Program-made: the position numbers and the translations under genes | Source: Candidatus Binataceae bacterium | GTDB taxonomy: Bacteria; Desulfobacterota; Binatia; Binatales; Binataceae | Reading direction: 5' to 3' | Assembly: GCA_963803045.1 (NCBI GenBank) | Contig: CAWDLC010000015.1 | Span: forward strand, 10,947 to 74,946 | Length of the DNA: 64,000 bases | The notes under the pieces: model-generated | Database searches by the model: none | Told to the model about the DNA's origin: nothing | The model's input: the letters and a program-made list of their open reading frames with translations, nothing else | In this document: one piece after another, positions 1 through 64,000 of the stretch | Position numbering within the stretch: position 1 is the stretch's first letter | How the letters are laid out: each line of letters starts with the position of its first letter

Positions 1-788
1 GCTTGCGTTTGCGCAGACGGAGCCGCACGCAGGTTCCGATCCTGGAGGTCAGATACGTACCACCGGCGTCCGCGATGACGACAAATGGATCATCAACGGG
101 ACCAAGACCTTCATTTCACACGTCGATGCGGCCGATTTCTTTGTTGTCGTCGCGGTCACCGATCCGGAAAAGCGCCAGCACGGCGGAATCACTCTTTTTC
201 TCGTTGATCGAAATACTCCGGGGGTATCCGTATCGCGACGCATTCCAATGCTGAGCGGCATGCACACCCACGAACTCGTATTCGACTCCGTCAAAGTTTC
301 CGCGGAGAACGTGATTGGAGAACCAGGCAGCGGCTTCGGCGCCGCTCAGGGATTGCTCTCCAGGGCGCGCATGAATATCGGCGCCCGCGCGGTGGGAATC
401 GCCGCTCGGTGCGTGGAGATGATGATCGAACACGCGAAGAATCGCGTCGTCTTTGGCGAGCCGCTCGCACGCAAACAAGCCGTCCAGGCAATGATCGTCG
501 ACTCGTGGGTCGATGTGCATCAGACGCGGCTCGTAATTCATCACGCGGCATGGAAGAACGACCGCGGAGAGGACACGCGAATCGAAGCGGGGATGGTGAA
601 GTTCCTCGGGCAGCGAAATGGTCGGACGCGTCGTTGATCGCGCGATTCAGATTCACGGCGCAATGGGCGCGACAATGGAGCTTCCGCTCGCGCACTGGTA
701 CGACCGCGTGCGCATGATGCGCATCTACGAGGGTGCCACCGAAGTGCAGAAGTATCAGGTCGTGGCTCGTGCACTGCTGTCTGCGTAG
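1..788 (+). CDS. acyl-CoA dehydrogenase, C-terminal portion (5-prime end outside window); apparent 1-nt frameshift near 605
   Basis: Frame starting at nt 2 reads ...DDDKWIINGTKTFISHVDAADFFVVVAVTDPEKRQHGGITLFLVDRNTPGVSV...GEPLARKQAVQAMIVDSWVDV...KFLG, typical ACAD C-terminal half. After an extra G near 604-606 the +1 frame continues SEMVGRVVDRAIQIHGAMG...RIYEGATEVQKYQVVARALLSA* (stop 786-788). Confidence 0.8.
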
Positions 789-798
789 AAATCAGACG

Positions 799-2091
799 AT
801 GGCGACGAAGGGAGCACTTGACGGAATAGTCATTCTCGACCTGAGTCAGCAGCTCGCCGGACCCGGCGGAACGATGCTGCTCGGAGAGATGGGAGCCGAT
901 GTGATCCGAGTCGAACCGCCGCCCGCGCGCTCCAGAAGTGGCGCCGATCTGCCGAGCCGGGTAGAGCTGAATATAGGTCGCAGCAAGCGCAGCATCGCGC
1001 TCGATCTGTCTAAACCGGAAGCGCGTGAGATCGTGTATGCGATCGCACGGCGCGCGGACGTCGTGTGCCAGAACTACCGGCCCGGCGTCGCGGAGAAGCT
1101 CGGGATGGATCTGGAGTCGCTGCGCAAGGTCAATCCGCAAATCATTTATAGCCGCGTTTCCGCATACGGAGACCGCGGCCCGGAAGCCTTCCGGGCGGGC
1201 TTCGATATCATCTCGCAATCCGGAGCTGGCTCGATGGTTGCCGGACCCGATGGAAAAATGCCAGCCCCCGAGAAAGCTCCGATTGGCGATGTCACGGCCT
1301 TCTGTCTTGAGGCGATCGGAATTCTAGCAGCGCTTTACCATCGGAAGGTTACTGGCGAAGCCCAGGCGCTGAGCACCTCGATGGTGGCCGGATCACTCCT
1401 GCAAAACATACTTCGCCTGGTCTCGATAGATGACACCGACCGCGAATGGCGGCGCGAGGCGATTGATCGCGCGCGAGCGCTCATTCGGGACGGAGCGCCA
1501 TATCGCGACGTTCTCCGCGCCACCGCCATCGGCAGCGGCGGCGAATTTCAATCAGCCAAAGATCGCGGTGACCCCCTGGGTACCGTCTACTACCGCAGCT
1601 ATCGCACTAGGGACGGATACATCGCGGTCGGTTGCCGCAATGCGCGGCAGCAGCAGCGTTTCAATAAGGTGCTTGATCTTGGCGATCTGCGGTTCGAGTC
1701 CGACGTGAACCAGAAATCGCTCGCGGAACCCGCGGCCGCGGAGCGTATCGCGCAAATGCCGGAGAAGGCCGCTGCCGTATTCGCCTCTCGCACAACCGAG
1801 GAAATGCTCGCGATCCTGGAGGCGGCGGAGATTGCGTGCGGTCCGATACACAACCTCCTCGAAACGTTCGACAGCCAGCAGCTTCTCGAAAATGAATACA
1901 TAATCGAGCACCTGCATCCGAAACTGGGTAAGAGCAAGATCTTCGGCTATCCGATCACTTTTGAGAAGACGCCGATGCGCACCACGCGCCCAGCGCCCGC
2001 GGTCGGCGCTGATGGCGACGAGATACTCACCTGGCTCGGTTACACTGCCGAGCAGATCCAGATCTTTCGCGACCGGCAGTTACTGTGCTGA
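799..2091 (+). CDS. CoA-transferase family III (CaiB/BaiF-like)
   Basis: ATG at 799 eleven nt after the ACAD stop. Protein MATKGALDGIVILDLSQQLAGPGGTMLLGEMGADVIRVEPP...QNYRPGVAEKLGMD matches the family III CoA-transferase N-terminal signature. Confidence 0.85.
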   Translation: MATKGALDGIVILDLSQQLAGPGGTMLLGEMGADVIRVEPPPARSRSGADLPSRVELNIGRSKRSIALDLSKPEAREIVYAIARRADVVCQNYRPGVAEKLGMDLESLRKVNPQIIYSRVSAYGDRGPEAFRAGFDIISQSGAGSMVAGPDGKMPAPEKAPIGDVTAFCLEAIGILAALYHRKVTGEAQALSTSMVAGSLLQNILRLVSIDDTDREWRREAIDRARALIRDGAPYRDVLRATAIGSGGEFQSAKDRGDPLGTVYYRSYRTRDGYIAVGCRNARQQQRFNKVLDLGDLRFESDVNQKSLAEPAAAERIAQMPEKAAAVFASRTTEEMLAILEAAEIACGPIHNLLETFDSQQLLENEYIIEHLHPKLGKSKIFGYPITFEKTPMRTTRPAPAVGADGDEILTWLGYTAEQIQIFRDRQLLC

Positions 2092-2146
2092 GGAAGGCTC
2101 GATATTCACGCGCCCGGATCGGCGCAGCGCACTACGGGAGGAAATC

Positions 2147-3505
2147 ATGCGAATGTCACCATTGCGAATCGCGGCCGCAACCTTGTTGGCGGCGATGCTG
2201 TGCTGGTTTGCGCGGGCGCAAGCCGACGTCAGGCCCGGCGACGTGATCACCAAGGATAATTCATCCAAGGTGGCCGACCTGGTCAGCCCTGGCAACTACG
2301 TGCTGGTCCGCGAGGGTATGCGGCTCAGGATCGTGCCGACAGGAAGACTCGAGTGGCCGCCGCCCTTCAGAACCGCGACAGAGAAGTACTCGCCCCAGAT
2401 CCAGCTCGGCCCCGACGGCACGCTCAAGGGTTATGTCGCCGGGCAGCCGTTTCCGCTGCTCGATCCGAACGATCCGCAGGTGGCAGCCAAGATAATGTGG
2501 AATTTCAGCTACCGGCCGCTCTACAGCGACGACATCGATATGCGCTATCCCGAGGTTGCCAGCTTCGATAAGAACGCCACCGGCACACCGCTGAGCTACT
2601 ACACGGTGGGGCACTTCGCATTCTACAACAATATCGGCCGCATCGAGGTGCCTCCGATACCGACCGATCCCGACGCCGCGGCCAGCGGCATTCGCTACCG
2701 GTTCGGCTTCTATCCGTTTCTGGAACCGCAAGCTTTGCGGGGCTTCGGAATGGTGCGCCTGCGGCATATCGATCCAAAAGTCGATGACAACGTTTGGGTG
2801 TACAGTCCTCAGACACGCAAGCTGCGCCGTGAATCTGCGTCGGTGCTCTCAGACGCTATAGGGGCGCTGCCGGGATTCGGCGGTGGTGGCGGAGGCGGCG
2901 GAGGCGCTATGGGCGGCGGCGGTATGGGAGGAGCCGGCGGAGTCGCCGCCTACGCGAACACGCTCGATCCGGATTCGTATTTCGGTTTCTCGGCCAAAAT
3001 CGAAGATTTCAACTACAGATTCCTGGGCGAGAAGCAGATGCTCGCGTCGGTGCACGCCGCGCATTCGCCCGAGCCGCAATGCCCCTTCGACGGCGGCAAA
3101 ACCATTTGCCCGGAAGACTGGGAGATGCGCCATCTGTACGTGATCGAAGCCGACGCGAAGCCGGGCCACGACCTGTCGATCCCCAAGCGAGTCTTCTACA
3201 TTGATTCAGAAGGATGGTTCATCACGGCGTCGGATCAGTACGATCACGAGGGCAAGCTGTGGAAGACTATCGCGACCTTCAACACTTATCGCGACCGGCC
3301 GGTGCCAGACGCCAGAGTCGCCATCTATCCATACAAGCGGATGTTCCAGTTGGGTCTGGTCGACGAGGATCTCACCACCGGCTACAGTTCGGTCGTCTAT
3401 ATGCCCGGAGCGACCGCGCCCGATCGCGAATGCTGGTATATCGATATGGGAACCGTGGACAACTCTTTTTTGGCGCCGCAGGCGCTGGAGCGAGCCGGCC
3501 ACTGA
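2147..3505 (+). CDS. DUF1329 family secreted protein, intact paralog, with internal poly-Gly tract
   Basis: ATG 2147 preceded by GGGAGG; signal peptide MRMSPLRIAAATLLAAMLCWFARAQA. Conserved motifs GYVAGQPFPLLDPNDPQVAAKIMWN and ECWYIDMG. Gly run GFGGGGGGGGGAMGGGGMGGAGG encoded at 2878-2940. Confidence 0.75.
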   Translation: MRMSPLRIAAATLLAAMLCWFARAQADVRPGDVITKDNSSKVADLVSPGNYVLVREGMRLRIVPTGRLEWPPPFRTATEKYSPQIQLGPDGTLKGYVAGQPFPLLDPNDPQVAAKIMWNFSYRPLYSDDIDMRYPEVASFDKNATGTPLSYYTVGHFAFYNNIGRIEVPPIPTDPDAAASGIRYRFGFYPFLEPQALRGFGMVRLRHIDPKVDDNVWVYSPQTRKLRRESASVLSDAIGALPGFGGGGGGGGGAMGGGGMGGAGGVAAYANTLDPDSYFGFSAKIEDFNYRFLGEKQMLASVHAAHSPEPQCPFDGGKTICPEDWEMRHLYVIEADAKPGHDLSIPKRVFYIDSEGWFITASDQYDHEGKLWKTIATFNTYRDRPVPDARVAIYPYKRMFQLGLVDEDLTTGYSSVVYMPGATAPDRECWYIDMGTVDNSFLAPQALERAGH

Positions 3506-3655
3506 TTAGAGCAAGAACGAGCTATAGCTGCAACACGAAGCGGATGTCGAATGTCGCCGATTCGTTCTCGCTCGCCCACTAATCGTTCGAGGAAATACGG
3601 TTTGGCGTTGAGAGATGGTTCGTACGAAAAGTCGTGACGGGATGGAGAGCACCCG

Positions 3656-4915
3656 ATGATGATCAAATCGCGAACCGCACTGGTGATCGCCACTGCGGTT
3701 TTTCTTTCTTCGAATCTTTACGCCCAAGTCAAGGCAGGCGACGTCATCACTGCGAAGAATGCGGAGCAGGTCCGCTCGCTGGTCCGTCCCGGCACCTTCG
3801 TCGCGGTCGCCAAGGGCATGCAGATGAACATCGTGGCGACGAGCCGCGTCGATTGGCCGCCGCCTTACCAGGATGCGACCGAAAAGTACTCGGGCCAGGT
3901 GCGCCTCGCCCCGGACCATCGCAACCTGCTGGGCTACGTCGCCGGGCAGCCGTTTCCGCTCCTCGATCCCAATGATCCCGATGTCGCGACCAAGATCATG
4001 TGGAACCAGTACTTCAGGCCGATCGCGACCGACGACTTCGATCTGCGCTTCTTCGAATGCCAGGTGGCGAGGCAAAATCCCGGCGCGCAACAGGAGCTGA
4101 TGCTGCTGACCGAGACCGGGCATCTGGCCGGCTATTCCGATATCGGACGTACCGAGGTCGAACCGCTGCCTGCCGACCCGGACTTCAAGACCACCGGCAT
4201 CTGGTCGCGCGTCGGCGCATATCCCACGCTTGCGCCCGCCGAAGATCGCGGGCAGCGGCGGCATCCGCTAGCGCTGCGGGGACCCAAACCGCGGCGAGGA
4301 CGCGTGGGTCTTCTCGGCCGGAACGCGGCGCGTGCGCCGGGTGAACGAGATAAGCATGAGTTCCTCGCCGGGACTTTCGACCTGGGACGCCGATCACGTG
4401 GGCGGATTCGGCGCCAAGCCTCAGGAGTACAACTTCAAGTACCTGGGCGATCGCAACATGCTCGCCTGCGCGCACGCCCGCAACTCGCCAGCCCATCCAT
4501 GCGCCACCGACGGCGGCGCCACCTCATGCCCCGACGATTGGGAGATACGCCATCTCTACGTGGTCGAAGTCACCCCGCGTCCGGAAGGAATCGAGGGCGT
4601 GCTCCAGTCCAAGACCATCGTGTACGTCGACGGCGAGGGGATGGTTCAATCCGTACGTGGACAGCTACGATCGGAAGGGCGAGTTGTGGAAGGTGCAGAT
4701 TTATCTTAACACCTACCGCGATCGCCCGGTGCCCGACGCCAGGATTGCCGTCTATCCGTTCAAGCGTGAATTCAATGTCGCCGCCTCCAGCATCGACGTG
4801 CAATCCGGCATCTCGACCACTTGCTACCTGCCCGGACCGGACACGCCTGAGCGCGAATGCTGGTACATCAACATGGGCGCCGTGGATAAGAGTTTCCTCA
4901 CGACCGAAGCGATGA
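3656..4915 (+). pseudogene. DUF1329 paralog disrupted by two frameshifts and one in-frame TAG
   Basis: Homology to the upstream paralog continues across three frames: frame of 3656 up to about 4247 (…GAYPTLAPAE), frame 0 (…KIAGSGGIR*RCGDPNRGEDAWVFS… with TAG at 4269-4271), and after a G run near 4633 the frame of 4657 (GWFNPYVDSYDRKGELWK…ECWYINMG…SKAGH*). The second half of the ORF-track 419-aa reading frame is Arg-rich out-of-frame sequence. Confidence 0.7.
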
Positions 4916-5180
4916 GCAAAGCAGGCCACTGATCGCTTCTCTCTCGTCGCTTCTTTTGTAGCAGAACGAATGCCCATTCCGCCGGTGCGCATGCGCGTCT
5001 TTGTACAGATGACCTGGCTTCTCAGCGTCGTGCGGGAAAGCGCATCACTCGCGACTGTATTGCGGCATCGCCTTGGACGGACTTTCTCCCCCCAAATCAG
5101 TTTAGGAAGGTAAGGGTCTGGCGCCGGTGGGTATGTGTGGGGATGCCGGTCCTTCTTTGCGAAGAGCGTGGCTCACATCT

Positions 5181-5257
5181 CGCGCCGGAAGCGCTGGAGC
5201 GAGCCGGCCACTGAGCGGGAAAAAAACGAGCTACAGCTGCAAGACGAAGCGGATGTC
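5181..5257 (+). repeat. 3-prime remnant of a third DUF1329 copy (last ~11 codons plus conserved downstream element)
   Basis: 5181-5213 GCGCCGGAAGCGCTGGAGCGAGCCGGCCACTGA encodes APEALERAGH*, nearly identical to the end of the 2147-3505 gene (…APQALERAGH*). The downstream ACGAGCTA(T/C)AGCTGCAA(C/G)ACGAAGCGGATGTCG element at 3523-3555 recurs at 5225-5257. Confidence 0.55.
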
Positions 5258-5466
5258 GCCTAGGCACAGCCGGCTGCTGGCGCTCACGAACGCCGAGCCA
5301 CCTATCTGGCGATCGTCCACCTAGCTGCCGTTAGTCGAATTCAGATCCATCAGTTCGAATCCACCATCGCGTTGCCTCCAATCTCCGAGGATGAAGCGTA
5401 CTCAGGAACCCAAAACTGACCGCGCCCACGAAGGCGGGTTCGGATCGCGGACAGTCGGGGTAGGAC

Positions 5467-6214
5467 TCACCGCTCGTGACTCCGAAGTATCGCGGCCATC
5501 GTGCTGGCATTCATGATCCCGAAGTTCTGATAGCAGTTGTTGAAGATGACGAATGCGCGCTTGACGCCTCGTTCATCGAGCTTTTCCAAGCCGTTCGCCA
5601 ATGAGCTCAGCTCGCGCTCCGAGTACAGGTACTTGTAGCGCTCGGCCGCCGTGATGTTGCGCTTGAACCAGTTCTCGCGGTTCTTGCCATGGAAGCGCAT
5701 GTAGAAGAACTGGTCGCCGGTTGCTTCGATGAACGACGGTATGATCGAATCGTCCTCGGGCGCGTCGATCGAGGTGTAGTAGAGCCCATGCGATCGTAGA
5801 AATTTCATCGTGGCGGCACGCTGAGCTTTCTCGCGAACCCAGCTGGGATGGCGGAACTCGATCGCTATGGAAGCTCCGGGCAGCCGCTCCGGAAGGCTCG
5901 CCAGATAATCGAAATTGGGCCCCTTGGCGATGAAATATGGAGGAAACTGGAACGCAATCATACCCAGTTTGCCCGTATCTTTGAGCGGCGCCATCGCACT
6001 CCAGAACATTTGGAACGCCAGCTCCACCACCTCGCCCAGGGGTCTGGTGAGACGGCGCTGAGCGAAGTTGGCTTGGCGGCAGCATTTCGCGGAGGTCTTT
6101 GGGAAGACGCGATACCTCCGCCGGATGTTGGGTCATCAGCGCGAAAGCCTTGATGTTGAAGATGAATCCCTCGGGGGTTCCGGCGCTGCCAGTCATGAAA
6201 ATCGCTTGACGCAC
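5467..6214 (-). pseudogene. DUF72 (UPF0759/YecE-like) gene with frameshift near 6040; N-terminus apparently degraded
   Basis: Minus-strand ORF 5573-6214 (GTG start) gives …TPEGFIFNIKAFALMTQH (DUF72 motif). ORF 5467-6030 in another frame gives the rest (…KLGMIAFQFPPYF…YYTSIDAPED…RFHGKN…). The expected N-terminal GTSGW region is not found in any frame upstream. Confidence 0.55.
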
Positions 6215-6537
6215 TCCACGGTATCTAGCGCAGCGAACGCCACCACAGCGGCGCGAAGCGGAGACGCGGTTGGGTCAGCGGGGATTACGGTATGGGCGCG
6301 AGCGGCGCAGCTTGCGGAGCCCGAGCGGGCGTCTCACAGCGTAGCAGACGCGAGAGCAGAGAATTTCGGCAGAAGCATATCGGTTGGCTCTAACGCGTGC
6401 GTGGGAAGGCCGTCGAATTCCGGAGAAAGCCGGGGTCGCGCGAGGTGACCCGGCGCGCAATGGAGCACCGGTGCCGTCACCCGACTGCGTTGCTCATCCA
6501 GAGAACGGGACTCGTAACCCACCAAAAGGAGGGAACC

Positions 6538-6812
6538 TTAGGAGATGGCCACCGCCGAGGGGTGGATAGTTTTAGTTTCGACCGCGCGCAGGATCTTCTC
6601 TGGCCCCGCGCGCTGTCCGGGACTCTTGATCCCAGCGACGACGAATTTCGCCTTGCGGGCGGCCTCAGTGATTCCTTCGCGCCTTCCTTCGGCCTTCCGG
6701 CTGTCGGCCCAGCGGTTATACGCCGTTCGAGGCCGGTGCGCCGTGCCCCTGTCGATGATTCCGGAGTCGTAGAGGGACCTGGCTATTTCATGAGGCGAGA
6801 GGATGGCGGTCA
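6538..6812 (-). CDS. hypothetical 91-aa protein translationally coupled (ATGA) to the recombinase gene
   Basis: MTAILSPHEIARSLYDSGIIDRG… begins at an ATG overlapping the recombinase TGA (gcATGAccgcc on the minus strand). No recognisable domain. Confidence 0.35.
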
Positions 6813-7420
6813 TGCGGGGCGCGTTTTCTCCACCGGGGAGCGCCGCGACCTGCGGCTCTGCCGCGTCGTTATTTTGGTACGCCGCAGCGACTCGTAGAGC
6901 GTGGAACACGCCACGCGCAGGCGGCGCGCGACATCTCCCGGCGATTCGCCGCCTTCGATAGGCGGCGCGCATGCGCGATCTTCTCATCATCGAGTCTGGG
7001 CCTGCGGCCCAGCCTGATGCGGCGCTTTTTCGCGGCAGCCAAGCCGGCGCGGGTGCGCTCCACGATGAGTGAGCGCTCGAATTCGGCCAAGGCCGCCATG
7101 ATGTGCAACACGAAACGCCCACCCGCGCTCTCGGTGTCGATCGGATCGGAAAGCGAGCGGAAGTTGACGCCGCGCTGGCCAAGCGCGGCAATCGTCGCCG
7201 GGAGGTGCGAGAGCGAGCGCCCCAGGCGATCGAGCTTCCGAACAACGAGCGTGTCTCCGGGGCGAAGCGCTTTCAGCGCGCGGGCGAACTGCGGGCGGAA
7301 GACGGCGCTTCCGGTGACGCCGCGGTCGGCAAAAATCTTTTTGCATCCCGCAGCCTTAAGCGCGTCGCGCTGCAGGTTCAGATGCTGGTCAGTGGTGGAG
7401 ACGCGTGCATATCCGATCAT
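6810..7420 (-). CDS. serine recombinase (resolvase/invertase family), apparent 1-nt frameshift near 6945
   Basis: N-terminus MIGYARVSTTDQHLNLQRDAL…GDTLVVRKLDRLGRSL is the classic resolvase catalytic domain. The C-terminal HTH (…IEGGESPGDVARRLRVACSTLYESLRR) is encoded in a different frame from the catalytic domain; junction at the cgccgcc run, stop at 6810-6812. Confidence 0.8.
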
Positions 7421-7427
7421 GTCGAGT

Positions 7428-7453
7428 TGTCGGATGGATTTTTCGGACTGACA
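7428..7453. promoter_or_regulatory. candidate resolvase-type recombination subsite (TGTC…GACA) in the recombinase/cas6 divergent intergenic region
   Basis: TGTCGGATGGATTTTTCGGACTGACA: inverted TGTC/GACA ends about 26 bp apart, the layout of Tn3-family res subsites. It lies 8 bp upstream of the recombinase start. Speculative. Confidence 0.2.
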
Positions 7454-7616
7454 AGCGGTTGATTCCGTTGCGGTTCGGGTTTGTCCTGGAATCGGTCGTT
7501 TTCTGAACACGCCGCCGAAACCAGGGACTGACGATGATTGCAAGAGAGATGATATCCGAATAAAGCCAACCTATCCCTGCTGCGGAAATCGAAGCGGGCA
7601 TGCGGAAGATGGGGGC

Positions 7617-8609
7617 GTGACTGCCATTCCCCAAATACTGTCGTTCACGCGGTACCGCGTCACCTTCGAGGCGATGGAGACACTTGATCTCCCAAGCTAC
7701 CTCGGCTCGACCTTACGCGGCGCGTTTGGGCATGCGTTTCGCGCTGTCGCCTGCCCAGCGCCTCGCGGCCTTGATTGCCCTGTTCCTGCGCGGTGTCCGT
7801 ATCACCTGATATTCGAGACCTCGCCGCCGCCCGGCTCCGAAGCGCTGCGAACGCACGAGGATATTCCACGGCCATTCGTGATAGCGCCGGCGGACCTGCA
7901 GCAGACCGGTGGCGACGGGCAAGTCAGACATGTATTTCAGCGCGGAGATGAGGTCGCGTTCGAGCTTGTGCTGGTCGGCCGCGCCCAGGAATTCTTCCCA
8001 TACTTCGTCGTTGCGTTGCGCGAGGTAAACGAGATTGGGCGCGGACGGCAGGCGGTCGAGTTGCGGCGAATCGACGCAATCGGCGCGACAGGAGACGATT
8101 CTCGCTCCATCTACACTGCGTCGGAAAATTTGGTACGCGGATCGGGAGGAAGCATCAGCATCGAAGACTGCTCGGAAGCGGTGCCCGGCGGACCGCTGAT
8201 GATCGACTTTGTCACTCAAACCAGACTCAAGCACGAGGGCCGGTTTGTACGAACCCCGGAATTTCAGATTCTTTTTCGCAGGCTCCTCGGTCGGCTGTCA
8301 TCACTCTCGAGATTTCATTGCGGAGCGCCGCTGAAGGCGGATTTCCGCGAACTCATCGATCAGGCGGCATCGATTCGCTTGATTCAGGACGACACAAGGT
8401 GGACAAGATGGCAGCGCTACAGTTCGCGCCAGGATCGGCGGATGGAATGGGAGGGAATCGTGGGTCGCGCCACCTACGAAGGCGACTTCGCCCCGTTTTG
8501 CAAGTTCCTCTACTTCGGACAGTTCGTCCACGTCGGCCACGGCGCTACATTTGGCTTGGGGAAATATCGGACAAAACAGGAATCGAATGGTGCTCCTCTG
8601 TCAAAATGA
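7617..8609 (+). CDS. cas6: Cas6 CRISPR RNA endoribonuclease
   Basis: 330 aa with the C-terminal Gly-rich loop FGQFVHVGHGATFGLGKY typical of Cas6; first gene of the cas operon. Confidence 0.75.
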   Translation: MTAIPQILSFTRYRVTFEAMETLDLPSYLGSTLRGAFGHAFRAVACPAPRGLDCPVPARCPYHLIFETSPPPGSEALRTHEDIPRPFVIAPADLQQTGGDGQVRHVFQRGDEVAFELVLVGRAQEFFPYFVVALREVNEIGRGRQAVELRRIDAIGATGDDSRSIYTASENLVRGSGGSISIEDCSEAVPGGPLMIDFVTQTRLKHEGRFVRTPEFQILFRRLLGRLSSLSRFHCGAPLKADFRELIDQAASIRLIQDDTRWTRWQRYSSRQDRRMEWEGIVGRATYEGDFAPFCKFLYFGQFVHVGHGATFGLGKYRTKQESNGAPLSK

Positions 8610-8630
8610 TGCCAGCGGTACCGCCACCGC

Positions 8631-10196
8631 GTGGCCGAGGGCGGCAGGTGTCGCACCGATAGTCTGAGTGCGATGACCCTTCGATACACAGGTCATCCGA
8701 TAGCAGATGTGGGCGTCGCGACCATCTGCGCATTTTCCCAGAAGTCCGACCCGGCGAAGCTAACGCGACACGACCTTAAGCAGATTAGTCGCTTCATGGA
8801 GCGCGAGTACTTCTCTGGAAAGTTGCTGTCATATCTCACTTGCGTTTTTCCTAACGCCGCTTATGTAAACCCAACGATCAGCGAAGGTAAGAAAAAAGAC
8901 TACAAACGCGACATCCTTCAAGGGTTCGAGAATGACCCGGATCCGGCAGCGGCACATTTGAGCTGTGTTTTCTCTGGCCGACCTGCCGCTCGAATTGTCA
9001 ATCGCCAGCACGTTCCCCTCATCACGGGTGAGGGCGTGTTAAATTTCTTCCCTGACGGCGAGAGCGGAATGCCGATCAGCGCTGACTATCTGTTGGCCAT
9101 GCAGGCTTTTCCTCTGGGAGCACGTCGTTGCGTCGGCCGCGCCCTGGCAGTCCATTGTCCGGACGATCAGAGCCTCACATACGAATTTGCGCATCGGTTT
9201 CTCGAAGACAATCGCAAGCTTCTGCTACTCGCTCAGAGGTCCGGAGAAAAATACGAAGACGCCAAAGCGCCTCGGACACTCGTCGTCGATGCATTGATCG
9301 ACATAATGCACAGGAGGGGCCGGTCAACTTCAGCGGGCCACGCTGGCACTCGTGCGTCGGTCACAGTTTACCATCTCACCAATTCCGGACAGGGACCGGA
9401 TATTGATTTGTTCGAACTTCCGAGTGAAGTTGTTTCGTTCCTCGCAAAAGCTTCTCGCGCTGGCAGCTCTGATATCTGGAACAAAATCGTCGCGCGCGCG
9501 TGGGAAACCCCCGCGCCTTCGCACGCGAATGAAACTAAATCTTCCCGCAAAGGACCGAAACGGGAAAAGCCGACGGCGCCTCAAGCAGGCAAGAACCGAA
9601 ACTTTCTTTATGAAGATTTATTCCGGCTGCCGGAAGGCGCCGGCCGCTTTATTCGAACATATTTCTTACGCCGCGCTTGGCGTTTCGCGCGGCAACAAAG
9701 GAACGATCCGCGCGCCGAATACGCGGCGGCTCGAGAGGTCGAACTTGTCTCCTGGCCGCTCACCCATATGTTTCTGAAGGAGGTTCTCGGAATGGACAAC
9801 ACCCGGATTGAAGCGGTCCGCGAATTCGCAGACCGAGTGGCATCTCACATCATATCCGAGAATGATCGGCGGCTCTTTCGCAACCTCTGTATGACAGACA
9901 ATTATCCCGGATTTAGGAATCGCCTTCTCAAGGCCTCGGCTGAGCGTGTGGGCAAGGGAAAGACTCCCCTAACCTCGTTCGACGAATTTGTCCTCGTCTT
10001 CGAAGCCGCCGACGAACGGCCAAGAATCGACCGGAGGCTTGCTATCGATCTTGTGCTCATTCGATTGATCGAAAAACTGTATGCAGACGGGTGGTTCACG
10101 AAAGAACCAGACGCGGTCAAGGATCTGGCCGAAGCAACCGAGGAAACGGCCGATACGCAGTCTGCCGACGCCGACAGATCGAACCAAGCTAGCTAA
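8631..10196 (+). CDS. cas8: Cas8 large subunit (Cas8b-like by position)
   Basis: ~510-520 aa protein between cas6 and cas7 with no other recognisable domain; position and size fit the type I-B large subunit. Start may be 8673 (MTLRYTGHP). Confidence 0.55.
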   Translation: MAEGGRCRTDSLSAMTLRYTGHPIADVGVATICAFSQKSDPAKLTRHDLKQISRFMEREYFSGKLLSYLTCVFPNAAYVNPTISEGKKKDYKRDILQGFENDPDPAAAHLSCVFSGRPAARIVNRQHVPLITGEGVLNFFPDGESGMPISADYLLAMQAFPLGARRCVGRALAVHCPDDQSLTYEFAHRFLEDNRKLLLLAQRSGEKYEDAKAPRTLVVDALIDIMHRRGRSTSAGHAGTRASVTVYHLTNSGQGPDIDLFELPSEVVSFLAKASRAGSSDIWNKIVARAWETPAPSHANETKSSRKGPKREKPTAPQAGKNRNFLYEDLFRLPEGAGRFIRTYFLRRAWRFARQQRNDPRAEYAAAREVELVSWPLTHMFLKEVLGMDNTRIEAVREFADRVASHIISENDRRLFRNLCMTDNYPGFRNRLLKASAERVGKGKTPLTSFDEFVLVFEAADERPRIDRRLAIDLVLIRLIEKLYADGWFTKEPDAVKDLAEATEETADTQSADADRSNQAS

Positions 10197-10210
10197 ATGG
10201 GAGGGAACCA

Positions 10211-11284
10211 ATGGCTTTCGTGACTGGAATGATGCTGATCGAGGCTCCAGCGTCGGCGCTGAACAACGCTGGTGCCGAGGAAGGCGCACCCACCGACAAT
10301 ACAATAGCGGTCAAACGCATCAGAGGCCGCGCCGGAGGCGACTATCCGTACGTGTCGGCCCAAGCCGTTCGCTATTGGCTGAGAACCTATCTCGAGCGAT
10401 CAGTTCCGGACTGGAAGACGGCTCCCGTATTCCGCGAAGCGAAAATCGCATACACCGATGCGAATCCGTTGCGTTGGTGGGACGACGATCTGTTCGGCTA
10501 CATGCGCGCGCCATCTAAGCGCGCTGGTGCTCGCAGTGAGGAGGCGGGAAAGAATCAGACACCAGTGACCGGTGAGATCACGCGTATCTCGCCCCTCAGA
10601 ATGGGTACTCTCGTCTCAATCGGCCCGGTTCGAGTCGTTGACGATTTCGGCACAATGGCGCGGCACGACGGCGATCCAGTTCCGCACGAACATCAGTTCT
10701 ATCGAACTACACTTCAGGGCCTCATTTCCCTGGACCTGTCTACGGCGGGGACATTCTTCAACGGTGGGCGTGTTGGATATCGAAATCTCGATGAAGTCCG
10801 CGTCAAGCTAGCGGTAGAGCAAAAACTCTCGGAAGTCAGTGTCCACGGTCAGCCCGCGTTTCGGCTTCCGATCGTTGAGCGCGCCCGGCGCGTGGCCGCC
10901 CTAGTCAAGGCAATCGGCGAGCTCGAAGGTGGCGCTAAGCTTACCCTGCACTACACGGATGTGACGCCTGGCCTGCTGATTGGCGCCGTGCTCACGGCAG
11001 GGAATAACCCCTTTGCGAGAATCATTCGCCCCAACGCTCAAAGCGACCCAGAAATCGTTATCGATGCTCTCAAAGAGGTCCTGCGCGTGTACAAAGACCA
11101 AATTCTATCAGAGGTGTTTGTCGGGTGGGCAAAGGGATATCTCGACGATCAGCGCAAAAAGGTCGAAGAACTTTCTAAGGACGATTTATCCGGTGCGAAG
11201 CTTCGATGGGGGCATCCCCGCGAAATGATGGCGCAACTTGCCGCCGAGTTGTCGAAGGAAGGCAACCACTCCTGGTACGATTGA
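10211..11284 (+). CDS. cas7: Cas7 backbone subunit (Cst2/DevR-like)
   Basis: 357 aa; N-terminal PYVSAQAVRYWLRTYLE resembles the Cas7 I-A/I-B motif (Y.PYISGQSIRHALR). Confidence 0.8.
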   Translation: MAFVTGMMLIEAPASALNNAGAEEGAPTDNTIAVKRIRGRAGGDYPYVSAQAVRYWLRTYLERSVPDWKTAPVFREAKIAYTDANPLRWWDDDLFGYMRAPSKRAGARSEEAGKNQTPVTGEITRISPLRMGTLVSIGPVRVVDDFGTMARHDGDPVPHEHQFYRTTLQGLISLDLSTAGTFFNGGRVGYRNLDEVRVKLAVEQKLSEVSVHGQPAFRLPIVERARRVAALVKAIGELEGGAKLTLHYTDVTPGLLIGAVLTAGNNPFARIIRPNAQSDPEIVIDALKEVLRVYKDQILSEVFVGWAKGYLDDQRKKVEELSKDDLSGAKLRWGHPREMMAQLAAELSKEGNHSWYD

Positions 11285-11285
11285 A

Positions 11286-12035
11286 ATGGAGGTCCTTCGC
11301 GTAGAACTGGAAGTGCCGGTCTGCTCGTTCCGTTATCCGCATTTTCTGGTAGGCCGGCAGCTCACGTTTGATATGCCGCCGCCCGCGACAATTTATGGTC
11401 ATGTTGCGAGCGCGCTTGGAGACTTCCCCGATCCGCGCAGTTTTCGATTCGCATATACGTTCACGGCCACGGGCAAAGGAGAAGACCTCGAAAATCAGCA
11501 CATCATTGTGCCCGGTGGTAGCCGTCCATTTGCGGTCGGCGGCGCTGCCTACCCGTCGTCGACCAGCGCGACCGTGCAACCAACGCATCGCCAATTCCTA
11601 TTCGGCTGCCGCTTGACGCTTTATGTCGATCGACTCGATTTCGAAGAGGCATTTCGAAAACCTCGTTTCACAGTGGTCCTCGGCCGCTCACAAGACCTAG
11701 CAGCATATGGCAGGGTTGAAAGAGTCGAACTTCTCTCGGCGGAACTCGGATACTACGAGGATACGATTCTCCCTGCAGATTTCCGCCGCCGCACGGGCCG
11801 GGGCACCACCGTGCTGATGCCTCGGTACGTTGCCCCACCTCCTCAGCGAGAGACGGCCTTCGAACGCTATATCGTGCTTCGCGATCGCATTTTCGACGGT
11901 TCCAGCACCGCTAGTGACCTAGGCAGCCGTCAGATGCTTCGCTTCGAGGGAGAAAGCACAAAGCTTCTTGTCGATCCAGACTCCCCGCAATGGCGCGGCG
12001 CACACCGTGCGCTGGCATTTCATTCCTTCGCCTGA
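11286..12035 (+). CDS. cas5: Cas5
   Basis: MEVLRVELEVPVCSFRYPHFLVGRQLTFDMPPPATIYGHVASALG is the typical Cas5 N-terminus. ATG 11286 lies just after the cas7 stop. Confidence 0.8.
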   Translation: MEVLRVELEVPVCSFRYPHFLVGRQLTFDMPPPATIYGHVASALGDFPDPRSFRFAYTFTATGKGEDLENQHIIVPGGSRPFAVGGAAYPSSTSATVQPTHRQFLFGCRLTLYVDRLDFEEAFRKPRFTVVLGRSQDLAAYGRVERVELLSAELGYYEDTILPADFRRRTGRGTTVLMPRYVAPPPQRETAFERYIVLRDRIFDGSSTASDLGSRQMLRFEGESTKLLVDPDSPQWRGAHRALAFHSFA

Positions 12036-12042
12036 ACAGCTG

Positions 12043-14358
12043 ATGCTATCCACGGAGTCACGCAGGGTGCTCGCCAACATATGGGCGAAGAGTCCTAATC
12101 CGAATGAATCGACCGGCGAAACACTCTTGGTGCACACAGCCTCAGTCTTGTCCAGATTGGAAAGGTTATTCGATGTTCTGCCAGGACTCGCGGCCCGCGT
12201 TGGTGATATCCGCCTCTGGCATCGCGCAGCTCTTGCTTGTGTTCTGCACGACCTCGGGAAAGCAGCAGCAGGATTTCAGCGCGTGCTCAGAGAGAACGGC
12301 ACACGATGGAGCCATCGTCACGAAGTTCTTTCCCTCGCATTCCTCGATTGGGCGCTCCACAGGGACTTCGACGGTGATCTTCCTTGGGTAGCGGCAGGGA
12401 TCGTTTCGCATCACAAGGACATTGCGACCATCGACTGTCTCTATCCGCAAGCAGAAGAGCCGAAGAATGATCCCTTCGATCCGGTAACCAAGCTTGTTGC
12501 TGAAATACCTGATGGTGTTGCCGCAGCTCTTGCCGAATTCATCTGTTCCGAGATTCTGGACTGGTTGTCAAGGACACGTTTGCCTATTTTCGGAATCTCA
12601 CCGGCGATTCCGTCTGATCCCGCAGCGGATTTTCGCGCGAACGCAGTGATGCGCACCTACTCTGCCTTAGCTCGTTATCACAGTCTCTTCGATTCCCTTG
12701 AACGAGAACCATCCGAGTCAGCATCGAACCTTTCCGCGCTAGCACTCAGGGGCATCGTACTCCTCGCCGATCACACGGCCTCAGCCCACGTCACGCCGCC
12801 GCGCTTACCAGGCCATGACATAGCTAGGATTCTCGAACGGCTTAACCTACGTGCCGAAAGCCTGCACGGTCATCAGAAGACCGCGGCAACAGTACAGGGC
12901 AACACGGTGCTGGCCGCACCGACAGGCAGTGGCAAGACTGAGGCAGCGCTGCTCTGGTCAGCCAACCAGCGCGGCAATTCCCCGGCCGGCCGACTATTTT
13001 ACGTTCTCCCCTATCAAGCAAGCATCAACGCGATGTACGACAGGCTCACAAGGGTCTTTCCGCAACTGGTTACCCTCCAGCACTCACGCGCCGCGCAGGC
13101 TCTTTACCGTCGTCTTCTCGAAACCGACCGCTATGACCCATTAGCTGCCGCGAAGACTGCTCGCTTCCAACGTTCTCTCGCTCATCTGCACTTTCATCCG
13201 GTCCGTGTCCTTACTCCTTATCAATTGCTACGGAGCGCGTTTCGGCTCCGCGGATATGAGTCGATCATCGCCGACGCGACCAACGGGCTCTTTGTCTTTG
13301 ACGAAATCCACGCATACGAACCTGCCCGTCTAGGGATGATCCTCGGAATGTCAGAATACCTCTCGCGCCAGCTGGGTGGGCGCTTCATCGTAATGTCGGC
13401 CACCTTCCCAAGTGTCTTGCGAAGGGTCCTGAACGACTCCCTCGCCGCACCTCATCACATTTTCGCCGACGCAGCCTTGTATCAGAGCTTCGCCCGACAT
13501 CGCCTCGAGTTCGTTACCGGACGGATCGATGACGCTTCAATACTGGACAGAGTGTTTGGGCTCGCTCTTTCTGGCCAATCCGTGCTGGTGGTATGCAACA
13601 CCGTTTCCCGTTGTAAGCGCGTGCATCGCTTGCTTACCCCTTTGCTCGCGCAGCATGGCATCCAACCCGAAATCCTCCACAGCCGGTTCAATTCGCGTGA
13701 TCGACATCACAAAGAACGCATATTGGCCTCGCGGATGGGCACCAAAGAACGCCGGACTGCAGTGCCTCCGGTCGTGCTGGTTGCCACGCAAGTTGTCGAG
13801 GTCAGCCTGGATATTGACTTCGATACGATATTCACCGAGCCAGCCCCTCTCGAGGCGCTGATTCAGCGCTTCGGCAGGGTCAATCGCGCACGCAAAAAGC
13901 CGCCTTGTCCAGTATGTGTTCTCACGTCTCCGGCCTCTGGCCAGGGCGTCTACCGGGACTCGTTCGTCACCGCCGCGATTGATGTCCTCCTCCCTTGCAA
14001 CGGTACTGTGCTCGACGAATCGAAGCTGGGCGAATTGCTCGACCGGGTTTACTCGGGGGAAATCGAGCGCAACTGGATCGCCGAAGTGCAATATGGACGG
14101 GACGAGTTCATTGCGTCGTGCCTAAGCGACTTGCGCGCTTTCCAGTCAAAGCCCGAACTCGCCGAACAGTTCGATCGTCTGTTTGACGGCACTGAGGTCC
14201 TTCCCGAGAGCTTCGTCAATGAGTATGACCAACTAATGGAACGAGAACCGCTTAGGGCTTCCGAGCTTTTCGTACCGATCCCATTCCATCAGCTTGCTCG
14301 CCTTAGACGTGAAGGAAAAATCGATAAGCATCCCGATCGAGCAAGCGTTGATTGCTAA
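12043..14358 (+). CDS. cas3: Cas3 fused HD nuclease + SF2 helicase
   Basis: HD motifs LHDLGK…HHKD; helicase motifs VLAAPTGSGKTEAALLW (Walker A), FVFDEIHAYE (DExH), VMSATFP (motif III). Confidence 0.9.
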   Translation: MLSTESRRVLANIWAKSPNPNESTGETLLVHTASVLSRLERLFDVLPGLAARVGDIRLWHRAALACVLHDLGKAAAGFQRVLRENGTRWSHRHEVLSLAFLDWALHRDFDGDLPWVAAGIVSHHKDIATIDCLYPQAEEPKNDPFDPVTKLVAEIPDGVAAALAEFICSEILDWLSRTRLPIFGISPAIPSDPAADFRANAVMRTYSALARYHSLFDSLEREPSESASNLSALALRGIVLLADHTASAHVTPPRLPGHDIARILERLNLRAESLHGHQKTAATVQGNTVLAAPTGSGKTEAALLWSANQRGNSPAGRLFYVLPYQASINAMYDRLTRVFPQLVTLQHSRAAQALYRRLLETDRYDPLAAAKTARFQRSLAHLHFHPVRVLTPYQLLRSAFRLRGYESIIADATNGLFVFDEIHAYEPARLGMILGMSEYLSRQLGGRFIVMSATFPSVLRRVLNDSLAAPHHIFADAALYQSFARHRLEFVTGRIDDASILDRVFGLALSGQSVLVVCNTVSRCKRVHRLLTPLLAQHGIQPEILHSRFNSRDRHHKERILASRMGTKERRTAVPPVVLVATQVVEVSLDIDFDTIFTEPAPLEALIQRFGRVNRARKKPPCPVCVLTSPASGQGVYRDSFVTAAIDVLLPCNGTVLDESKLGELLDRVYSGEIERNWIAEVQYGRDEFIASCLSDLRAFQSKPELAEQFDRLFDGTEVLPESFVNEYDQLMEREPLRASELFVPIPFHQLARLRREGKIDKHPDRASVDC

Positions 14359-14429
14359 GGTGCCATACACTGATGAGGGGCTTGTGACAGAAGCGTCGGG
14401 CTACGATTAATTGTATTTGGGGAACCACC

Positions 14430-15608
14430 ATGAACTCTGTCATCATCTCAGATTATGGCGTGATGCTTGCCAAGAAGGGCGAGCGCCTCGTCATCCGCGG
14501 ACCCCGACCGCGACTTGAGCTGATCGAGGGCGGCCCGCAACTGTTTTTGCCCATCGGCATCAACGCCAAACGCCCTACCCTCACCGTTCTCACATCTGAA
14601 GGTCCCAAGACGCCGCCGCCTCCGCTGCGTCGTTCGGTTCCCGATGGTAACGGGGCCAAACCGCCCAAGAAATCGCCCGACGAGGTCGAACTGCCGCTGT
14701 TCCGGGTCGGCGAAATCGTGATCGGCTCGCCTGGTGTCTCCCTCTCCGCCGATTTGGTCGAAGCATGTTGCGAGCGTGGGATTCGCCTCTCGTTCCTCAC
14801 GCGATCCGGCAAACCCTACGCGATGCTCTCCTCGCCCATGCTGACCGCGACTGTGATGACACGGCGCGAACAGTTGGCTGCTTACAACGATTCGCGCGGC
14901 GTTGAGCTCGCCAAGTCAATCGTTCGCGGCAAGCTCGGCAACCAGGCCTCGCTCCTCAAATACTTCGGTAAGTACCTCAAGGAATCGAATCCTCCTGTCT
15001 ATGACGAGTTGAGTACGCTCGCGAAGTCGCTCGGCAAAGGCCGTGCGGACGCCAAGCGGATCAACGAACCGAATATTGACGCTGCGCGCGAAGCGTTGCT
15101 CTCGGTCGAAGGACTCGCCGGCCGCACGTATTGGAAGGGCGTTCGCCTGCTAGTGCCGGAGAATCTCGGCTTCGGGTCGAGAGAGCATCGCGGCGCCCCC
15201 GATCCAGTAAACTCCGCGCTCAACTACGGCTATGGAATTCTGTACACGCAGGTCTGGGGCGCGATCATGAACGCGGGTCTAGAGCCGTTCGCAGGATTCC
15301 TGCATGTCGATCGGCCCGGTAAGCCTTCGCTGGTGCTCGACATGGTCGAGGAATTTCGCCAGCCGGTTGTCGATCGGGCCGTGATCGCCTTGATCGGGCG
15401 TGGCACCGCAATTGAGACGCATGAAGGAATGCTCACGGATGACACCCGCCGTAATGTTGCGTCGGCCGTGCTGGAGCGAATCGAGAGCGACGTAAACTTC
15501 CGCGGACGGCGTTATAAGCTCAAGTCGGTCATCCAGATCCAGGCGCGCAATCTGGCGTCGTTCCTGCGCGAAGGCGGTAGCTATCGCACCTTCTCATTCA
15601 AATGGTGA
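14430..15608 (+). CDS. cas1: Cas1 integrase with ~45-aa Pro/Lys-rich insertion near the N-terminus
   Basis: 392 aa (typical 320-340). Conserved Cas1 core (…EACCERGIRLSFLTRSGKPY…, …NSALNYGYGILYTQVW…, …FLHVDRPGKPSLVLDMVEEFR). Extra segment PIGINAKRPTLTVLTSEGPKTPPPPLRRSVPDGNGAKPPKKSPDEVE encoded about 14550-14700. Confidence 0.9.
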   Translation: MNSVIISDYGVMLAKKGERLVIRGPRPRLELIEGGPQLFLPIGINAKRPTLTVLTSEGPKTPPPPLRRSVPDGNGAKPPKKSPDEVELPLFRVGEIVIGSPGVSLSADLVEACCERGIRLSFLTRSGKPYAMLSSPMLTATVMTRREQLAAYNDSRGVELAKSIVRGKLGNQASLLKYFGKYLKESNPPVYDELSTLAKSLGKGRADAKRINEPNIDAAREALLSVEGLAGRTYWKGVRLLVPENLGFGSREHRGAPDPVNSALNYGYGILYTQVWGAIMNAGLEPFAGFLHVDRPGKPSLVLDMVEEFRQPVVDRAVIALIGRGTAIETHEGMLTDDTRRNVASAVLERIESDVNFRGRRYKLKSVIQIQARNLASFLREGGSYRTFSFKW

Positions 15609-15611
15609 CTC

Positions 15612-15884
15612 ATGCGCGGCCAAGATCTGCTCACGTTCATCGTCTATGACATCACCGATGACAAGATCCGGCTCAAAATCGCCGACGTGTGCAAGGATTA
15701 CGGCCTCGATCATATCCAGTACAGCGTGTTCAGCGGTCCGCTCGATTCAACTCGGCGTAATGAGATGTTCGCACGGCTCGACCATACGCTCGGAAACAAC
15801 GAGGGCAAGGTATTGATGCTGCAAATCTGCGAGAAAGACGTTGCGGCCAAGCGCGAAATCGTCCGAATCATTGATTTGGAATGA
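15612..15884 (+). CDS. cas2: Cas2
   Basis: 90 aa, MRGQDLLTFIVYDITDDKIRLKIADVCKDYGL…; directly follows cas1. Confidence 0.8.
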   Translation: MRGQDLLTFIVYDITDDKIRLKIADVCKDYGLDHIQYSVFSGPLDSTRRNEMFARLDHTLGNNEGKVLMLQICEKDVAAKREIVRIIDLE

Positions 15885-16484
15885 ACATCGACCATCATAG
15901 TGCACGGCAGTTTGAGCTGACGGTTACCGACCTGAAGCAATGGGCTTACTGCCCGCGCATCCCGTACTACCATCATGTGATGCCGGTAGAGATCGCGCGT
16001 ACCTACAAGATGGAACGCGGCAGAGCTGTCGAGGCCGCAGTCCAGGCGATGGAGAAGCGCCGGGGCTTTCGGCGTTACGGCCTCGACAGCGGAGAGCGCC
16101 GATTTGGCGTCTGGCTAAGCTCGGCTGCGCTCGGACTCTCGGGCAAGCTCGACCTGCTCATCGTTACTGAGGACGCGTGCTATCCAGTCGACTTCAAAGA
16201 CACCGAGGGCGGTGTCCGCTACAACCATCGCATCCAGCTCGCCGCCTACGCTGTGCTCGTCGAGGAGAACTTCGCTCGCCCGGTGCCAATCGCTTTCGTT
16301 TACCTCGTACCGTCTCGGCAGCTTGTCACGGTGCCGGTCGGCGTGAAGGAAAGGGAAGAAGTGACGCGCGCAGTAGTGGAGATGCGCCGGGTCATCGAGC
16401 GGGAAAACATGCCCGGCCCAACGCCGGTCCGAGCGCGATGACGTTGCGTGCGAATTCCGCAACTACTGTGCGGACATTTGGTGA
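15881..16484 (+). CDS. cas4: Cas4 (RecB-like nuclease), frameshifted near 16430 so the C-terminal Cys motif lies in another frame
   Basis: ATGA overlap with cas2. N-terminal Cys (WAYCPRIPYY), RecB motifs (…DLLIVTEDACYPVDFKDTE…, QLAAYAVL). Main frame stops at 16441; the +1 frame 16437-16484 encodes DDVACEFRNYCADIW*, the expected C-x5-C Fe-S ligand cluster. Confidence 0.75.
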
Positions 16485-16585
16485 TCTTCGCAAAAGGAGG
16501 CCAATTTGATGCAAACTTGGGTGTTGCGAAAAATTCCACTGGCATTCGCCGCCAAAAGCCGCGATTTTTCGAGACTATTGCAGCG

Positions 16586-17515
16586 GCTTCAAACCGATCC
16601 CCGATGAGGAGGGGACTGAAATTTTTCAGGCACCGGGCACGCTCGCTTTGATGGCGTCGAGCTTCAAACCGATCCCCGATGAGGAGGGGACTGAAATCCT
16701 GGGCCGCTCGGATGACCGAGATCGCGCGGGCGCGGCTTCAAACCGATCCCCGATGAGGAGGGGACTGAAATTGTTTTTCGGAGGGTCCGGGATTCGACGG
16801 CGCTAAAGCTTCAAACCGATCCCCGATGAGGAGGGGACTGAAATCTCCTAATCAGCGCAGAGCGGCGCGGCAGCGTCGCCCGCTTCAAACCGATCCCCGA
16901 TGAGGAGGGGACTGAAATTCAACTCGGCGATCTGCTCAAGAGTCCGCCCGCCCGTTGCGCTTCAAACCGATCCCCGATGAGGAGGGGACTGAAATCTGGC
17001 GCGCTCTTGACGGCCTGGACCGGGTTCGTGGCGAGCTTCAAACCGATCCCCGATGAGGAGGGGACTGAAATAACGCGCCGCCGCAGCTGTCGAGGTAAGA
17101 ACCAATGGCTTCAAACCGATCCCCGATGAGGAGGGGACTGAAATGTGGATGCCTCATCGGCTCATGTATGCACATTATGGCTTCAAACCGATCCCCGATG
17201 AGGAGGGGACTGAAATGGAAAGAACCCCGGTGGCCCCCACCACAATCGCCAGTGCTTCAAACCGATCCCCGATGAGGAGGGGACTGAAATGTGTGGATCT
17301 CTCATCTGGAGCGTGACCAGAAGAAGCAAGCTTCAAACCGATCCCCGATGAGGAGGGGACTGAAATTGGCTGTCGCGGTCGGAGTTGGCGACGTTGCCTC
17401 ATACGCTTCAAACCGATCCCCGATGAGGAGGGGACTGAAATAATAATAAACAGGTTGAACAACCCCAAGACTTACAATGCTTCAAACCGATCCCCGATGA
17501 GGAGGGGACTGAAAT
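16586..17515 (+). CRISPR. CRISPR array, 13 repeats of 37 bp, 12 spacers of 35-40 bp
   Basis: Repeat GCTTCAAACCGATCCCCGATGAGGAGGGGACTGAAAT at 16586, 16661, 16735, 16808, 16882, 16959, 17035, 17108, 17180, 17254, 17330, 17405, 17479, all identical. Internal CCCC-GATGAGGA-GGGG hairpin; 3-prime end CUGAAAU resembles a Cas6-type 8-nt handle. About 100-bp leader after cas4. Confidence 0.95.
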
Positions 17516-17567
17516 GATGCTCGCCGAAGCGGCGAGGTCACTAAAAAAGGGCATTTCGTTACATGAG

Positions 17568-19214
17568 TTAGCGATGACGTTCGCAAGCCGCTTTGGCTGC
17601 GGCATCTCCAACGGGGATAGGGGTCAGCTTCTCCTGACGTTGAAAATTTCCAGTTGCCTGAACGTCGTCAGAGCGCTCGTCGAAACCTTCAAATGAGTCG
17701 CGAACGATGGTTTCAAGCATACCGACCTCGCGGTCGCTGAGCTTCTTGTATTCGTTGGCGCGCCGTTTCTTCGGCAGCGTCCCATTGTTTTGCCGTATAA
17801 ACATAACGAGATTTTCCGCAAGCCGGTCCGGCATCTCGACGGCTTCCATTACGCGGCTGAGCGCCTCGTCGTGACAGCGTAGATAATCAATCTCTCGCGG
17901 CAGGTCTTGCTGGACGGTCCGCAAAACGCAGGCATAGAGAAACTCAGCGTTGTCCGTGCAGTCGAAGTAGCGGTATAGATCGCCGGTCTCGTTCAAAACC
18001 TCTACATTGCGGTCGGGAGTTGGACGCCAGTCAATGAAGGCCATGAGCGGGCTCGAATGAGTCTGTAGGGTTGTACGGTAATCATCGATCCGATCGAGCA
18101 TTACGGATGAGACCGGAAAAATCATTCCCGGCGGGGTGAATTTCCGCTCGGCAAGAACATGATGGATGAGGCAGCGGTGAAGTCGTCCATTTCCGTCCTC
18201 GAACGGATGAATGTAGACAAATCCGAAGGCGGTGGCCGCCGCTTGCAGCACGGGATCCAGACCGGCATCGCGCATGCGGTCGTTTGCTTGCAGCATATTG
18301 GCGATTAAATCGTTGAGGTCCTCGGGCCGGGCTCCGATGAATTCTGGTAATGGGCCACCTTGCTGATCCCGCTCGCCTAGGAACACGCCATCGGAGCGCA
18401 CACCGGCGCGCACAAACCGCGTGTCTTCGATCAGAATGGCCTGAAGGCGGATGATTTCTTCAAAAGTCAGCTTGTTCTTGCCAGCCTGAAGAACAGCGCG
18501 GCCCCACCGCTCCAGCCGGTTGCGCGGTGGCCGCACGCCCTCGATTTCGAAGCTCGCACGGCTATCGGCCAAGAGCATGAAACTCGCCGCGCGCGCGACG
18601 AGATGCGCGCCGGTGCGGCCGATGGTCTGAGCTGCTTCTTTAGCGATGTCGCGGGCAACAAAAGCCTCCAAGGCCTTCGTCCGGCGGATCACTGGGCAAA
18701 AGCGTCCCGTCCCGAGCAGGTTGTCGCGAACCCGGTGCCGCTTGGACAGGCGCGGATTGCCGGTGAAATAGGTTTTCTGGTCGAGAACGTCGATCGCAGC
18801 GACCTCCGGCGCATCGGACACCTTTAGTGTTCGGTCCGTGAGGGTTTCGTATAGAAACCAAGCGCGCCGCGTGGTGGTGCCTGATGGTGCGGCACGGACG
18901 AAGGCCTCCATTGTGTTGGGGCTGACCGCTTCGAAGACGCGCTTCAATATCAATGGCTCAAAGTCTTCGTGCCGGAGAGCGAACGGCAGGTGATCGGCAA
19001 ACGTGTCTCCGGGCCAATATCGCCTGTCGAATACGGTCCAGGCACCTTCTTTCCGATGACTGCCGCGTATATGCTTCTCAGAGACACAGGATGGCCGCCT
19101 GATGGGTGCTTGGACCGAAAGTGCGTGTGCAAGGGCAGCCAAGCCGGCGAGCTTCGTGCCGCTCGGCACAATTTTTTCCTGAAAGGTTGCGACTTGGTCT
19201 GTTTTAAGGTTCAT
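17568..19214 (-). CDS. Fic family protein (Fic/DOC domain)
   Basis: 548 aa with the canonical Fic motif HPFEDGNGRLHR; stop 52 bp from the last CRISPR repeat. Confidence 0.85.
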   Translation of the reverse strand: MNLKTDQVATFQEKIVPSGTKLAGLAALAHALSVQAPIRRPSCVSEKHIRGSHRKEGAWTVFDRRYWPGDTFADHLPFALRHEDFEPLILKRVFEAVSPNTMEAFVRAAPSGTTTRRAWFLYETLTDRTLKVSDAPEVAAIDVLDQKTYFTGNPRLSKRHRVRDNLLGTGRFCPVIRRTKALEAFVARDIAKEAAQTIGRTGAHLVARAASFMLLADSRASFEIEGVRPPRNRLERWGRAVLQAGKNKLTFEEIIRLQAILIEDTRFVRAGVRSDGVFLGERDQQGGPLPEFIGARPEDLNDLIANMLQANDRMRDAGLDPVLQAAATAFGFVYIHPFEDGNGRLHRCLIHHVLAERKFTPPGMIFPVSSVMLDRIDDYRTTLQTHSSPLMAFIDWRPTPDRNVEVLNETGDLYRYFDCTDNAEFLYACVLRTVQQDLPREIDYLRCHDEALSRVMEAVEMPDRLAENLVMFIRQNNGTLPKKRRANEYKKLSDREVGMLETIVRDSFEGFDERSDDVQATGNFQRQEKLTPIPVGDAAAKAACERHR

Positions 19215-19216
19215 CT

Positions 19217-19350
19217 GTCGAAAACTCTTTAGCTCGGTCGAAAAGCGTTTGGTTTTTCCGTGATATGTCGAAATTCAATATACAACACTATTTGGTCGAA
19301 ATCCAGTCATCTTGGTCGAAATATCGTGCGGCGCGCGACTTTCGGTCGAA
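19217..19350. promoter_or_regulatory. six direct copies of (G)GTCGAAA in the AT-rich region immediately upstream of the fic start
   Basis: TGTCGAAAA 19217, GGTCGAAAA 19247, TGTCGAAAT 19267, GGTCGAAAT 19293, GGTCGAAAT 19313, GGTCGAAAA 19343; spacings 30/20/26/20/30 bp. Confidence 0.45.
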
Positions 19351-19928
19351 AAATGCTCTAATCCTAGGCGAAGAGGTCGGGTCAGAATCCTGGCGGAGCT
19401 AGCTGAGCTTGCACGTCCGGGGCGTTAATCCGATCACACTCAAATTCGCCGACACCATCTAGGCATCGCGGCAGGCGTCCACTATCTCTCAGATCGGGAT
19501 CACGAAACTTGAAACTATGCTGGCTAGCGAGCCGTCCGCGCGAATATTACGCTGTCACGGCATGAAACAGACTGACGATTCTGAGCGTATTGAACCGCGG
19601 GCGTCATCACTCATTCCTTCTCTGCGATCCGTCGGTTACAGCCTAGGCCTGATAGTCGCTTAGCGCGTGTGTTCCATGATCTGTATGGTGCCGGCGGGAT
19701 TGTCGGTATTGATATGAGCTGCGTAGGTTCTTGCGCCGTGAATGAACAGGTCCGGGACGGGCGCTGCCGGTTTCTCGCGGCGGCGGGCGGAACCCTCTGC
19801 CCTCGGTACGGACACCCGTTGTCATCCATGCGCCGTATAAGAAAGTCTCGAACTTCAGTACGAGGGGAACCGGTGCGAACGGCGCCTTCCGCGCCGTCGG
19901 GAGCCTTTCATGAAAATGATGCTTTCAC

Positions 19929-19950
19929 CAAACGGTCAAACCGTTTGCGC
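19929..19950 (-). terminator. possible intrinsic terminator downstream of trbL
   Basis: Perfect hairpin AAACGGT-CAA-ACCGTTT about 80 nt downstream of the trbL stop, followed by a T-rich stretch on the minus strand. Confidence 0.25.
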
Positions 19951-20029
19951 AGACGCGATGGCCCGTGGCTATGTCCTTCAGGTTTTGTATCAAGCCGGGG
20001 ATCGCGAAGTCCGGGCGAGCTTGTGATCC

Positions 20030-21124
20030 TCACAGAAGACCGGTCTGGGCGGTGGCCCTAGGCTGTTGAGTAGCCGAGCCGCGACCAGCACGGGCCGTTT
20101 GGCTTCCGTTCGGGGTGGGCGAGGAAATGACGTTACCGCTTGCGGGCATCCGTACCGTGGGCCGGGATGAGGCCGAGCCGCCGTGGTTGTTGGCGGTGGC
20201 TCTGTCGCCAGCTTCGAGACTTGCGCCCAGCGAGTGGCTGCCTTGAGTTGAAGAACCGGATTCCGCTCCCACCGACTTCTGGCTCGTGAGAATTCGGCCC
20301 AAACCATAGCCCGCCATCGCGGCTTCGAATGCGTGGCTCAGATTTAGCGAAACGGCACCGCCAACGACCGAGGCGGCGGTGTTCGGAATCGTCCACGTGA
20401 GAAGCATAAAGATAAGAGCGCCGCCCGCAATGGTCAGAGGGAGCGTTGGATCCGCGACCGTCCATCCCGTTAGCGCGGAGTTCCAGCCGGCAATGATCGT
20501 CATGCCCACGCCAACGAGCAGGTATAGGAAAAAAAGCTTGATGCCGACTCCGACGATCCAGCCGAGGAAACCCTCAGCAAACTTGATCGTCCATCGAGAA
20601 CCGCTGAAGCCTAATATCAGTACGCCACCGCCAACGCCGATATACGCCTCGGAAAGTGCGAGCAGCATTTGCCCGGCGATGAGAGCAAACGAAAGGAACA
20701 TGATCAGCCCCGCTACGAGAGCAATCAGCGATGCGATCGTGAGGTGAAACCACCCCAAACTCCCGAAGCCGCGATAGATCGTCTGAAACATCGCGAGGCC
20801 ATCGTTGAACACTGTGCTCGGGCTAAGGTCGGGAATCCCGGCCGCTTGTCCCCCAATCTGCTGAAAGCCTTGGATGATTGCGCTGAACCAGATCGGCGCA
20901 TTCACGATCATTGCGTACAGAAAGCCGAACGCGAGAGATTTCTTTACAAATTCTACCAGCAGGCGTGATGGATCTTCCTGATCGGTGAGGAAATGAACAC
21001 AGGTGATGACAATTTCGATGAGTACCAAGCCGAAGAATATCTTCTCGGCGAAGGGCTGCATGATCGCCATGTAGCGCTGGCCTGCCCACTGAAACGTCTG
21101 ACCGATATTGTCGAGGTTGTTCAT
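20030..21124 (-). CDS. trbL: TrbL/VirB6 conjugative T4SS inner-membrane protein
   Basis: 364 aa polytopic membrane protein with the TrbL-like hydrophobic core and a Ser/Gly/Ala/Thr-rich C-terminal tail. Confidence 0.8.
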   Translation of the reverse strand: MNNLDNIGQTFQWAGQRYMAIMQPFAEKIFFGLVLIEIVITCVHFLTDQEDPSRLLVEFVKKSLAFGFLYAMIVNAPIWFSAIIQGFQQIGGQAAGIPDLSPSTVFNDGLAMFQTIYRGFGSLGWFHLTIASLIALVAGLIMFLSFALIAGQMLLALSEAYIGVGGGVLILGFSGSRWTIKFAEGFLGWIVGVGIKLFFLYLLVGVGMTIIAGWNSALTGWTVADPTLPLTIAGGALIFMLLTWTIPNTAASVVGGAVSLNLSHAFEAAMAGYGLGRILTSQKSVGAESGSSTQGSHSLGASLEAGDRATANNHGGSASSRPTVRMPASGNVISSPTPNGSQTARAGRGSATQQPRATAQTGLL

Positions 21125-21133
21125 CGCAAGTCC

Positions 21134-21475
21134 TCAATGAGTCTCTTGCGCGTTGGGAGAGGGGACCGGCACGAGTCCGCCGCCTAAGCCGTTAGGGGGC
21201 ATAGTCGTCGAGAACGGGACTCGAGGCGCGGCGGCTGCCAGTACCGGCTGACAGTTGATTAAGAACTTGTGATCGGCCTGCTGGCAAAAGCCGAGCGCTT
21301 TTCCCCAAAGCTCCGTTTTTCTCTGAAGTTGTTCGTTCCAGAACTGGTCGCCGTAGTTTTCCGCGGCGTTGGGGGACTGCAGCGCAGCGAGCGGAGCACT
21401 GGTGTCGTCGGATTTGCCATTGCAGGCTCCGAGGAGAAGGGCAACGGTCAGTATGCAAAACTTGAGTCCTTTCAT
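21134..21475 (-). CDS. small lipoprotein, TrbK-like by position (entry exclusion)
   Basis: 113 aa; lipobox LLLGACNG; sits between trbJ and trbL as TrbK does in Ti-type trb operons. Confidence 0.45.
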   Translation of the reverse strand: MKGLKFCILTVALLLGACNGKSDDTSAPLAALQSPNAAENYGDQFWNEQLQRKTELWGKALGFCQQADHKFLINCQPVLAAAAPRVPFSTTMPPNGLGGGLVPVPSPNAQETH

Positions 21476-21486
21476 AGAGCTCCCGT

Positions 21487-22218
21487 CTATTGGGCAGGGG
21501 CGTTGAGACCGTTGTTGGGCATGGTTGATGAGAACGGTATCGTCGGACCCGCGCTAAGCCACTGCTGGGTGCTGGCGTCCTCGGCCGCCTGCCGATTGAC
21601 CGCATTCGCAGCGACGACATTCTGCGCGTTGATCATCGCGACGACCAGCTGCCTCAGCATCTGAATCTGCTGCACCTGCTGCAAGGCGATTTCGTTGCCC
21701 ACCTCGATTGCCTGCAAATTTCCCGCAGCGGTCTTGTTCATACCTTCGAGCTCGCCAAATTGCGCCTGCTCGTTGGCAAAATTTTGCGCTTGCGCCTGGG
21801 CTGCTGCCAGAGTGCCGTTGAGTGTGTTCAACGTGGTGGCGATGTTGCTGGCTTCCTGTTGGTCCGGATTCTGTGGCACAACGTAGCCGGGAAACTGTTG
21901 CTGAAACTGCGATTGCAGGTTGCCGAGCGTGTACGAAAGTCCGCCCTGCTGCTGAATGATCCCGCCCAGTTCCTCGAGCATGGACTGGCTTGATTGCCAC
22001 ACGCCGGCGTATCCACCGGTGGTGTTCCTGATCATGTACTGAAGCTGCTGCGCTTCGGTGAGGACGGATTGAGTCTCTTGCTGAAGCTGCTGGAGTTGCC
22101 GAGCGAACATGCTCGGGTCGAAGACGATCTGCGTTCCTCCGCCGAACTGCGCGCGCACAGACGACGGAGGCGTCAGAAGAAAAGCGATTACGGCCATCAG
22201 CGCTAAGCGTCGTGCCAT
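21487..22218 (-). CDS. trbJ: TrbJ/VirB5-like T4SS protein
   Basis: ATG 22218 after AAGGAGG; signal peptide MARRLALMAVIAFLLTPPSSVRA then Gln-rich coiled-coil typical of TrbJ. Confidence 0.7.
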   Translation of the reverse strand: MARRLALMAVIAFLLTPPSSVRAQFGGGTQIVFDPSMFARQLQQLQQETQSVLTEAQQLQYMIRNTTGGYAGVWQSSQSMLEELGGIIQQQGGLSYTLGNLQSQFQQQFPGYVVPQNPDQQEASNIATTLNTLNGTLAAAQAQAQNFANEQAQFGELEGMNKTAAGNLQAIEVGNEIALQQVQQIQMLRQLVVAMINAQNVVAANAVNRQAAEDASTQQWLSAGPTIPFSSTMPNNGLNAPAQ

Positions 22219-24713
22219 TGCAGTTCCTCCTTGGGGAGCTTTCCATTTCCGTTCACAGTAAGAATTTTGGTGAATGGCGCGCGGTGCCTGGTATCGCGGC
22301 TCTCCCAGTATTCTGCCCAATCGTCCAATCCTCGGATGCGAAGCCACTCGCTCGCCCACCGATCTCCATGTTTAACGATCAGTTGATGTGCCTGGAGGAT
22401 GTCCGGCTTCGATCCCGAACCGATAAAAGCCAACGTGGCCTCTCCGAGCGCCAGATCGAAGAGGCGCCGCCCGGCGGGCGAGAGGTAGTAGTACTGGCGC
22501 TTCGGAACCGCAAGCGAGAGCATCTCGATCTGCCTGCTCGTCAGGCCGAACTTGCGATAAAGTTCGGCAGTGACGGGATTCTGCGCCTCGGGATTGGGTA
22601 GGAGAATCTTGGTTGGACACGACTCGAGAATCACATCGCGTTGCGGCGAGTTGGCGACTTCAACCAGACTTTGGGTGGAAAGCACGACGGCGGCGTTCTT
22701 CTTGCGCAGCGTTCGCAACCAGTCTTCGATCTTCGCACCAAACGCACCGTTGGCGAGCATCACCCATGCTTCATCGAGCACGATGAGGGTCGGTCTCCCG
22801 TCCAGGCGCTGATCGATCCGGTGAAAGAGATATGTGATTACGGGTAGGAGGACCTTCTCGCCCATCGCCATCAGCGCCTCGATCTCGAAAGTCTGAAAGC
22901 GGCTGCTGCCAAGTACGTCATTGTCGGCGTCGAGGAAACGGCCCATCGGACCGTGAAGCGAATAGAAGTCGAGGCCGTCGCGGAGCGTCTGATCCTGAAG
23001 CAAGCGAACCAGATCGGTAATGGTTCGGGCATCCGGCCTGCTGTCCCCCAAGAGCTGCAGGGCACGCCAGATGGCTTTCCGATGCTGTGGAAGAAGCGTC
23101 ACGCCTTGCAGGTTGAGCAGAGTTTCGAGCCAGTCCTGCGCCCACATCCGCTCGTTGTCGTCGTTTACATTCGCGAGCGGGCAGAAAGAGATTTCGCTTT
23201 CCCCGAGATCGTAGTGATCGCCGCCCGCGGCCTTGGTCAGCACAAATGCCGACAGGCCTTTGTCGAAGCAAAAGACTTGCGCGTCCGGATAGCGGAAGAA
23301 CTGCGCGATTAGCAGGCCGAGCAGCGTTGATTTGCCGGAGCCAGTCGGACCAAAGATCAGGGTGTGGCCGACGTCGCCAACATGCAGGTTGAGTCGAAAA
23401 GGCGTTCCGCCAGTCGTCGCGGCGTAGCAAAGCGGCGGACTGTTTTCCGGGTAGAAGGGACAGGGGTTGACCTCCTCCCCTGGCCACACATTGGTAGTCG
23501 GCATGAGGTCGGCGAGATTCCGCGTATGGATGAGCGGGCGCCGGACGTTCCGATAGCCGTGGCCGGGAAGGGAGCCAAGATACGCCTCATTGGCGTTGAC
23601 GTGCTCGATGACAGCGGGAAAGCCATGGTGTTGCAGTTGCTTTGCGATCTCTCTCGCGTTGGACTCGGCTGCCAAACGATTCTCGTCCATCAAGATGATG
23701 GTGCTCGTGTAGTAACCAAAGCGGACCCGGTTCGAGCTCGCCTCGGCAAGTGCGTCGTCGGCGTCCTCGGCCATCGCCAGCGCATCTTTGTTCTCAAAGC
23801 TCTGAGACGCGCCGTTGCTGAACACCTGTTTGATCATACCGGACAGTCCATGGCGCTTCTGGAACCAGTTGCGGCGCTGGATGCGAAGAGCCCGTTCAGC
23901 CTCAGCCGGGTCAAGGAAGATGAAGCGTGTCGACCATCGGTACGCAATCGCAAGCTCATCCAGGAATGCGGTGACCTCGGGCCACGAGTGAAACGGAAGG
24001 CCGGTCAGGCCAATCAGGCGAATGTGAAGGTCATCCAGCATGGGCTGGAAGCCCGCATGGAATTCATGATTGCCGAGCAGAACGTCGAGAAAGTTCCCCT
24101 GGGCAGGCGGCGTGACGGGATCGGGGCGCGCGGTGATGCAGGAGTTGAGGTGCGACAGGAGCGCAACGTCGTCCATGCGCTGCATCAGGAGTCTGGCGCT
24201 CAGAGCATCTTCATTTTCCGTGAGGCTGCGCCTGAAGAGGTCGAGCGTCTCCTCCCAATCGGTTACCCTTCGGCCTTGGAAGAACAGGCTCGCGGCTCGC
24301 GACTGCATCTCGGTGGGTGGCGTCCACGTGAAGGTCAACGCGAAGCGACTCTCGAAGTGCTGACCTTCCTCCGTGTAGTGAAGCCGGCGCTCGTGATCTA
24401 TGAGCGCAGTGACGGGGTCCGGGAAAGCTCCGGCCTCCGGATAGCCGATGCTCGGTTTGCGGATGAGATCGACGTTCATCATCCAGCCGTCGCCCAACCG
24501 CGCGAGACCAGCATTGACCTGATGAACGAGAGCCGTCATTTCCTCGGGACTTGCGGAATTCAGGTCAGGGCCGCTGTAGCGCCAGCCGGCCAAGAGCGAG
24601 CCGTCTTTCAGCAGAACGATGCCGGGGTCTATCAGCGCCGCGTAGTTGAGGAGGTCCGGAAAACCTCCAAGTCGATCTGACCGGCGCCGAAGGTTTCTGA
24701 ATTCTCTGAACAC
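22203..24713 (-). CDS. trbE: TrbE/VirB4 T4SS ATPase
   Basis: 836 aa; Walker A FGPTGSGKSTLL; VirB4-family architecture. Confidence 0.9.
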   Translation of the reverse strand: MFREFRNLRRRSDRLGGFPDLLNYAALIDPGIVLLKDGSLLAGWRYSGPDLNSASPEEMTALVHQVNAGLARLGDGWMMNVDLIRKPSIGYPEAGAFPDPVTALIDHERRLHYTEEGQHFESRFALTFTWTPPTEMQSRAASLFFQGRRVTDWEETLDLFRRSLTENEDALSARLLMQRMDDVALLSHLNSCITARPDPVTPPAQGNFLDVLLGNHEFHAGFQPMLDDLHIRLIGLTGLPFHSWPEVTAFLDELAIAYRWSTRFIFLDPAEAERALRIQRRNWFQKRHGLSGMIKQVFSNGASQSFENKDALAMAEDADDALAEASSNRVRFGYYTSTIILMDENRLAAESNAREIAKQLQHHGFPAVIEHVNANEAYLGSLPGHGYRNVRRPLIHTRNLADLMPTTNVWPGEEVNPCPFYPENSPPLCYAATTGGTPFRLNLHVGDVGHTLIFGPTGSGKSTLLGLLIAQFFRYPDAQVFCFDKGLSAFVLTKAAGGDHYDLGESEISFCPLANVNDDNERMWAQDWLETLLNLQGVTLLPQHRKAIWRALQLLGDSRPDARTITDLVRLLQDQTLRDGLDFYSLHGPMGRFLDADNDVLGSSRFQTFEIEALMAMGEKVLLPVITYLFHRIDQRLDGRPTLIVLDEAWVMLANGAFGAKIEDWLRTLRKKNAAVVLSTQSLVEVANSPQRDVILESCPTKILLPNPEAQNPVTAELYRKFGLTSRQIEMLSLAVPKRQYYYLSPAGRRLFDLALGEATLAFIGSGSKPDILQAHQLIVKHGDRWASEWLRIRGLDDWAEYWESRDTRHRAPFTKILTVNGNGKLPKEELQWHDA

Positions 24714-24725
24714 TGTTGCTGTCTC

Positions 24726-25064
24726 CTAGTACTTCCGAAGCCTCGGCACTGCCGGATGAACCGGCGCTGGTGGAGCGGTGATCCCGGCGCGTGGCGGATA
24801 GTACCGCTGGTAATGCAAGTGCCGGATGTAAACCTCGCTCAGTTGCGCATCGAACTTGGCTGCCTGTCGAAGCGCCCAGTGACCCGCGGTGCCCAGGATC
24901 GTCGCGATCGCAACCGTGTATAGATGTAGGCCGACGCCGAAAATCAGCGCTGCGACTATCAGCCAGTTCAGGATTGCGAGCCGCCGCTCGGCGCCGCCAA
25001 GCAAGACCGGCCGCGTGAGCGCCTGATGGATCAGCGTTCGTTGAACCTCGGTGTCCATCGCCAC
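24726..25064 (-). CDS. trbD: TrbD/VirB3-like
   Basis: 112-aa small membrane protein immediately upstream of trbE. Confidence 0.7.
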   Translation of the reverse strand: MAMDTEVQRTLIHQALTRPVLLGGAERRLAILNWLIVAALIFGVGLHLYTVAIATILGTAGHWALRQAAKFDAQLSEVYIRHLHYQRYYPPRAGITAPPAPVHPAVPRLRKY

Positions 25065-25083
25065 ATCCGATCCGGTCGCCTGC

Positions 25084-25434
25084 CTAGAAGAGCGCGGGCG
25101 CGAATGGAAACAGCGCCGTCATCAACTGAGTTGCTCCGAGCGCCGCCGCCCCTCCAAGGGCAACGGCGGACATTTTCCGCGCGCCAGTGCCGTGCTCGCT
25201 AAAGGTCCAGGTAAGCCCACAGCCGATGACGGCTATTGTTGTCGCGGCGTGGGCGACGGTGCCCTGCAGGTCTCCCTGAATCGTGGCGAGCGGTGCATCC
25301 CACGGCAGAGTACCGACTCCCGTGGTTGCGAGCGCTTGCGCAGGCCACAGAATCGTTACAACGGCGAGCGCGTAGCTCAGTTTGCTGAGCGACCGGTCGG
25401 TACAGGAATAAATCCTACTGATGATCGACTTCAT
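25084..25434 (-). CDS. trbC: TrbC/VirB2 pilin
   Basis: 116 aa; signal peptide plus hydrophobic Gly/Ala-rich pilin core (…AVALGGAAALGATQLMTALFPF). Confidence 0.7.
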   Translation of the reverse strand: MKSIISRIYSCTDRSLSKLSYALAVVTILWPAQALATTGVGTLPWDAPLATIQGDLQGTVAHAATTIAVIGCGLTWTFSEHGTGARKMSAVALGGAAALGATQLMTALFPFAPALF

Positions 25435-26402
25435 GACGGCCTCCTATCGAACTGATTTTGAAACCAAAGGCGGGATCGTAGCCTTCAACGCGAACCATCT
25501 CTGTCACGCGCCGCCCTTTGGGCGTTCGCTTGACAAAGGCCAAAACATTGACGGTCTGTGAGATTAGATCCGGCTGGGGCGGTACTCCCGCCTCTTGAAC
25601 GAGACTGCCCAGTCGAGTGAGCGCGGTGGCTGCACTATTGGCGTGCACTGTAGTCACGCCGCCGGGATGACCGGTGTTCCAGGCCTTGAGCAGCGCCAAG
25701 CGCTTCTCCGCCGCGAACTTCACCGATGATTATGCGGTCGGGACGCGCTCGCATTGTGGTGCGTGTAAGGAAGGTGAGGTCTGCGGCGACGGTCGTATGA
25801 AGCTGCATCACGTTCGGCGCGTCGCAATGTAGTTCGAGAGTGTCCTCGATGATGATGAAGCGCTCGTTTGGATTTCCGAGCCGAACCATCTCGTGAAGCA
25901 GGGCGTTCGCCAGCGTCGTCTTGCCCGACCCCGTCCCGCCGGCGAGCACGATGTTCTCGCGTCTGGCGACGGCGCCTCGAAACTCTTCTGCCTGGTTGGC
26001 GTCGATGATGCCGTGGGTGAGATAGTCGTCGAGCGTATAGATGAGTCGAGCGTGTTTTCGGATGACAAACGACGGAGAGCTGACGACGGGTGGCAACCAG
26101 CCGGTGAAGCGGCTTCCGTCCAATGGCAGTTCACATTCGATGACCGGACGTTGATCGTTCGCGACGGTGTTGAGGGCGAACGCCACGGTTCCGATCAGCC
26201 GCTCCGCCTGAACGGCGTGCATTTTTGTTCCTGCGGGCCGCATTCCTCCGCCGTGAGATTCGAGCCAGAGGGTACCGTCTGGATTGAGGATGATCTCGAT
26301 CACGTCCGGGTCGTCGAGAGCCGCCAGCACGGCGGAGCCAAGCTCGCGCCTGAGCCGCTCATCCAGCCGCGTGGATTGAATCGCTGCCAACCCCATCGCC
26401 AT
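25415..26402 (-). CDS. trbB: TrbB/VirB11 secretion ATPase, apparent 1-nt frameshift near 25714
   Basis: Walker A LAGGTGSGKTTLANAL; …RIIIGEVRGGEAL in one frame, the continuation ALLKAWNTGHPGGVTTVHANS… (ORF 25415-25723) in another; junction at gaagcgcttGgcgctg. Confidence 0.85.
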
Positions 26403-26874
26403 TCTCCTGTTGGTCGTGTCGCCGGTCGGCGGACTCCTCGGTCTGTTGTGCAGTCGGAGAATCGGTCTCGGTCAGTTCCATTACCGCGTGACGCCAGTTG
26501 TTGTAGAGGCGGGTTCCGGCCGTCAGCGCGCTTTCGCGCAGTTCGGCGGGAATCTCGGGCAGGTGTACCAACGAAACGAACGCGAGCCGGTCGAGCATCG
26601 CGAATAAGACATGCAACTCGTGGTAAAGCGAATTGAGCCGCTTACTCTGCGCTTCGATGCTGCTCCCGAGTCGCTGCTCCATCTCGATCAGCACGAAGTC
26701 GCTGGGTGCTCGGGTGCCGTTGTCGATAAGATGCTCGTAGTCGAGCAGGCACTGCCGGAGGTAACGAGACAGCGAGATTTTGTTTGCAGAAGCCGCCTCT
26801 CTGAAATGAGCGGCTTCCTCGATACTCAAATAGCAGGAGACTTCTCGCGCATTGTTTCTCACTTGAATAGCCAC
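26359..26874 (-). CDS. ribbon-helix-helix (CopG-like) regulator between traG and trbB
   Basis: 171 aa; N-terminal RHH-like segment YLSIEEAAHFREAASANKISLSRYLRQCL; same position as CopG-family regulators in Tn4371/ICEMlSym-type modules. Confidence 0.5.
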   Translation of the reverse strand: MAIQVRNNAREVSCYLSIEEAAHFREAASANKISLSRYLRQCLLDYEHLIDNGTRAPSDFVLIEMEQRLGSSIEAQSKRLNSLYHELHVLFAMLDRLAFVSLVHLPEIPAELRESALTAGTRLYNNWRHAVMELTETDSPTAQQTEESADRRHDQQENGDGVGSDSIHAAG

Positions 26875-28766
26875 TCCTTGCCCGAGTCCCTCAGAGCCTG
26901 CTCGCGCTCCGGCTCCGCGGTTGAATGTCGGTCGTTCGCTTCTTCGGTGAATCGATTCTTATGATTGGCGCCCGAGACCGGCGTCTCCGGCCATTCGCGA
27001 ACGGCTCCGATTCGATCCGAGTGTCGGGGCGGATCGAGCTTGGCGCGGGCCGAAAATTCCTGGTCGAGGTAGTAGCGAATCTTGGTTCCGTAGATCGGTG
27101 GACTTCCTGGAGCGAAGATCAGCGCCGCATCCTCGGGCAATCGCATCGTCTCGTCTGGCGTGATCAATGGGCGCTGTATCGAGGGTTCTGACACGGTGGT
27201 CCGACTGTCCGAGTAAGTGCGGTGCTCGTGGCGCACCGTTGCCGCGCCTGCCATCTCGGATATCAGCCGCGCGGTTTCAATCTTGTTAGGCGCGTATGCG
27301 ACACGAACCGCGCAGTTCGAGACGATCGATTCGTCGTGGCCGTAAGCGGCGTAGAGCTGGCTCAGGTCCTGGGCGATCAAGTAAGCCTTGATTCCGTAGC
27401 CTGCCGCGTAAGAGAGCGAGCTCTGGAAGAAGTCGAGGCGTCCGAGCGCGGGAAATTCGTCCAGCATCAGCAATAGGCGACACATCGGCACCGCGTGTTC
27501 ATTCGAAGGCGAAGTCTCGGTGAGCCGTGCGCCGATCTGCGCGAGCAGGAGGCGCATCAATGGCCGAGTGCGCGTCAGGTCCGATGGCGGCACGGTGAGA
27601 TAGAGGCTCACCGGCCGATCGTGGTGGGTCAGATCGGCGATGGAAAAGTCCGACGCGGCCGTATTCGCGGCAATGATTGGATCTCGATACAGAGTGAGGC
27701 AGCGAGTCGCTGTGCTGAGGACAGAAGTGCGTTCATTGGGGCTCTTGCTGAGCACCGCTTGCGCCGCTCCGGCAACCACGGCGTGCGTGATCTTTTGGGC
27801 GTGCGAGGCGTCGATCATGGCCTGGACTGCCTTCTCCTGATCGCGATCTGGCGGGTTCAGGAATTTCAGACATCCAGCGAGTGTCTTGTCGGCCTCGGCA
27901 TGGATCACGTGAAGGATCACGCCGGTGAGGAGATCGTGCGCGGTCAGGTCCCAATGATCGCGGGGGGCGTTACCGGCCGGATCGATCAGCATGTCCGCGA
28001 TGTTCTGCGCGTCCTTGACCTCCTCGGGGCCAAGTCGGATTTCAGCGAGCGGGTTGTACCGTGCTGCTGTGGTGTCAGTGCATGTCGGATCGAACCGCAG
28101 GCAGAGGTTGCCAAGGCCTTTCTGTCGCCAGCCCGCGGTGAGCTTCCAGTTTTCGCCTTTGATGTCGTGGACCACGACACTGTGGGGCCAACTGAGCAGG
28201 GTTGGGACTACCAGTCCCACGCCCTTGCCGGTGCGCGTCGGCGCAAAGGCGAACACGTGCGATGGCCCCGCATCCCGGAGATAGTAAGTCTTCCTTCCAT
28301 TTCGCCATGCGCCGACATAGACGCCACTGTCTGGGTCGAGCAGCCCGGTGGCGCTGATCTCCTTCCTGCCGGCCCAGTGAGCTGAACCGTGTAGATCGTC
28401 GGTTCTCGCTCCGACGGACCGGGTGAAATGAACGGCGATCATCGCCACGACTGTGACGATCAAGGTTGGGTATTCGAAAATGCGCATTCCTGCGCTTAGC
28501 ATCGGCTTTGCGGCGGCGACGTGTTGCCATTCCCATGCCCAAATCAGAATGCTCCACGGCCGGTAAAAGGGTCCGACAAAGGGCAGAGTCGCCAGAGGTG
28601 CGCCCAACACTGCGGAATGTCTGAGCAGCGCGGCGATGTGCTGGGTTGCAATCGCGAGCGAGAACGCAGCGGTAAAAGCGACTGCCGCTGTCGCGGCGAG
28701 GCGTACGTCCCGCTCTGCTACGGTGTGGGAAACTGGCATCCTGTACGGTAGCAACTGATTAGCCAT
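26859..28766 (-). CDS. traG: TraG/VirD4 type IV coupling protein
   Basis: 635 aa; N-terminal TM segments; Walker A …APTRTGKGVGLVVPTLL…; TAATG overlap with the relaxase stop. Confidence 0.9.
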   Translation of the reverse strand: MANQLLPYRMPVSHTVAERDVRLAATAAVAFTAAFSLAIATQHIAALLRHSAVLGAPLATLPFVGPFYRPWSILIWAWEWQHVAAAKPMLSAGMRIFEYPTLIVTVVAMIAVHFTRSVGARTDDLHGSAHWAGRKEISATGLLDPDSGVYVGAWRNGRKTYYLRDAGPSHVFAFAPTRTGKGVGLVVPTLLSWPHSVVVHDIKGENWKLTAGWRQKGLGNLCLRFDPTCTDTTAARYNPLAEIRLGPEEVKDAQNIADMLIDPAGNAPRDHWDLTAHDLLTGVILHVIHAEADKTLAGCLKFLNPPDRDQEKAVQAMIDASHAQKITHAVVAGAAQAVLSKSPNERTSVLSTATRCLTLYRDPIIAANTAASDFSIADLTHHDRPVSLYLTVPPSDLTRTRPLMRLLLAQIGARLTETSPSNEHAVPMCRLLLMLDEFPALGRLDFFQSSLSYAAGYGIKAYLIAQDLSQLYAAYGHDESIVSNCAVRVAYAPNKIETARLISEMAGAATVRHEHRTYSDSRTTVSEPSIQRPLITPDETMRLPEDAALIFAPGSPPIYGTKIRYYLDQEFSARAKLDPPRHSDRIGAVREWPETPVSGANHKNRFTEEANDRHSTAEPEREQALRDSGKEWLFK

Positions 28767-29840
28767 TAGCGTGTTCGTCCCTTCTCTCGCTCGGCAACCT
28801 GAACATAGATGACCTTGCGCCCGTTCTTCTCGAACTCCGCGCCGCTAAGGGTCACGACCGCGCCCACTTTAAGCCGCTGCTCGCCGCGCGCCTTTTCGAT
28901 CGCCGGGGTTTGGCGGATGTAATGGAGCTTGCCGTCATTGCCTTCGATCAGGAGATACCGCCGGTCGATCGTCTCGTTCTCGAGGCCGGTGCCGATCACC
29001 CGGCCGGTCACCTGCTCGCCCGGTTTCAGTTCCGTAACGCGAAGCGGCGCCTGCCGGTCCTGAATCTGATCGAGGTGGCGCGCCCTCGTCTTGATGATGT
29101 CGATCGAGAGCTGGTGCTGACGGAGCATGTGTTCGAGGTCGGGCGATATCTGCCAGGAAAGTTGATCCATGCGCCGCGCAAGTCCCACGCTTTCAAGGAA
29201 GCCGAGCCTCGCGACGTTTTGCGCCTGACGTTCGCGCGCGGCTTCGTTGCGGTGCTGCACGTCATTGAACGTGACGATGTTCCGCGAGTTCGCCTGCCGG
29301 AGCAGGGCACGATCTATTTCCGTGAATTGGTCACGCGTGACGGCTTGCCCTCTCGATTCCAGAATGTCGCGCTCTACCCTGAGACCCAGCTCGCGGCTCG
29401 CGATCTCCTGGCTCCTGTCCCGGATCCCGGACTGGATGTATCGGCGGTCAATCGAAAGCGCCTTGCCCGATTCGGTGACGCCACGAATCAGAATGTGGAC
29501 GTGCGGGTTGTCGGTGTTGTGATGATCGATCGCCGCCCACTTGAGGCGCGTTCCTGAGATCGCGTTCCATCTGGGCGACCAGCTCCCGCGCATGATCTTT
29601 GAGATCCATTTCAGCGCCGTTCTCAGGCGAAACGATGATCCGAAACAGCCGAGGGTCGCCCGACTTCTGCCAGCCGGCCAGAAGCTTGGAGAGGCTGATG
29701 TCTTCGCGGATCGCGTCGAAGCCCAATCCCTTTGCGTCGTCACGCTGCGCGCCTTCCCGCGCGAGATAGCGTCCGTGCGCGGCCCACGATGCCGACCTCG
29801 TATTGCGCGAGTACGAAACCTTGACGACGCTCCGTTGCAT
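28766..29840 (-). CDS. MOBP-type relaxase (TraI/VirD2-like), apparent 1-nt frameshift near 29570; start uncertain (29840 or 30029)
   Basis: N-terminal part (…MQRSVVKVSYSRNTRSASWAAHGRYLAREGAQRD…RLFRIIVSPENGAE…ELVAQMERDL) is in the ORF 29448-30029 frame. Continuation GTRLKWAAIDHHNTDNPHVHILIRG (3-His motif) is in the ORF 28766-29743 frame. Confidence 0.75.
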
Positions 29841-30021
29841 GGAAGCGCGAGGCTCTCGCGATACGCCGGCGCCTTGTCGTCCGAGACGCGTGTTCATACG
29901 GCTGGGCTGCCCTGCCCGTCCATGCTGCTTCGCCGCCGCGAGCCACCATCGCCTCGCGCGATGCTGTTCTCCGCGCCGGCGCGGAGGACGCGGCTGCATC
30001 TCAAGGTCGCGGCGCAGCAGG

Positions 30022-30411
30022 TCACTCATCTAATGTTTCTCCGCCCAAAAGCCGCAGCATCATTCGCGGAAGTTCAGCGGAATTGCCTGGCTCGTCGCCG
30101 TTCAGCGCGCCGATGATGCGCCGGATGTGTTCGCTCGAAAGCGTTAAACTGTGCAGCTCCTTGGATCGGCTCCACGACTTCCAAGCACGCTTCGAAGTCG
30201 CGCGGGCGTCGAGCTTTGCTCGCCCTGCCAAGGCGATCGCCGTGCGGCGTGTGGCGGGAAGGTCCGACAGACGCGCGGCAAGTTCAAGTAATCCACCGAG
30301 CAGCAGGTCGGGCGGCTCGCGGTCCAGCCCCGCAATCGCAACCAGCCCGCCGAGATTCGCCAGGTGATGGACTCTAAGTCCCTGCTCTCTGGTGTGCAGT
30401 TCGTCCGCCAT
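30022..30411 (-). CDS. hypothetical protein between traF and relaxase (possible relaxosome accessory)
   Basis: 129 aa, ATG overlaps region after the corrected traF stop; no recognisable domain. Confidence 0.3.
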   Translation of the reverse strand: MADELHTREQGLRVHHLANLGGLVAIAGLDREPPDLLLGGLLELAARLSDLPATRRTAIALAGRAKLDARATSKRAWKSWSRSKELHSLTLSSEHIRRIIGALNGDEPGNSAELPRMMLRLLGGETLDE

Positions 30412-30414
30412 AAC

Positions 30415-31024
30415 TCACCACGTGAGAACCGGCTCCAGCGCCGCTCGAACTGAGCTCGCCTGGCACCGGCCCGAAGTAACGAGAGTCCCAACTTCGCGCG
30501 TCTTTGGTTCCGAACAGCCAAACCTCTCCGGGGTGCACCGTGTAGCGGCCCCACGCAACGTGGTCTAGCGATCCCCCGCGGCTGTCGCGCGAAAGCGTGG
30601 CCGAATGTTCCAAACGTTGGCCGTTGACTGCGATGTAATCGCGCATGATTTCAACCGAGTCTCCGGGCAGCGCACTGAGTCGTTTGCCGACCGGCTCGAT
30701 GCCGTCGCCGCAACCGCGTCCGCGCAAGAGATAGCCGCGCGAGCGCCCGAGCTGTGCGATCGCATCTGGCAGACACGCCAGCACCAAGTCGCCGCGCGAC
30801 GGTGCGCGGTTAACCATCCGGTAGATCCCTGGCGGACACGCGCTATCCGTGAGTCCGATCTTCAAACCCAGAAGCTGGAAGCCCAAGACTGGTATTGCGA
30901 TTCCCGCGCAGAGGACGACCGGAAACAGTGATCGTCGTGCAATTGTTCGGGTACGGGGCAAGGCGATGCGGTACGGGGAAGAAAATCCGCGCCGGATCTG
31001 GGGAATATGCTCAAAAGCGCGCAC
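30415..31024 (-). CDS. traF: TraF conjugative signal peptidase (S26 family), apparent 1-nt frameshift near 30458
   Basis: …PGEVWLFGTKDARSWDSRYFGPVP; canonical C-terminus ASSVRAALEPVLTW* appears in the +1 frame (stop 30415-30417), while the listed frame runs on into GELSSSGAGAG…. Confidence 0.75.
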
Positions 31025-31049
31025 GGTACGGTAAAACCTTTATCTTGCC

Positions 31050-31325
31050 CTACGAACGCATCGCCCCCGCTGCCCCGTTCCTCTCCTCCCTCTGCACCAA
31101 TCGCTCCGCGCCCCCTTCCCGTTTGCTCCGCCACCCTCGGAAATCTCGGTCGCTCTCAACGAAATGCTTCAGCATCTCGATCGCCACTTCCTTGGCGTCC
31201 GTCTCCCGATGCAAGCTGTCGCGCAAATACCCGACGTATTCGTCCAGCGAGGCCTTGAGGCTGCCCGGCAATGTCAGCCGCAACTGTACGGGAGGTAAAT
31301 CCTTGTCCTTGAGTCTGAGTTTCAT
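31050..31325 (-). CDS. DUF2274-like small protein (normally terminal gene of Ti/ICE-type trb operons)
   Basis: 91 aa, MKLRLKDKDLPPVQLRLTLPGSLKASLDEYVGYL… resembles DUF2274; located right after trbI. Confidence 0.55.
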   Translation of the reverse strand: MKLRLKDKDLPPVQLRLTLPGSLKASLDEYVGYLRDSLHRETDAKEVAIEMLKHFVESDRDFRGWRSKREGGAERLVQREERNGAAGAMRS

Positions 31326-31350
31326 CTCTCCAGCTCCTTTCTCCGTTTCT

Positions 31351-32529
31351 TCAATTCCTGTACGGCCCCGGCAGTACGAGGTCGTTCGTCACCATCACGT
31401 TGAACTGGTAACCCGGCCGTATCTCCAAGGTGGGCGGGATGTTCATTCCGCGCTGCAGGCTGCTCTGCGCGACTTGCCCAAGTTGCTGACTCGCCGCCGC
31501 ACCGCCCATCTCACTGAGCAAAGACATTTGGTTCGGCGGCGCGTAGCCGTACCCGTAGGGCCCGGAGAATCCGGTGCCTCCGCCGAACGCTCCCATCTGT
31601 CCAACCATCTGGCCGGCGCTGATCACGGAAAGGAGCGCCGCGGTGCCGAACGTCTTCAGGTAGTGGTTGTTCACCTGATCGCTGAATCCGGCGTAGCCCG
31701 CCTGGTCGGCGCCCGGCATCTCCGGTATCTCCATGCTCGACGCGTTCGGGAAGATCAGCCGCTTCCATTCGATCTGCGCGCGCTGCTGTCCATACGCCGC
31801 GTTCGTCTGGTACGAGCCGATGAGCTTCGAGCCTTGCGGGATCAGAACCCATCGTCCGGTTGCGGTATCGAAGACGTTCTCGCGAACCTGCGCGAGAACC
31901 GGTCCCGGCAGTTCCGAATTGATGCCGCTGATCAGAACCGCCGGAATCACGCTGCCTGCTGTGATCAGAAAAGGAGACACTGGCGGTTTGAGGCTCGCGA
32001 TCGCGTTGGCGCCGTTGCTCTGGCCAGATGGCGTGACCGTAAGCTCGTAGGGCCTGGTTGCCCCTGCTTGACTCGCGATGCTTGGAACTTCCAGCGTATC
32101 GCCGTGGTGAAACGCTTGGACCATCGGGGGCGCGGAGAGCGCCTTTACATATTCCTCCTCCTGCAACGCGGCCAGCCTGCTGGGTGGACGCGCTGGGAGG
32201 GGAACAGCAGGAGCCTGCGTCGCGGTAGCGGGCAACGCAGGAGGAAGTGGAACAGAATTGATCTCAGCAGGCTTCGGCCTCCTGGCCTTCGCTTCCAGTT
32301 CCGCGATGGCTGCACGTTCCTCGTTGGATGTGACGGCGGCTGCATCGTCGCTGCGGGCCCTCGGGCTCGAATCCGGAGAGTCCGAATGCAGCGCGACGAT
32401 CATCACAAGCAGTGCTGCCGCGATTACCACGCCAGCGACAATAACCAGAGTGCGTGTCAGCCGTGGGCCGCCCCCGCGCGATTGGTGAACGCGCGGGCCG
32501 GTCGGTCCAATTGCCGCTGCCGTGGCCAT
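31351..32529 (-). CDS. trbI: TrbI/VirB10
   Basis: 392 aa; N-terminal TM, Pro-rich linker (PLPPALPATATQAPAVPLPARPP), conserved VirB10 C-terminal beta domain (…RLIFPNASSMEIP…). Confidence 0.85.
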   Translation of the reverse strand: MATAAAIGPTGPRVHQSRGGGPRLTRTLVIVAGVVIAAALLVMIVALHSDSPDSSPRARSDDAAAVTSNEERAAIAELEAKARRPKPAEINSVPLPPALPATATQAPAVPLPARPPSRLAALQEEEYVKALSAPPMVQAFHHGDTLEVPSIASQAGATRPYELTVTPSGQSNGANAIASLKPPVSPFLITAGSVIPAVLISGINSELPGPVLAQVRENVFDTATGRWVLIPQGSKLIGSYQTNAAYGQQRAQIEWKRLIFPNASSMEIPEMPGADQAGYAGFSDQVNNHYLKTFGTAALLSVISAGQMVGQMGAFGGGTGFSGPYGYGYAPPNQMSLLSEMGGAAASQQLGQVAQSSLQRGMNIPPTLEIRPGYQFNVMVTNDLVLPGPYRN

Positions 32530-32532
32530 GAT

Positions 32533-33471
32533 TCACCTCGCCGTGCCCGTGTACCGGATGCTCACGCGGTCCTGCTCACGGCCGACGCCCGAAACCAGCA
32601 CCGCTTGGTCGAAGAGTTTGTCGACCACGTAGTAATCGCCCCTTACGCGATAGTTCACCATCTCGCTGCCGTCGCCTGCGGCGACCAACAACGCGGGAGC
32701 TTCGCTCGACTTTGTAGTCGCGGGCATCTGGATGTAGATGTGCGTACCGTCATCGAATGCTCGGACCGGTTTCCACGGCACCTTTGGTCCAGACACCGTG
32801 TACGAAAAATTGAGAGCGCCCGGATCGAGCGAAGCCAGAGAAGCGACCACGCCGTCCGGCTGTGATTGCGCATCGCGCGCCTTGGCGGCTGTGTGGTCGG
32901 CGTCCTGCATCGCCTGCTGGAGTTCCTCAGGATAATAAAAGGCGACTTCCTGCATTTCGCGTCCGGCGCGCGAGCGCAGCATTAGGTGGTAAATGTGCTT
33001 CGTCGTGTAGATCGTGAGATTGGTGCTGATACCGGCAGCGGTGGGTTTTATCGCAAGGTGCGGAGTCGGATTGCGCGGATCGCCCGATGAGGCGGGCGTC
33101 ACGAGCCAGCGTTCGCTGTCGCCGCTGGCAACGTCCGTAATTGTCTCGCCCGGCTCAAGCTGGATGTCGGTGGTTCGCAATGGAGCGCAGTCAACTGCAG
33201 GCTCTTGTCCTTCTTCATACGGGTAAAGCTCGCGGTGCGGCGTCTTATAAACCTGCCACGCGCCGTCTTGCTGATGTTGTTTGACCGCCTCCCGAACCTC
33301 TTGGGGCTGCTGCGCAAGTATCTGAGCGCCCGTTAGCGGTGCGGGCTCCGGCTCGGGAGATGGTGCTGCTTTCGTGACCAGCGTCAGCGGCGGCGGTGGC
33401 GTTTGCTTCGCCGAGCAAGCGGCGAGCGTCAGCGAGAGAGCGACGAACCCAAATGTGCCAATGCCCTTCAT
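32533..33471 (-). CDS. trbG: TrbG/VirB9
   Basis: 312 aa; lipoprotein signal (LTLAACSAK), VirB9-like C-terminal domain. Confidence 0.8.
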   Translation of the reverse strand: MKGIGTFGFVALSLTLAACSAKQTPPPPLTLVTKAAPSPEPEPAPLTGAQILAQQPQEVREAVKQHQQDGAWQVYKTPHRELYPYEEGQEPAVDCAPLRTTDIQLEPGETITDVASGDSERWLVTPASSGDPRNPTPHLAIKPTAAGISTNLTIYTTKHIYHLMLRSRAGREMQEVAFYYPEELQQAMQDADHTAAKARDAQSQPDGVVASLASLDPGALNFSYTVSGPKVPWKPVRAFDDGTHIYIQMPATTKSSEAPALLVAAGDGSEMVNYRVRGDYYVVDKLFDQAVLVSGVGREQDRVSIRYTGTAR

Positions 33472-33483
33472 CGTGATCCCCTC

Positions 33484-34149
33484 CTAACTTCGCTGCTCGG
33501 TCCAATTGAGCTGCGTGACGTAAAATCCGAGCGGGTTCTCCAGGATCGAGGCGTCGGAGGTCGCCGAAATGATCGTAGTGTCGAGCGCCGCTTCCCAATG
33601 CGTCGTGGCGATCGGAGAACCGTCGAGGCCTGATTCTTCCTCGGTCCATCTCACCTGCCACGTCGCTTTCGACAGCGGCAGGATCGAATCGATTTGGACG
33701 CTCACAGATTGGTGCTGAGCGACCTTGAACGGATCATGCTCAAGGTCGTTCTCGTGGTAGTAGTTCTCGAGAAACTTGTAAGCCGGTCCGCGAGCGCGGC
33801 TGTACACCTGCCCGATCAGCTGGTGCTCGGCTGCCGGATCGGTGATCACCTCGCGAGCGTTGCGGATGAAGGCCGCCAGCTCGTATCGCACCATCCGGTC
33901 TGTGCTGATCCGAGTCGTGTTTTCGGTGAGCGCGCTCGGCGCGCCGAGCGCGTATCCGAGCTTGTCGACTTCCACGACATATGGAATGAACTTGCTTCGA
34001 GTGCTGACCCAGACCATTCCGAAAGCCAGCACAAGCGTGATGACCATCATGCCGGCGGCGGTGATCTGCCAGTTGCGTTTGCCGAGAACCAGATCAGCGT
34101 AACGCTCGTCCCATTCCTGCCGCGCTTTGAGATAGACGCTGCCTTCCAT
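33484..34149 (-). CDS. trbF: TrbF/VirB8
   Basis: 221 aa; bitopic with N-terminal TM (MMVITLVLAFGMVWV), VirB8-like periplasmic domain; first gene of the codirectional block. Confidence 0.8.
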   Translation of the reverse strand: MEGSVYLKARQEWDERYADLVLGKRNWQITAAGMMVITLVLAFGMVWVSTRSKFIPYVVEVDKLGYALGAPSALTENTTRISTDRMVRYELAAFIRNAREVITDPAAEHQLIGQVYSRARGPAYKFLENYYHENDLEHDPFKVAQHQSVSVQIDSILPLSKATWQVRWTEEESGLDGSPIATTHWEAALDTTIISATSDASILENPLGFYVTQLNWTEQRS

Positions 34150-34287
34150 GCCGACGCCTCGCTGCCAACGATCGAGCGCGAGTTGTGAATTTCGCGCCCT
34201 CTGGGTTCAGCACTTGAGCAGATTCTGTGCCACTTGCTCGGAACACGAGTGCCCGCCTATCGTCGATCCCGTCTTCTTAAACCGGAG

Positions 34288-34657
34288 GAGGCGCCGTATG
34301 GAAAAGGTGAATGTCGCGGAGAAGTTCGATCTTTTCAGCGACTACTGGAGTCCCAAGATCGCCGCAGAGTTGAACGACTCGTACATCAAACTGACGAAAT
34401 TGAAAGGTGAGTTCGTTTGGCATCACCACGAAAATGAGGACGAGCTCTTTTTCATTATGAAGGGTCGGCTACTTATAAAGCTGCGCGACGGCGAGGTTCG
34501 AGTCGGCCCCGGAGAATTCGTGGTCATCCCTCGTGGTGTCGATCACCTGCCAGTAGCCGAGGACGAAGTTCACGCCATTTTGATCGAACCGAAGACGACG
34601 CTGAACACTGGCAATGTGCGCGGCGAGAAAACGATTGCGAGGTTAGAACGCATTTAG
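34288..34657 (+). CDS. cupin domain protein
   Basis: MEKVNVAEKFDLFSDYWSPKIAAELNDSYIKLTKLKGEFVWHHHENEDELFFIMKG…; cupin motifs (HHHENEDE / G.FVVIPRGVDH). Confidence 0.6.
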
Positions 34658-34805
34658 GAGTTTCAAAAGTGGAGCAAGCTCTATCTTCCGTCTCTTCTGG
34701 TTCACCTTTCGAGCCGCGGCTCGGAGCTGCCGTGCAGCTCGGGTGGGGAACTTCATAGCGGTCGCGGGGACCGCTCCGTTGGATGCAGATGGCAGGGCGG
34801 CTCTA

Positions 34806-35660
34806 CTAGGGGTACCCTGCCCCCGCCACCTCCACCTGAACGCTATCCACTCGCGCCGTCGACCTCCCGCGCATGAGATCCTCATGAGTCGTTTCTGCAC
34901 TGATGTAGAATAGCGTGCGTCGCTCCTCGCCACCGAGTACGCATGCGATCGCGCGCCCGCCGATCGAGGGTATTCGCTGCATGATCGTTCCATCGGAATC
35001 GACGCGAACGAAAGCGTCCTCCTGGAACAAACTTACCCACGTAGCGCCGTCGCGATCGAGACAGATCCCATCTGGCTCGATGAAGCTCCCGAATCGCCCA
35101 ACGAGATCCAGCGATCCATCGGCGCCGACATTAAAATGGGCCAGACGGTTGCCGTCGCTCTCGGCAACGACCAGTCGCCGGCCATCGTCCGAAACGGCGA
35201 TCCCATTGGGAAAATGCAGCCCGTGAGCGACAACTCTGGCATCGGAACCCGGCGCGATCAGAATCAGTTGCCCGTTTTCGTGCGAGGCGTTCATGTTTCT
35301 CATAATGTCGAGCCCGAGATCGCCGACGAAAATGCGGCCCTCCCCATCGACGATCATGTCGTCGATAGTCCCCGCTGCCACACTCGACAGATCGACGAGC
35401 GTCGTCATCTTGCCACCTGCGAAAGTGAGCAGCTTGCGATCGAACATTGAGGTGACGACCGCATCGCCATTCGGCAGCCATCCCATGCCGCCCGAGATCC
35501 CGCCGATCTCGCATTCGATGCGGCAGTCACCATCAAGTCCCACGCTCAGAAGCGTGTGTGCGAGACTATCGACCATCCACAGTCGGGCGTGGTGCCATCG
35601 CGGGCCTTCGAAATAGAGGCCCTTGGCAAGCGGCGGCCGCGATTCATCCTGCTCCGTCAT
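34806..35660 (-). CDS. SMP-30/gluconolactonase/LRE-like beta-propeller protein
   Basis: 284 aa; repeated D/G-rich propeller motifs (…LPNGDAVVTS…, HFPNGIAVSDDGRRLVVAES, EPDGICLDRDGATWVS). Confidence 0.65.
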   Translation of the reverse strand: MTEQDESRPPLAKGLYFEGPRWHHARLWMVDSLAHTLLSVGLDGDCRIECEIGGISGGMGWLPNGDAVVTSMFDRKLLTFAGGKMTTLVDLSSVAAGTIDDMIVDGEGRIFVGDLGLDIMRNMNASHENGQLILIAPGSDARVVAHGLHFPNGIAVSDDGRRLVVAESDGNRLAHFNVGADGSLDLVGRFGSFIEPDGICLDRDGATWVSLFQEDAFVRVDSDGTIMQRIPSIGGRAIACVLGGEERRTLFYISAETTHEDLMRGRSTARVDSVQVEVAGAGYP

Positions 35661-36145
35661 CGCTTCTTATTTTTTTCACAGGCGCCTATTTGATCTGCAC
35701 GTAAAGCGTTCCCCAGCGGTTCGCGTACCCCTTTACCACGCCCTGCCCGTCGAAATCCACGCTACAGGATCCGTACCACCATACGTCTTTCTGAGCCCAG
35801 ACTGGCATGGTGCGCTCCTGCAAGCGCGGTACATTGCCGATCGCCGGGCTACATCTCGTTCCCTTCAGTCGAGGTTTCCTGCGCATCGATGCCCGTGATC
35901 GTATCGCGAACGTTGTTCTTAGCTGACTTCTTCGATTTCACCTAAAGCAGGAACTCGCGATTTCCGCCACTTTGAAAAGTATCCAAAAGTGTCGTCAGGC
36001 AGTGCCCACTTAGTGCCCACTTCCGGATTTATCCACAGGATCTGAGATGATGCCGGTAGGCCTAAAACCCTTATATTTCCTGCATTATATGACATGAGCT
36101 GATCTCGGAAAACATCACGTTCAAGACTTAGGATCCGGTGCCGCA

Positions 36146-36177
36146 AGGCGTGGGGGTTCAAGTCCCCCCTCTCGCAT
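36146..36177 (+). other. orphan tRNA 3-prime-end fragment (T-arm + acceptor 3-prime strand) in an AT-rich intergenic region
   Basis: GGGGGTTCAAGTCCCCC T-arm followed by CTCTCGCA; no matching 5-prime acceptor strand (GCGAGAG) upstream. Tandem AGTGCCCACTT x2 at 36001-36022 nearby. Confidence 0.4.
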
Positions 36178-36231
36178 TACGGCATTCGCGCGCCGGTCGG
36201 ATAACCTCAAGTTGTACTCCTCGCCCGTCGA

Positions 36232-38067
36232 CTAGACGGTCAGACTCTGGGCTTCCCATAGCGCGCGGAAACGGCCGTCGCGCAGCGCGCTAAGCGACGA
36301 CCAATTGCCCGACTCGACCACCTTCCCGCCTTCGACCACGTAAATCAGATCGGCCCATCGGATGGTGGACAGGCGATGCGCGATCAGGACGACGGTGAGT
36401 TCGCCGCGGCGGCTTTCGATCGCATCAAGCACACGTCCTTCATTTTCGGAATCGAGGCTGTTGGTCGCCTCGTCCAGAATCAGCATCGAAGGACGGCGCA
36501 GGAATGCGCGCGCCAGCGCGAGGCGTTGGCGCTCTCCCTGCGACAGCAAAATTCCACGATCGCCGACGATAGTATCGAGCCCGTCGCTTAGTCCCGCGAC
36601 GAAATCGAAAGCGGACGCCTGTCGAAGCGCCGCGAGCATTTCGTCCTCGCTGGCGTCGGGGCGCGCCCATTTGAGGTTTGCGCGAATCGTGTCGTGAAAA
36701 AGAAACGTGTCGGGCGCCACGTAGCCGATTTGATCGCGCCATCCGCGCACGCTTTCGGGTCCGAGCGTCCGGCCGTCGAGTCTGAGCGTCCCCGAGTCGG
36801 GCGCGATCAGGCCCATCAGAATGTCGGCGACGGTACTCTTGCCGGCGCCCGACGGCCCCACCAGCGCGACGATTTTGCCGGCCGGAATCACCAGGCTCAA
36901 ATCTCTCACGGCGGGCACGCGTCCCGCGCTGTAGGTAAACGATACGCCGTCAGCAGCAAGTTCGTGCGTGAGCGAGAGCCGATCGTGCGGATGCATTGCA
37001 GGCTCAGCGGCAGCGGCGCATCGGGTCTCGATATCCAGCAGGTTGGCGAACGATGGCAGCGCGTTGACGAAGGCGCGGTAGTGGTACTGGCCGCTCATGA
37101 TTCGCGGCATCACGCGCGCGAACAGCAGCAACAGGATCAGAATTGACGCTGGCGGCACCGCCAGAATTTGAATCGACGCGAACAGCACCACCGCGAGGAT
37201 TACGACCGAGCCGAGTTCGAACCAGGTCGCGGCGATCGCCTGCTGACGCGAACCGTCCACGTTGGCTCGGGCAACATCGGCGCTGAGATCGGAGAAAATC
37301 GAAAAATTACGTGCTTCCGCGCCATAAGTCTTGGCCGCTTTGAGGCTCTGTAAATGCTCGATGGTGGCGGCGTAGAGCGACTTGTTGCTTGCGGAGACTT
37401 CCTCGCCCTGGTTTTCGATCGCCCGCGTGCGACCGCGAAAAGCGAACGCCAGAAGCGCGCCGGAGATCAGTACCAATGTAGTCATCCCGGCCGACAGCGC
37501 AAACGCGATTGCCATGTAGAGCATTCCGATCACAACTTCGCCAGTGAATACGAGGACGAGATTCGTGGCGATGCCGATTCGGTCGATTTCAGAGGTCAGC
37601 GCGTGAGTGAAATCCGAAGTGCGACTGCGGCATACGAACAACCAGTTCGCATCCGCAATCGCACGGTAGAGGCGACGGCGCAGATGATGCTCGACTTCCT
37701 GCTCAACCGCATAAGTCCACACGTTCTGCATCTGTCCCAGCACCGTTCGCGCACCAACCAGCATCACGAATACGCCAAGCAGGAGAATCAGCGACGGGTG
37801 CAGTCCCACCGCAACGAATGCATTCGAAACGATCGCCGCGTAGCGGCCCGCCTCGCCCTGTCCAGTGAGATTGAAGCCCGCCACCTGCAGGGTAGGAAGC
37901 AGCAGCGCGAAGCCGACCCCCTCGCTCAGCGAATACAGTACGGTCACGATAAGCACACCGATCAATTGCCAGCGCGAAACCCGCATCAGCATCGCGAGAT
38001 ACGCTGCAAGCGTGCTCTTCATCGGCGGTTTTGCGGGACTAGCGGCCAACCGAGTCTGGCCCGCCAA
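36232..38067 (-). CDS. ABC exporter, fused permease + ATPase (MsbA/bacteriocin-export type)
   Basis: 611 aa; N-terminal 6-TM domain; Walker A GPSGAGKST; signature LSQGERQRLALARAFL; Walker B MLILDEATNSLD. Confidence 0.85.
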   Translation of the reverse strand: MAGQTRLAASPAKPPMKSTLAAYLAMLMRVSRWQLIGVLIVTVLYSLSEGVGFALLLPTLQVAGFNLTGQGEAGRYAAIVSNAFVAVGLHPSLILLLGVFVMLVGARTVLGQMQNVWTYAVEQEVEHHLRRRLYRAIADANWLFVCRSRTSDFTHALTSEIDRIGIATNLVLVFTGEVVIGMLYMAIAFALSAGMTTLVLISGALLAFAFRGRTRAIENQGEEVSASNKSLYAATIEHLQSLKAAKTYGAEARNFSIFSDLSADVARANVDGSRQQAIAATWFELGSVVILAVVLFASIQILAVPPASILILLLLFARVMPRIMSGQYHYRAFVNALPSFANLLDIETRCAAAAEPAMHPHDRLSLTHELAADGVSFTYSAGRVPAVRDLSLVIPAGKIVALVGPSGAGKSTVADILMGLIAPDSGTLRLDGRTLGPESVRGWRDQIGYVAPDTFLFHDTIRANLKWARPDASEDEMLAALRQASAFDFVAGLSDGLDTIVGDRGILLSQGERQRLALARAFLRRPSMLILDEATNSLDSENEGRVLDAIESRRGELTVVLIAHRLSTIRWADLIYVVEGGKVVESGNWSSLSALRDGRFRALWEAQSLTV

Positions 38068-38515
38068 GTGGCGCGTATCGATTGATTTCGAAATCTCCGA
38101 TCACCACGATGCCGCCGCTCTCGAGCCATGCGTGAGCGCCGAAATGCCCATCAACCGGTTTCATGACCCCAATTTTGAGTTCGCTCGGATAGCGGTAGCG
38201 CTTGAGCACAATGCCGGTCGCGAGCGCGCGAACCAGGCAGTTGCCGCCGCTGGGGACGGCCCGGCTAGCGGTCGCGACGGCCCACGCGATTTTTTCAGGT
38301 GACGGGCACGCGCAGGTTGACCGGCGATCGCCGGGCGAGTCCGCGCGCATCGGATGACTCATCGCGTCAGCCAGCCGGCGCGCACGAGCAAACGGCAACG
38401 TCCACACGCCAGCACGCATCGCCACAATCGCCGTCAGCGCCTGGAATAGAAGCGCCCGCTCCGACGCGGGCAACGCGAAGAACTTAGCTATTTTCTTCAT
38501 CCGAGCCCCGATCAT
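38039..38515 (-). CDS. lasso-peptide B2-type transglutaminase-like cysteine protease
   Basis: 158 aa with the Cys/His core GGNCLVRALATGIVLKRYRYPSELKIGV…GHFGAHAWLESGGIVV, the pattern of McjB-like leader peptidases (PF13471). Confidence 0.6.
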   Translation of the reverse strand: MIGARMKKIAKFFALPASERALLFQALTAIVAMRAGVWTLPFARARRLADAMSHPMRADSPGDRRSTCACPSPEKIAWAVATASRAVPSGGNCLVRALATGIVLKRYRYPSELKIGVMKPVDGHFGAHAWLESGGIVVIGDFEINRYAPLGGPDSVGR

Positions 38516-38861
38516 CCGACGCCGGCTCGTCCAGGACCTGTATCAGACCATGCGTGTGGAGTTCGCCGAGCAGTTGCAGCAGATCGCGGCTACATCGCTC
38601 GGCTTCGACGTCGTATTGCTCGAGTAACGCATCGCGAATCTCGACCACTCGGCGCGGTTGCACAATCAGGCTCCAAACCGTCGCGCCAACCGGGCCAAGT
38701 CCGAAATAGGTCCCGCTCTTGAGATTCAAAATGGCGGCTTCACCCTCGAGATCGCAGGAAATCTGGTCCTTGGATGCGGCTACGATGGATCCAGTCGAGA
38801 TTGTCTTTTCCACGAATTGTCCAAGCGGCACAAGGCGATGCGACGATTGCTCTAAACGCAA
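38484..38861 (-). CDS. PqqD-family RiPP recognition element (lasso B1-like)
   Basis: 125 aa; …GEAAILNLKSGTYFGLGPVGATVWSLI… matches the PqqD/RRE pattern; overlaps the B2 gene start. Confidence 0.6.
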   Translation of the reverse strand: MRLEQSSHRLVPLGQFVEKTISTGSIVAASKDQISCDLEGEAAILNLKSGTYFGLGPVGATVWSLIVQPRRVVEIRDALLEQYDVEAERCSRDLLQLLGELHTHGLIQVLDEPASDDRGSDEENS

Positions 38862-38919
38862 GAACCCTTTACATCGCTAGTAAAAGCGACGCAACTTTAC
38901 GGAGCGCTCTCTCGCGGCT

Positions 38920-39702
38920 TCAGTCTTTGTCACCCTCGAGCGTCGCAACTATTCCCCGGGCGGTCTGAAAGTCAACGCCCAGGGATTTCATGCAGAGCTT
39001 CCACGCATCGGCATTATCGCGCTTGGCGATAAGCGCGAGCAGCTGCGACTTGAGCGGCTCCTGGACGCGCGCCATAGCCGCCTTGGCCCGTTCGCGACCG
39101 ACAGCCCGCATCTGCTGCAGCCTGGCAAACCGCTGCATCCCAAGTTCCGTTGGGCATGGCTGTACCTCGTACCACTGGCCATTTTCCTGCCCGATCGTTT
39201 GCTTCACCGTGGCGGTGCCGCCGTCCTGGGTTGGAAATTCCATTCCGATCAGATGAGTGGGCAGCATTGGGTAGGTGACGTACTTGGTCGCATTCATCAC
39301 ATTTGGCGGCAGCTTGGTAACCGTCAGGTGATAGTTCTTGGCAATCGGAAGATCGAATTGCCTTTTTATCCGGTCGTCGAGAAATTGCTGCTTGTCCGTG
39401 CCGATGCATTTCAGCGCGGACGGCGCGATCAGGCGCTTCATCGCGGCGAGATCTCTGGCGTAGACGGCGTCGACCAGCTTGCGCGCGAATTCCCGCTGCT
39501 GCGGGGTAGCAGTCTCAGGCTGCGTCGGTTGGGCAGAAACGCGGCCCGGCGTCGCTCCCGGTACCGGCGCTGCCGGCGCACGCATCGCCCAGGGCGATTC
39601 CTGCGGTGCGGCAGACTGCTGGGCGGTGGCCAGCGTGGCGAGCGCGGCGGCGGCACCCAGCGCAAGCAAGGCAAAAAATACCGTTCGCGAAGGCTTCGGC
39701 AT
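38920..39702 (-). CDS. secreted hypothetical protein
   Basis: 260 aa; signal peptide MPKPSRTVFFALLALGAAAALATLATAQQ; no recognisable domain. Confidence 0.45.
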   Translation of the reverse strand: MPKPSRTVFFALLALGAAAALATLATAQQSAAPQESPWAMRAPAAPVPGATPGRVSAQPTQPETATPQQREFARKLVDAVYARDLAAMKRLIAPSALKCIGTDKQQFLDDRIKRQFDLPIAKNYHLTVTKLPPNVMNATKYVTYPMLPTHLIGMEFPTQDGGTATVKQTIGQENGQWYEVQPCPTELGMQRFARLQQMRAVGRERAKAAMARVQEPLKSQLLALIAKRDNADAWKLCMKSLGVDFQTARGIVATLEGDKD

Positions 39703-39823
39703 CTCTCACTCCCTCATCGCAGAGTGCACGCGGGGTGCCACTGCGCAGTCAAATGGTCCTTCAATTTCACTTTTCACTGAATCGCGAAACACCTGCAAGC
39801 CGGTCGCGAAAGCGATGGCGAGA

Positions 39824-41950
39824 CTAATCTTTGTCGGGAATCGACTTCAATTGCTCGAGCCACGCGGTCGCTTCGCTGTCCGAAGGCGCGCGATAGTCGC
39901 CGCGCGGCGAGAGCGATCCGCCCGAACCAACCTTGGGCGCGTTCGGGATACAACTGCGCTTGAACTGGCTCAACTGGAAGAACCGATACAGAAACGTATG
40001 CAGATGTCCCTTGATGGTCGCGATGTCGTACTGGTTGCGGCGCTCGCGCGCAATGTCCGGCCACTCGCCCGCGTCCTTGTCGCGCCACGCATTGTAAGCG
40101 AGGAACGCGACCTTCGGCGGCGGGTATCCGAATCGCAGCGTGTAGTAGAGGAAGAAATCGTGCAGCTCGTAGGGGCCAATCGCCGCTTCGGTGTCGTGGC
40201 TGGGATGTCCGTCCTTCGAGGTGCCGGGGATCAGCTCGGGGCTGATTGGAGTGGCGAGAATCTCGAGCAACGTCGCGCTGGTTTTGCGGCCGAGGCTTTC
40301 AGTTTGCGCGAGCCATCGAATTACGTGCTGGATCAATGTTTTCGGCACGCTCGCATTGACGCTGTAATGAGACATGTGATCGCCGACGCCGTAGGTGCAC
40401 CATCCAAGCGCGAGCTCGCTCAAGTCGCCGGTGCCGACCACCAGCCCGCCGCGCAGGTTCGCCAGTCGAAAAAGGTGGCTGGTGCGCTCACCCGCCTGCA
40501 CGTTCTCGAACGTGACATCGTAAACTTCTTTGCCCTCGGCATAGGGATGCCCGATGTCTTTGAGCATCTGCATGCAACTCGGCCGAATGTCTATTTCATC
40601 GGTCGAGCAGCCGAGCGACTTCATCAGGCGGCGCGCCTGCTCGAGAGTTCGCGCGCTGGTGGCAAAACCGGGCATCGTGACGGCAAGAATATTTTTGCGC
40701 GGTGAGCCGAGCCGGTCCATCGCACGCGCGCATACCAGCAGCGCGTGGGTTGAATCGATTCCGCCCGAGATTCCAATCACGAGGCGTTGCAGGCCGGTCG
40801 AGCGCAGGCGCGTCGCCAGGCCTTGAACCTGGATGTCGAAGACTTCGGCACATCGCTCGTCACGAGTTGCGGGATCCGAGGGCACGTAAGGGAACCGCTC
40901 GTAGTGCCGCTGTGGAAGCATCTTCGCGCGCCGCGGCAATTCCGCCGAAAATGAAATCCGCCGAAAGCGCCGCACTCGCTCGCGCTCGCGCTGAGCCGTA
41001 TCACCGAACGTGTTTTGCCGCATCCGTTCCTGCGACAGCCGTTCGAGATCGATTTCCGCCGAGACCACTTGCGGCTGATCCTTGAAGCGCTCGGACTCGG
41101 CGACGATGTTGCCGTTCTCGGCGATCAATGCGTGGCCGTCCCAGGCCAGATCGGTCGTCGATTCACCCGCTCCGGCCGCGCAATATGCGTACGCCGCCAG
41201 GCATCGCGCGGATTGGCCGGTGACCAGCGAGCGGCGGTAGTCGGCCTTGCCGATCGTGATGTTCGACGCCGACAGGTTGAGCAGCACCGTCGCGCCGGCC
41301 AGCGCCGCGTATGATGACGGCGGAATCGGAACCCACAAGTCCTCGCAAATCTCGGCGTGAATCGTGAGCAGCGGCTGCTCCTCGTGCTGGAAGATGAGGT
41401 TGTTGCCGAACGGAACCGCGCGAATCCCGGCCAAGTCGATTTCGTCGCGGGTCGCGGCGTCGGCCGAGGCAAATTGCCGCGGCTCGTAGAACTCGCGGTA
41501 GTTCGGGAGATTCGTCTTCGGCACGACGCCAAGAATCCGCCCGCGATGAATCACGATCGCGCAGTTATACAGCTGATGATCGATCTGGAGCGGCGCTCCG
41601 ACCACGCTGACGATCGAAAGCTTCGCGGTCGCCTCGACGACCCCCGCGATTGCGTCAAGGCATGCGTCGAGCAGCGCGCGCTGCTGAAACAGATCGTCGC
41701 ATGAATAGGCAGTCAGCCCCAACTCGGGGAACAGTGCGAGCACTGCCTTGCGCTCGGCGGCATCGCGGATCAGCGTGACGGTATGTTCGGCGTTGTAAGC
41801 GGGATCTGCGACGCGAACGGACGGCACTCCAACCGCGATTCTGACGAAATCGTGATTGTAGAGATTGAAAAAGTTTCCGTTCCTGGTCACGTCGTCTCCC
41901 CGGGGTGCCGCACGGCAATCGACTCGACCTCCGCCGCCCATGCCAGCGCC
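39824..41950 (-). CDS. nadE: glutamine-dependent NAD+ synthetase (nitrilase + NadE domains); exact start uncertain
   Basis: N-terminal nitrilase (CN-hydrolase) domain (…VRIAVGVP…[12 protein letters not shown]…EICEDLWVP), C-terminal NAD synthetase domain with SGGIDS P-loop. Confidence 0.85.
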
Positions 41951-42034
41951 CCTCTTAGGAAGACTGTGCCGATTGTCGGCGGCCGGTACAAGATTGCCCG
42001 AACGGACCACTCCACTTCTTTGCGAGGCCGAGCT

Positions 42035-42387
42035 TCAGTGCTCCTCCTTCTCCACGAACGCGCGGAGCCGGTCCAGCGCTGCGTCCCACTGCTGCGAAAT
42101 CTGATCCAGATACCGCCGTGCTTCGGAGAGCCGCTTCGTCCGGAGCTCCCAAATGCATTCGCGGCCGATGCGGGAACTGCGCGCGAGCCCGGCCCCTTCG
42201 AGGGCATGCAGGTGTTTCGTGATCGCCTGACGCGAAACAGTTGCGCCGTCTGCCAGCTGCACGATCGACAGGGGCCCGCCGCCGCACAGCCGAGCGACGA
42301 TGTGCAATCGAGTCTCGTCACCCAGTGCGGCGAAGACAGGCGCGGCCTCGGCAAGTTTCGCGGCGGCGGAAGTGCGCATTCGCGACA
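42035..42387 (-). CDS. ArsR/SmtB-family transcriptional regulator
   Basis: 117 aa; …LGDETRLHIVARLCGGGPLSIVQLADGATVSRQAITKHLHALEGAGL… is the ArsR wHTH. Confidence 0.8.
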
Positions 42388-42405
42388 TGGCTTCACGGTA
42401 ACCGT

Positions 42406-42900
42406 TCAGGCCGAGAGGGCCAGGTACTTCTCGATCAGCTTCGTTTGCGCGGTCCAGCCCTGCTCGTTGCTGGCAAACGCCTTGGCGCGCCGTTCGAGCG
42501 GGATCCGGTCGAAACCCGACTCGGTGATGGTCAGCATCGTGCCGCCCGAGACCTCTTCCAGCTCGAATGCAACCAGCGTGGTTGGCTCTTTCGAGTAGTC
42601 GGCGCCGGGCTCCACGGCAAACGGATGCCAGCGGAAGGAGAAGAACCGCATCGGTTCGACACGGTCGATCGAGATCGTGAACGCCTTCCCTTCGTATGGT
42701 TTCTGGCTCTTGGCGACTTCTGCGTCCACGGTCGTCGGAACAATTCTTCCGGTCATGCCGGTCCCCGCCAGGAAGGGGCCGTCGAACTCGACGCCGAACC
42801 AACTGCCGAACTGCCTGGAGTCGCTGATCGCGCGCCACACGCGCTCGCGCGATCCGCGCAACAGGACCTTCTTCTCGATGCGATCGGTGTTTGTCGTCAT
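42406..42900 (-). CDS. SRPBCC/AHSA1-family protein
   Basis: 165 aa, MTTNTDRIEKKVLLRGSRERVWRAISDSRQFGSWFGVEFDG…; commonly paired with ArsR regulators. Confidence 0.7.
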   Translation of the reverse strand: MTTNTDRIEKKVLLRGSRERVWRAISDSRQFGSWFGVEFDGPFLAGTGMTGRIVPTTVDAEVAKSQKPYEGKAFTISIDRVEPMRFFSFRWHPFAVEPGADYSKEPTTLVAFELEEVSGGTMLTITESGFDRIPLERRAKAFASNEQGWTAQTKLIEKYLALSA

Positions 42901-43106
42901 GTGCAACCTCCGAGTTGCGCTTAGGCTAACACCGCTCGCGGCGAAACGCAACCCAATGGTTGCAGTCGCTGCGCGCCGAACAGTGGTCCATCGCGTGCGC
43001 CGAATGCGCCCTTGCCTGCCATTGTCCAACGGGTCAATCATTGCAAAAGGGGGTAGCGGATTCGGAGCCCGCAGCGAATCGAAACGCCGTCGAGGGAGGA
43101 ATCGCG

Positions 43107-43715
43107 ATGCCAGCAAAGCCAGCAGATGACCGAAACGGGAACAGGCGCGTCGTGCCCGCGAAATTCGCCCATGCCGTGCTTGCCACCAAGCAATTCCAGC
43201 CGATGGTCGATTGGTACACGAGGGTGCTGCAGGCCGAGGTCGTTCACAGCAACGGCATGCTCACGTTCCTTACCTACGACGACGAGCATCACCGGATTGC
43301 AATCGCCGCAGTGCCCGGACTGGCGGACAAACCACCGCACTCGGTGGGGCTGGACCATCTGGCATTCACCTACGCGAATCTCGGCGACCTGGTTTTCACT
43401 TACGAACGGCTCAAGCAGGCCGGTATCCTGCCCGTCATGACGATCAATCACGGACCGACCACGTCGCTGTACTATCGCGACCCCGACGGCAACCGGGTCG
43501 AGCTGCAGATCGACAATTTCGATTCGGTCGAAGAGCTGAAAGAATTCTTCCACAGCGATGCGATGCAGAAGAATCCGATAGGCGTGACCTTCAACCCCGA
43601 CGAACTCGCGCGCGACTATCACGCCGGCGTGCCCGAGTCTGAACTCAAGCAGTACGATGCCGCCAAGGGACTCGACCGCGCAACGATGCGGCACCCGACC
43701 GGCATCAATCGATAA
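43107..43715 (+). CDS. VOC-family (glyoxalase/extradiol dioxygenase-like) protein
   Basis: ATG 43107 after GGGAGGAATCGCG; …GLDHLAFTYANLGDLVFTYERLKQAGILPV…DPDGNRVEL. Confidence 0.7.
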   Translation: MPAKPADDRNGNRRVVPAKFAHAVLATKQFQPMVDWYTRVLQAEVVHSNGMLTFLTYDDEHHRIAIAAVPGLADKPPHSVGLDHLAFTYANLGDLVFTYERLKQAGILPVMTINHGPTTSLYYRDPDGNRVELQIDNFDSVEELKEFFHSDAMQKNPIGVTFNPDELARDYHAGVPESELKQYDAAKGLDRATMRHPTGINR

Positions 43716-43758
43716 TTCGAAAATAGTCTGACCGAACAATCGGAGTGGCTGGAGCCGA

Positions 43759-44634
43759 ATGAAACTTGCGACATTCACCCATCGCGGCACGACGCGGATT
43801 GGCGTCGTCGTCGATGACTCTATCGTTGACCTTGCCGCCGCGGCCCCCGAGTTGCCGCGCGACATGACCGCCTTCATCGTGGCAGGGCCGCCGGCGGCCG
43901 AGCGCGCGATGGGCGCGGGAAAGAATTCGACCAACCGGATTGCGCTGGCGAGCGTCAAGCTCGAGGCGCCGATCGCGCGCCCCCCGGAGTTTCTCGCCAT
44001 CGGGCTCAACTACGCGGACCACGTCGAAGAAACGAAGATGAAGCGTCCCGAGTTTCCGATGTTCTTCAACAAACAATCGAGTTGTGTGACCGGACCGTAC
44101 GATCCGATTCATCTGCCGCGCGCGTCATCGGCGTTGGATTACGAAGGCGAACTCGGGTTCGTGATCGGCCGGCGATGCCGCCACGTGCCGCGCGATCGCG
44201 CGCACGAGGTAATCGCCGGTTACGTGATCGTAAACGACGTGAGCGTGCGTGATTGGCAGCGCCGCGCGCCGACGATGACGCTGGGCAAGTCGTTCGATAC
44301 CCACGGGCCGGTTGGCCCATGGATCGTAACACCGGACGAGATTGGCGACCCGCACAAGCTGGACCTGCGCACGTTCGTCAACGGCGAACAGCGCCAGCAT
44401 TCGAATACGAAGAATCTGATCTTCGATTGCTTCGCACAGATCGAGACGCTGTCGACGGTTTTTACCTTGTTGCCGGGGACGATCGTTTCGACGGGCACGC
44501 CCGGCGGAGTGGCTGCCGCGATGAATCCGCCCAAATGGCTCAAGGCGGGCGACGTGGTCCGAATCGAGATCGAGAAAATCGGCAAGCTCGAAAACAAGGT
44601 GATCGAGGAACCGGCCAGCACCGATTTAATCTAG
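43759..44634 (+). CDS. fumarylacetoacetate hydrolase (FAH) family protein
   Basis: 291 aa; FAH-family motifs (…NYADHVEE…, DYEGELGFVIGRRC, GTIVSTGTPGGV). Confidence 0.85.
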   Translation: MKLATFTHRGTTRIGVVVDDSIVDLAAAAPELPRDMTAFIVAGPPAAERAMGAGKNSTNRIALASVKLEAPIARPPEFLAIGLNYADHVEETKMKRPEFPMFFNKQSSCVTGPYDPIHLPRASSALDYEGELGFVIGRRCRHVPRDRAHEVIAGYVIVNDVSVRDWQRRAPTMTLGKSFDTHGPVGPWIVTPDEIGDPHKLDLRTFVNGEQRQHSNTKNLIFDCFAQIETLSTVFTLLPGTIVSTGTPGGVAAAMNPPKWLKAGDVVRIEIEKIGKLENKVIEEPASTDLI

Positions 44635-45182
44635 CAGATTGTTGCAGTAATTCTACAATTTGTAGCTCTAGGTTGACTGATGGCGGGAGCGCGCCGCCTA
44701 TTCGGGTGTTATTGATCAATTGCTGGTGGCACATTAATTGCTTGCCCTAGGGACGGGGGGCGGCGGTTGGGATGAGCGGGATGAAGGGCGTCAACGCACA
44801 GGGAGGGCGCGAGGATGCTGTCAGCGACGTCAAATGGAATCCGCTATTCGGCAGATGAGATAAGCCAGGCAAGATCCTCGCGCCCTGGAAAACTGACCCG
44901 CCTGCTCCTTAAATTTCGTCCACTCTGGCAGGGAGACTACGGTCTCCAGAAGCCGCGCCGCTCGATCGACCGCGAGTTGCAAGAGCGCGAGCCGACGGAT
45001 TTGCTGTAGTTGAGCAGGCTGCGTCTCTTCGCCCTGTCATTTGCGCAATAACCCGAAAGAATCGTCATCCCCGATCTTGAATTCCGAGTCATCCAGATTG
45101 CAAGGGCGAAACCCTTCTGCACAAGGCAAGCTCGAAAACAAGGTGATCGAGGAACCGGCCAGCATCGATTTAGTCTGAGCAG
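44581..45182 (+). repeat. 57-bp direct repeats (3-prime end of the FAH gene) flanking a 487-bp insert
   Basis: GGCAAGCTCGAAAACAAGGTGATCGAGGAACCGGCCAGCA(C/T)CGATTTA(A/G)TCT(A/GA)GCAG at 44581-44637 and 45125-45182; intervening 44638-45124 has no strong-homology ORF. Confidence 0.6.
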
Positions 45183-45200
45183 GGCCGCGCGCGGCGCCGG

Positions 45201-45407
45201 CTAATCCTTCTCAATCATGACCTCGGTCGCTTTGATCACCGCCGCCACCTTGTCGCCCTTCTTGAGTTTGAGTTCCTCGGCGCTGCGCTTGGTGATCACC
45301 GACTCGATCACGTTGTTGCCGACCTTGACGGTGATCAGCGCCGTCACGGTTCCAAGCAACACGTCCGTTACTTCGCCCTTCAAATGATTGCGCGCGCTCA
45401 GCGCCAT
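45201..45407 (-). CDS. Mop/TOBE molybdate-binding domain protein
   Basis: 68 aa, MALSARNHLKGEVTDVLLGTVTALITVKVGNNVIESVITKRSAEELKLKKGDKVAAVIKATEVMIEKD. Confidence 0.7.
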   Translation of the reverse strand: MALSARNHLKGEVTDVLLGTVTALITVKVGNNVIESVITKRSAEELKLKKGDKVAAVIKATEVMIEKD

Positions 45408-45420
45408 CTGTCTGCTCCTT

Positions 45421-45921
45421 TCAGTCGATTCTTCCGTGTATTGCGCAACTCGGCGCGATACCCGTCCGCTCGTAATAGCGCTGGTGATGCTCCTCGGCGC
45501 GGTAGAACTCCGTCGCAGGCACGATCTGCGTGACGATCGGGCGCGCGAGTTTGCCGGATTCATCGATCCGCCGTTTCGATTCCTCCGCGGCCATCCGCTC
45601 GTGCTCATCGGAATAAAAAATTATTGAGCGGTATTGGGTGCCGGCGTCGGGTCCTTGCCGGTTGAGCGTGGTGGGGTCGTGAATCTGCCAAAAAACTTCC
45701 AACAGTTGCTCGTACGATACCCGCGCGGGGTCGTACTCCACCTGCACGACTTCCGCGTGTCCCGTCTTGCCACTGCAAACCGCTCGATAGTTCGGCTTTG
45801 GAACACTGCCGCCGGCGTATCCCACGACCGCATCGACGACCCCTTCGACCCCGCGAAAAGCCGATTCCACGCCCCAGAAGCATCCGGCGCCGAATGTCGC
45901 GATTTTGTTCTTCTTCGCCAT
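45421..45921 (-). CDS. msrA: peptide methionine sulfoxide reductase MsrA
   Basis: …ATFGAGCFWGVESAFRGVEGV…GHAEVVQVEYDP… canonical MsrA. Confidence 0.9.
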   Translation of the reverse strand: MAKKNKIATFGAGCFWGVESAFRGVEGVVDAVVGYAGGSVPKPNYRAVCSGKTGHAEVVQVEYDPARVSYEQLLEVFWQIHDPTTLNRQGPDAGTQYRSIIFYSDEHERMAAEESKRRIDESGKLARPIVTQIVPATEFYRAEEHHQRYYERTGIAPSCAIHGRID

Positions 45922-46085
45922 TGGCTTACTTAACGATGAGCGTCAGCGCGAATCAATGCTCGCCTGGGTGAAATCGCTGCCGCCACTGTGCGACCGTGCA
46001 AAACTGTGCAATTATTCAAGCACTATGACAAGTATTATGGCAGCTAAAAAGCTTTGACAATCGGCACAAACGCGGGCGGCGATTC

Positions 46086-46925
46086 ATGAATCAGGTCCTT
46101 GATGGGAAGCGCGCAAAGATCGTTTTGCGGGCGCTTTTCGCTCTTGCAACTTTTCTTTATATGTGGTTCCCCGCCGTGGCCGGCGCCGCGGAAATCAAGG
46201 TCGCTGCGGCGGCAGACCTGACGTTCGCGTTCAAGGACGTCGCCGCCCGATTTCAAAAGGAAACCGGCAACAACATCGAGCTCACCTATGGTTCATCCGG
46301 GAATTTTTTCGCCCAGATTCAAAATGGCGCACCGTTCGATCTGTTCTTTTCCGCTGACGTTGGCTATCCGGAAAAGCTCGAGGCCGCGGGCCTGGCTGAA
46401 CCCGGCACCATCTACGAATATGCGAGCGGAAAACTCGTGATGTGGGCTCCCAGCGCGTCGAAGCTCGACTTAAGCCGCGGTCTTGCGACGCTGCTCGATC
46501 CAGCCATCCGAAAGATCGCGATCGCCAACCCGCAACATGCGCCGTACGGGATCGCGGCGGTTGCGGCGATGCGCCACGCGGCGGTTTACGACAAGATCAA
46601 AAGTAAGCTCGTGCTCGGCGAAAATATCTCGCAGACTGCTCAGTTCGTTCAATCCGGCAACGCCGACGTCGGCATCATCGCGCTCTCGCTTGCGCTCGCG
46701 CCCGCGATGAAGGACAACGGACGATACGTCGAAATCCCGGCCGCCGATTATCCGCCGCTCATCCAGGCCGGCGTGATTCTGAAATCATCGCGCAACAAGC
46801 AACTGGCAAGCCAGTTTCTGAAATTTCTCAAGGAGCCCGAGACTGTGGCACTGATGGAGCGATATGGTTTCTCGGTTCCGAAGGACGTCGTTGCGGCGCA
46901 AGGCAAAGTGTCCGCGCCGCGTTGA
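46086..46925 (+). CDS. modA: molybdate ABC transporter substrate-binding protein
   Basis: 279 aa with signal peptide; …KVAAAADLTFAF…YGSSGNFFAQIQNGAPFDLFFSAD… ModA pattern; followed by modB/modC. Confidence 0.85.
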   Translation: MNQVLDGKRAKIVLRALFALATFLYMWFPAVAGAAEIKVAAAADLTFAFKDVAARFQKETGNNIELTYGSSGNFFAQIQNGAPFDLFFSADVGYPEKLEAAGLAEPGTIYEYASGKLVMWAPSASKLDLSRGLATLLDPAIRKIAIANPQHAPYGIAAVAAMRHAAVYDKIKSKLVLGENISQTAQFVQSGNADVGIIALSLALAPAMKDNGRYVEIPAADYPPLIQAGVILKSSRNKQLASQFLKFLKEPETVALMERYGFSVPKDVVAAQGKVSAPR

Positions 46926-46931
46926 CCACCG

Positions 46932-47609
46932 ATGGATTGGAGCGCGATTTTCCTGACCATCCGACTCGCGTTGGTCGTTTGCGCAATTTTGCTGGTGGTC
47001 GGCACGCCCATCGCATGCTGGCTCAGCTTCACCCGCTGGCGATGGAAATTTTTCGTCGAATCTATCGTCGCGCTGCCGCTGGTGCTTCCGCCAACCGTGC
47101 TCGGTTTTTATGTGCTGGTCGCGATGGGTTCGAACAGCCCGATCGGCCGCTGGTATCAGTCCTTCACGGGCCACGGATTGCCGTTCACATTCGAAGGTCT
47201 TGCGATCGCGTCGGTCATCTACAGCCTGCCCTTTGCGGTCCAGCCGATGGCGGCCGCGTTCTCGCAGGTGGATCGCAACTTGATCAACGCGTCGTCGATA
47301 CTCGGCGCCTCGCGGATTCGCACTTTCATTCGCATCGTGCTCCCGCTTTCGGTGGGCGGCGTGGTCACCGGTTTCGTGCTGAGCTTCGCGCACACGCTGG
47401 GCGAGTTCGGCGTGGTACTGATGGTGGGCGGCAACATCCCGGGCGTGACGCGAACGGTCTCAATCGCGATTTACGATCATGTGCAGGCGCTCGACTACGC
47501 CGGCGCCAATCGCATGGCGCTTCTGCTGATGGCGTTTTCGTTCGTCACGCTGTCGATCACCTATTCGCTCAACCGCCGAATCTGGGCCGTCTGGCCGATG
47601 CATCGTTAG
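46932..47609 (+). CDS. modB: molybdate ABC transporter permease
   Basis: 225 aa; ModB-like permease with EAA-like loop. Confidence 0.85.
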   Translation: MDWSAIFLTIRLALVVCAILLVVGTPIACWLSFTRWRWKFFVESIVALPLVLPPTVLGFYVLVAMGSNSPIGRWYQSFTGHGLPFTFEGLAIASVIYSLPFAVQPMAAAFSQVDRNLINASSILGASRIRTFIRIVLPLSVGGVVTGFVLSFAHTLGEFGVVLMVGGNIPGVTRTVSIAIYDHVQALDYAGANRMALLLMAFSFVTLSITYSLNRRIWAVWPMHR

Positions 47610-47773
47610 CAGGGTGTTGAAAAACTTGGGGCAACTCGTGGGTTCGATTTCAAGCGCTTCAACACCCTGCGTAAAAGCTGTCTTCTTACTTACAACATCT
47701 CCCCCTTTGGGGGAGACAAGAGAGAGGGAGCAGGCGTTGAAAATTACTTTTTCAACAGCCTGCTAGCGGCCGG

Positions 47774-48919
47774 TTGGGAACGATGGCATCCGGCAACAGT
47801 GCTACATCCGGCGCCCGTCTATCGGTTCGCATAACGCATCGGCTCTCGAACAGCTTCGCGCTCGAGGCCGAATTCGAGGCGTCGGCCGGCTTCACGATGA
47901 TCCTTGGGCCGTCGGGCAGCGGAAAGACGACCATCCTGAATTGCATTGCGGGATTGGCGCGGCCGGATGCCGGGCGGATATCTCTCGGCGCGCGAGTGCT
48001 CTTCGATTCGGATGCGCGCATCGACACGCCGGTGGCGGAGCGCCGATTGGGATACGTGTTTCAAAACCTCGCGCTGTTTCCTCATCTGACGGTCGAGCAA
48101 AACGTTCAATACGGGATCGCGAAGGTGCAGGCCGGCGAGCGGCGCGCGCGAATGATGAGGATGCTCGAGTCGTTTCGCATCGCGCATCTGATCGCACGCA
48201 AGCCCAATGAGATTTCCGGCGGCGAGCGCCAACGCGTGGCGCTCGCGCGATCGCTCGTGACAAATCCCGCGACGCTGATGCTCGACGAGCCGCTGGTCGC
48301 GCTCGACAACGGGACCCGGTCGAAAATTCTCGATGACCTGCGCGACTGGAATGCGGACCACGCAATTCCAATCCTGTACGTCACGCATTCGCCCGAGGAA
48401 GCGTTCGCACTCGGCGAGCGGGTGTTAGTGCTCGAATCGGGACGCATTCTCGCCCAAGGGATGCCGCAAGACGTGCTCGCGGCGCCGCGCCATGAAACGA
48501 TCGCGCAGCTAGTCGGCTTCGAAAACGTCTTTGACGCGACGGTGAAATCCATCGCGGAGGCTCACGGCACGATGCTCTGTCAGTTGGACGGCAGCGCAAC
48601 TCGACTGGAAGTGCCGCTCGGCCGCGCGGAGCCGGGAGCGCGGGTGCGAATCGCAATTCGCGCCGGCGATATCATCATTGCCGCCGAGCGGCCGCATGGT
48701 CTAAGTGCGCGCAACTCATTTCCGGGACGAGTCCTATCGATGCGCCGCGAAGGCGTGACCGTGATCGTCATGATCGATGCGGGGGGCGCGGCGTTCGAGG
48801 TTCATCTGACGCCGGGCGCCATCGACGCGTTGCGAATCAAGGAAGGGAAAGAGGTGTGGCTGGTGATCAAGACCTACTCGTGCAATTTGGTCGAGCCTTC
48901 TGTGGTAGAGAAGGATTGA
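47774..48919 (+). CDS. modC: molybdate ABC transporter ATPase with C-terminal TOBE domain
   Basis: Walker A GPSGSGKTT, signature ISGGERQRVALARSL, Walker B LMLDEP; C-terminal TOBE-like domain. Confidence 0.85.
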   Translation: MGTMASGNSATSGARLSVRITHRLSNSFALEAEFEASAGFTMILGPSGSGKTTILNCIAGLARPDAGRISLGARVLFDSDARIDTPVAERRLGYVFQNLALFPHLTVEQNVQYGIAKVQAGERRARMMRMLESFRIAHLIARKPNEISGGERQRVALARSLVTNPATLMLDEPLVALDNGTRSKILDDLRDWNADHAIPILYVTHSPEEAFALGERVLVLESGRILAQGMPQDVLAAPRHETIAQLVGFENVFDATVKSIAEAHGTMLCQLDGSATRLEVPLGRAEPGARVRIAIRAGDIIIAAERPHGLSARNSFPGRVLSMRREGVTVIVMIDAGGAAFEVHLTPGAIDALRIKEGKEVWLVIKTYSCNLVEPSVVEKD

Positions 48920-48939
48920 ATCTCGCCGACCGAACCGGA

Positions 48940-50205
48940 CTACCGATCGCGGACGAATCTGCGCGTCGCGGCATTCTTTCGAATGAACATCAACGACCAA
49001 GGATGTGTACCCAGGAGGCGCGAGGAGTCGACCAGTCGCCGCTCGAAGAGAAATTCGACCGCCGGGTTCATTCGGCGCGGCAGCCAGTTCAATTTGCCTG
49101 CCAGTTGAGAAACGTCAGCGGTTCCCTGTCCGTTTACTAGCTCTGCGGCGACCAAACGCGCGTCCTCAGAGGGATTCCAGTCCTTGAAATACTGGTCGAA
49201 CTCGGTAAACAGAGCCGCTTCAGGATACAGCATCGTGAGCCCTATTGGATCGTCGGACAACGTCCTCGAACGGCCAACAAGGCCTCGCGCCTCCAACTCA
49301 TCGACGGCATCGACAATGTCATCATCGCCGAGCTCCGTTGCTTTACGTATTTCGTTCGCACCGAGTTGAGGATCGAATTTGCCGCCGTGCTGTGATCGCT
49401 CGACGAATAACCGGACGATGGCTTCAGCTGCAGGCGAGAGCCCCAGCTTGCCGGACGTTTGCGAAATTGTCTGCGGCGGCGGGCCAAGGGGCGGTTTTCT
49501 CGAAACGCCATGAATCCAGTCGATGACCTCGCCAATGTCTTTTTCGTAGTTCTCTAAGGCCGGCGCATGCATCGAGCGTAGGAGCGGAGAAAGCCGTTCT
49601 ATCGGCAACTCGGATCGAAGCGGAATGAATTTGCACCGGCTCTCTACCTTGGCGACGAATGCAGCATCAATCTCGGCGTTCACCCAGGGCTTCCCCACGC
49701 TCTCGGGGGTCAGGAGCACGACAAAATGGGTACAGTTTTCAAGCCCGGTATCGATCTTCATGCGGATGCTGTCTCCGGGGCCAATCTCCCACCTGTCGAA
49801 GAACGTATCGATCCCTCGCCGCTGAAAATCCTTCGCGATGCGCTCAGCCAATTCTTTGTTTTCTGAAGCATGACACAAAAACGCGACGGGCGCCTGTCTT
49901 TTGGCATCGGTTTCCTCAGTCATTGTGGAGTCTCCGACTGCGTCCGCCGATTCGAAACTTTGGCCTAGCCGTTGCTTCACAAGCTCGACAACGGCCGGCG
50001 AGCCGTTTACGACGAACGAAAGGTTCTTTAGACTGCCCCCGCGAACGGCGACCGTGGGAAATTCGCCGGTCTCCGGATCACGGATTCCAGCCAGCTTTGA
50101 ATGAATGGTGCGCTCTAGTTGCTCAAGAATGGCCGCTTCGAGGGCGTCCCCGATGTTCGCTGGAGTCACCTGCCGCCCATTTATTTCAAAACTGAGCTTG
50201 AGCAT
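48940..50205 (-). CDS. TIR-domain protein with unknown N- and C-terminal domains
   Basis: 421 aa; central TIR: VAFLCHASENKELAERIAKDFQRRGIDTFFDRWEIGPGDSIRMKIDTGLENCTHFVVLLTPESVGKPWVNAEI (conserved Glu in WVNAEI). Confidence 0.75.
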   Translation of the reverse strand: MLKLSFEINGRQVTPANIGDALEAAILEQLERTIHSKLAGIRDPETGEFPTVAVRGGSLKNLSFVVNGSPAVVELVKQRLGQSFESADAVGDSTMTEETDAKRQAPVAFLCHASENKELAERIAKDFQRRGIDTFFDRWEIGPGDSIRMKIDTGLENCTHFVVLLTPESVGKPWVNAEIDAAFVAKVESRCKFIPLRSELPIERLSPLLRSMHAPALENYEKDIGEVIDWIHGVSRKPPLGPPPQTISQTSGKLGLSPAAEAIVRLFVERSQHGGKFDPQLGANEIRKATELGDDDIVDAVDELEARGLVGRSRTLSDDPIGLTMLYPEAALFTEFDQYFKDWNPSEDARLVAAELVNGQGTADVSQLAGKLNWLPRRMNPAVEFLFERRLVDSSRLLGTHPWSLMFIRKNAATRRFVRDR

Positions 50206-50297
50206 GAATCTAGTCTAGCGAAGATCGTGTCTGAATCGAGTCGTCGACAGCCGACGTTGTGCACAGGTTTGTAACGCCAACCCCAAAAGGCATCAGT

Positions 50298-51017
50298 CTA
50301 GCTCGTCATATCCGACAAGAAGCCGCTCGCACTGAGCTCTTGTTCGTAGGCATCCTTCAGAGCGCGTGCCCAGCCACCGACGACGTCACCCAGTCGCGCG
50401 ACCTCGTTGAATGCCGTCGCTTCGCCGAGAAGCGACGCATACCCGCGCCTGAAGTTCCCAGTGCAACCGGACTGGGCGCCAAAGGCTTCAATAATTGCCG
50501 CAGTCCGTTTTTCGTCTTCGCGCTGCAATTCCGTCCAGTCGAGCGGCCACTCATCGCGATGCTTGAAGTAGTTAGCAAAAGCGTTGATCGCTTCGACCGC
50601 AGTATATTTTGTCGAGCCAACTTTCGGGGCCGCCGCCGCACGTATTTCGTGCTTGGCTCCCTCAATCCCCAACAGTACTTTGCTTTTGGTCTGGCGCTCG
50701 TGCCATTCGTGAAGTCGTTTACAGTGCGAGATCACGCGTGTGATTTGTGTCTGCGCGACGACGAACCCGAGCCCAAGGAAGTTTTCGATAGAATCGCACT
50801 CTTCGTCGATTAGCCAATCCCGCTCCTGCTTTTCCATCTTATCCGATCGCTCGATTGCTTCGATGGATGAGCGGATTGCGTGGCCGATAGGCAGCAGCAT
50901 CTGTTCGAGGTCCCCGCCCTCGATATCAAGGTGGAGGACCCAGAGCGCGATACGATACGATGCGTAAAACTTAGTGCTCATGGTAAATTCACCACCGAAG
51001 CCACCAAGATATTTCAT
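50298..51017 (-). CDS. hypothetical protein upstream of the TIR gene (possible Rx4H HEPN-like motif RLHEWH)
   Basis: 239 aa, no confident domain call; 92-bp gap to the TIR gene on the same strand. Confidence 0.4.
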   Translation of the reverse strand: MKYLGGFGGEFTMSTKFYASYRIALWVLHLDIEGGDLEQMLLPIGHAIRSSIEAIERSDKMEKQERDWLIDEECDSIENFLGLGFVVAQTQITRVISHCKRLHEWHERQTKSKVLLGIEGAKHEIRAAAAPKVGSTKYTAVEAINAFANYFKHRDEWPLDWTELQREDEKRTAAIIEAFGAQSGCTGNFRRGYASLLGEATAFNEVARLGDVVGGWARALKDAYEQELSASGFLSDMTS

Positions 51018-51331
51018 CGGCGGTGACGGCTCAATCGCTAGCCGTCCGGAAATCGCCCAGCAGCCCTATGGAAGCCGAGGCGCGGAGATCGAACTACTCA
51101 CGGATCCGGCTTGATTGTCCTGCATTGTGGTAAAAGCCACAGCGCCGACAATGCACACAAGCAGCGACAGCACGCCGAAACTGATGACGCCAGAGCGGTC
51201 CGGACGCGCTGAAGCTAATCCTATTTGCAGAATTTCGAAGCCCTTCATCACCAGATAGAGAGCCAGTAAGTCTGTTAAAATCTGCAACATTCCGACCATC
51301 AGAATTTCCCTCCGTCCAACCGGGTTTGCGG

Positions 51332-51598
51332 TCAGGATTTGAATTCGGCCTTCAGGCGCTCAGCGACGAACATCTTCAGCAGTGATTGATAGGGCACGTC
51401 GCGCTTGTTCGCCAGGAGCTTCAGGCGATCCAGCATCGGTTTGGGCAGGCGGATCGAGATGGTCTGAGACGAGGGCTTGAGGTTGGGCGGCGTTACGCGC
51501 TTGGCCTTGCGCCAGTCGATGTAGCCGGTCGAGTCGTGAGAGGCCCAAAACTCGCGCTCGGCATCTTCGGTCCTGAATTTCGGTACAGCTTTTTTCAT
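51332..51598 (-). CDS. BrnA-like antitoxin (RHH), no BrnT partner detected
   Basis: …FWASHDSTGYIDWRKAKRVTPPNLKPSSQTISIRLPKPMLDRLKLLANKRDVPYQSLLKMFVAERL matches COG3514/BrnA. Start probably M16 of the listed ORF (MKKAVPKF). Confidence 0.6.
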   Translation of the reverse strand: MKKAVPKFRTEDAEREFWASHDSTGYIDWRKAKRVTPPNLKPSSQTISIRLPKPMLDRLKLLANKRDVPYQSLLKMFVAERLKAEFKS

Positions 51599-51915
51599 GA
51601 TGACTGATGCCGACAGGTTACGCCGAGGCGCATCGCGGACCAAGGAGATGACGCCGCATCAGGCTACGGATGGGCGATTTCGCGGGGCGCGCTGTTGTGC
51701 AAATCAAGCGATCTGAGTTCGGAATGAGGCGGGAAAAGATCCGGGGTCGCTGCGCTTCGGTCGGGATCGCGGAGGAATCCGGATGCCGGTCATCAGAAAA
51801 AAAGGACATCTTTGTAATTGGACCCTCACCCGCGCCTCGACGACTTGGCGCGACCTCTCTCTGACAGAGAGAGGCTAGATCCGGAGCCGGGGGCATCGAG
51901 GTATGCGTGCGAGAT

Positions 51916-51992
51916 TGGTGCCCCCTGCGGGATTCGAACCCACGGCCCCAGGATTAGGAATCCTGTGCTCTATCCATCTGAGCTAAGGGGGC
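51916..51992 (-). tRNA. tRNA-Arg (anticodon CCU)
   Basis: Minus strand reads GCCCCCTTAGCTCAGATGGATAGAGCACAGGATTCCTAATCCTGGGGCCGTGGGTTCGAATCCCGCAGGGGGCACCA: cloverleaf, anticodon loop TTCCTAA, encoded CCA. Confidence 0.85.
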
Positions 51993-52169
51993 ACCGGACA
52001 AGTGAGAAAGTTACGCCGATGCGCATCGCGGACCAAGGGGACCATGCGTCATTCTGACGCTAAATGAAGAGGGGATGCGAAACCGGGATTTCGCGCGGGC
52101 GCGCGCTGTTATACAAGTCATTAATCGCGCTCGGCAACGGGATCCGATCGCGGCAGGAAACAAAAAAAC

Positions 52170-53858
52170 ATGGCAGACAAGGACAACAAGAATTCGCTCC
52201 GATCCAACAGCAGCGGCCTGGTCGATGGACCGTCGCGCGCGCCGGCGCGCGCGATGCTCAAGGCCGTCGGCTTCACCGACGAAGACCTGGGCAAGCCGCT
52301 GATTGCGGTCGCGCATACGTGGATCGAAATCATGCCCTGCAACGCCCATCTGCGGGATCTCGCCCAGCACGTGAAGCGCGGAATCCGCGCCGCGGGCGCG
52401 ACACCGATCGAGTTCAACACGATCGCGGTGTGCGACGGAATCTCGATGGGCACGCATGGAATGCGCGCGTCGCTCATAAGCCGCGAAGTGATAGCCGACT
52501 CTATAGAACTCACCGTGCGCGGGCATCTGTTCGACGGCGTCGTGGCGATGTCGGGATGCGACAAGACAATCCCGGCGACCGTGATGGCGTTGCAGCGGCT
52601 CGATCTGCCGTCGCTGATGATTTACGGCGGATCGATCCAGCCCGGGCGCTTCGGCGATCAGGATGTTTCGATTCAAGACGTGTTCGAAGCGGTGGGGGCG
52701 CATTCGGCGGGCAAGATGAAGCTCGAGGACCTCAAGCGGCTCGAGGACGTTGCGTGTCCGGGAGTCGGCGCATGCGGCGGCCAGTTCACCGCCAACACGA
52801 TGGCGACGGCGACTGAACTTTTGGGTATCTCGCCGATGGGCTCGAACAGTATTCCTGCGACGGATCCAAAAAAGCCCGAGAGCGCTTTCCAGGCCGGGCG
52901 GCTCGCCGTCGATTTGCTCAAGCGCGACATCCGGCCGAGCCAGATAATCACCCGCAACGCGCTCGAGAATGCGATCGCGGCGGTCGCGATGACGGGCGGA
53001 TCGACCAACGCGGTGCTGCACCTGCTCGCGATCGCGCACGAGGCGGGAATCGCGCTCGATATCGACGACTTCGACCGGGTCAGCTCGCGCACCCCGCTGC
53101 TCGCCGACTTGAAACCGGGCGGGCGCTTCCTGGCGACCGACATGTACAAAGCCGGCGGGATTCCGCTCATCGCCAAACGTCTGAAGGAAGCCGGGCTGCT
53201 CCACGAAGGCGAACTCACCGTGACGGGCAGAACGATTGGGGTCGAAGCCGACGCGGCGCGCGAGACGGCCGGACAGGAAGTCGTGCATTCCATCTCGAAG
53301 CCAATCAAGGAAACCGGCGGGCTGGTGATTCTCAAGGGCAACCTCGCGCCCGAAGGATGCGTGGTGAAAGTCGCCGGGCATGAGAGGATGACGCATCGCG
53401 GGCCGGCGCGCGTCTTCGACTGCGAAGACGATGCGTTCAAGGCGGTGTCGAAGCAGCAGATCAAAGCCGGCGACGTCGTCGTGATCCGCTACGAGGGGCC
53501 AAGGGGCGCGCCCGGGATGCCGGAAATGCTGGGTGTCACGGCGGCGCTGTCGGGACAGGGCCTGGGAGAATCGGTCGGGCTGTTGACCGACGGACGTTTC
53601 TCGGGCGCGACGCACGGGCTGATGGCGGGGCACGTCGCGCCGGAAGCGGCGGTCGGCGGTCCGATCGCAGCTATTCGCGACGGCGACGTGATCACGTTCG
53701 ACATCGCCAAGCGGAGACTCGACGTCGATCTCACCGATGCGGAGATCAAGACGCGGCTGAAGAGCTGGAGAGCGCCGGAGCCTCATTATAAGAGCGGCGT
53801 GATGGCCAAGTACGCGCAGTCGGTGTCGTCCTCGTCGCGCGGCGCTGTAACCCATTGA
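52170..53858 (+). CDS. ilvD: dihydroxy-acid dehydratase
   Basis: 562 aa; …[11 protein letters not shown]…, …SGCDKTIPA…, C-terminal …[26 protein letters not shown]… canonical IlvD. Confidence 0.95.
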
Positions 53859-54628
53859 GGGAGTCAATCGAAACGGCGCGGCAGTATGCGCGCGCGCGCA
53901 TGCGCCGGGCGATGGCGCCAGCGCTGGCGGCATTCGCGATGCTCGCGGGCGTTGTCGTTGTCGGCGCGAATTCGATTCGTGCCGACAACGACAACGATTG
54001 GCACGTCGTCGAGCGGCATACGATCAACGCGCCGGCCGACGCGAGCGCGGCGCCCGCCGCCAAAGCGGCGGGCGGCGCGCTCACGCCGTGCGGCGAAGCG
54101 GCGCGGCCGGCGGGCGAGCCGTACAAGACGATCGTCGCGCAGCTCAACGATATGTGGGGCACGAAGTTTCAGGTTTATGAATCGCTCAAAGCCGGCTCGC
54201 CCCACGCCCATAGCGGCGGATGCATCTTCTACAACCAGCAGTTCCTCGACAGCCTGCTTCAACAGTGGATGAGAATCGACGACCCGGACGCCATTCGGCC
54301 GATGCTGTACGCGATCTTCGCGCACGAGATCGGCCATCTCGCGCACGGCGACTTCGATCCCGGTCAGGACAAGGTGCCGGTGAAGAATAAGGAACTCGCG
54401 GCGGATCAGTTCGCCGGCTACTCGCTCGAGCGGATCGGAATTCGCCGCCTCGATCCGGTCGAAGTGACGCGCTACTACCAGCTCACAGGCGACGACTTCG
54501 TCGGCCAGGCGTCGGGGCATGGCAGCAGCGAGGAGCGCACGACGGCCTTTCAGAACGGATGGCATCGCGCCGAAATCGGACTGCCGGAACAAGGCACGCA
54601 GCCCGCGGGCGGACTCGGCGAACCGTAG
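53855..54628 (+). CDS. putative secreted zinc metalloprotease-like protein (HExxH)
   Basis: 257 aa; signal-like N-terminus; [11 protein letters not shown] motif. Confidence 0.45.
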
Positions 54629-54652
54629 GATCGGAGCCGCAATTCCCGGAAC

Positions 54653-55648
54653 ATGAGTGCCTCGACAATTTCTAATCCATCGCAGACCGCTGACGACGCG
54701 ATTGGCGGCGAATCCGGCGCGATCGAAGCGCGCGCTCTCGGCTTTCGCTACGGCGATCGCGACGCGCTCACCGATGTTACTTTTTCGATCGCACGCGGCG
54801 AGATATTTGGCTTCCTGGGACCCAACGGCGGCGGCAAAACCACTTTGTTCAAGTTGCTCTCGACGCTGGTGCCGATTCAATCGGGAAGTGCGCGAATCTT
54901 CGGCCATGACCTGGCGGGCGAAACCGGCGCGGTGCGCCGCCGGCTCGGCGTCGTGTTTCAGCATCCGAGCCTCGATGGCAAGCTGACGGTCGGCGAAAAC
55001 CTGGCGTATCATGGCCATCTATATGGAATCACCGGTAGGCGGCTGCGCGAGCGGATTGCGCCGATGCTCGAGCTGCTCAGTCTGTCGGCGCGCGAGCGCG
55101 ACCGGGTAGAGACGTTGTCGGGCGGACTGCAGCGCCGGGTCGAGCTCGCCAAGGCTCTTCTCCACGAGCCGGAGCTGCTGCTGCTCGACGAGCCCAGCAC
55201 GGGGCTGGATCCGGCGGCGCGCCGCGAGTTTTCGAATTACCTTAAGCACCTGCGCGAGCACGAGCGCGTGACCGTCGTGCTGACGACGCATTACATGGAA
55301 GAGGCGGAGCGATGCGATCGTATCGGGATCCTGCATCAGGGCAAGCTGGTCGCAATCGCGCCACCGGGTGAACTCAAGTCCGAGGTCGGGGGTGACGTGG
55401 TCGTGATTCGGGCAGAGGCGCCCGAACTCCTGCAACGGAAAATCCTCCAGCGCTTCAAGCTCAGGAGCCAACTGGTGGACGGCGCGATCCGTATCGAACG
55501 AATCCGCGGGCATGAATTGGTTCGCGACTTGATCGATGCATTCGGCGAGGAGATCGAATCGGTCTCGTTCGGCAAGCCAACTCTCGAGGACGTATTCGTG
55601 CACCTGACCGGGCATCAGTTCTTCGCGAATACGGCGCAGACGGAATAG
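54653..55648 (+). CDS. ABC transporter ATP-binding protein (ABC-2 type)
   Basis: Walker A GPNGGGKTT, signature LSGGLQRRVELAKAL, Walker B LLLDEPSTGLD. Confidence 0.85.
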   Translation: MSASTISNPSQTADDAIGGESGAIEARALGFRYGDRDALTDVTFSIARGEIFGFLGPNGGGKTTLFKLLSTLVPIQSGSARIFGHDLAGETGAVRRRLGVVFQHPSLDGKLTVGENLAYHGHLYGITGRRLRERIAPMLELLSLSARERDRVETLSGGLQRRVELAKALLHEPELLLLDEPSTGLDPAARREFSNYLKHLREHERVTVVLTTHYMEEAERCDRIGILHQGKLVAIAPPGELKSEVGGDVVVIRAEAPELLQRKILQRFKLRSQLVDGAIRIERIRGHELVRDLIDAFGEEIESVSFGKPTLEDVFVHLTGHQFFANTAQTE

Positions 55649-55654
55649 ACAGGG

Positions 55655-56440
55655 ATGCGCGAAATTTTTCTTCAGGTCGCAACGCTCTGGCAGCGCGAGA
55701 TCGTGCGGTTCATCCGCCAACCGATCCGCGTGATGAGCGCGATTGCGACGCCGCTGGTTTTCTGGCTGCTGCTCGGCGCCGGCCTGCAAGCGTCATTCAA
55801 GCCGAGCGGGATGCCGGCCGGCATCGGCTACGCGCAATACTTCTATCCCGGCGTGATCGTTTTGATGCTGCTGTTCACGGCGATCTTCGCGACCGCCTCG
55901 ACCGTGGACGATCGCCGCCAGGGTTTTCTGCAGGGCGTGCTGGTCGCGCCGATCTCACGCGCGACGATCGTGCTCGGCCAGGCACTTGGCTGCACGACGC
56001 TGGCCCTGATGCAGGGAGCTATCTTCCTCGCGATGGCGCCGCTGGCGGGAATCCGCCTCAGCGTCGAAGCGATCGCGGTGTCGGCCGCGATGATGGCGGT
56101 TATAGCGTTCGCGATGACCAGCATCGGGCTGGCGATGGCGTGGCGAACCGAATCCACGCAGGGCTTCCACGCGTTTATGAACATGCTCCTGCTTCCCATC
56201 TGGATGCTGTCGGGCGCGGTCTTTCCGGTGGCAGGCGCGCCGGCATGGTTTCAGTGGACGACGCGGTTGAATCCCCTGACCTACGCGGTGGATGCGCTTC
56301 GGCGGGGACTCTATCTTGCGGAGCCGGCCTTGAGCGGCGCGACGATGCCGATGGGATCGTCGGTGGCGATTGCGATCGCGTTTGCCGCGTTCGCGTTTCT
56401 ACTGGCGACGCGGGTCGCGCGCAACGCCTCAACGATTTGA
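55655..56440 (+). CDS. ABC-2 family permease
   Basis: 261 aa, 6 predicted TM helices, adjacent to the ATPase. Confidence 0.8.
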   Translation: MREIFLQVATLWQREIVRFIRQPIRVMSAIATPLVFWLLLGAGLQASFKPSGMPAGIGYAQYFYPGVIVLMLLFTAIFATASTVDDRRQGFLQGVLVAPISRATIVLGQALGCTTLALMQGAIFLAMAPLAGIRLSVEAIAVSAAMMAVIAFAMTSIGLAMAWRTESTQGFHAFMNMLLLPIWMLSGAVFPVAGAPAWFQWTTRLNPLTYAVDALRRGLYLAEPALSGATMPMGSSVAIAIAFAAFAFLLATRVARNASTI

Positions 56441-56668
56441 GGGCGATTCCGCCCGCAGGCTTGCGCAGCGCGCCGTCGAGGCTAATCGTCTCGCCGCCTG
56501 CGGCCTTAGCAACGCCCCACCCTGTTGCCAAACTCGACGTTGGGGTGCGCGCAATTCAAGATAACGCGCAGTTGATTTGATAGAGGACACAGTTTGTTGT
56601 TAGTCGGTTGACGGGCTGCTAGGTTGCGGTGGGATCGTAAGCCTGTCCTCAGGTTGGAGGGATTTCAC

Positions 56669-57073
56669 ATGCAGCGGAGCTTGTTGATTTTCCTTTTTTT
56701 CGTATCGGCGGCGGTCGCGGCGTGCGCATCGCAGGGCGCGCCGGGCGGAGGCGGCGGTTCGACGGACGTAGTCGTACTGAATGGATGCCGCGTCGATCCC
56801 GCGCGAATTTGCGACAACATCCGCGGCAAAAGTGTGGACATGAGCCGCACCGGGTTGCAGGCTGATCCGCGGACGGTCGAGCAAAATACGACGCGCACGG
56901 CGAATCTCTTCGTTCCGGTGAAGAGGCTCAACGGCGACGAAATCTTCGAAGTTGAATGCGGGATCAACACGTTGAACCAGTCCGTTACCTGGGCGCATAT
57001 CAAAACCGGGCCGCCGGTCACGGACGAGGACGCAAAGTTCCTGCGCGCGGGGAACTACTGTTCCGAGCCGTGA
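56669..57073 (+). CDS. small lipoprotein
   Basis: MQRSLLIFLFFVSAAVAACASQG… lipobox; Gly-rich linker. Confidence 0.45.
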   Translation: MQRSLLIFLFFVSAAVAACASQGAPGGGGGSTDVVVLNGCRVDPARICDNIRGKSVDMSRTGLQADPRTVEQNTTRTANLFVPVKRLNGDEIFEVECGINTLNQSVTWAHIKTGPPVTDEDAKFLRAGNYCSEP

Positions 57074-57083
57074 ACGGTACTTC

Positions 57084-58148
57084 ATGCGATACTTCAAGTT
57101 TGGAATTCTGCTTGTTGTCGCAACGATCTTCATGGCCATTCGAGCCGGCGCGCAGCAGCCCGCCACTACAGCATCGCCCGGAGTGCCGCCCGATTTCGCA
57201 TCCAGCGCCAAGGCGCGGGTCAATTACTATCGCGCGATGGCGAAGCTGCGGCCGATCGTCGATGACCCCGCCATAAGCGCGGGCGCGTACAATCACGCGC
57301 GCTATCTCGTCAAGAACGGAATCGCCGGCGGCGATATCGTTCTCGACGGGCAACAACTGCGTACTCACACTCCGCAGGACGCTTTCCGATGGGAGGTCAA
57401 AGGCAAGCCGTTCTACACCGACGACGGCGCGTCAGCAGGCAGGAACGCGGTAATCCTGGCCGCGCGGGAGATCAACTTTAGCGGCGCGGAATTCGTCGAT
57501 CGCTTGATGACGATGCCGTTCAGCGGCCTGATTCCTATGGTACCGCAGTTTTCGCTGGCTGGACTCGGCGCATACTGCGACCCGGGTCAGTGCGCGATCG
57601 TGATCCCGTACCGCTTCGCGTTGGAGAAATCCGTGCGCATTGCGCTCTACGACGGACCCGCGAGCGATCGATTCTGGAATCCGACCCTCGGACTCATTCC
57701 GTTGGAGACGGGACGGTTGAGAGCGCCCGTCGAATTTCCGCCCGATGGCGCCAGCGTTAACTTTCAATCGTATCCCGGCGGCGACTATCCCGATCCGTTG
57801 GCTTCGTGTCCCGGCTATAAAGCTCCCACTGGCATTCCGATCTCGATTCAACTTGGACAAGGTTACGGCCCTGACGGCAGCCTCGAAGTGTCGTCGCACT
57901 TGGTCTCGCGCGATGGTGTCGAGATCGAGACGTGTCTGATCACCGCGGCGTCGTACCTTGGCCGCAACGCGGATCAGACCCAGGTTACCAGGGCGGGACT
58001 CGGGCGCGGCGGCGCGGCGGTGATCCTGCCGCGCGAACCGCTCGCGCCGGGCAGCTACAAGGTCGCTTTGGAAGAAGCCGGGAAGCTCTATGAGTGGGGC
58101 TTCACGGTCGCGGCGCCGGCTAGTCCCGCGCAATCGGCGACTCGCTAG
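57084..58148 (+). CDS. secreted CAP/SCP-domain protein
   Basis: Signal peptide; …ARVNYYRAMAKLRPIVDDPAISAGAYNHARYLVKNG… resembles the CAP/SCP/PR1 domain. Confidence 0.55.
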   Translation: MRYFKFGILLVVATIFMAIRAGAQQPATTASPGVPPDFASSAKARVNYYRAMAKLRPIVDDPAISAGAYNHARYLVKNGIAGGDIVLDGQQLRTHTPQDAFRWEVKGKPFYTDDGASAGRNAVILAAREINFSGAEFVDRLMTMPFSGLIPMVPQFSLAGLGAYCDPGQCAIVIPYRFALEKSVRIALYDGPASDRFWNPTLGLIPLETGRLRAPVEFPPDGASVNFQSYPGGDYPDPLASCPGYKAPTGIPISIQLGQGYGPDGSLEVSSHLVSRDGVEIETCLITAASYLGRNADQTQVTRAGLGRGGAAVILPREPLAPGSYKVALEEAGKLYEWGFTVAAPASPAQSATR

Positions 58149-58187
58149 CCGCGGATTCGTAACGGCCGAGCGCCGGGTGCGCAAGGG

Positions 58188-59075
58188 TCAGCGATCGCCT
58201 TCATGCTCGAGGGCGACGCGCGCGGCTTTCAGTTCCTGGCGTTTGGCGGCGCCGACCATCGGATAGTGGAGATTGAGTTCTTCGAGAGCGCTGATGATCG
58301 CGTCGGCCACCACCAGGCGCGTGTACCACTTCTTATCCGCCGGAACGACGTACCAGGGCGCGTGCGCAGTGGCAGTGCGCTGGATCATTTCCTCGTAGGC
58401 CGCCATGTACTCGTGCCACCGTTCTCTCTCCGCGACGTCGGAGGCCGAAAACTTCCAGTTCTTGGCGGGCTCTTCGAGACGGCTCAGGAAGCGCTTTCTC
58501 TGTTCCTCCTTCGATAGATTGAGAAAGAACTTCAGGATAATGACGCCATTGCGCGACAGATAGTGCTCGTGCGCGTTGATATCGGCGAAGCGTTCATTCC
58601 AGATGTTCGGGGTAACGAGCGACGGCGGCGTCCGTTCTCGCCTGAGCAACTCCTTGTGCACGCGGACGATGAGAACCTCTTCGTAGTAGGAGCGGTTGAA
58701 GATTCCGATTCGGCCGCGCTCGGGGACGCACTTGGAGGTCCGCCACAGGAAGTCGTGATTGAGTTCTTCGGCGGAAGGCTGCTTGAACGAATAAACCTCG
58801 CATCCCTGCGGATTGACGCCGGACATCACGTGCTTGATGGCGCCATCCTTGCCGGCGGCGTCCATCGCCTGAAAGATGATCAGAATTGCCCACCTGTCCT
58901 GCGCGTAGAGCTTGTCCTGCAAATCGCTTAGCCGCTCGATCCCGCGCGCCAATTCTTTCTCGGCGCGCTTTCTCGATTTCAGACCGCTGCTGTCCCCGGG
59001 GTCGAAGTCCTTCAAGCGAAATTTGCGGCCGTCATCGACGCGGTATGGTTTTGAGAAATCGCGCGCGGCTGACAT
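58188..59075 (-). CDS. polyphosphate kinase 2 (PPK2) family
   Basis: …[29 protein letters not shown]…[30 protein letters not shown]… PPK2 motifs. Confidence 0.85.
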
Positions 59076-59405
59076 CAGGATGCGCTCCTCCTGTTCGGTC
59101 GCCGGTTGATTATCCCCGGCACGTTTCGGCGGACCCCACGATCGTTACACCACGCCGCGTCCGGCAGTCGAGCGCGAGCGCCCTCCCACCCTTGAGATTT
59201 GCGATCGCCGCAACTGCTGTCGGCGCGGGATCGCAATCGGGGCATGCGATAAGCGAGCCTAATTTAACATTGCAATGTGATGAGCGTAACTTCAGCGTCT
59301 ATGGACGATCGCGCAGCAATTTGCTAGACGGACGGGCTGGTGTTCGCCCGCTTGTCTGCTTCGAGCGACGGAAGCCACTTAGACTAACTCTCGTGGAGGG
59401 GAATT

Positions 59406-60017
59406 ATGAACCGCAGGATTGGCATAACGCTTGTAACGACGCTGCTCGCGGTGTTTGGGATCGGGCATGTCCGCGCGTTCGTCACGCACGGCCGGTTCGA
59501 TTGCACGGTGGCCGCAGCTCAGCAGAGCTGGGACGACGATGGCGCCGGCGACGCGGAGGCCTCGTCGATTCCCGAGAAGAAGACGAAGCCGAGCGTCATC
59601 AAGTTCAATGGCTCGGGCACATTCGATACCACCCCCACCACGCCTTGTTCCGCGGATAAGTGCTTTTCGCTTACCGGCAGCGTCACCGTAACGAGCTTTA
59701 GCGGGCTAGGGACGGGCGGTGTAACGGGCGATGGCACGCTCGACAACTGTAAAATAAAGAAGGCCGCCAAGAAGGAATGCTGTACGTTCGCCTCGACTCA
59801 GACGTATACATTTTCGGACGGTGTCTTAGACATTATGTTTGCGGGCACGATTTGCGGGAAGACGCCAACAAACATAAAGGCGAAGAATGCTCCGTTTGAG
59901 ATTACCGACGGCAGCGGGTTGTTCGCAGAGGCGAGCGGCAAAGGAAAGGCGACCTTCATCTACAACGAGGATACCGGCGCGGGCACGTTCAGCTTTAAAG
60001 GCAAACTCAAGGAATAA
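59406..60017 (+). CDS. secreted Cys-containing hypothetical protein
   Basis: 203 aa with signal peptide. A degraded duplicate of its C-terminal motif (…YEITGTYKWKGCGRDKTLKGDYGTFEITD*) lies at 60199-60294. Confidence 0.45.
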   Translation: MNRRIGITLVTTLLAVFGIGHVRAFVTHGRFDCTVAAAQQSWDDDGAGDAEASSIPEKKTKPSVIKFNGSGTFDTTPTTPCSADKCFSLTGSVTVTSFSGLGTGGVTGDGTLDNCKIKKAAKKECCTFASTQTYTFSDGVLDIMFAGTICGKTPTNIKAKNAPFEITDGSGLFAEASGKGKATFIYNEDTGAGTFSFKGKLKE

Positions 60018-60087
60018 GCGTACCCGCGATGCCATTGCCACGTTGGAGCGCTCGCAGGCTCGCTAAAATTACGCAGGATTTTGGTTG

Positions 60088-60166
60088 GTCGGGGTCGCCG
60101 GATTTGAACCGGCGACGACACGCACCCCAAGCGTGTGCGCTACCAGGCTGCGCTATCCAGCCGGGC
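60088..60166 (-). tRNA. tRNA-Pro(GGG)-like gene, acceptor stem with two mismatches (possible pseudogene or indel-affected)
   Basis: Minus strand: D-arm GCGCAGCCTGGTAGCGC, anticodon stem-loop CACGC-TTGGGGT-GCGTG, T-arm GCCGGTTCAAATCCGGC, 3-prime GACCCCGACCA. The 5-prime strand CGGGCTG does not pair fully. Confidence 0.5.
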
Positions 60167-60397
60167 GCGGGCCGCCGCTCAAGAGCGACCTGCTGGTCGA
60201 GCCATATGAGATCACAGGCACTTACAAATGGAAGGGCTGCGGCAGAGACAAAACGCTTAAGGGTGACTATGGCACTTTCGAGATAACCGACTAGCAGCTA
60301 TCAGCGCGGCGAAGGTCGTACGGACGCGCGACGCTCCTGCGTCCGATGCGCTGCGTGACGAACGTGCCACTGCGATATTGGGGCATTCAATTCAAGG

Positions 60398-60453
60398 GAT
60401 GGATGGCGCGCCATGAGGGACTTGAATCCCCGACCTGATGATCCGTAGTCAGA
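60398..60453 (-). repeat. 56-bp direct repeat = 3-prime part of tRNA-Arg(ACG) plus 10 bp flank (att-like remnant)
   Basis: 60398-60453 matches 62854-62909 with one mismatch (GAATCCCC vs GAACCCCC). Covers tRNA from anticodon stem to CCA plus GGATGGATGG flank. Confidence 0.7.
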
Positions 60454-60762
60454 TTACGCCTATGACCTCGGTTGCGCTCGGTTGCTTTCCATCAATGTTT
60501 CCAAGGTTTTTTCGCGAAGCATCTGCGCTCGGTATTCGAGCGTAGCCGTGAGTTCGTTCATAGATCGATCATAATTTTCCCGATTGATCACAGATCCTCA
60601 AGCCCGCGAGAGCGCTCGCGCTCGATGACGATCTCGCAGTGCCGCGCGCACAGCTCGATCTGGCAAACGCGACGACCAGCGGTGGAACCACGCTGATGGA
60701 TACGAGAAACTCGTGATCGGGGCGGTAGGAAACCCCTAACACGATCTCGTCAGGATCGCCGA

Positions 60763-61059
60763 TCACTTCTTGCGTTTCGATAGAAATTCGGTAATCAGAG
60801 CGATGCGCAACAGCTCCTCCATTTTATCGTTCGAGAGTAGAGTCTCCGCGCGCCCCCTGGCGAGGAAGAACAACTCCCGCCGATCGACGCCGAGCACCTC
60901 GGCCAGACGGGTTACGATCTTGTCCGACGGATGACGCTTGCCCGACTCCAGATGCTCGATATACGGAGTGGAGGTCTTGATCCGTCGAGCCACCTCTTCC
61001 TGCCTCAGGTCGAGCTGCCGACGGCGATCGCGAAGCACCTGACCGAAACTGCGTTCCAT
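60763..61059 (-). CDS. XRE-family HTH regulator
   Basis: 98 aa, …LRDRRRQLDLRQEEVARRIKTSTPYIEHLESGKRHPSDKIVTRLAEVLGVD…. Confidence 0.6.
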   Translation of the reverse strand: MERSFGQVLRDRRRQLDLRQEEVARRIKTSTPYIEHLESGKRHPSDKIVTRLAEVLGVDRRELFFLARGRAETLLSNDKMEELLRIALITEFLSKRKK

Positions 61060-61521
61060 GACCGTTGTCCCCTTGATGAGACGTTTACTTTTTGATCCGG
61101 CGAGAGAATTTTCCCCCGAATCTCTTTATAGTGTCGTCGATGCTGCTTCCTCAACCGTCGGCGCTGTCCTAGTTTCGAGTCGATTGTCCTAAATTGAAAT
61201 CGCGGCTGTCCTAATTTCCCTTGAGGCGTGGATCGTCGCTCGCGACACGGATTGAGCGTTTCAGTCGTTCTCGCACGGCAGGATCGCGGTCCGGCTTTTG
61301 CCGCATCAACGCTAGGCGAACTTCTTCGCACGGATCTGCGGTGTCGAAACCCTGATTGATGACCCACTGGCTAAGCGGGGCATTAGACCAAGACCTTTTA
61401 TCATTCTCAAGGAGTGGCAGCACCATCAGATACCCAACCCACAAGCGCGAGCGCGGCGGCATGGCGGGGGTTCATTGCGAGAGCGACTTAGCAGATAGGC
61501 GCGCGACCGACAAATGGACGC

Positions 61522-62244
61522 TCAATTTCTGCTGGATGGACCGATTGCGCGTCGCCCTCGTCGCGCTGGGCTCGCCCACGCGACCTTAAAGACGCTCCTC
61601 CAATCAGGCGGCAACTCGGGAGTAACGCTGGATCCAGAGCCGGTCAGAAGGCGCGTGTATCGGTCTACTATTTCCTCCAGCAACCCCAGGCACTCATCTA
61701 GTTCACCAAGCTTCCGTCTTTCGATCTCCTGCGCGTCACGATGTGCGATTCGCTTGTTGACATAGCGCTCCATTTTCTCAGTGACTTCACTGAGGCGCTT
61801 TATGTCCCGTTCGACATATGCGGATTCCACCCTCGTCGTGTTGGCCCCAACCAACTCGCTGAATTGAGCGTCGGCGCGAGATTCAAGTTCGGGTCGGAAG
61901 TGGCGAAGAAAGTTCGCTCGCGAAAGAAGTTCAGGACTCGTGTGTAGCGTCGCTTCTATCTCTATCAGTAGCTTCTTGAGGGAAACACTTCGCGAATCCT
62001 TGTCGAGCTGCCGCCGTATCCCGACCGCAGTCGCAATGCCATGATTGGTCGCGATCCAGTCGTTGAATAGCCGATGGCTGAGTGCGCGAGGATTTGCCGC
62101 CAAGATTTTCTGGACTTCCCAAAAGATTTTAGCACCTAGTAGTAAACTCCTTACCTCGTCCCGAATGATCCTCAGTTCAAGGATCCAGCGGCGAAGCTTT
62201 TTGAGTCGATCAGATTCTTGGTCTGCTCTCACTAGTATCACCAC
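61522..62244 (-). CDS. hypothetical protein inside the tRNA-Arg-flanked islet
   Basis: 240 aa, no recognisable domain; 16 positions carry other small ORFs of doubtful reality. Confidence 0.35.
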   Translation of the reverse strand: MVILVRADQESDRLKKLRRWILELRIIRDEVRSLLLGAKIFWEVQKILAANPRALSHRLFNDWIATNHGIATAVGIRRQLDKDSRSVSLKKLLIEIEATLHTSPELLSRANFLRHFRPELESRADAQFSELVGANTTRVESAYVERDIKRLSEVTEKMERYVNKRIAHRDAQEIERRKLGELDECLGLLEEIVDRYTRLLTGSGSSVTPELPPDWRSVFKVAWASPARRGRRAIGPSSRN

Positions 62245-62863
62245 GAATGTTCTTCATCATAAGGCCGCCGCCTTCTCGCGCGCCATCGCTCCACGATCGC
62301 GCCCACAAAGGGACGGGACGAAGGATTCTGCGTGCTCTGCTCACAAATTGGCTGCTCGCCGTTCGCGATTGCGCGGCACCTCGCCGCCGGGCACGATCTG
62401 ACCCCGCGCTGTACGCCCACCATGGCGGCTGACGTGGCGAATCGGCTAAGGTCAGTTGAAGAAGCTAGAGGCAATGGGCGAGCACGGCGATCATCGTGAA
62501 AAACGGCACTGCGGGTAAGGTCTGCTCAAGATGCAGAGATTGGAAACCGCTTGATGATTTCCCAAACGACCGGACACATCTAGCATCACAGGGTGGAAAG
62601 CATTGTCGGTGCAAAGAATGCCACCGCGAGGTTTCGCGGCTGCGGCGTCAGTCAAATTAAAGCCTGAGCGGGGCAACTGAGCGGCGCGTTCAGGCGGCGG
62701 CGCGGCGGGGTTTCGATAACCGCTGCACTGCCGTTGCCCCCAACTCGCGCGCGCAGCGCTTGGCCGTCGATGCCGAGCGTTTCGCAGACATTGTTAAACG
62801 AGAACGGCCCGTCACCGCCGTCATCGAACATCCAACCGATCGCCGAGGCGGCAACGGATGGAT

Positions 62864-62939
62864 GGCGCGCCATGAGGGACTTGAACCCCCGACCTGATGA
62901 TCCGTAGTCATCCGCTCTAATCCACTGAGCTAATGGCGC
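62864..62939 (-). tRNA. tRNA-Arg (anticodon ACG)
   Basis: Minus strand GCGCCATTAGCTCAGTGGATTAGAGCGGATGACTACGGATCATCAGGTCGGGGGTTCAAGTCCCTCATGGCGCGCCA; anticodon loop CTACGGA. Confidence 0.85.
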
Positions 62940-63135
62940 ATCGGGATCCTAGAAATTTTCATATCGCGGGTCCGCGAGCAAGCCGCTGGCGTCCGCGCCC
63001 CTGACCTTCAAACAGACTCGAAGCCGGGGCCGCACCCCTGGCCGTGGCGACGGCAGCGCACTATTAAGCCGTTGGCAGAGGCCGCGCCCGCCAACGGCGG
63101 GCGGCCTTAACGGTGGGTGCAGGGGTCACCCCTGC

Positions 63136-64000
63136 TCACCCCTGCTGCGCGGCGGGAATCCAGACGGAGACCGTCGTGCCTTCATGCACCTTGCTCTCGA
63201 TCCGCAGCGCGCCATGATGCAACTGCACGATGTGCTTGACGATCGCCAGGCCCAGGCCCGTGCCGCCGAGCTCGCGCGAGCGGGCGCGATCGACGCGATA
63301 GAATCGCTCCGTCAGGCGCGGGATATCGGCGGCTGGAATTCCCTCGCCGGTATCCGCGACGACTAGCGTGACACCCGGCTTTGCGTTTGCTCCGTTGGCG
63401 CCCGCGGCTTCGCGAGCCTCGAGCGTGACGCGGCCCTCGCGCGGAGTGTACTTGATCGCGTTGTCGATCAGATTGAGCATCACCTGATGCAAGCGGTCGT
63501 GATCGCCGGCCACCTTCGGCAATCCCGGCGGGCATTTCACTTCCAGGCGCAGGCCGCGCCGCTCCGCCTGCTCGTGCATCAACTCCGCCGCCTCGGACAG
63601 CACGCGCAACGGCTCGAGCTGCTCGAGCTTGAGCGGAGTCAGCCCACGCTCCAGATCTGAAAGCGAGACCAGGTCGTCGAGCAAACGCGCCAGCCGGCGC
63701 GCCTGCCGCTCGATGATGCCGAGAAAGCGCTTCGCGGTTTCGTGATCGTCCACGCCTTCAATGAGGGTTTCGGCGTAGCCGTAGAGCGCACTTAGCGGAG
63801 TGCGCAGCTCGTGGGTGAGGTTCGAAATGAAGTCGGCGCGCAGAGTCTCGTAGGACTTGAGCTGCGTGATGTCGTGGAAGACGAACACCCAGGCCGCGCC
63901 GCGCAAGGTGCGAATCTGCGCGGCGCTGGCGCTCACGTAAAGCGGCGCGGGATTCTGGATCCTGACTTCCGCGCTTATGACGTCATTGCCCGCCGATCGC
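63136..64000 (-). CDS. sensor histidine kinase (HisKA + HATPase_c), N-terminus beyond window end
   Basis: …FISNLTHELRTPLSALYGYAE… (H-box), …MLNLIDNAIKYTP… (N-box), …DTGEGIPAADIPRLTERFYRVD…GGTGLGLAIVKHIV (G-boxes). Confidence 0.8.
   Translation of the reverse strand, partial: RSAGNDVISAEVRIQNPAPLYVSASAAQIRTLRGAAWVFVFHDITQLKSYETLRADFISNLTHELRTPLSALYGYAETLIEGVDDHETAKRFLGIIERQARRLARLLDDLVSLSDLERGLTPLKLEQLEPLRVLSEAAELMHEQAERRGLRLEVKCPPGLPKVAGDHDRLHQVMLNLIDNAIKYTPREGRVTLEAREAAGANGANAKPGVTLVVADTGEGIPAADIPRLTERFYRVDRARSRELGGTGLGLAIVKHIVQLHHGALRIESKVHEGTTVSVWIPAAQQG

Follow-up and report, generated by a model that had tools for sequence, protein, structure and literature searches.

How a complete CRISPR-Cas system comes to lie between a recombinase gene and a full set of conjugation genes, and whether it belongs to the DNA that carries it, are the questions raised by this locus. 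In the window (the whole 64,000-nt stretch analysed here, from the uncultured soil bacterium Candidatus Binatus), the segment 6869-34149 begins with a small serine recombinase and a type I-B cas operon with all its genes; a 13-repeat array and a Fic gene come next, and then a full set of Trb-type conjugation genes, coupling protein and relaxase included. The initial annotation had described a block of resolvase, CRISPR-Cas, Fic and T4SS/relaxase/T4CP, with CRISPR-Cas and Fic as likely cargo of an ICE or integrated plasmid; every component it named is present, with some coordinates corrected. Positions ~6225-36124 are, we think, probably part of an ICE, of a family common in Candidatus Binatus and on other soil metagenome contigs, this copy most likely being a truncated, non-excisable remnant with its CRISPR-Cas still in use. 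Judged from its sequence, it comprises 30 kb of a conjugative element, located at a leucine tRNA gene, and its type I-B CRISPR-Cas and Fic fill the slot where relatives hold other defence genes.

At the right end, an attR-type junction is formed by the displaced last 52 nt of a tRNA-Leu(TAG) (36125-36176, plus strand), which run from the anticodon loop to the 3' terminus; they match nt 30-81 of the intact tRNA-Leu(TAG) in a related genome (L006) at 100% identity. This orphan fragment had been seen before, at 36146-36177, and is real but longer. Neither a second copy of the 52-nt fragment nor a full tRNA-Leu(TAG) occurs in the window. The presence/absence comparison with close relatives that had been proposed finds the block missing: in L006-L010, five genomes of related Candidatus Binatus, the tRNA-Leu at this site is intact, its right flank is that of the window (ABC/NadE) and the block genes are lacking, the other side of the tRNA being occupied by a different neighbour, conserved among those genomes. 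No protein encoded by window positions 1-36161 was found at this tRNA-Leu site in the five. Because the tRNA-Leu 3' fragment stands at the right end and the related genomes have an intact tRNA without the block, the block is foreign: DNA of a conjugative element that was acquired horizontally and lies at a tRNA gene. Just inside the junction an A+T-rich terminal sequence of the element, 'T' (36012-36124), is conserved: it is 80-84% identical to positions 4092-4206 of the related locus L165, including a 36-nt perfect block, and the L165 terminal sequence likewise abuts a tRNA fragment, of tRNA-Ser, that breaks at the anticodon loop. Of the two origins first offered, conjugative-element DNA at a tRNA is borne out; an integrated plasmid is not, as the end is a tRNA att-type junction and no replication or partition gene was found (no match to Rep, ParA or ParB families among scanned ORFs of 6.2-36.1 kb).

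The conjugation genes (trbL, K-like, J, E, D, C, B, NikA-like, traG, relaxase, traD, traF, DUF2274, trbI, trbG and trbF; 20030-34149) all lie on the minus strand. The first half of the mating-pair-formation genes, trbB-C-D-E-J-(K-like)-L, occupies 20030-26402 (Pfam; tblastn with Comamonas plasmid Trb proteins), and the second half, trbI, trbG and trbF (31351-34149; Pfam), is upstream of the DNA-transfer genes. The remainder comprises a small NikA/CopG-like DNA-binding protein whose gene lies between traG and trbB (26359-26874; PF21983 E=3.6e-5, its position conserved in relatives), the TraG type IV coupling protein (26859-28766; PF02534 E=3e-105), the relaxase (28766-30029; PF03432 + DUF3363), and traD, traF (an S26 peptidase) and DUF2274 (30022-31325). 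The mating-pair-formation type IV secretion set is complete (TrbB, C, D, E, J, L, F, G, I), and relaxase and coupling protein are both present, with single-base insertions in trbB and in the relaxase gene. These +1 insertions, at ~25699 and ~29555 respectively, are absent from all relatives compared. Removal of one base from trbB restores a 327-aa TrbB with a Walker A motif; the corrected relaxase is 421 aa long and contains DHHNTDNPHVH, and the relaxases of relatives are 357-518 aa long in a single frame. Both frameshifts may be assembly errors instead of decay.

The odd gene order, with trbF-G-I far from trbL, was considered as a rearrangement and rejected, as more than 25 metagenome relatives have the same. 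In these loci (TrbL 70-96% identical) the order is traF-traD-rlx-traG-copG-trbBCDEJKL, and trbF never follows trbL; trbFGI-DUF2274 upstream of traF is also found in L004, L132, L165-169, L172 and L176. The family backbone is a co-directional 14-kb module, trbFGI-DUF2274-traF-traD-relaxase-traG-nikA-like-trbBCDEJKL, followed by a variable slot. In L165-169, tRNA-Ser(TGA) is followed by a 411-aa tyrosine integrase (Arm-DNA-bind_3, Phage_int_M, Phage_integrase) and then by trbF; because some relatives carry these three in order, the family is one of tRNA-integrating ICEs. The integrase there lies between tRNA and trbF, where the window has a different type of end.

In the window itself no tyrosine integrase or large serine recombinase was found (Pfam on selected ORFs; tblastn with relatives' recombinases), nor an integrase remnant by the same tblastn, and there is one tRNA-Leu end only, in agreement with the initial annotation, which had seen neither a tyrosine integrase nor a full att pair. 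The recombinase that it had started at 6538, in an overlapping ORF without a family match, is real but lies at 6869-7543 (minus strand): a small serine recombinase of the resolvase/invertase type (PF00239 E=1.9e-43, catalytic domain at residues 42-174), whose NCBIfam matches to XisF and Ccr recombinases are confined to the N-terminal domain. A link between this protein and integration is not supported; relatives use the tyrosine integrase beside trbF.

The left boundary, once called undefined, still has no second att site, but the element edge can be placed at ~6215-6230, where three lines converge. The left flank ends in a 5'-truncated DUF72 pseudogene (5467-6214, minus strand; PF01904) with a frame change near 6030-6060: its C-terminal ORF matches PF01904 positions 67-216, the upstream frame matches positions 31-62, from ~6214, and positions 1-30 were found in no frame. 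The leftmost element-derived segment, 6225-6353, which is not a dispersed repeat, is 74% identical to positions 12492-12622 of L175, which in that other remnant have a decayed trbI on one side and ssb-ardC on the other; and an independent contig, L001, begins at window position 6230. The placement is built on one 129-nt match at 74%, a contig end and a weak argument from Pfam coordinates, with DNA 5' of the window seen for 1.5 kb. Because integrase and second att site are missing and the left edge abuts a 5'-truncated pseudogene, the window copy is probably a truncated, immobile remnant; missing integrase, missing attL and the position of that edge rule against a complete ICE in the window.

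The ICE could instead be intact and larger than the window, running left through DUF72, DUF1329 and CoA-transferase as metabolic cargo to an integrase and a reconstituted tRNA-Leu outside it. The window lacks the full tRNA-Leu(TAG) that the cell presumably needs, and the relatives' conserved tRNA-Leu neighbour is nowhere in it; yet the 5' truncation of DUF72, the end of L175 homology and the end of contig L001 coincide at the left edge. The left-flank cluster is not obviously core in the closest relatives, because the best non-self homologue of the CoA-transferase is 81% identical, as against 93-96% between NadE and its counterparts in the five Binatus genomes; but a homologous SDR-ECH-ACAD-CoA-transferase-DUF1329 cluster stands in ordinary metabolic contexts of other Binataceae, once on a 1.3-Mb contig. 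With the G+C content of 1-7000 matching that of the chromosome, and no conjugative-element gene among the ORFs scanned in 1-6200 (part of the ORFs there), a larger, intact ICE seems unlikely.

Adjoining the conjugation genes is a Fic-domain protein (17568-19214, minus strand; PF02661 E=1.5e-14), a candidate defence gene of the PADLOC family PDC-S24 (E=1e-182, model positions 5-491 of 497). Its catalytic motif HxFx(D/E)GNGRxxR is intact (HPFEDGNGRLHR at residue 336), and 10 related loci have homologues (46-48% identity) downstream of trbL. Next to trbL is also a small ORF (19669-20061, plus strand) without a Pfam or PADLOC match, homologues of which lie beside trbL in L137 and L159. Almost every related locus has different DNA downstream of trbL, more than 20 related elements having variable, mostly defence-type cargo: Fic/PDC-S24; SNF2-, ZorD-, DrmD-, BrxH- and DpdE-like helicases; and PLD, AbiEii, BrxC/D, RES-Xre and RAMP proteins. 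In L143 the slot holds a second, different type I cas set, with cas6 80% and cas1 91% identical to those of the window. Because the slot 3' of trbL is so variable and L143 has its cas set there, CRISPR-Cas and Fic sit in the cargo position of the ICE family, which agrees with the cargo role that had been proposed.

The cas operon (7617-16441, plus strand; Pfam, NCBIfam) is complete for type I-B, with cas6 starting at 7617, cas8b at 8631, cas7 at 10211, cas5 at 11238, cas3 at 11968, cas1 at 14430 and cas2 at 15612, and with cas4 at 15881-16441. The subtype follows from Cas8b1/Cst1 (TIGR01908), Cas7/Cst2 (TIGR02585, E=1e-48) and Cas5b (TIGR01895) in NCBIfam; Cas3 combines HD and helicase parts, Cas6 is matched by Pfam, and the adaptation module (Cas1, Cas2, Cas4) is intact. 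The array (16586-17516, plus strand) has 13 identical 37-nt repeats (GCTTCAAACCGATCCCCGATGAGGAGGGGACTGAAAT) and 12 spacers of ~36-41 nt; 144 nt on its cas4 side form a putative leader. None of the 12 spacers matched any sequence searched, and the inter-element conflict raised in the initial annotation is hypothetical; as no protospacer was found, no PAM can be derived, and we infer the function of the system. In the relative L001, the cas genes are 96.8% identical and the repeat is the same, while its 4 spacers all differ from those of the window: different spacers beside near-identical cas genes suggest an active CRISPR. Downstream of the same cas/array module, L001 has DUF2924, a large serine recombinase and tRNA-Ser(GCT), with no Fic or trbL; because this context differs, the module may move independently of the T4SS element.

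Such movement would also suit a reading as two units side by side, a T4SS/Fic remnant (17.55-36.1 kb) and an independent resolvase/CRISPR-Cas module (6.2-17.55 kb), chromosomal or of another mobile element, the CRISPR-Cas then not being conjugative-element cargo. Identity of the L001 module to that of the window is 97-99.7%, starting at 6230 and continuing for ~30 nt beyond the last repeat, after which different DNA begins; but the cargo of both L103 and L149 includes homologues of a gene beside the L001 array. The cas operon is convergent with Fic/trbL in the window and co-directional with trbL in L143, but the L143 cas locus occupies the same slot of a sister element. The cas region has a lower G+C content (0.56-0.58) than the T4SS core (0.60-0.63); against this, the module lies inside DNA absent at the same site from the five relatives, and 6225-6353, beyond the module, matches another remnant of the same ICE family, which makes two units improbable. 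Ordinary vertical inheritance, of a chromosomal CRISPR-Cas and an old, fixed T4SS, is scarcely credible: a second strain (L001 + L004, sample ERZ25039501) has both parts at 96-99% identity and the same right junction, but the reading is already contradicted by the five relatives with intact tRNA-Leu and no block and by the cut at the anticodon loop, and the T4SS family is found in many different contexts.

The history of the remnant would then have begun with integration: recombination between the element and the anticodon-loop region of tRNA-Leu(TAG), catalysed by a tyrosine integrase, would have left the 3' half of the tRNA displaced, at the end near trbF. The slot at this locus comprises Fic/PDC-S24 and the complete type I-B CRISPR-Cas, then the small serine recombinase. 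From what is known of the family, crRNA-guided Cascade would recruit Cas3, and matching invading DNA would be destroyed, to the protection of the host as well as the element. The distal part, expected to hold the integrase and the reconstituted tRNA, would now be missing.

An ICE-borne type I CRISPR-Cas is already known from the pKLC102-like ICEs of Pseudomonas aeruginosa, also tRNA-integrating conjugative elements with a complete type I system as accessory cargo (van Belkum et al. 2015, PMC4669384). The subtype is I-C there and I-B here, the tRNA is Lys there and Leu here, the host phylum differs, and the window copy lacks an integrase, unlike those elements, which encode machinery for chromosomal integration. 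The pKLC102 conjugation system is of the GI type, with a type IVb pilus, unlike the Trb-type genes of the window. The latter resemble those of the Comamonas testosteroni plasmid NZ_CP139995.1 (L086), which has TrbB, C, D, E, J, L, F, G and I, TraG, the TraF S26 peptidase and a PF03432 + DUF3363 relaxase, at 32-48% identity to the window proteins. The plasmid order is the usual trbB...L-F-G-I, whereas the window and more than 25 relatives have trbFGI-DUF2274 upstream of traF/traD/relaxase/traG and trbL last, and the relaxase has ~420 aa in the window versus 634 aa in the plasmid. Tn4371 and ICEMlSym-type ICEs are comparable to Trb-type (P-type) systems with a DUF3363 relaxase.

Earlier work has described hotspots for defence genes in conjugative elements and CRISPR-Cas carried by plasmids, with a reported bias of plasmid-borne arrays towards targeting other plasmids (Botelho 2023, PMC10201445; Pinilla-Redondo et al. 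2021, PMC9071438). As in those hotspots, interchangeable defence systems here take a fixed position in the backbone, and CRISPR-Cas travels with conjugative DNA. That CRISPR-Cas and other defence genes can be cargo of ICEs or plasmids is already an established principle; the picture is extended, not changed. The hotspot downstream of trbL in this Binatus-associated family was not found in the literature searched, and for the uncultured soil phylum Binatota a limited search found no account of conjugative elements.

The locus and about 70 related metagenome loci give the outline of a family of conjugative elements whose backbone is clear and which has attachment sites at tRNAs and a slot for defence genes, and the locus shows that complete CRISPR-Cas systems move with this family; this should be of use in the annotation of Binatota-type genomes and in study of the spread of defence systems in soil communities. 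A broader proposal, which we put forward tentatively, is of an undescribed, widespread ICE family of Binatota and other soil bacteria: the trb operon would be split; the elements would integrate in either orientation at the anticodon loops of tRNAs, by way of a common core containing CCGGTGCC; type I CRISPR-Cas in the slot 3' of trbL would keep its cas6 and cas1 ends and swap whole effector modules (window versus L143); and the arrays would act mainly against competing elements. Small cargo is also found at the other end of the element, between trbF and the terminus (34298-35660), where the window has a cupin gene (plus strand) and one for an SMP-30/gluconolactonase-like protein (minus strand); in the same position L165 has RelE and Peptidase_U49, and L176 has PIN/HTH and an acetyltransferase.

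The components named in the initial annotation are all present in a crude gene call combined with Pfam and NCBIfam scans. From left to right these are a small serine recombinase (6869-7543, minus strand); a complete type I-B cas operon (7617-16441, plus strand) comprising cas6, cas8b1/cst1, cas7/cst2, cas5b, cas3 (HD and helicase domains), cas1, cas2 and cas4; a CRISPR array of 13 identical 37-nt repeats and 12 spacers (16586-17516); a Fic gene with the motif HPFEDGNGRLHR intact (17568-19214, minus strand); and an unbroken minus-strand run of conjugation genes (20030-34149): trbL, trbK-like, trbJ, E, D, C and B, a NikA-like gene, traG (the coupling protein), a relaxase of the PF03432/DUF3363 type, traD, traF, DUF2274, trbI, trbG and trbF. 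Past trbF lie a cupin gene, an SMP-30/gluconolactonase-like gene, an A+T-rich stretch and a tRNA fragment. For the small serine recombinase, a resolvase or invertase accompanying the cargo is the simplest reading; no link between it and integration was seen. Close plasmid relatives were sought by megablast of window 6-56 kb and rejected, as only ~60-150-nt matches in trbE and trbB were returned.

Evidence that this block is an acquisition lies at its right end. NadE (39824-42010) is 93-96% identical to its counterparts in Candidatus Binatus soli UBA7539 and four other Binatus genomes (L006-L010), and the right flank as a whole (NadE, a lasso-peptide-like cluster, an ABC exporter) is common to all five. 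In each of them an intact tRNA-Leu(TAG) gene adjoins that flank; window 36125-36176 is identical to nt 30-81 of this tRNA, that is, from the anticodon loop to the 3' end, with no 5' part. On the other side of the tRNA, ~1.9-2.4 kb are mutually conserved in four of the five relatives and are missing from the window, and none of the proteins encoded in window 1-36161 occurs in the tRNA-Leu flanks of the five genomes. A comparison with related genomes thus finds the block absent from this site; the tRNA identity and the empty sites together argue that the DNA left of 36125 entered by insertion or replacement at a tRNA gene and left the classic displaced 3' fragment. The chromosomal side of the junction is itself eroded: of a conserved ~890-nt segment that separates the ABC gene from tRNA-Leu in the relatives, the window retains 47 nt (36179-36225, equivalent to positions 658-704 of that segment), and so small a remnant within 36177-36231 implies two deletions, one on each side. 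Beyond it, an ABC exporter, a transglutaminase-like protease and a PqqD-like protein stand in a row (36232-39702), resembling a lasso-peptide cluster and conserved in the Binatus relatives.

The element side of the same junction can be matched in L165, a locus of the same conjugative-element family. Window 36012-36124, directly adjoining the tRNA-Leu fragment, matches L165 4092-4206 at 80-84% identity, and within it a non-coding block of 36 nt (window 36012-36047, L165 4171-4206; TCTCAGATCCTGTGGATAAATCCGGAAGTGGGCACT on the window minus strand) is perfectly shared, although at trbF the two elements agree at only ~73-81%. The block could be an integrase arm site or other cis element; it had no match in IMG/VR. 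In L165 the terminus adjoins a 30-nt tRNA-Ser fragment (nt 10-39), broken at the anticodon loop, and beyond the terminus come small cargo (RelE, Peptidase_U49) and a 170-nt remnant of the start of trbF. As there are two independent junctions of terminus and tRNA anticodon arm, each followed by small cargo and then trbF, 36124/36125 is argued to be the true end of the element. The tRNA side of both junctions reads ...CCGGTGCC, which would be the core site of the integrase. Over 4053-10000, L165 carries in order the tRNA-Ser 5' fragment, the terminus, RelE and Peptidase_U49, the trbF start remnant, a full tRNA-Ser, an integrase and a complete conjugation module; its two trbF starts have drifted apart (identity to the window 81% and 73%), and nesting or tandem arrangement of two elements, or an inversion, may account for this order.

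A rearranged trb operon was suspected at first, because trbL and trbF, adjacent in the reference Trb plasmid, stand at opposite ends of the window module. Breakage by rearrangement, or by integration between the two genes, is ruled out by more than 25 relatives with the same order. A TrbL scan of metagenome contigs gave 73 loci; in every one long enough to judge (>25; TrbL 70-96% identical) the order is traF-traD-relaxase-traG-nikA-like-trbB-C-D-E-J-K-L, and trbF never follows trbL. Instead, trbFGI-DUF2274 lies upstream of traF in L004 (a contig of a second strain), L132, L165-169, L172 and L176; more distant loci (TrbL 51-54%) retain the usual trbL-F-G-I order. Ahead of the module, L165-169 (TrbF 73%) carry tRNA-Ser(TGA), then a tyrosine integrase of 411 aa, whose domains are Arm-DNA-bind_3, Phage_int_M and Phage_integrase, then a single other gene; this places the window module in a family of tRNA-integrating ICEs. 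Several close relatives of the module, in L170-L175 (TrbF 87-97%), are decayed, with 5'-truncated trbF beside IS transposase, thiolase or radical-SAM genes, insertions into trbG, or trbG and trbI reduced to fragments; such remnants seem to be common in this ICE family.

At the left, three observations converge on a junction at ~6215-6230. A match to the family remnant L175, there lying between decayed trbI and ssb-ardC, spans window 6225-6353 and ends at 6225; an independent contig of the second strain, L001, begins at window 6230; and the adjacent DUF72 gene aligns with its Pfam model from position 31 on but not before, this match starting at ~6214; the gene also changes frame. That 6225-6353 is a dispersed repeat was ruled out, as no other copy was found. 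Left of the junction are metabolic genes (CoA-transferase and DUF1329, with ACAD and ECH just outside the window), whose homologues occupy ordinary chromosomal contexts in other Binataceae. Elements whose tyrosine integrase uses the anticodon-loop sublocation are expected to have an intact tRNA, and usually the integrase too, at the opposite end. Neither a second att copy nor a degenerate tRNA-Leu was found within the window, and the initial remark that no tyrosine integrase is seen there stands: none turned up in Pfam scans of selected ORFs or in tblastn with recombinases of relatives, and there was no convincing remnant of an integrase, ssb or ardC. An SSB-like match at 6700-6870 covers 21-63 aa at E=0.03-0.3 and is not collinear with L175. 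With moderate confidence, then, the element has been cut short on its distal side and is unable to excise alone.

The frameshifts in trbB and the relaxase gene are single-base insertions missing from all relatives; removal of one base from each yields a 327-aa TrbB and a 421-aa relaxase with its histidine motif, which rules out truncation of either. These frameshifts may be assembly errors, because the window's acyl-CoA dehydrogenase gene carries one base more than it does in an independent assembly of this strain. Altogether, single-base indels are seen at 608, 25699, 29555 and 6030-6060 relative to that assembly or to all relatives; the window assembly probably contains indel errors, and apparent pseudogenes therefore call for caution.

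Downstream of trbL the related loci are almost wholly unlike one another. Fic homologues, 46-48% identical to the window Fic, are the most frequent occupants of this slot (10 loci), and like the window Fic they align full length with PDC-S24, a candidate defence family of PADLOC. Other slot proteins include SNF2-, ZorD-, DrmD-, BrxH- and DpdE-like helicases, PLD nucleases, AbiEii, BrxC/D, DUF499, RES-Xre pairs and RAMP proteins. In L143, 2 kb past trbL, there is a RES/Xre pair with a different type I cas set (11257-21035): its cas6 and cas1 are 80% and 91% identical to the window's, and its cas3, large subunit and cas7 differ in kind, the set including a Cas3g-like helicase-nuclease, an unmatched 604-aa protein and a Csa2-like Cas7. 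This suggests that an effector module was swapped between conserved cas6 and cas1 ends. Because the slot holds variable defence-type genes in relatives, CRISPR-Cas and Fic in the window occupy the defence-cargo position of this ICE family, in line with the proposal that both are cargo of the element.

One could suppose instead that the cas/array module is a unit separate from the ICE. In L001 the same module (96.8% identical, same repeat) is joined to other DNA: similarity ends ~30 nt beyond the final repeat, and DUF2924, a large serine recombinase and tRNA-Ser(GCT) follow. The neighbours of the module thus vary, which sustains this view. Around the window's cas module only inverted and direct repeats of chance size were found. 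Given its place in the family's slot a separate unit is improbable, and carriage as ICE cargo remains the preferred reading. The four spacers in L001 are entirely different from the window's, which points to recent acquisition or turnover. A relative of the L001 recombinase, 52% identical, occurs in L160 (1993-4279), where it abuts a trbL homologue matching only from residue 64; a recombinase element may have inserted into that trbL.

With gene content, tRNA junction, family backbone and variable defence slot taken as observed, a course of events can be proposed. A tyrosine integrase would insert the element at the tRNA anticodon loop; family members would move between cells through nicking by the relaxase, coupling by TraG and passage along the Trb channel; Cas6-processed crRNA would guide type I-B interference by a Cas8b-Cas7-Cas5 complex with degradation by Cas3; Cas1-Cas2-Cas4 would insert spacers at the cas4 side, where a putative leader lies; and Fic might act as an AMPylase of defence or toxin-like type.

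The initial annotation saw in such cargo a sign of conflict between elements. The spacers have no self-targets in the window, no match among PLSDB plasmids, chance-level matches only among GenBank phages, and nothing with ≤9 mismatches in related loci totalling 1.7 Mb; IMG/VR gave no match to three spacer cores or to the repeat. A candidate target of spacer 2 in relatives' traD was rejected, the 22-25-nt partial match failing at full spacer length. As these collections hold little from this phylum, the result is absence of evidence and is not counted against conflict. Type I CRISPR-Cas is documented on pKLC102-like ICEs of P. aeruginosa at tRNA-Lys (PMC4669384); plasmids often carry CRISPR-Cas, with enrichment on conjugative ones and spacers biased to other plasmids (PMC9071438); and defence systems are pervasive in integrated elements (PMC10201445). 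The literature searched held nothing relevant on conjugative elements in Binatota; the window element is a further example of an already documented arrangement, the ICE-borne type I CRISPR-Cas system.

Two smaller tRNA-associated segments lie elsewhere in the window. Beside tRNA-Arg(CCT) the window has a 3-kb insertion (48901-51914) that L007 lacks; in L007 the tRNA and the next shared gene are 24 nt apart. The insertion encodes a TIR-domain protein of 421 aa with PDC-S66 and ThsB-like matches in PADLOC, an unknown 239-aa protein and a CopG-type antitoxin, and looks like a small defence islet. Further right, Rfam places a partial tRNA (model positions 8-63) at 60097-60155, which ARAGORN misses and which does not duplicate either tRNA-Arg gene. 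The DNA from there to tRNA-Arg(ACG) (60097-62939) is lower in G+C and encodes two proteins, one of AbiU2-type HEPN and one of Xre-type HTH kind; it may be another such islet.

Follow-up and report, generated by a model that had tools for sequence, protein, structure and literature searches.

The subtype of a CRISPR-Cas system is set by its effector module and not by its adaptation genes. In the textbook type I-B layout cas3 is followed by cas4-cas1-cas2. Production of Cas11 by internal translation has been described for I-B (PMC11899642, PMC13199841, bioRxiv 10.1101/2020.04.18.045682). PMC3479195 documents 37-nt repeats for the I-B systems of M. maripaludis and C. thermocellum and also describes an I-B 5' tag of 8 nt. 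The order cas1-cas2-cas4 is likewise known in type I-A (Sulfolobus/Pyrobaculum), for which the adaptation orders csa1-cas1-cas2-cas4 (PMC5587795) and cas4'-cas1-cas2-cas4 (PMC3396285) have been reported. Among Cas8b1 loci, that of Rubrobacter naiadicus has cas1-cas2-cas4-csa1 upstream of cas8b1-cas7-cas5-cas3, and a Nitrospira-related contig has a Cas8b1 cassette without adjacent adaptation genes. According to PMC5704561, adaptation modules can be recombined with effectors of any kind. A literature search turned up no description of CRISPR-Cas systems in Binatia.

Gene content and subtype

The window, a stretch of DNA of 64,000 nt, contains a CRISPR-Cas locus at 7617-17515 on the + strand, comprising cas6, cas8b, cas7, cas5, cas3 (HD and helicase), cas1, cas2, cas4, a leader and an array. 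A first-pass annotation had placed the eight cas genes on this strand, and the ORFs and profile matches agree with it. The same annotation assigned the locus to type I-B, which is supported by the effector profile matches and the names of the Cas8b homologues. The locus is very probably a complete type I-B (Cas8b1/Cst1, 'Tneap'-like) system of a Binatia-like soil bacterium, with its gene order as the lineage layout and cas8b-cas3 as a cassette. Profiles were taken from PADLOC, from NCBIfam/TIGR models with curated cutoffs and from Pfam. The relatives used for comparison were 32 genome loci found with Cas1 (L numbers below), nearly all from Binatia, Rokubacteria/Methylomirabilia or unclassified (delta)proteobacterial MAGs. 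The effector features are as follows:

7617-8609, + strand: cas6, crRNA-processing endoribonuclease; PADLOC PDLC01477, 310 bits, aa 8-320; Pfam CRISPR_Cas6, 67 bits
8631-10196, + strand: cas8b, Cas8b1/Cst1-type large subunit, likely start ATG 8673; PADLOC PDLC01387 (CAS-I-B), 484 bits, aa 17-503
9792-10196, + strand: putative internal Cas11b ORF (small subunit, 134 aa), in frame inside cas8b
10211-11284, + strand: cas7, Cascade backbone subunit of the Cst2/DevR type; TIGR02585, 166.1 bits (cutoff 72.75); PADLOC Cas7b, 166 bits
11286-12035, + strand: cas5 (Cas5b/Cas5t); PADLOC Cas5b PDLC01197, 151.8 bits; TIGR02593 Cas5 domain, 41.3 bits against 17.8
12043-14358, + strand: cas3, HD nuclease and helicase fused in one protein; PADLOC Cas3b PDLC01761, 646.5 bits, aa 36-785

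The subtype-specific profile search suggested in the annotation placed the effectors on I-B models: the best matches of all five effector genes were to I-B, and the alignments span almost the whole of Cas8b, Cas3 and Cas7 and about 75% of the Cas5 ORF. Cas8b also passes the NCBIfam model TIGR01908 for Cas8b1/Cst1 (40.1 bits, cutoff 19.4), and its homologues at 40-58% identity (Nitrospira tepida, Rubrobacter and other taxa) are labelled 'type I-B Cas8b1/Cst1' by NCBI, a name also given to homologues by JGI. Cas5 stays under the cutoff of TIGR01895 Cas5t (81.8 bits, cutoff 96.7), and Cas3 further matches TIGR01587 (helicase core, 235.5 bits) and TIGR01596 (HD domain, 80.8 bits). The mechanical ORFs of cas5 (11238-12035) and cas3 (11968-14358) open at TTG 11238 and TTG 11968; the likely starts are ATG 11286, 2 nt past the cas7 stop, and ATG 12043, respectively.

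A single fused cas3, the presence of cas6 and the absence of a separate cas11 gene are features in favour of I-B. That a type I-A or I-C system has been mislabelled is extremely improbable. The cas1-cas2-cas4 order is that of I-A, and cassettes of relatives match Cas8a and Cas5a profiles, but the window itself has no Cas8a, Cas8c or Csa5 match, Cas8a appearing only as the legacy label of the Cst1 model. Cas1 scores higher on the I-C model (166 bits, cutoff 385) than on the I-B (HMARI) model (94.7 bits, cutoff 304), although both values are far under the cutoffs. Type I-C systems lack cas6, which is present here; in I-A cas3 is usually split, whereas here it is fused in one gene; and the best matches of Cas8b, Cas7, Cas5 and Cas3 are all I-B.

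As the annotation had it, no separate cas11 ORF is present at the locus. The ATG of the putative Cas11b lies 8 nt downstream of a Shine-Dalgarno sequence, AAGGAGG, an arrangement also found in L013, L015 and L038. Of 119 Cas8b1 homologues, 114 have Met at this start column and the other 5 have Val; Met stays below 80% in every other column. These sequence features make a conserved start codon within cas8b the probable source of Cas11.

Adaptation module and gene order across relatives

The adaptation features are as follows:

14430-15608, + strand: cas1 (392 aa); TIGR00287, 240.8 bits; Pfam Cas_Cas1, 221.5 bits
14499-14687, + strand: region coding for the Cas1 insertion, about 60 aa (aa ~24-86), Pro-rich, inside the N-terminal beta domain
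15612-15884, + strand: cas2; TIGR01573, 48.5 bits (cutoff 24.5); Pfam CRISPR_Cas2, 63 bits
15881-16484, + strand: cas4, with an ORF at 15881-16441 (186 aa) and then a 14-codon tail in the next frame; TIGR00372, 95.2 bits

Cas1 belongs to a clade of ~390-aa Cas1 proteins with more than 100 cluster representatives of equal length (64-94% identity), whereas the Cas1 of the Rubrobacter Cas8b1 cassette is of normal size (329 aa). The nearest solved structure is A. fulgidus Cas1 (PDB 4n06), and the insertion first noticed from the sequence was recovered as ~60 residues relative to it, profile and PDB alignments picking up again past it at aa 85-97. The insertion is clade-wide; it has the conserved motif LELIEGGPQLFLP, and another part, rich in Pro and Lys, is variable. 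In the AlphaFold2 model its pLDDT is 47-67, but ~83 for aa 51-60. The family alignment shows no variation at E227, H292, D304 and E307, the likely catalytic residues.

The adaptation order cas1-cas2-cas4 after cas3, correctly read in the annotation, differs from the textbook cas3-cas4-cas1-cas2. Across relatives, cas1, cas2 and cas4 follow each other in this order on the same strand in each locus showing all three (~25 loci, from Binatia and Rokubacteria/Methylomirabilota MAGs). The full order cas6-cas8b-cas7-cas5-cas3-cas1-cas2-cas4-array was found in eight public MAG loci, from Binatia (L010, L013, L015, L021 and L032) and Rokubacteria (L007, L025 and L027). The order is thus the normal layout of a lineage of uncultured soil bacteria and is not a functional novelty. 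The locus is a complete standard I-B locus and, since this layout holds in the whole lineage, not a new kind of system. The proposal of an undescribed I-B variant therefore fails on the identical order in relatives and on the I-B profiles of the effectors; homologs with identical order in a known subtype, named in the annotation as evidence against its proposal, are in substance these eight loci.

Comparison with individual relatives separates the effector genes from their surroundings. The window shares leader and repeat with L010-L012, and its Cas1 (92-94%), Cas2 (97-99%), Cas4 (88-90%) and Cas6 (74-79%) are close to theirs, but the effector proteins are only 36-55% identical to those of L010, and in L011 and L012 the only counterpart is a distant Cas3 (28%, part of the protein). 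The cas6 protein has 70-79% aa identity to cas6 of relatives with other effector cassettes. L038 and the window have 84.7% DNA identity over 8673-14486, from the cas8b ATG to the first 57 nt of cas1. L001 shows Cas8a, Cas5a and Cas7 profile matches and a Csm module between cas1 and cas2, where L004 has a Cas10c module. Judged from these alignments of a few dozen MAG loci, the cas8b-cas3 block seems to be exchanged as a cassette, while cas6 and cas1 on either side of it are conserved. An adaptation-module lineage of fixed layout, marked by the Cas1 insertion of ~60 aa, appears to travel with its own cas6, leader and repeat and in different genomes is joined to different effector cassettes: two I-B Cas8b families, an I-A-like set, and III-A or III-C modules.

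It is very unlikely that the cas3-cas1-cas2-cas4 layout, the 37-nt repeat and the Cas1 insertion form one co-evolved, undescribed I-B sub-variant. The order is unlike textbook I-B but already known in I-A, and the repeat, although under the Rfam gathering score, has a length already known in I-B. The insertion is real and clade-wide and no paper on Binatia CRISPR-Cas was found, but the effector proteins score high on existing I-B profiles. The same adaptation module, cas6 and repeat also occur with I-A-like, other I-B, III-A and III-C effectors; because the module pairs with different effector modules, layout, repeat and insertion are not jointly diagnostic of one effector variant. Cas8b1 cassettes are found, moreover, with a 329-aa Cas1 (Rubrobacter) or without adjacent adaptation genes (Nitrospira-related contig).

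Cas4 frameshift, leader and array

The ATGA overlap of the cas2 stop and cas4 start was read correctly in the annotation. DNA alignment with relatives showed an extra A at ~16441 that is present in the window only; this 1-nt insertion shortens the cas4 ORF. In 11 relatives Cas4 has 198-201 aa and the C-terminal end CxxCEFRN(Y/F)CxDIW; in the window the displaced tail CEFRNYCADIW and its stop are readable in the next frame to 16484, the same end as in relatives. Four conserved cysteines are found in all Cas4 family members (PMC5704561). Because of the frameshift the window Cas4 is left without three of its four Fe-S cysteines, the C-terminal ones kept in all 11 relatives, while the N-terminal Cys24 and the RecB motifs (GKLD, VDFK, QLAAY) are intact. 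An error in assembly or sequencing could account for the frameshift; apparent frameshifts are also seen in cas genes of some related MAGs, e.g., L010, L021 and L038. If the extra A is genuine and not a sequencing error, the probable effect is that spacers are acquired poorly or without PAM selection. The 12 spacers already in the array would still serve interference as before, a step for which Cas4 is not required.

The remaining features are as follows:

16485-16585, + strand: CRISPR leader, ~100 nt, from the ancestral cas4 stop to the first repeat
16586-17515, + strand: CRISPR array, 13 identical 37-nt repeats and 12 unique spacers of 35-40 nt

A leader directly 3' of cas4 is present as annotated, but it measures ~100 nt rather than 144 nt because the cas4 tail reads on to 16484. 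It aligns closely, with few substitutions, to those of L010, L011, L012 and L035. No sigma-70 consensus promoter was found in it, a negative result that says little for this phylum.

The repeat is GCTTCAAACCGATCCCCGATGAGGAGGGGACTGAAAT in 13 of 13 copies, the last one included, and no further copies were found in the 64,000-nt window outside the array. It forms a CCCC/GGGG hairpin, after which 8 nt, ACUGAAAU, remain as a tail, and its 3' part CCCCGATGAGGAGGGGACTGAAA is common to all 25 related loci with a repeat found (at most one substitution in a few copies). The length of ~30 bp given for I-B repeats in the annotation was incomplete, 37-nt ones being documented (PMC3479195). The proposed search of repeat databases gave, in Rfam, an end-to-end + strand match to CRISPR-DR32 below threshold (20.5 bits, E = 0.37), and no Rfam family reached its gathering score. 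The proposed spacer search was also run and gave no targets: no protospacers were found in cultured phages and plasmids, the window itself or related loci, nor in IMG/VR by five exact-match spacer scans. Recent activity, which the annotation suggested from the uniform array, may be real and is compatible with the data.

A decaying locus, with a genuine cas4 frameshift, acquisition stopped or error-prone and a short array left as a relic on a mobile element, is an unlikely reading that nevertheless carries some weight. A 1-nt insertion costs Cas4 three of four Fe-S cysteines conserved in 11 of 11 relatives, but a displaced tail that has stayed intact is what a very recent mutation or a sequencing error would leave, Cas4 is dispensable for interference, and the other cas ORFs are all intact and of full length against the profiles. 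The array has 12 spacers only, compared with 19-61 repeats in several relatives, and none has a detectable target; against this stand the identity of all 13 repeats, including the last, and the conserved leader. The flanking resolvase and conjugation genes suggest a recent horizontal arrival.

Proposed working of the system

For a complete I-B locus, the working steps were reconstructed from family knowledge, with expression, processing, interference and adaptation all inferred from homology. The array would be transcribed from the ~100-nt leader, and Cas6 would bind the CCCC/GGGG hairpin of the repeat and cleave 8 nt ahead of its 3' end, giving crRNAs with the 5' handle ACUGAAAU. On the crRNA, Cascade is predicted to consist of Cas5, several Cas7, Cas6, Cas8b and the internally translated 134-aa Cas11b. 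Cas8b would recognise the PAM, and R-loop formation would recruit the fused HD-helicase Cas3, which would degrade the target DNA. New spacers would be inserted at the leader end by Cas1-Cas2, from PAM-containing prespacers that Cas4 would normally select and trim.

The locus adjoins a conjugative transfer gene cluster, and resolvase and conjugation genes flank it.

Gene Content and Type I-B Assignment

ORF calling and searches against three profile libraries resolved eight successive forward-strand ORFs, followed by a CRISPR array, within 7617-17515, which bears out the cas genes recognized by the first-pass annotation in this region. The ORFs and their matches (PDLC, PADLOC profiles; TIGR, NCBIfam/TIGRFAM models) are listed below.

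Genes of the CRISPR-Cas locus
7617-8609, + strand, cas6 (PADLOC Cas6, 310 bits)
8631-10196, + strand, cas8b, likely start ATG 8673 (PDLC01387 (CAS-I-B), 484.3 bits, aa 17-503 on profile positions 2-475 of 477; TIGR01908 Cas8b1/Cst1, 40.1 bits against a cutoff of 19.4)
10211-11284, + strand, cas7 (TIGR02585 Cst2/DevR, 166.1 bits against a cutoff of 72.75)
11238-12035, + strand, cas5 ORF, likely start ATG 11286 (PADLOC Cas5b, 151.8 bits)
11968-14358, + strand, cas3 ORF, likely start ATG 12043 (PDLC01761 Cas3b, 646.5 bits, aa 36-785)
14430-15608, + strand, cas1 (TIGR00287, 241 bits)
15612-15884, + strand, cas2 (TIGR01573, 48.5 bits)
15881-16441, + strand, cas4 (TIGR00372, 95.2 bits)

The locus carries the signature gene cas8b with a Cst2/DevR-type cas7 beside it, a cas6, and a cas3 ORF that joins an HD domain (TIGR01596, 80.8 bits) and a helicase core (TIGR01587, 235.5 bits) in a single protein. 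Cas5 reached 81.8 bits on TIGR01895 (Cas5t), under the cutoff of 96.7; the I-B Cas5 is supported by one library and sub-threshold in the other. Homologues of Cas8b with 40-58% identity in Nitrospira tepida, Rubrobacter naiadicus, and various MAGs are named "type I-B CRISPR-associated protein Cas8b1/Cst1" by NCBI, and the Cas8b1/Cst1 naming is also used by JGI. Since the best matches of every effector component were I-B models and the signatures of types I-A, I-C, I-D, and I-G were absent, the type I-B call made at first reading was retained; judged from its gene content, the locus is a real and complete type I-B (Cas8b1) CRISPR-Cas system.

Type I-A systems are marked by Cas8a, Csa5 (a separate Cas11), and usually split cas3' and cas3'' genes. 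This type was ruled out, with neither Csa5 nor a true Cas8a-family match in the profile searches and with a fused cas3. Type I-C is marked by Cas8c, Cas5c as the processing enzyme, and the absence of cas6; it was ruled out as well, with cas6 present, no Cas8c match, and a score of 166 bits on the I-C Cas1 model against a cutoff of 385. Types I-D and I-G were rejected on the profile-search results.

The Tneap I-B systems (Thermotoga maritima and the 37-nt-repeat loci of Clostridium thermocellum) share with the window cas6, the cas8b1-cas7-cas5-cas3 set with a fused Cas3, and the presence of cas1, cas2, and cas4; both lack a separate cas11 and have an internal start in cas8b, putative in the window. 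The window differs from them in the order cas1-cas2-cas4 instead of cas4-cas1-cas2, in about 60 aa inserted into the N-terminal domain of Cas1, in a predicted crRNA handle of ACUGAAAU, and in a frameshifted cas4.

In agreement with the first-pass annotation, ORF calling across the locus revealed no separate cas11 and no additional ORF between the cas genes. An ATG inside cas8b, in frame at 9792 and 8 nt downstream of an AAGGAGG motif, would give a product of 134 aa; the same arrangement was found in two Binatia MAG loci (L013 and L015) and in the Binataceae MAG L038. In an alignment of 119 Cas8b1 homologues, the corresponding column (Cas8b residue 374 from ATG 8673) was occupied by Met in 114 and by Val in five, and, besides the N-terminal start, no other column contained at least 80% Met. 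This column is a strong comparative marker of a putative internal Cas11b start. The conservation of ATG 9792 and the preceding AAGGAGG fit the internal translation of Cas11 reported for types I-B, I-C, and I-D (bioRxiv 10.1101/2020.04.18.045682; PMC11899642; PMC13199841), and the signal could be of help to anyone expressing Cas8b1-type Cascades.

What the window shows are sequence features; on the basis of what is known for the family, the leader would drive transcription of the array, and Cas6 would cut 8 nt from the 3' end of each repeat. Cas5, several Cas7 subunits, Cas6, Cas8b, and an internally translated Cas11b would form Cascade; Cas8b would read the PAM, R-loop formation would follow, and the recruited Cas3 would degrade the target DNA. 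New spacers would be added at the leader end by Cas1-Cas2(-Cas4). The predicted Cas11b, of about 15 kDa, would be required for Cascade stability, and crRNAs would come from the + strand only. By analogy with other Cas8b1 systems (PMC13199841), the expected PAM is 5', rich in pyrimidines, and different from the repeat-derived AAT.

Adaptation Genes, Cas1 Insertion, and cas4 Frameshift

The textbook type I-B order is cas3-cas4-cas1-cas2, which is descriptive and not subtype-defining. The window departs from it with the order cas3-cas1-cas2-cas4, cas2 and cas4 overlapping in an ATGA. The best 120 cluster representatives of the window's Cas1 family were all at least 53% identical to it, most of them 64-94%, and nearly all were about 390 aa long. 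A genome scan yielded 32 loci, nearly all in MAGs of Candidatus Binatus, Binataceae, Rokubacteria, Methylomirabilia, and unclassified (delta)proteobacteria, and the eight proteins of the window were mapped onto these and onto nine metagenome loci. In every mapped locus where all three genes were visible, they followed the order cas1 > cas2 > cas4 on one strand; they were contiguous in most loci, and a gap of several kb separated cas1 from cas2 in L014, L016, L017, L018, and L026 and in the metagenome loci L001-L006. The entire arrangement seen in the window, cas6-cas8b-cas7-cas5-cas3-cas1-cas2-cas4-array, was found again in five Binatia MAG loci (L010, L013, L015, L021, and L032) and also in three from Rokubacteria (L007, L025, and L027), but the latter with another Cas8b family (PDLC01109).

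Outside this group, the Cas8b1 locus of Rubrobacter naiadicus reads WYL-cas1-cas2-cas4-csa1-cas8b1-cas7-cas5-cas3-csm6-cas6, with cas1, cas2, and cas4 ordered as in the window. The contig with the Cas8b named by NCBI for Nitrospira tepida contains cmr genes, cas6, and cas8b1-cas7-cas5-cas3, with the adaptation genes not adjacent. The order cas1-cas2-cas4 is also that of the standard type I-A adaptation operon (csa1/cas4'-cas1-cas2-cas4) in Sulfolobus (PMC5587795) and Pyrobaculum (PMC3396285). In contrast to the Rubrobacter and I-A loci, the window has no csa1/cas4' gene, and its module lies downstream of cas3 and beside the leader; its effector is of type I-B, unlike that of the Sulfolobus and Pyrobaculum systems. 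According to Cas4 phylogenomics (PMC5704561), several typical adaptation-module layouts are common to different subtypes, and the modules undergo "rampant shuffling" with effector modules; it is the composition of the effector that sets the subtype, while free recombination is the rule for adaptation modules.

The placement of cas1-cas2-cas4 after cas3 is real, and the proposal of an undescribed I-B variant built on it was not upheld, since the order recurs in related loci, in the Rubrobacter naiadicus Cas8b1 locus, and in I-A operons. Judged from the mapped loci, the layout called "non-canonical" is normal for an adaptation-module lineage that is widespread but little studied. CRISPR classification is little affected, the locus being I-B (Cas8b1) with a shuffled adaptation module, and the claim of a new variant is not what gives the locus its value.

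Residues of about 24-86 of Cas1 (window 14499-14687) are extra relative to the profiles and to the closest solved structure, the archaeal Cas1 of A. fulgidus (4n06, 192 bits). The insertion is located in the N-terminal domain, where it is preceded by the first beta strands and followed by the "ELPLFRVGEIVIG" strand. Throughout the clade, it has a conserved LELIEGGPQLFLP motif followed by a variable Pro/Lys-rich part, and it is common to over 100 cluster representatives of about 390 aa, which come from Binatia and Rokubacteria; the Rubrobacter Cas1, of 329 aa, is without it. An AlphaFold2 model of the window's Cas1 (71 sequences) had an overall pLDDT of 82.7 with a confident core, and values in the insertion were mostly low (47-67), except for a short strand region at aa 51-60. 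As the insertion accompanies the adaptation module rather than the I-B effector, it does not define a variant of type I-B. No characterization of this large clade of Cas1 proteins was found in the literature.

The window Cas4 is 186 aa long and ends in ...PTPVRAR*, whereas the Cas4 proteins of 11 relatives are 198-201 aa long and end in ...RARCxxCEFRN(Y/F)CxDIW*. In the affected stretch, 16436-16484, a DNA alignment with seven relatives showed an extra A near 16441 in the window only, leading to a premature TGA; the lost tail CEFRNYCADIW* is readable in the next frame, to 16484. The stop precedes the CxxCx5C triad, so that the product lacks three of the Fe-S cysteines, of which all Cas4 proteins have four conserved (PMC5704561), while Cys24 and the RecB nuclease motifs are present. 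As read, the product departs from the Cas4 pattern of RecB motifs with one N-terminal and three C-terminal cysteines; its homology to cas4 stands. The extra A represents either an inactivating mutation of very recent origin or an error of sequencing or assembly. When the Cas8b, Cas1, and truncated Cas4 of the window were looked up by exact sequence, no record was returned elsewhere, and scanning metagenomes for the frameshift site, with and without the extra base, gave nothing. If the frameshift is real, PAM-selective acquisition would probably be compromised and interference unaffected; if the extra A is an error, cas4 would be intact and encode 200 aa.

Effector Cassettes in Related Loci

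The window and the related loci L010-L012 have closely similar flanks (Cas1 92-94%, Cas2 97-99%, Cas4 88-90%, and Cas6 74-79% identity); their repeat is the same, and their leaders, in a close alignment, differ by few substitutions. Their effector genes differ: the effector proteins of the window and L010 are only 36-55% identical, and L011 and L012 contain no equivalent effector genes except for a Cas3 that is distant, with 28% identity along part of its length. Cassettes of the cas3-first layout seen in these two loci carry I-A-like Cas8a and Cas5a in L001. The Binataceae locus L038 shares 84.7% DNA identity with the window over 8673-14486, from the cas8b ATG to nucleotide 57 of cas1, and these sharp boundaries fit cassette exchange. 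These few loci suggest that effector cassettes are exchanged through recombination within the flanks, where cas6 and cas1 are conserved.

The compared Binatia and Rokubacteria loci (L010, L013, L015, L021, L032, and L038; L007, L025, and L027) share with the window the Cas1 clade and, in the repeat, the 3' two-thirds, and their leader is related to its own; they have no spacers in common with it, and their cas4 is intact, whereas that of the window is frameshifted. The effector proteins of L010, L013, L015, and L032 are 36-57% identical to those of the window. The three Rokubacteria loci have the PDLC01109 Cas8b family and, unlike the window, toxin-antitoxin and DUF433 genes inside the locus. 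In the composite metagenome loci L001 and L004, type I and type III genes make use of one adaptation module and one array. These two loci agree with the window in cas6, the Cas1 clade, cas2-cas4, the position of the leader, and the family of the repeat; where they carry the cas3-cas8a-cas7-cas5a set and a III-A or III-C module, the window has only one cassette, of type I-B, and its cas1-cas2-cas4 genes are contiguous.

Partial gene copies and additional modules were observed in the relatives, as follows.

Additional features of related loci
L038, 3-281, 2198-2385, and 4047-4216: three 3' pieces of cas6, before the cassette
L038, 10001-10072, 10219-10278, and 11002-11220: three 5' pieces of cas1, after the cassette
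L034, 2097-2246: 5' fragment of cas1
L041, 8064-8123 and 10001-10245: orphan 5' fragments of cas1
L001, 11338-18875: Csm/III-A module with a Cas02710-family (Csm6-like) gene, between cas1 and cas2-cas4
L004, 11198-18337: Cas10c/III-C module, between cas1 and cas2-cas4
L007, 2078-2736 and 9584-9853; L006, 7696-8004; L042, 8159-9504: toxin-antitoxin-like genes (RHH+PIN, ParE, AbiEii) and DUF433

The stacked partial copies of cas6 and cas1 resemble scars left by recombination during cassette exchange. Both type III modules are complete and lie downstream of the I-A-like cas3-cas8a-cas7-cas5a set. The toxin-antitoxin-like and DUF433 genes occupy cas6/effector or cas3/cas1 junctions, which are apparent cassette-exchange junctions. 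No partial copies of cas6 or cas1 were detected in the window, and the ORFs near the orphan cas1 fragments of L041 had no defence-profile match.

A broader, speculative reading, which we regard as rather improbable, is that in Binatia/Methylomirabilota cas6 and the cas1(with insertion)-cas2-cas4-leader-repeat unit constitute a docking frame, into which cassettes would be swapped by homologous recombination at the cas6 3' and cas1 5' ends. The cassettes may comprise two I-B families, the I-A-like set, III-A, and III-C; the partial cas6 and cas1 copies in L038, L034, and L041 would be scars of exchange, the clade-specific Cas1 insertion might be tied to promiscuous effector partnership, and the window copy would be one that rides beside a conjugative element.

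The locus is of modest value as a record of CRISPR-Cas in the phylum Binatia, for which CRISPR literature is essentially lacking. With its relatives, it would also illustrate cleanly, from nature, how effector cassettes are exchanged while the cas6 and cas1 flanks stay fixed, with type III modules of the relatives nested in the adaptation operon. Its remaining interest lies in the putative cassette exchange with its possible scars, the nested type III modules, the clade of Cas1 proteins with the insertion, the frameshift in cas4, and the conjugative surroundings.

Repeat Array and Conjugative Neighbourhood

The array (16586-17515) comprises 13 identical copies of GCTTCAAACCGATCCCCGATGAGGAGGGGACTGAAAT and 12 unique spacers of 35-40 nt. 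On folding, the repeat forms a CCCC/GGGG stem that closes an 8-nt loop and leaves a tail of 8 nt, ACUGAAAU, which is also the crRNA handle predicted from the sequence. The Tneap I-B repeats likewise have 37 nt, a hairpin, and an 8-nt 3' tail, the tails in both cases resembling AUUGAAAC. The repeat length had been taken as a sign of novelty; this was rejected, as 37-nt I-B repeats are documented in M. maripaludis C5 and two C. thermocellum loci, where Cas6b processing leaves an 8-nt 5' tag (PMC3479195). A comparison with Rfam gave no CRISPR-DR family at the gathering score; only CRISPR-DR32, a 37-nt model with the same hairpin, aligned end to end on the + strand at a sub-threshold 20.5 bits (E = 0.37). 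The 3' part of the repeat, CCCCGATGAGGAGGGGACTGAAA, was the same in all 25 related loci in which a repeat was found, whatever the effector, a few copies having at most one substitution; the 5' 13 nt varied among these loci. The sigma-70 consensus, which is uninformative for this phylum, was absent in 7200-17700.

No spacer target was found in phages, plasmids, IMG/VR, the window, or the related loci. The whole array gave chance matches only (E ≥ 0.3) against cultured phages and nothing against plasmids, segments of 22-25 nt from the spacers had no exact match in any of five IMG/VR scans, and the window and the first 41 related loci contained no spacer match at up to six mismatches. Since no target was found, a PAM could not be derived. 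In the reverse direction, the 311 unique spacers of the relatives gave only partial matches to the window, of at most 19 nt. The absence of the window's spacers from the arrays of its closest relatives is consistent with turnover.

A single exact copy of the window repeat was observed at 2839-2875 (- strand) of L044, at the same locus in L045, L047, L048, and L050, and also in L049, all of them soil-metagenome contigs of 1.5-4.5 kb with no cas-gene match anywhere on the contigs. In L044, a remnant "...ACTGAAAT" and a 37-nt spacer-like segment precede the repeat, making up a mini-array, and about 11 nt identical to the window trailer come after it. Such single repeats may be decayed arrays or orphan mini-arrays.

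The locus is bordered on both sides by genes on the opposite strand.

Features flanking the CRISPR-Cas locus
6869-7543, - strand, small serine recombinase (Resolvase, 148 bits), directly upstream of the locus
17568-19214, - strand, Fic, downstream of the array
17568-34149, - strand, conjugative-transfer cluster of the Trb/VirB type, downstream of the array

After Fic, the cluster encodes TrbL/VirB6, VirB4/TrbE, VirB11/TrbB, a VirD4/TraG coupling protein, a MobA/VirD2-like relaxase, a TraF-like peptidase, TrbI/VirB10, TrbG/VirB9, and VirB8. Beyond this cluster lie housekeeping genes and two genes for tRNA-Arg. The CRISPR locus may be cargo of an integrative conjugative element. No convincing flanking direct, inverted, or att-like repeats were found in 4000-36500, and no tyrosine integrase was found among the ORFs tested. 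In L012, which has the same repeat as the window and a 92% identical Cas1, a trbL fragment (13544-14049, - strand; 61-78% identical to the window TrbL) directly follows the array and hints at an older link between the CRISPR frame and the conjugative cluster.

Elsewhere in the window, a gene for a TIR-domain protein of 421 aa (48940-50205, - strand; TIR_2, 87 bits), possibly another defence gene, is located about 1.7 kb from a tRNA-Arg gene (51916-51992, - strand). A partial tRNA match at 60097-60155 (- strand; Rfam, 37.6 bits, model positions 8-63), not called by ARAGORN, may be a fragment, such as an integration-site remnant.

Follow-up and report, generated by a model that had tools for sequence, protein, structure and literature searches.

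Known P-type systems and the transfer module of the window

The closest known systems are the Mesorhizobium ICEs ICEMlSymR7A and ICEMcSym1271 together with the Tn4371-type ICEs (PMC5882170, PMC8627217). Their canonical gene order reads rdfS-traF-msi107-rlxS-traG-msi031-trbBCDEJLFGI-msi021 (PMC5882170, Table 2; for the canonical order elsewhere see also PMC8627217), and the position of rdfS upstream of traF has been described as conserved throughout Proteobacteria (PMC11963761). Trb proteins homologous to those discussed below are also encoded in the Tra2 region of IncP (RP4), a plasmid which, unlike the module studied here, keeps Tra1 and Tra2 as separate regions. The Tra2 order is trbB-C-D-E-F-G-H-I-J-K-L, the Ti-plasmid trb operon is arranged as traI-trbBCDEJKLFGHI, and even these two P-type systems place the trbF-I block differently with respect to trbJ-L.

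The DNA analysed here, in the following called the window, is a stretch of 64,000 nucleotides from a Candidatus Binataceae bacterium. According to our main reading, to which we assign a probability of roughly 0.85, it carries the transfer module of an ICE in tRNA-Leu(UAG), typical of its clade and with an inherited permuted gene order, and this particular copy has most likely decayed. The module (20030-34149, minus strand; Pfam and NCBIfam) runs trbF-trbG-trbI-DUF2274-traF-TraD-like-relaxase-traG-NikA-like-trbB-C-D-E-J-K-L. The first-pass annotation had named these genes, their order and their common orientation correctly, with coordinates agreeing within a few bases, and its assignment to the P-type (MPF_T) transfer modules holds as well; the adjective "complete", however, is true of gene content only, since three insertions break the frames of the relaxase, trbB and the 3' end of traF.

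The module opens with trbF (VirB8; 33484..34149; PF04335, E 2.5e-46; 221 aa, as in the relatives), trbG (VirB9/CagX; 32533..33471; PF03524, E 4.7e-54) and trbI (VirB10; 31351..32529; PF03743, E 2.9e-60), homologues of which, with 79-92% identity, are common in metagenomes. The DUF2274 gene (31050..31325; PF10038), counterpart of msi021, lies 25 bp upstream of traF (S26 pilin-processing peptidase; 30374..31024; PF10502, TIGR02771). The msi107 position is taken by a TraD-like small protein (30022..30411; PF06412), which is kept in all relatives, and is followed by the RlxS-type MOBP relaxase (Relaxase and DUF3363; 28766..30029; Pfam, NCBIfam), a pseudogene in the window, by the type IV coupling protein gene traG (26859..28766; PF02534, E 3.3e-105) and by a NikA-like ribbon-helix-helix protein (26359..26874; PF21983, E 3.6e-5), whose msi031 position is kept in relatives. 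Another pseudogene, trbB (VirB11-type ATPase; 25415..26402), has its T2SSE domain spread over two frames. The pilin gene trbC (25084..25434; PF04956), trbD (VirB3; 24726..25064; PF05101) and the VirB4 ATPase gene trbE (22203..24713; PF03135, PF19044) precede the VirB5-like trbJ (21487..22359), which matches TIGR02780 with E 7.6e-28, below the curated cut-off of NCBIfam, and probably starts downstream of 22359. The ORF in the trbK position (21134..21475), kept in relatives, has no family match in Pfam or NCBIfam; it bears the lipoprotein signal MKGLKFCILTVALLLGAC with the lipobox LLGAC and is a putative entry exclusion protein. The last gene is trbL (VirB6; 20030..21124; PF04610; TIGR02783 above cut-off). 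All 16 genes are codirectional and closely spaced, and they most likely make up a single long operon reaching from the element end to trbL.

With the Mesorhizobium ICEs the module has in common its codirectional genes and a backbone of traF, a small pre-relaxase gene, an RlxS-type MOBP1 relaxase with DUF3363, traG, a small ribbon-helix-helix gene, trbBCDEJ(K)LFGI and DUF2274; the relaxase N-terminus matches the RlxS model (NCBIfam), and in both cases the integration target is a tRNA gene. The differences are nevertheless considerable: the trbFGI-DUF2274 block stands at the 5' end in the window and at the 3' end in Mesorhizobium ICEs, rdfS is absent from its place upstream of traF, where the Mesorhizobium ICEs have a putative transglycosylase (msi107) the window encodes a TraD-like protein, the relaxase of the clade measures about 418 aa against the 654 positions of the RlxS model, TraG identity between the window and canonical-order loci does not exceed 50%, and the host belongs to Binatia and not to Proteobacteria. 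The Ti-plasmid trb operon resembles the module in its P-type Trb proteins (the TIGR models TrbJ_Ti, TraF_Ti and TrbL_P match the window), in trbJ-K-L following trbE and in the presence of a TraD-like accessory protein, whereas the window has no trbF-G-I after trbL, neither trbH nor a quorum-sensing traI, and a MOBP/RlxS-type relaxase in place of the MOBQ-type TraA. In RP4 the F-I block lies between trbE and trbJ; in the window it is ahead of the relaxosome genes and traG.

Element end, putative promoter region and cargo

On its right side the integrated element ends at an attR core (36125..36176, plus strand), which comprises the 3' 52 nt (nt 30-81) of tRNA-Leu(UAG) and is 100% identical to positions 16866-16917 of the contig L164, inside an intact tRNA-Leu(UAG); ARAGORN finds no whole tRNA at this place in the window. 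L164 and L165 are related Candidatus Binatus contigs with an empty site, in which the element is absent and the tRNA gene intact. The module is part of an element that sits in tRNA-Leu(UAG) on the chromosome of a Candidatus Binatus; as to the host, the NadE protein is 91% identical to that of Candidatus Binatus sp. Adjacent to the core lies a conserved end segment (36000..36124, minus strand) with two copies of the invariant direct repeat AAGTGGGCACT, probably an attP arm. L167, a relative with 51% TrbI identity, occupies the same chromosomal site with the same end segment and the same tRNA fragment (53 nt) upstream of trbF. Homologous segments (L082, L083, L085/L086, L167) are without exception found upstream of trbF at the outer boundary and adjoin tRNA fragments, as does that of L166; it counts against the model, though, that in L082 and L085/86 the neighbour is the 5' half of tRNA-Ser(UGA) and not a 3' tRNA fragment.

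The distance from the attachment end to trbF is about 2 kb in the window and about 290 bp in L167. This variable region holds a gluconolactonase-like (SGL) gene (34806..35660, minus strand; PF08450), at whose position relatives have toxin-antitoxin genes or nothing, and a cupin-domain gene (34148..34657, plus strand; PF07883, residues 87-144), which probably starts downstream of 34240; the first ~90 nt of its ORF overlap the conserved trbF promoter region. There, a sigma-54-type -24/-12 box, TGGCAC-N5-CTGCT (GG-N10-GC; 34216..34232, minus strand), is found 68-83 nt ahead of the trbF start codon (ATG). The box is conserved in seven loci (at -78 to -85 in L082, L083, L084, L085/86, L161 and L167), while the 64-kb window contains two matches against 0.48 expected; it may be the promoter of trbF and would then stand in place of the FseA-dependent rdfS promoter of Mesorhizobium. 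No enhancer-binding protein was identified for it. The trbF leader further contains a conserved inverted repeat (34174..34199, minus strand), GAGCACG-N12-CGTGCTC in relatives and GGGCGCG-N12-CGCGCTC in the window, where both arms show A>G and T>C substitutions. Given the succession of tRNA fragment, end segment and promoter box upstream of trbF, the element starts with trbF, and in the clade as a whole the element end is located directly ahead of this gene.

At the other side of the module, trbL is followed by a conserved non-coding region (19844..20029, minus strand; 84-94% identical in about ten loci) with the hairpins AAACGGT-TTG-ACCGTTT and CGGCGC-GGAAG-GCGCCG; in L095, L108 and L137, inserted DNA of 1.7-2.1 kb interrupts this region. 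Past trbL sits the variable cargo of the clade, often anti-phage defence genes. A frequent first cargo gene encodes a Fic-domain protein (17568..19214, minus strand; PF02661), with homologues of 44-48% after trbL in 11 of 33 loci, and the type I CRISPR-Cas locus next to it (7617..17515, plus strand; Cas6, Cas5, Cas3, Cas1, Cas2, Cas4 and an array of 13 37-nt repeats at 16586-17515) is probably cargo, too; L138 carries the same cas genes downstream of trbL in opposite orientation. A serine recombinase gene lies at 6869-7543, and a DUF72 gene near this resolvase is broken by several lesions, the only other broken gene seen. Neither the window nor the 10 kb next to trbL at any locus yielded an attL, an integrase or a recombination directionality factor; the only tyrosine integrase, in L083, is located outside the end segment, and no complete element was recovered. 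The idea of a linearised circle proposed at first is right in that the element is integrated and was once circular, but its junction is not inside the trb operon at 20030/34149: the end is about 2 kb upstream of trbF, and cargo extends beyond trbL.

Frame breaks and the proposed oriT

Alignment with relatives revealed three one-base insertions, all private to the window. One, near 29556, splits the Tyr motif of the relaxase from the HxDxxxPHxH motif, leaving in two frames what is an intact ORF of 418-419 aa in more than 20 relatives; another, near 25699, disrupts trbB, intact with 320-328 aa in more than 20 relatives; the last, near 30461, replaces the final ~14 residues of TraF (alignment with nine relatives). 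Together with the lack of an integrase or attL within 36 kb, they indicate a copy which is most likely decaying and no longer self-transmissible. Ten flanking chromosomal genes are single-frame, and the copy is therefore probably decayed, although, with about 10 kb of flanking genes verified as intact, this contrast is only suggestive (P about 0.1). The insertions could also be sequencing or assembly errors in an intact and functional module, a reading that we consider possible though not likely: single-base insertions are a typical error of some long-read assemblies, and long-read contigs of the relatives L081 and L083 show scattered frameshifts of their own, but none of the three lies in a long homopolymer, the cas genes are as free of frame breaks as the flanking genes, the broken DUF72 gene lies near the resolvase and has several lesions, and degraded copies occur elsewhere in the clade, as in L160, with a transposase fragment and without traG.

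It is very improbable that 29841-30021, initially placed upstream of the relaxase and named as an oriT candidate, serves as oriT. In ICEMlSymR7A oriT does lie upstream of rlxS (PMC11963761), and an inverted repeat is present at 29845-29860, with arms of 6 bp instead of the 7 bp first given (29861 is an A). However, the relaxase starts at 30029, overlapping the TraD-like stop, and not near 29840, so that the segment is coding (residues 3-63); in every relative the frame stays open from MSDLL... onward, and the RlxS model is matched from residue 22. Indels among relatives preserve the frame, being single three-base gaps or, in L084, a 10-nt gap that an insertion of 1 nt compensates. The repeat itself is short, one of 12 such inverted repeats counted over 331 bp of coding DNA rich in GC, and is not kept in L083, L084, L085, L126 and L161.

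Gene order among relatives and its origin

All relatives are metagenomic contigs, some labelled "Xanthobacteraceae", "Pseudomonadota" or "Deltaproteobacteria", which may reflect binning or a real host range. Eleven of them (TrbI 51-88%), L081-L086, L160, L161, L166 and L167 included, have the same trbF-G-I-traF-TraD-relaxase order, the stretch from traF to trbL is in the same order in about 30 loci, DUF2274 adjoins traF in nine relatives, and in none of the 33 contigs with at least 70% TrbL identity does trbF follow trbL. In contrast, all 79 genome loci with TraG identity of at most 50% show the canonical traG-trbB..E-J-L-F-G-I. As had been suspected, cyclic permutation of the canonical order does give the one observed, yet the rearrangement suggested for it is not one of this genome, given that every related contig examined has it; synteny instead points to an ancestral arrangement of a distinct family.

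We give practically no credence to a recent translocation or inversion that brought trbFGI-DUF2274 ahead of traF in this genome alone. The departure from the 79 canonical loci and the serine recombinase gene, with other signs of decay nearby, would suit it, but identical order and junctions recur in more than 40 independent contigs (TrbI 51-92%, TrbL 70-96%), even intergenic distances are kept (DUF2274-traF 25-29 bp in several loci), and the related loci refute it. At the level of the clade, a small plasmid-like circle with little beyond a canonical transfer module may have integrated through an opening between trbL and trbF. The exact cyclic permutation, the attachment end immediately upstream of trbF (about 290 bp in L167) and the mere 25 bp between DUF2274 and traF speak for this origin, as does a second order (trbD-E-J-K-L-F-G-I-traF-trbB-trbC-DUF2274-x-T4CP) in the more distant group L140-142/L150, which shows that block reshuffling recurs. 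We nonetheless regard it as unlikely: no PLSDB plasmid has a TraG above 50% identity, block transposition, or recombination between tandem copies followed by deletion, would yield the same result, and canonical ICE circles hold cargo and integrase between msi021 and rdfS, so that re-opening alone cannot turn one layout into the other.

The circle originally envisaged was closed from the transfer module alone and takes no account of what else the element contains. Set against canonical ICE circles, a single block has moved, either trbFGI-DUF2274 or, equivalently, cargo and integration part; relative to the Mesorhizobium/Tn4371 layout, the block has swapped places with the rest of the element. 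Judged by synteny, the permuted order is the inherited and fixed arrangement of a separate ICE clade in soil Binatia bacteria, in which an RlxS-type MOBP relaxase is paired with the mating apparatus of P-type (MPF_T) systems. If the small-circle origin were true, a linearised circle would be the right description after all, at the level of the origin of this clade.

Gene content and gene order of the conjugation module

Sixteen co-directional genes lie on the minus strand of the window between 34149 and 20030, and ORF listing together with profile searches bore out the order and strand given in the first-pass annotation. The first four genes are trbF (VirB8), trbG (CagX), trbI and a DUF2274 gene; these are followed by traF (S26 peptidase), a small TraD-like protein (PF06412) and the relaxase (Relaxase + DUF3363), then by traG (coupling protein) and a NikA-like ribbon-helix-helix protein, and finally by trbB, trbC, trbD, trbE, trbJ, a small lipoprotein at the trbK position and trbL. 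The features that define an MPF_T (P-type Trb/VirB) system are largely found here: a VirB4-family ATPase (TrbE, 836 aa in a single frame, PF03135 + PF19044), the core channel and pilus proteins, and a TraG/VirD4 type IV coupling protein (PF02534, E 3.3e-105); the VirB11-type ATPase TrbB is the exception, its homologue being split over two frames. TrbC, D, L, F, G and I, the counterparts of VirB2/3/6/8/9/10, all match Pfam families; TrbL also matches TIGR02783 over its cut-off, and TrbJ, the VirB5 counterpart, matches TIGR02780 with E 7.6e-28, under the curated cut-off. The relaxase matches PF03432 and PF11843 (DUF3363), and scores 52.8 bits (E 2.7e-14) with the RlxS model NF041267, whose cut-off is 850; relaxases of the clade are about 418 aa long as compared to the 654 positions of this model, and the copy in the window is frameshifted. 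Four related contigs (L081-L084) carry a second, diverged DUF2274-like ORF (38-48% identical) in an extra stretch of ~255 bp between trbI and DUF2274, which is missing from the window (compare 31340-31351) and from L085.

The initial reading had seen in this order a circular permutation of the canonical one, arising either by rearrangement or from a linearised circular element. A TraG scan with one genome per species did not reach the clade: all 79 loci recovered at 50% identity or less show the canonical order traG-trbB-(C)-D-E-J-L-F-G-I, and the only closer match is a 5-kb fragment (L001, 69% identity). Among PLSDB plasmids, neither the module (by megablast) nor TraG (by tblastn) matched anything above ~50% protein identity. 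TrbI homologues at 79-92% identity are plentiful in metagenomes, some of them labelled Candidatus Binataceae, and we inspected the contigs encoding eleven TrbI homologues (L081-L086, L160, L161, L166, L167; TrbI 51-88% identical to that of the window). Every one has the order VirB8-CagX-TrbI-(DUF2274)-S26-TraD-relaxase and, where long enough and not degraded, continues with TraG-NikA-TrbB-TrbC-VirB3-TrbE. Another 73 loci came from a TrbL scan of metagenomes, and the window proteins were mapped onto them: about 30 of them show traF-TraD-relaxase-traG-nikA-trbBCDEJKL, nine have DUF2274 immediately ahead of traF, and trbF is absent after trbL in every one of the 33 loci that have a TrbL identity of 70% or higher and extend for 1 kb or more beyond the gene, non-trb DNA following there as in the window. 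Since related contigs and TrbL loci have the same layout, the permuted order is a clade character and normal for this lineage. A rearrangement is thereby refuted through the very observation that had been proposed as decisive against it, namely related genomes sharing the order. The clade, which is associated with the little-studied Binatia, occurs widely in metagenomes from peat and soil.

The backbone of ICEMlSymR7A and Tn4371 comprises rdfS-traF-msi107-rlxS and traG-msi031-trbBCDEJLFGI-msi021 (PMC5882170 Table 2; PMC8627217). By homology or position, all of these genes except rdfS are present in the window, with the TraD-like protein at the msi107 position. In those elements trbL adjoins trbF and msi021 stands at the 3' end, whereas here trbFGI-DUF2274 is placed ahead of traF. 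When whole circles are compared, a single exchange of blocks separates the layouts: trbFGI-DUF2274 and the cargo-plus-integration part have swapped places, which is more than a change of opening point. The proposal of a linearised circle holds in a general sense only: the element is an integrated ICE whose end adjoins trbF, but opening a canonical circle elsewhere does not yield its layout. A more distant soil-metagenome group (L140-L142 and L150, TrbL ~52%) shows another P-type permutation, HTH-trbD-E-J-K-L-F-G-I-traF-trbB-trbC-DUF2274-x-T4CP (TrwB-type), so reshuffling of blocks is recurrent within this part of the P-type family. The position of the F-I block also differs between RP4 and Ti. 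As known P-type systems already vary in this respect, the permuted layout is a third P-type arrangement; it belongs to an under-studied phylum and sets these elements apart from a known ICE type in gene order and, putatively, in regulation. Our literature search found no description of a trbFGI-DUF2274-traF order and nothing relevant on conjugation in Binatota.

Integration site, element end and oriT candidates

NadE in the window is 91% identical to that of Candidatus Binatus sp., and two related genomes (L164 and L165) share the synteny to the right of the module: modABC, msrA, FAA hydrolase, nadE, PqqD, a transglutaminase-like gene and an ABC transporter. Both are without trb genes at this site and carry an intact tRNA-Leu(UAG) after the ABC transporter and a 229-aa ORF. 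Window positions 36125-36176 are 100% identical to the 3' 52 nt of this tRNA, and the 3' end of the fragment points to the ABC transporter, its native downstream flank. The fragment is a classical attR; the element fills the DNA below 36125 and ends at 36124/36125. Another contig (L167, TrbI 51%) has the same chromosomal site, the same 53-nt tRNA fragment and a homologue of the conserved end segment (36000-36124, minus strand), with trbF beginning ~290 bp beyond it. Homologous end segments in L082, L083 and L085/86 are likewise abutted by tRNA fragments, L166 has an analogous architecture, and a twofold AAGTGGGCACT repeat is invariant among the end segments.

The opposite end was sought in several ways. 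No second att copy, whole tRNA-Leu or tRNA-Ser core was found within the window, whose scanned ORFs include no tyrosine or large serine integrase, the only recombinase gene being that of a 224-aa resolvase (6869-7543). A tyrosine integrase occurs in L083 alone, just beyond the end segment; it has no homologue in any locus searched, and tRNA and integrase searches covering 10 kb past trbL in 28 loci gave nothing relevant. The element may extend past the window. An Rfam search of 16000-37000 returned no matches.

Some further observations concern the surroundings of this site. At L082 5617-5660, L085 7040-7080 and L086 1-20 the element end abuts the 5' half of a tRNA-Ser(UGA) in sense orientation, GGAGGGGTGGCCGAG(T/C)GGTTGAAGGCACCGGTCTTGAAA, without a 3' tRNA fragment and without a whole tRNA being called there. 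A core of GGCACCGG(T/A) is common to tRNA-Ser (sense) and tRNA-Leu (antisense), and this shared core may explain dual targeting. When window 36179-36236 is set against the empty site of L164 (15937-16865), ~660 bp, comprising most of the 229-aa ORF, are gone, as are ~220 bp between this ORF and the tRNA, both representing small deletions beside attR. On the chromosomal side of attR lies a lasso-peptide-like cluster (36232-39702; ABC exporter, transglutaminase-like B2, PqqD-like B1 and a 260-aa ORF without family match), which is kept in related Binatus contigs.

Because the oriT of ICEMlSymR7A lies upstream of rlxS (PMC11963761), it was reasonable to expect one ahead of the relaxase gene, and 29841-30021 had been put forward as an intergenic candidate. 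The segment is, however, coding, since the relaxase ORF starts at 30029, overlapping the stop of the TraD-like gene, and residues 1-157 of its product can be aligned both with intact relatives and with the RlxS model; indels among relatives in this region keep the reading frame. The inverted repeat at 29845-29860 does exist, but its arms are 6 bp long, a stretch of 331 bp contains twelve short repeats including this one, and relatives do not share the hairpin. The end segment was considered as another oriT, as it holds an IncP-like nick core, GATCCTG|T, and a DnaA-box-like TGTGGATAA. Both motifs are altered in L085 and L167, and this interpretation was rejected as the main one; an attP arm fits the end segment better, since the two motifs vary while the AAGTGGGCACT repeat does not.

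State of the window copy and its cargo

The module had been called complete, and all of its genes are indeed present, but in two of them, relaxase and trbB, the coding sequence is divided between two frames. More than 20 relatives encode the relaxase in one uninterrupted ORF of ~418 aa, and TrbB (~320 aa) is intact in all relatives compared. One extra base each is found in the window near 29556 (relaxase) and 25699 (trbB), and another near 30461 alters the last ~14 residues of TraF; all three insertions are missing from every relative aligned. The break in the relaxase parts the catalytic Tyr motif from the HxDxxxPHxH motif. Programmed frameshifting, as known for fseA in R7A, was discarded for both genes, the insertions being private to the window. 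Regarding sequencing error, a GC3-based frameshift scan across the window was not discriminating and was replaced by tblastn against syntenic relatives. In the comparison with L162/L164, none of ten flanking chromosomal genes has a broken frame. The domains of the cas genes are covered in full. Degraded copies also occur elsewhere in the clade (for example, L160). Decay was judged more likely than sequencing error, with weak statistics, and the window copy is probably dead. Apart from these, one broken gene was seen, a DUF72 gene (5467-6240) with at least two frameshifts and no clean N-terminus; it adjoins the serine resolvase gene (6869-7543) and a step in GC content from 0.63 to 0.56 near 8000, an area where an island may have its boundary or an inversion may end.

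Downstream of trbL, relatives carry variable cargo, including TIR, SNF2, BrxC/D-like and DUF4007 genes, and Fic homologues follow trbL in 11 of the 33 loci. The window carries a Fic gene and a complete-looking type I CRISPR-Cas locus (7617-17515; Cas6, Cas5, Cas3, Cas1, Cas2, Cas4 and 13 repeats of GCTTCAAACCGATCCCCGATGAGGAGGGGACTGAAAT), which is placed between the Fic gene and the resolvase and apparently lies inside the element as cargo. The same cas genes are found downstream of trbL, in reversed orientation, in one other locus (L138). The 12 spacers of the window array gave no convincing match in the window or in any fetched locus, the only non-self match being an 18-nt stretch of spacer 10 in L071. 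Between 19215 and 19360, immediately ahead of the Fic-domain gene (17568-19214), TTTCGAC(C) recurs in six or seven iteron-like copies at a spacing of ~20-25 bp; these could be operator sites or a replication-origin-like array. The non-coding stretch downstream of trbL (19844-20029) is 84-94% conserved in about ten loci and contains two perfect short hairpins; an insertion of 1.7-2.1 kb splits its counterpart in L095, L108 and L137 at window position 19955/19956. Elsewhere in the window, a TIR-domain protein (48940-50205) and unannotated ORFs stand beside tRNA-Arg(CCT) (51916-51992); synteny with L164 is rearranged over 48940-51992, which may be a second small island.

A putative sigma-54-dependent operon and its meaning

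The ~95 bp preceding trbF show higher conservation than coding DNA does, the distant L085 included. They contain TGGCA-N6-(C/T)TGCTC with the GG-N10-GC spacing of a sigma-54 -24/-12 pattern, a box found at -78 to -85 in seven independent loci; the whole window has two matches to the pattern, with 0.48 expected. An inverted repeat follows the box, and both of its arms have changed together in the window. Because neighbouring genes of the module overlap or lie 0-25 bp apart, one long operon would run from the element end to trbL under putative sigma-54 control. In ICEMlSymR7A the traF operon begins with rdfS, which precedes oriT and rlxS, and the rdfS-traF linkage is conserved throughout Proteobacteria (PMC11963761). 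Here, by contrast, DUF2274 ends 25 bp upstream of traF, and no small wHTH ORF was found at the traF-upstream position in the window or in the relatives examined.

Taken together, these data can tentatively be read as a Binatia ICE clade in which a 16-gene operon of ~14 kb, comprising the mating, coupling and relaxosome genes, would be transcribed from the attachment-site end by a sigma-54 promoter, in which the link between excision and transfer through rdfS-traF, near-universal elsewhere, would have been lost, and whose circular ancestor would have been re-opened between trbL and trbF, leaving a cargo hotspot after trbL; we give this joint reading about one chance in four. If true, re-opening between trbL and trbF makes the position downstream of trbL a hotspot for defence systems, whole CRISPR-Cas loci included. 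The clade departs from the canonical order and from the rdfS-traF linkage, yet keeps the same gene set, and it offers a natural test of which backbone linkages are functionally required, while suggesting another regulatory input (sigma-54) as well as a hotspot of defence-gene cargo after trbL.
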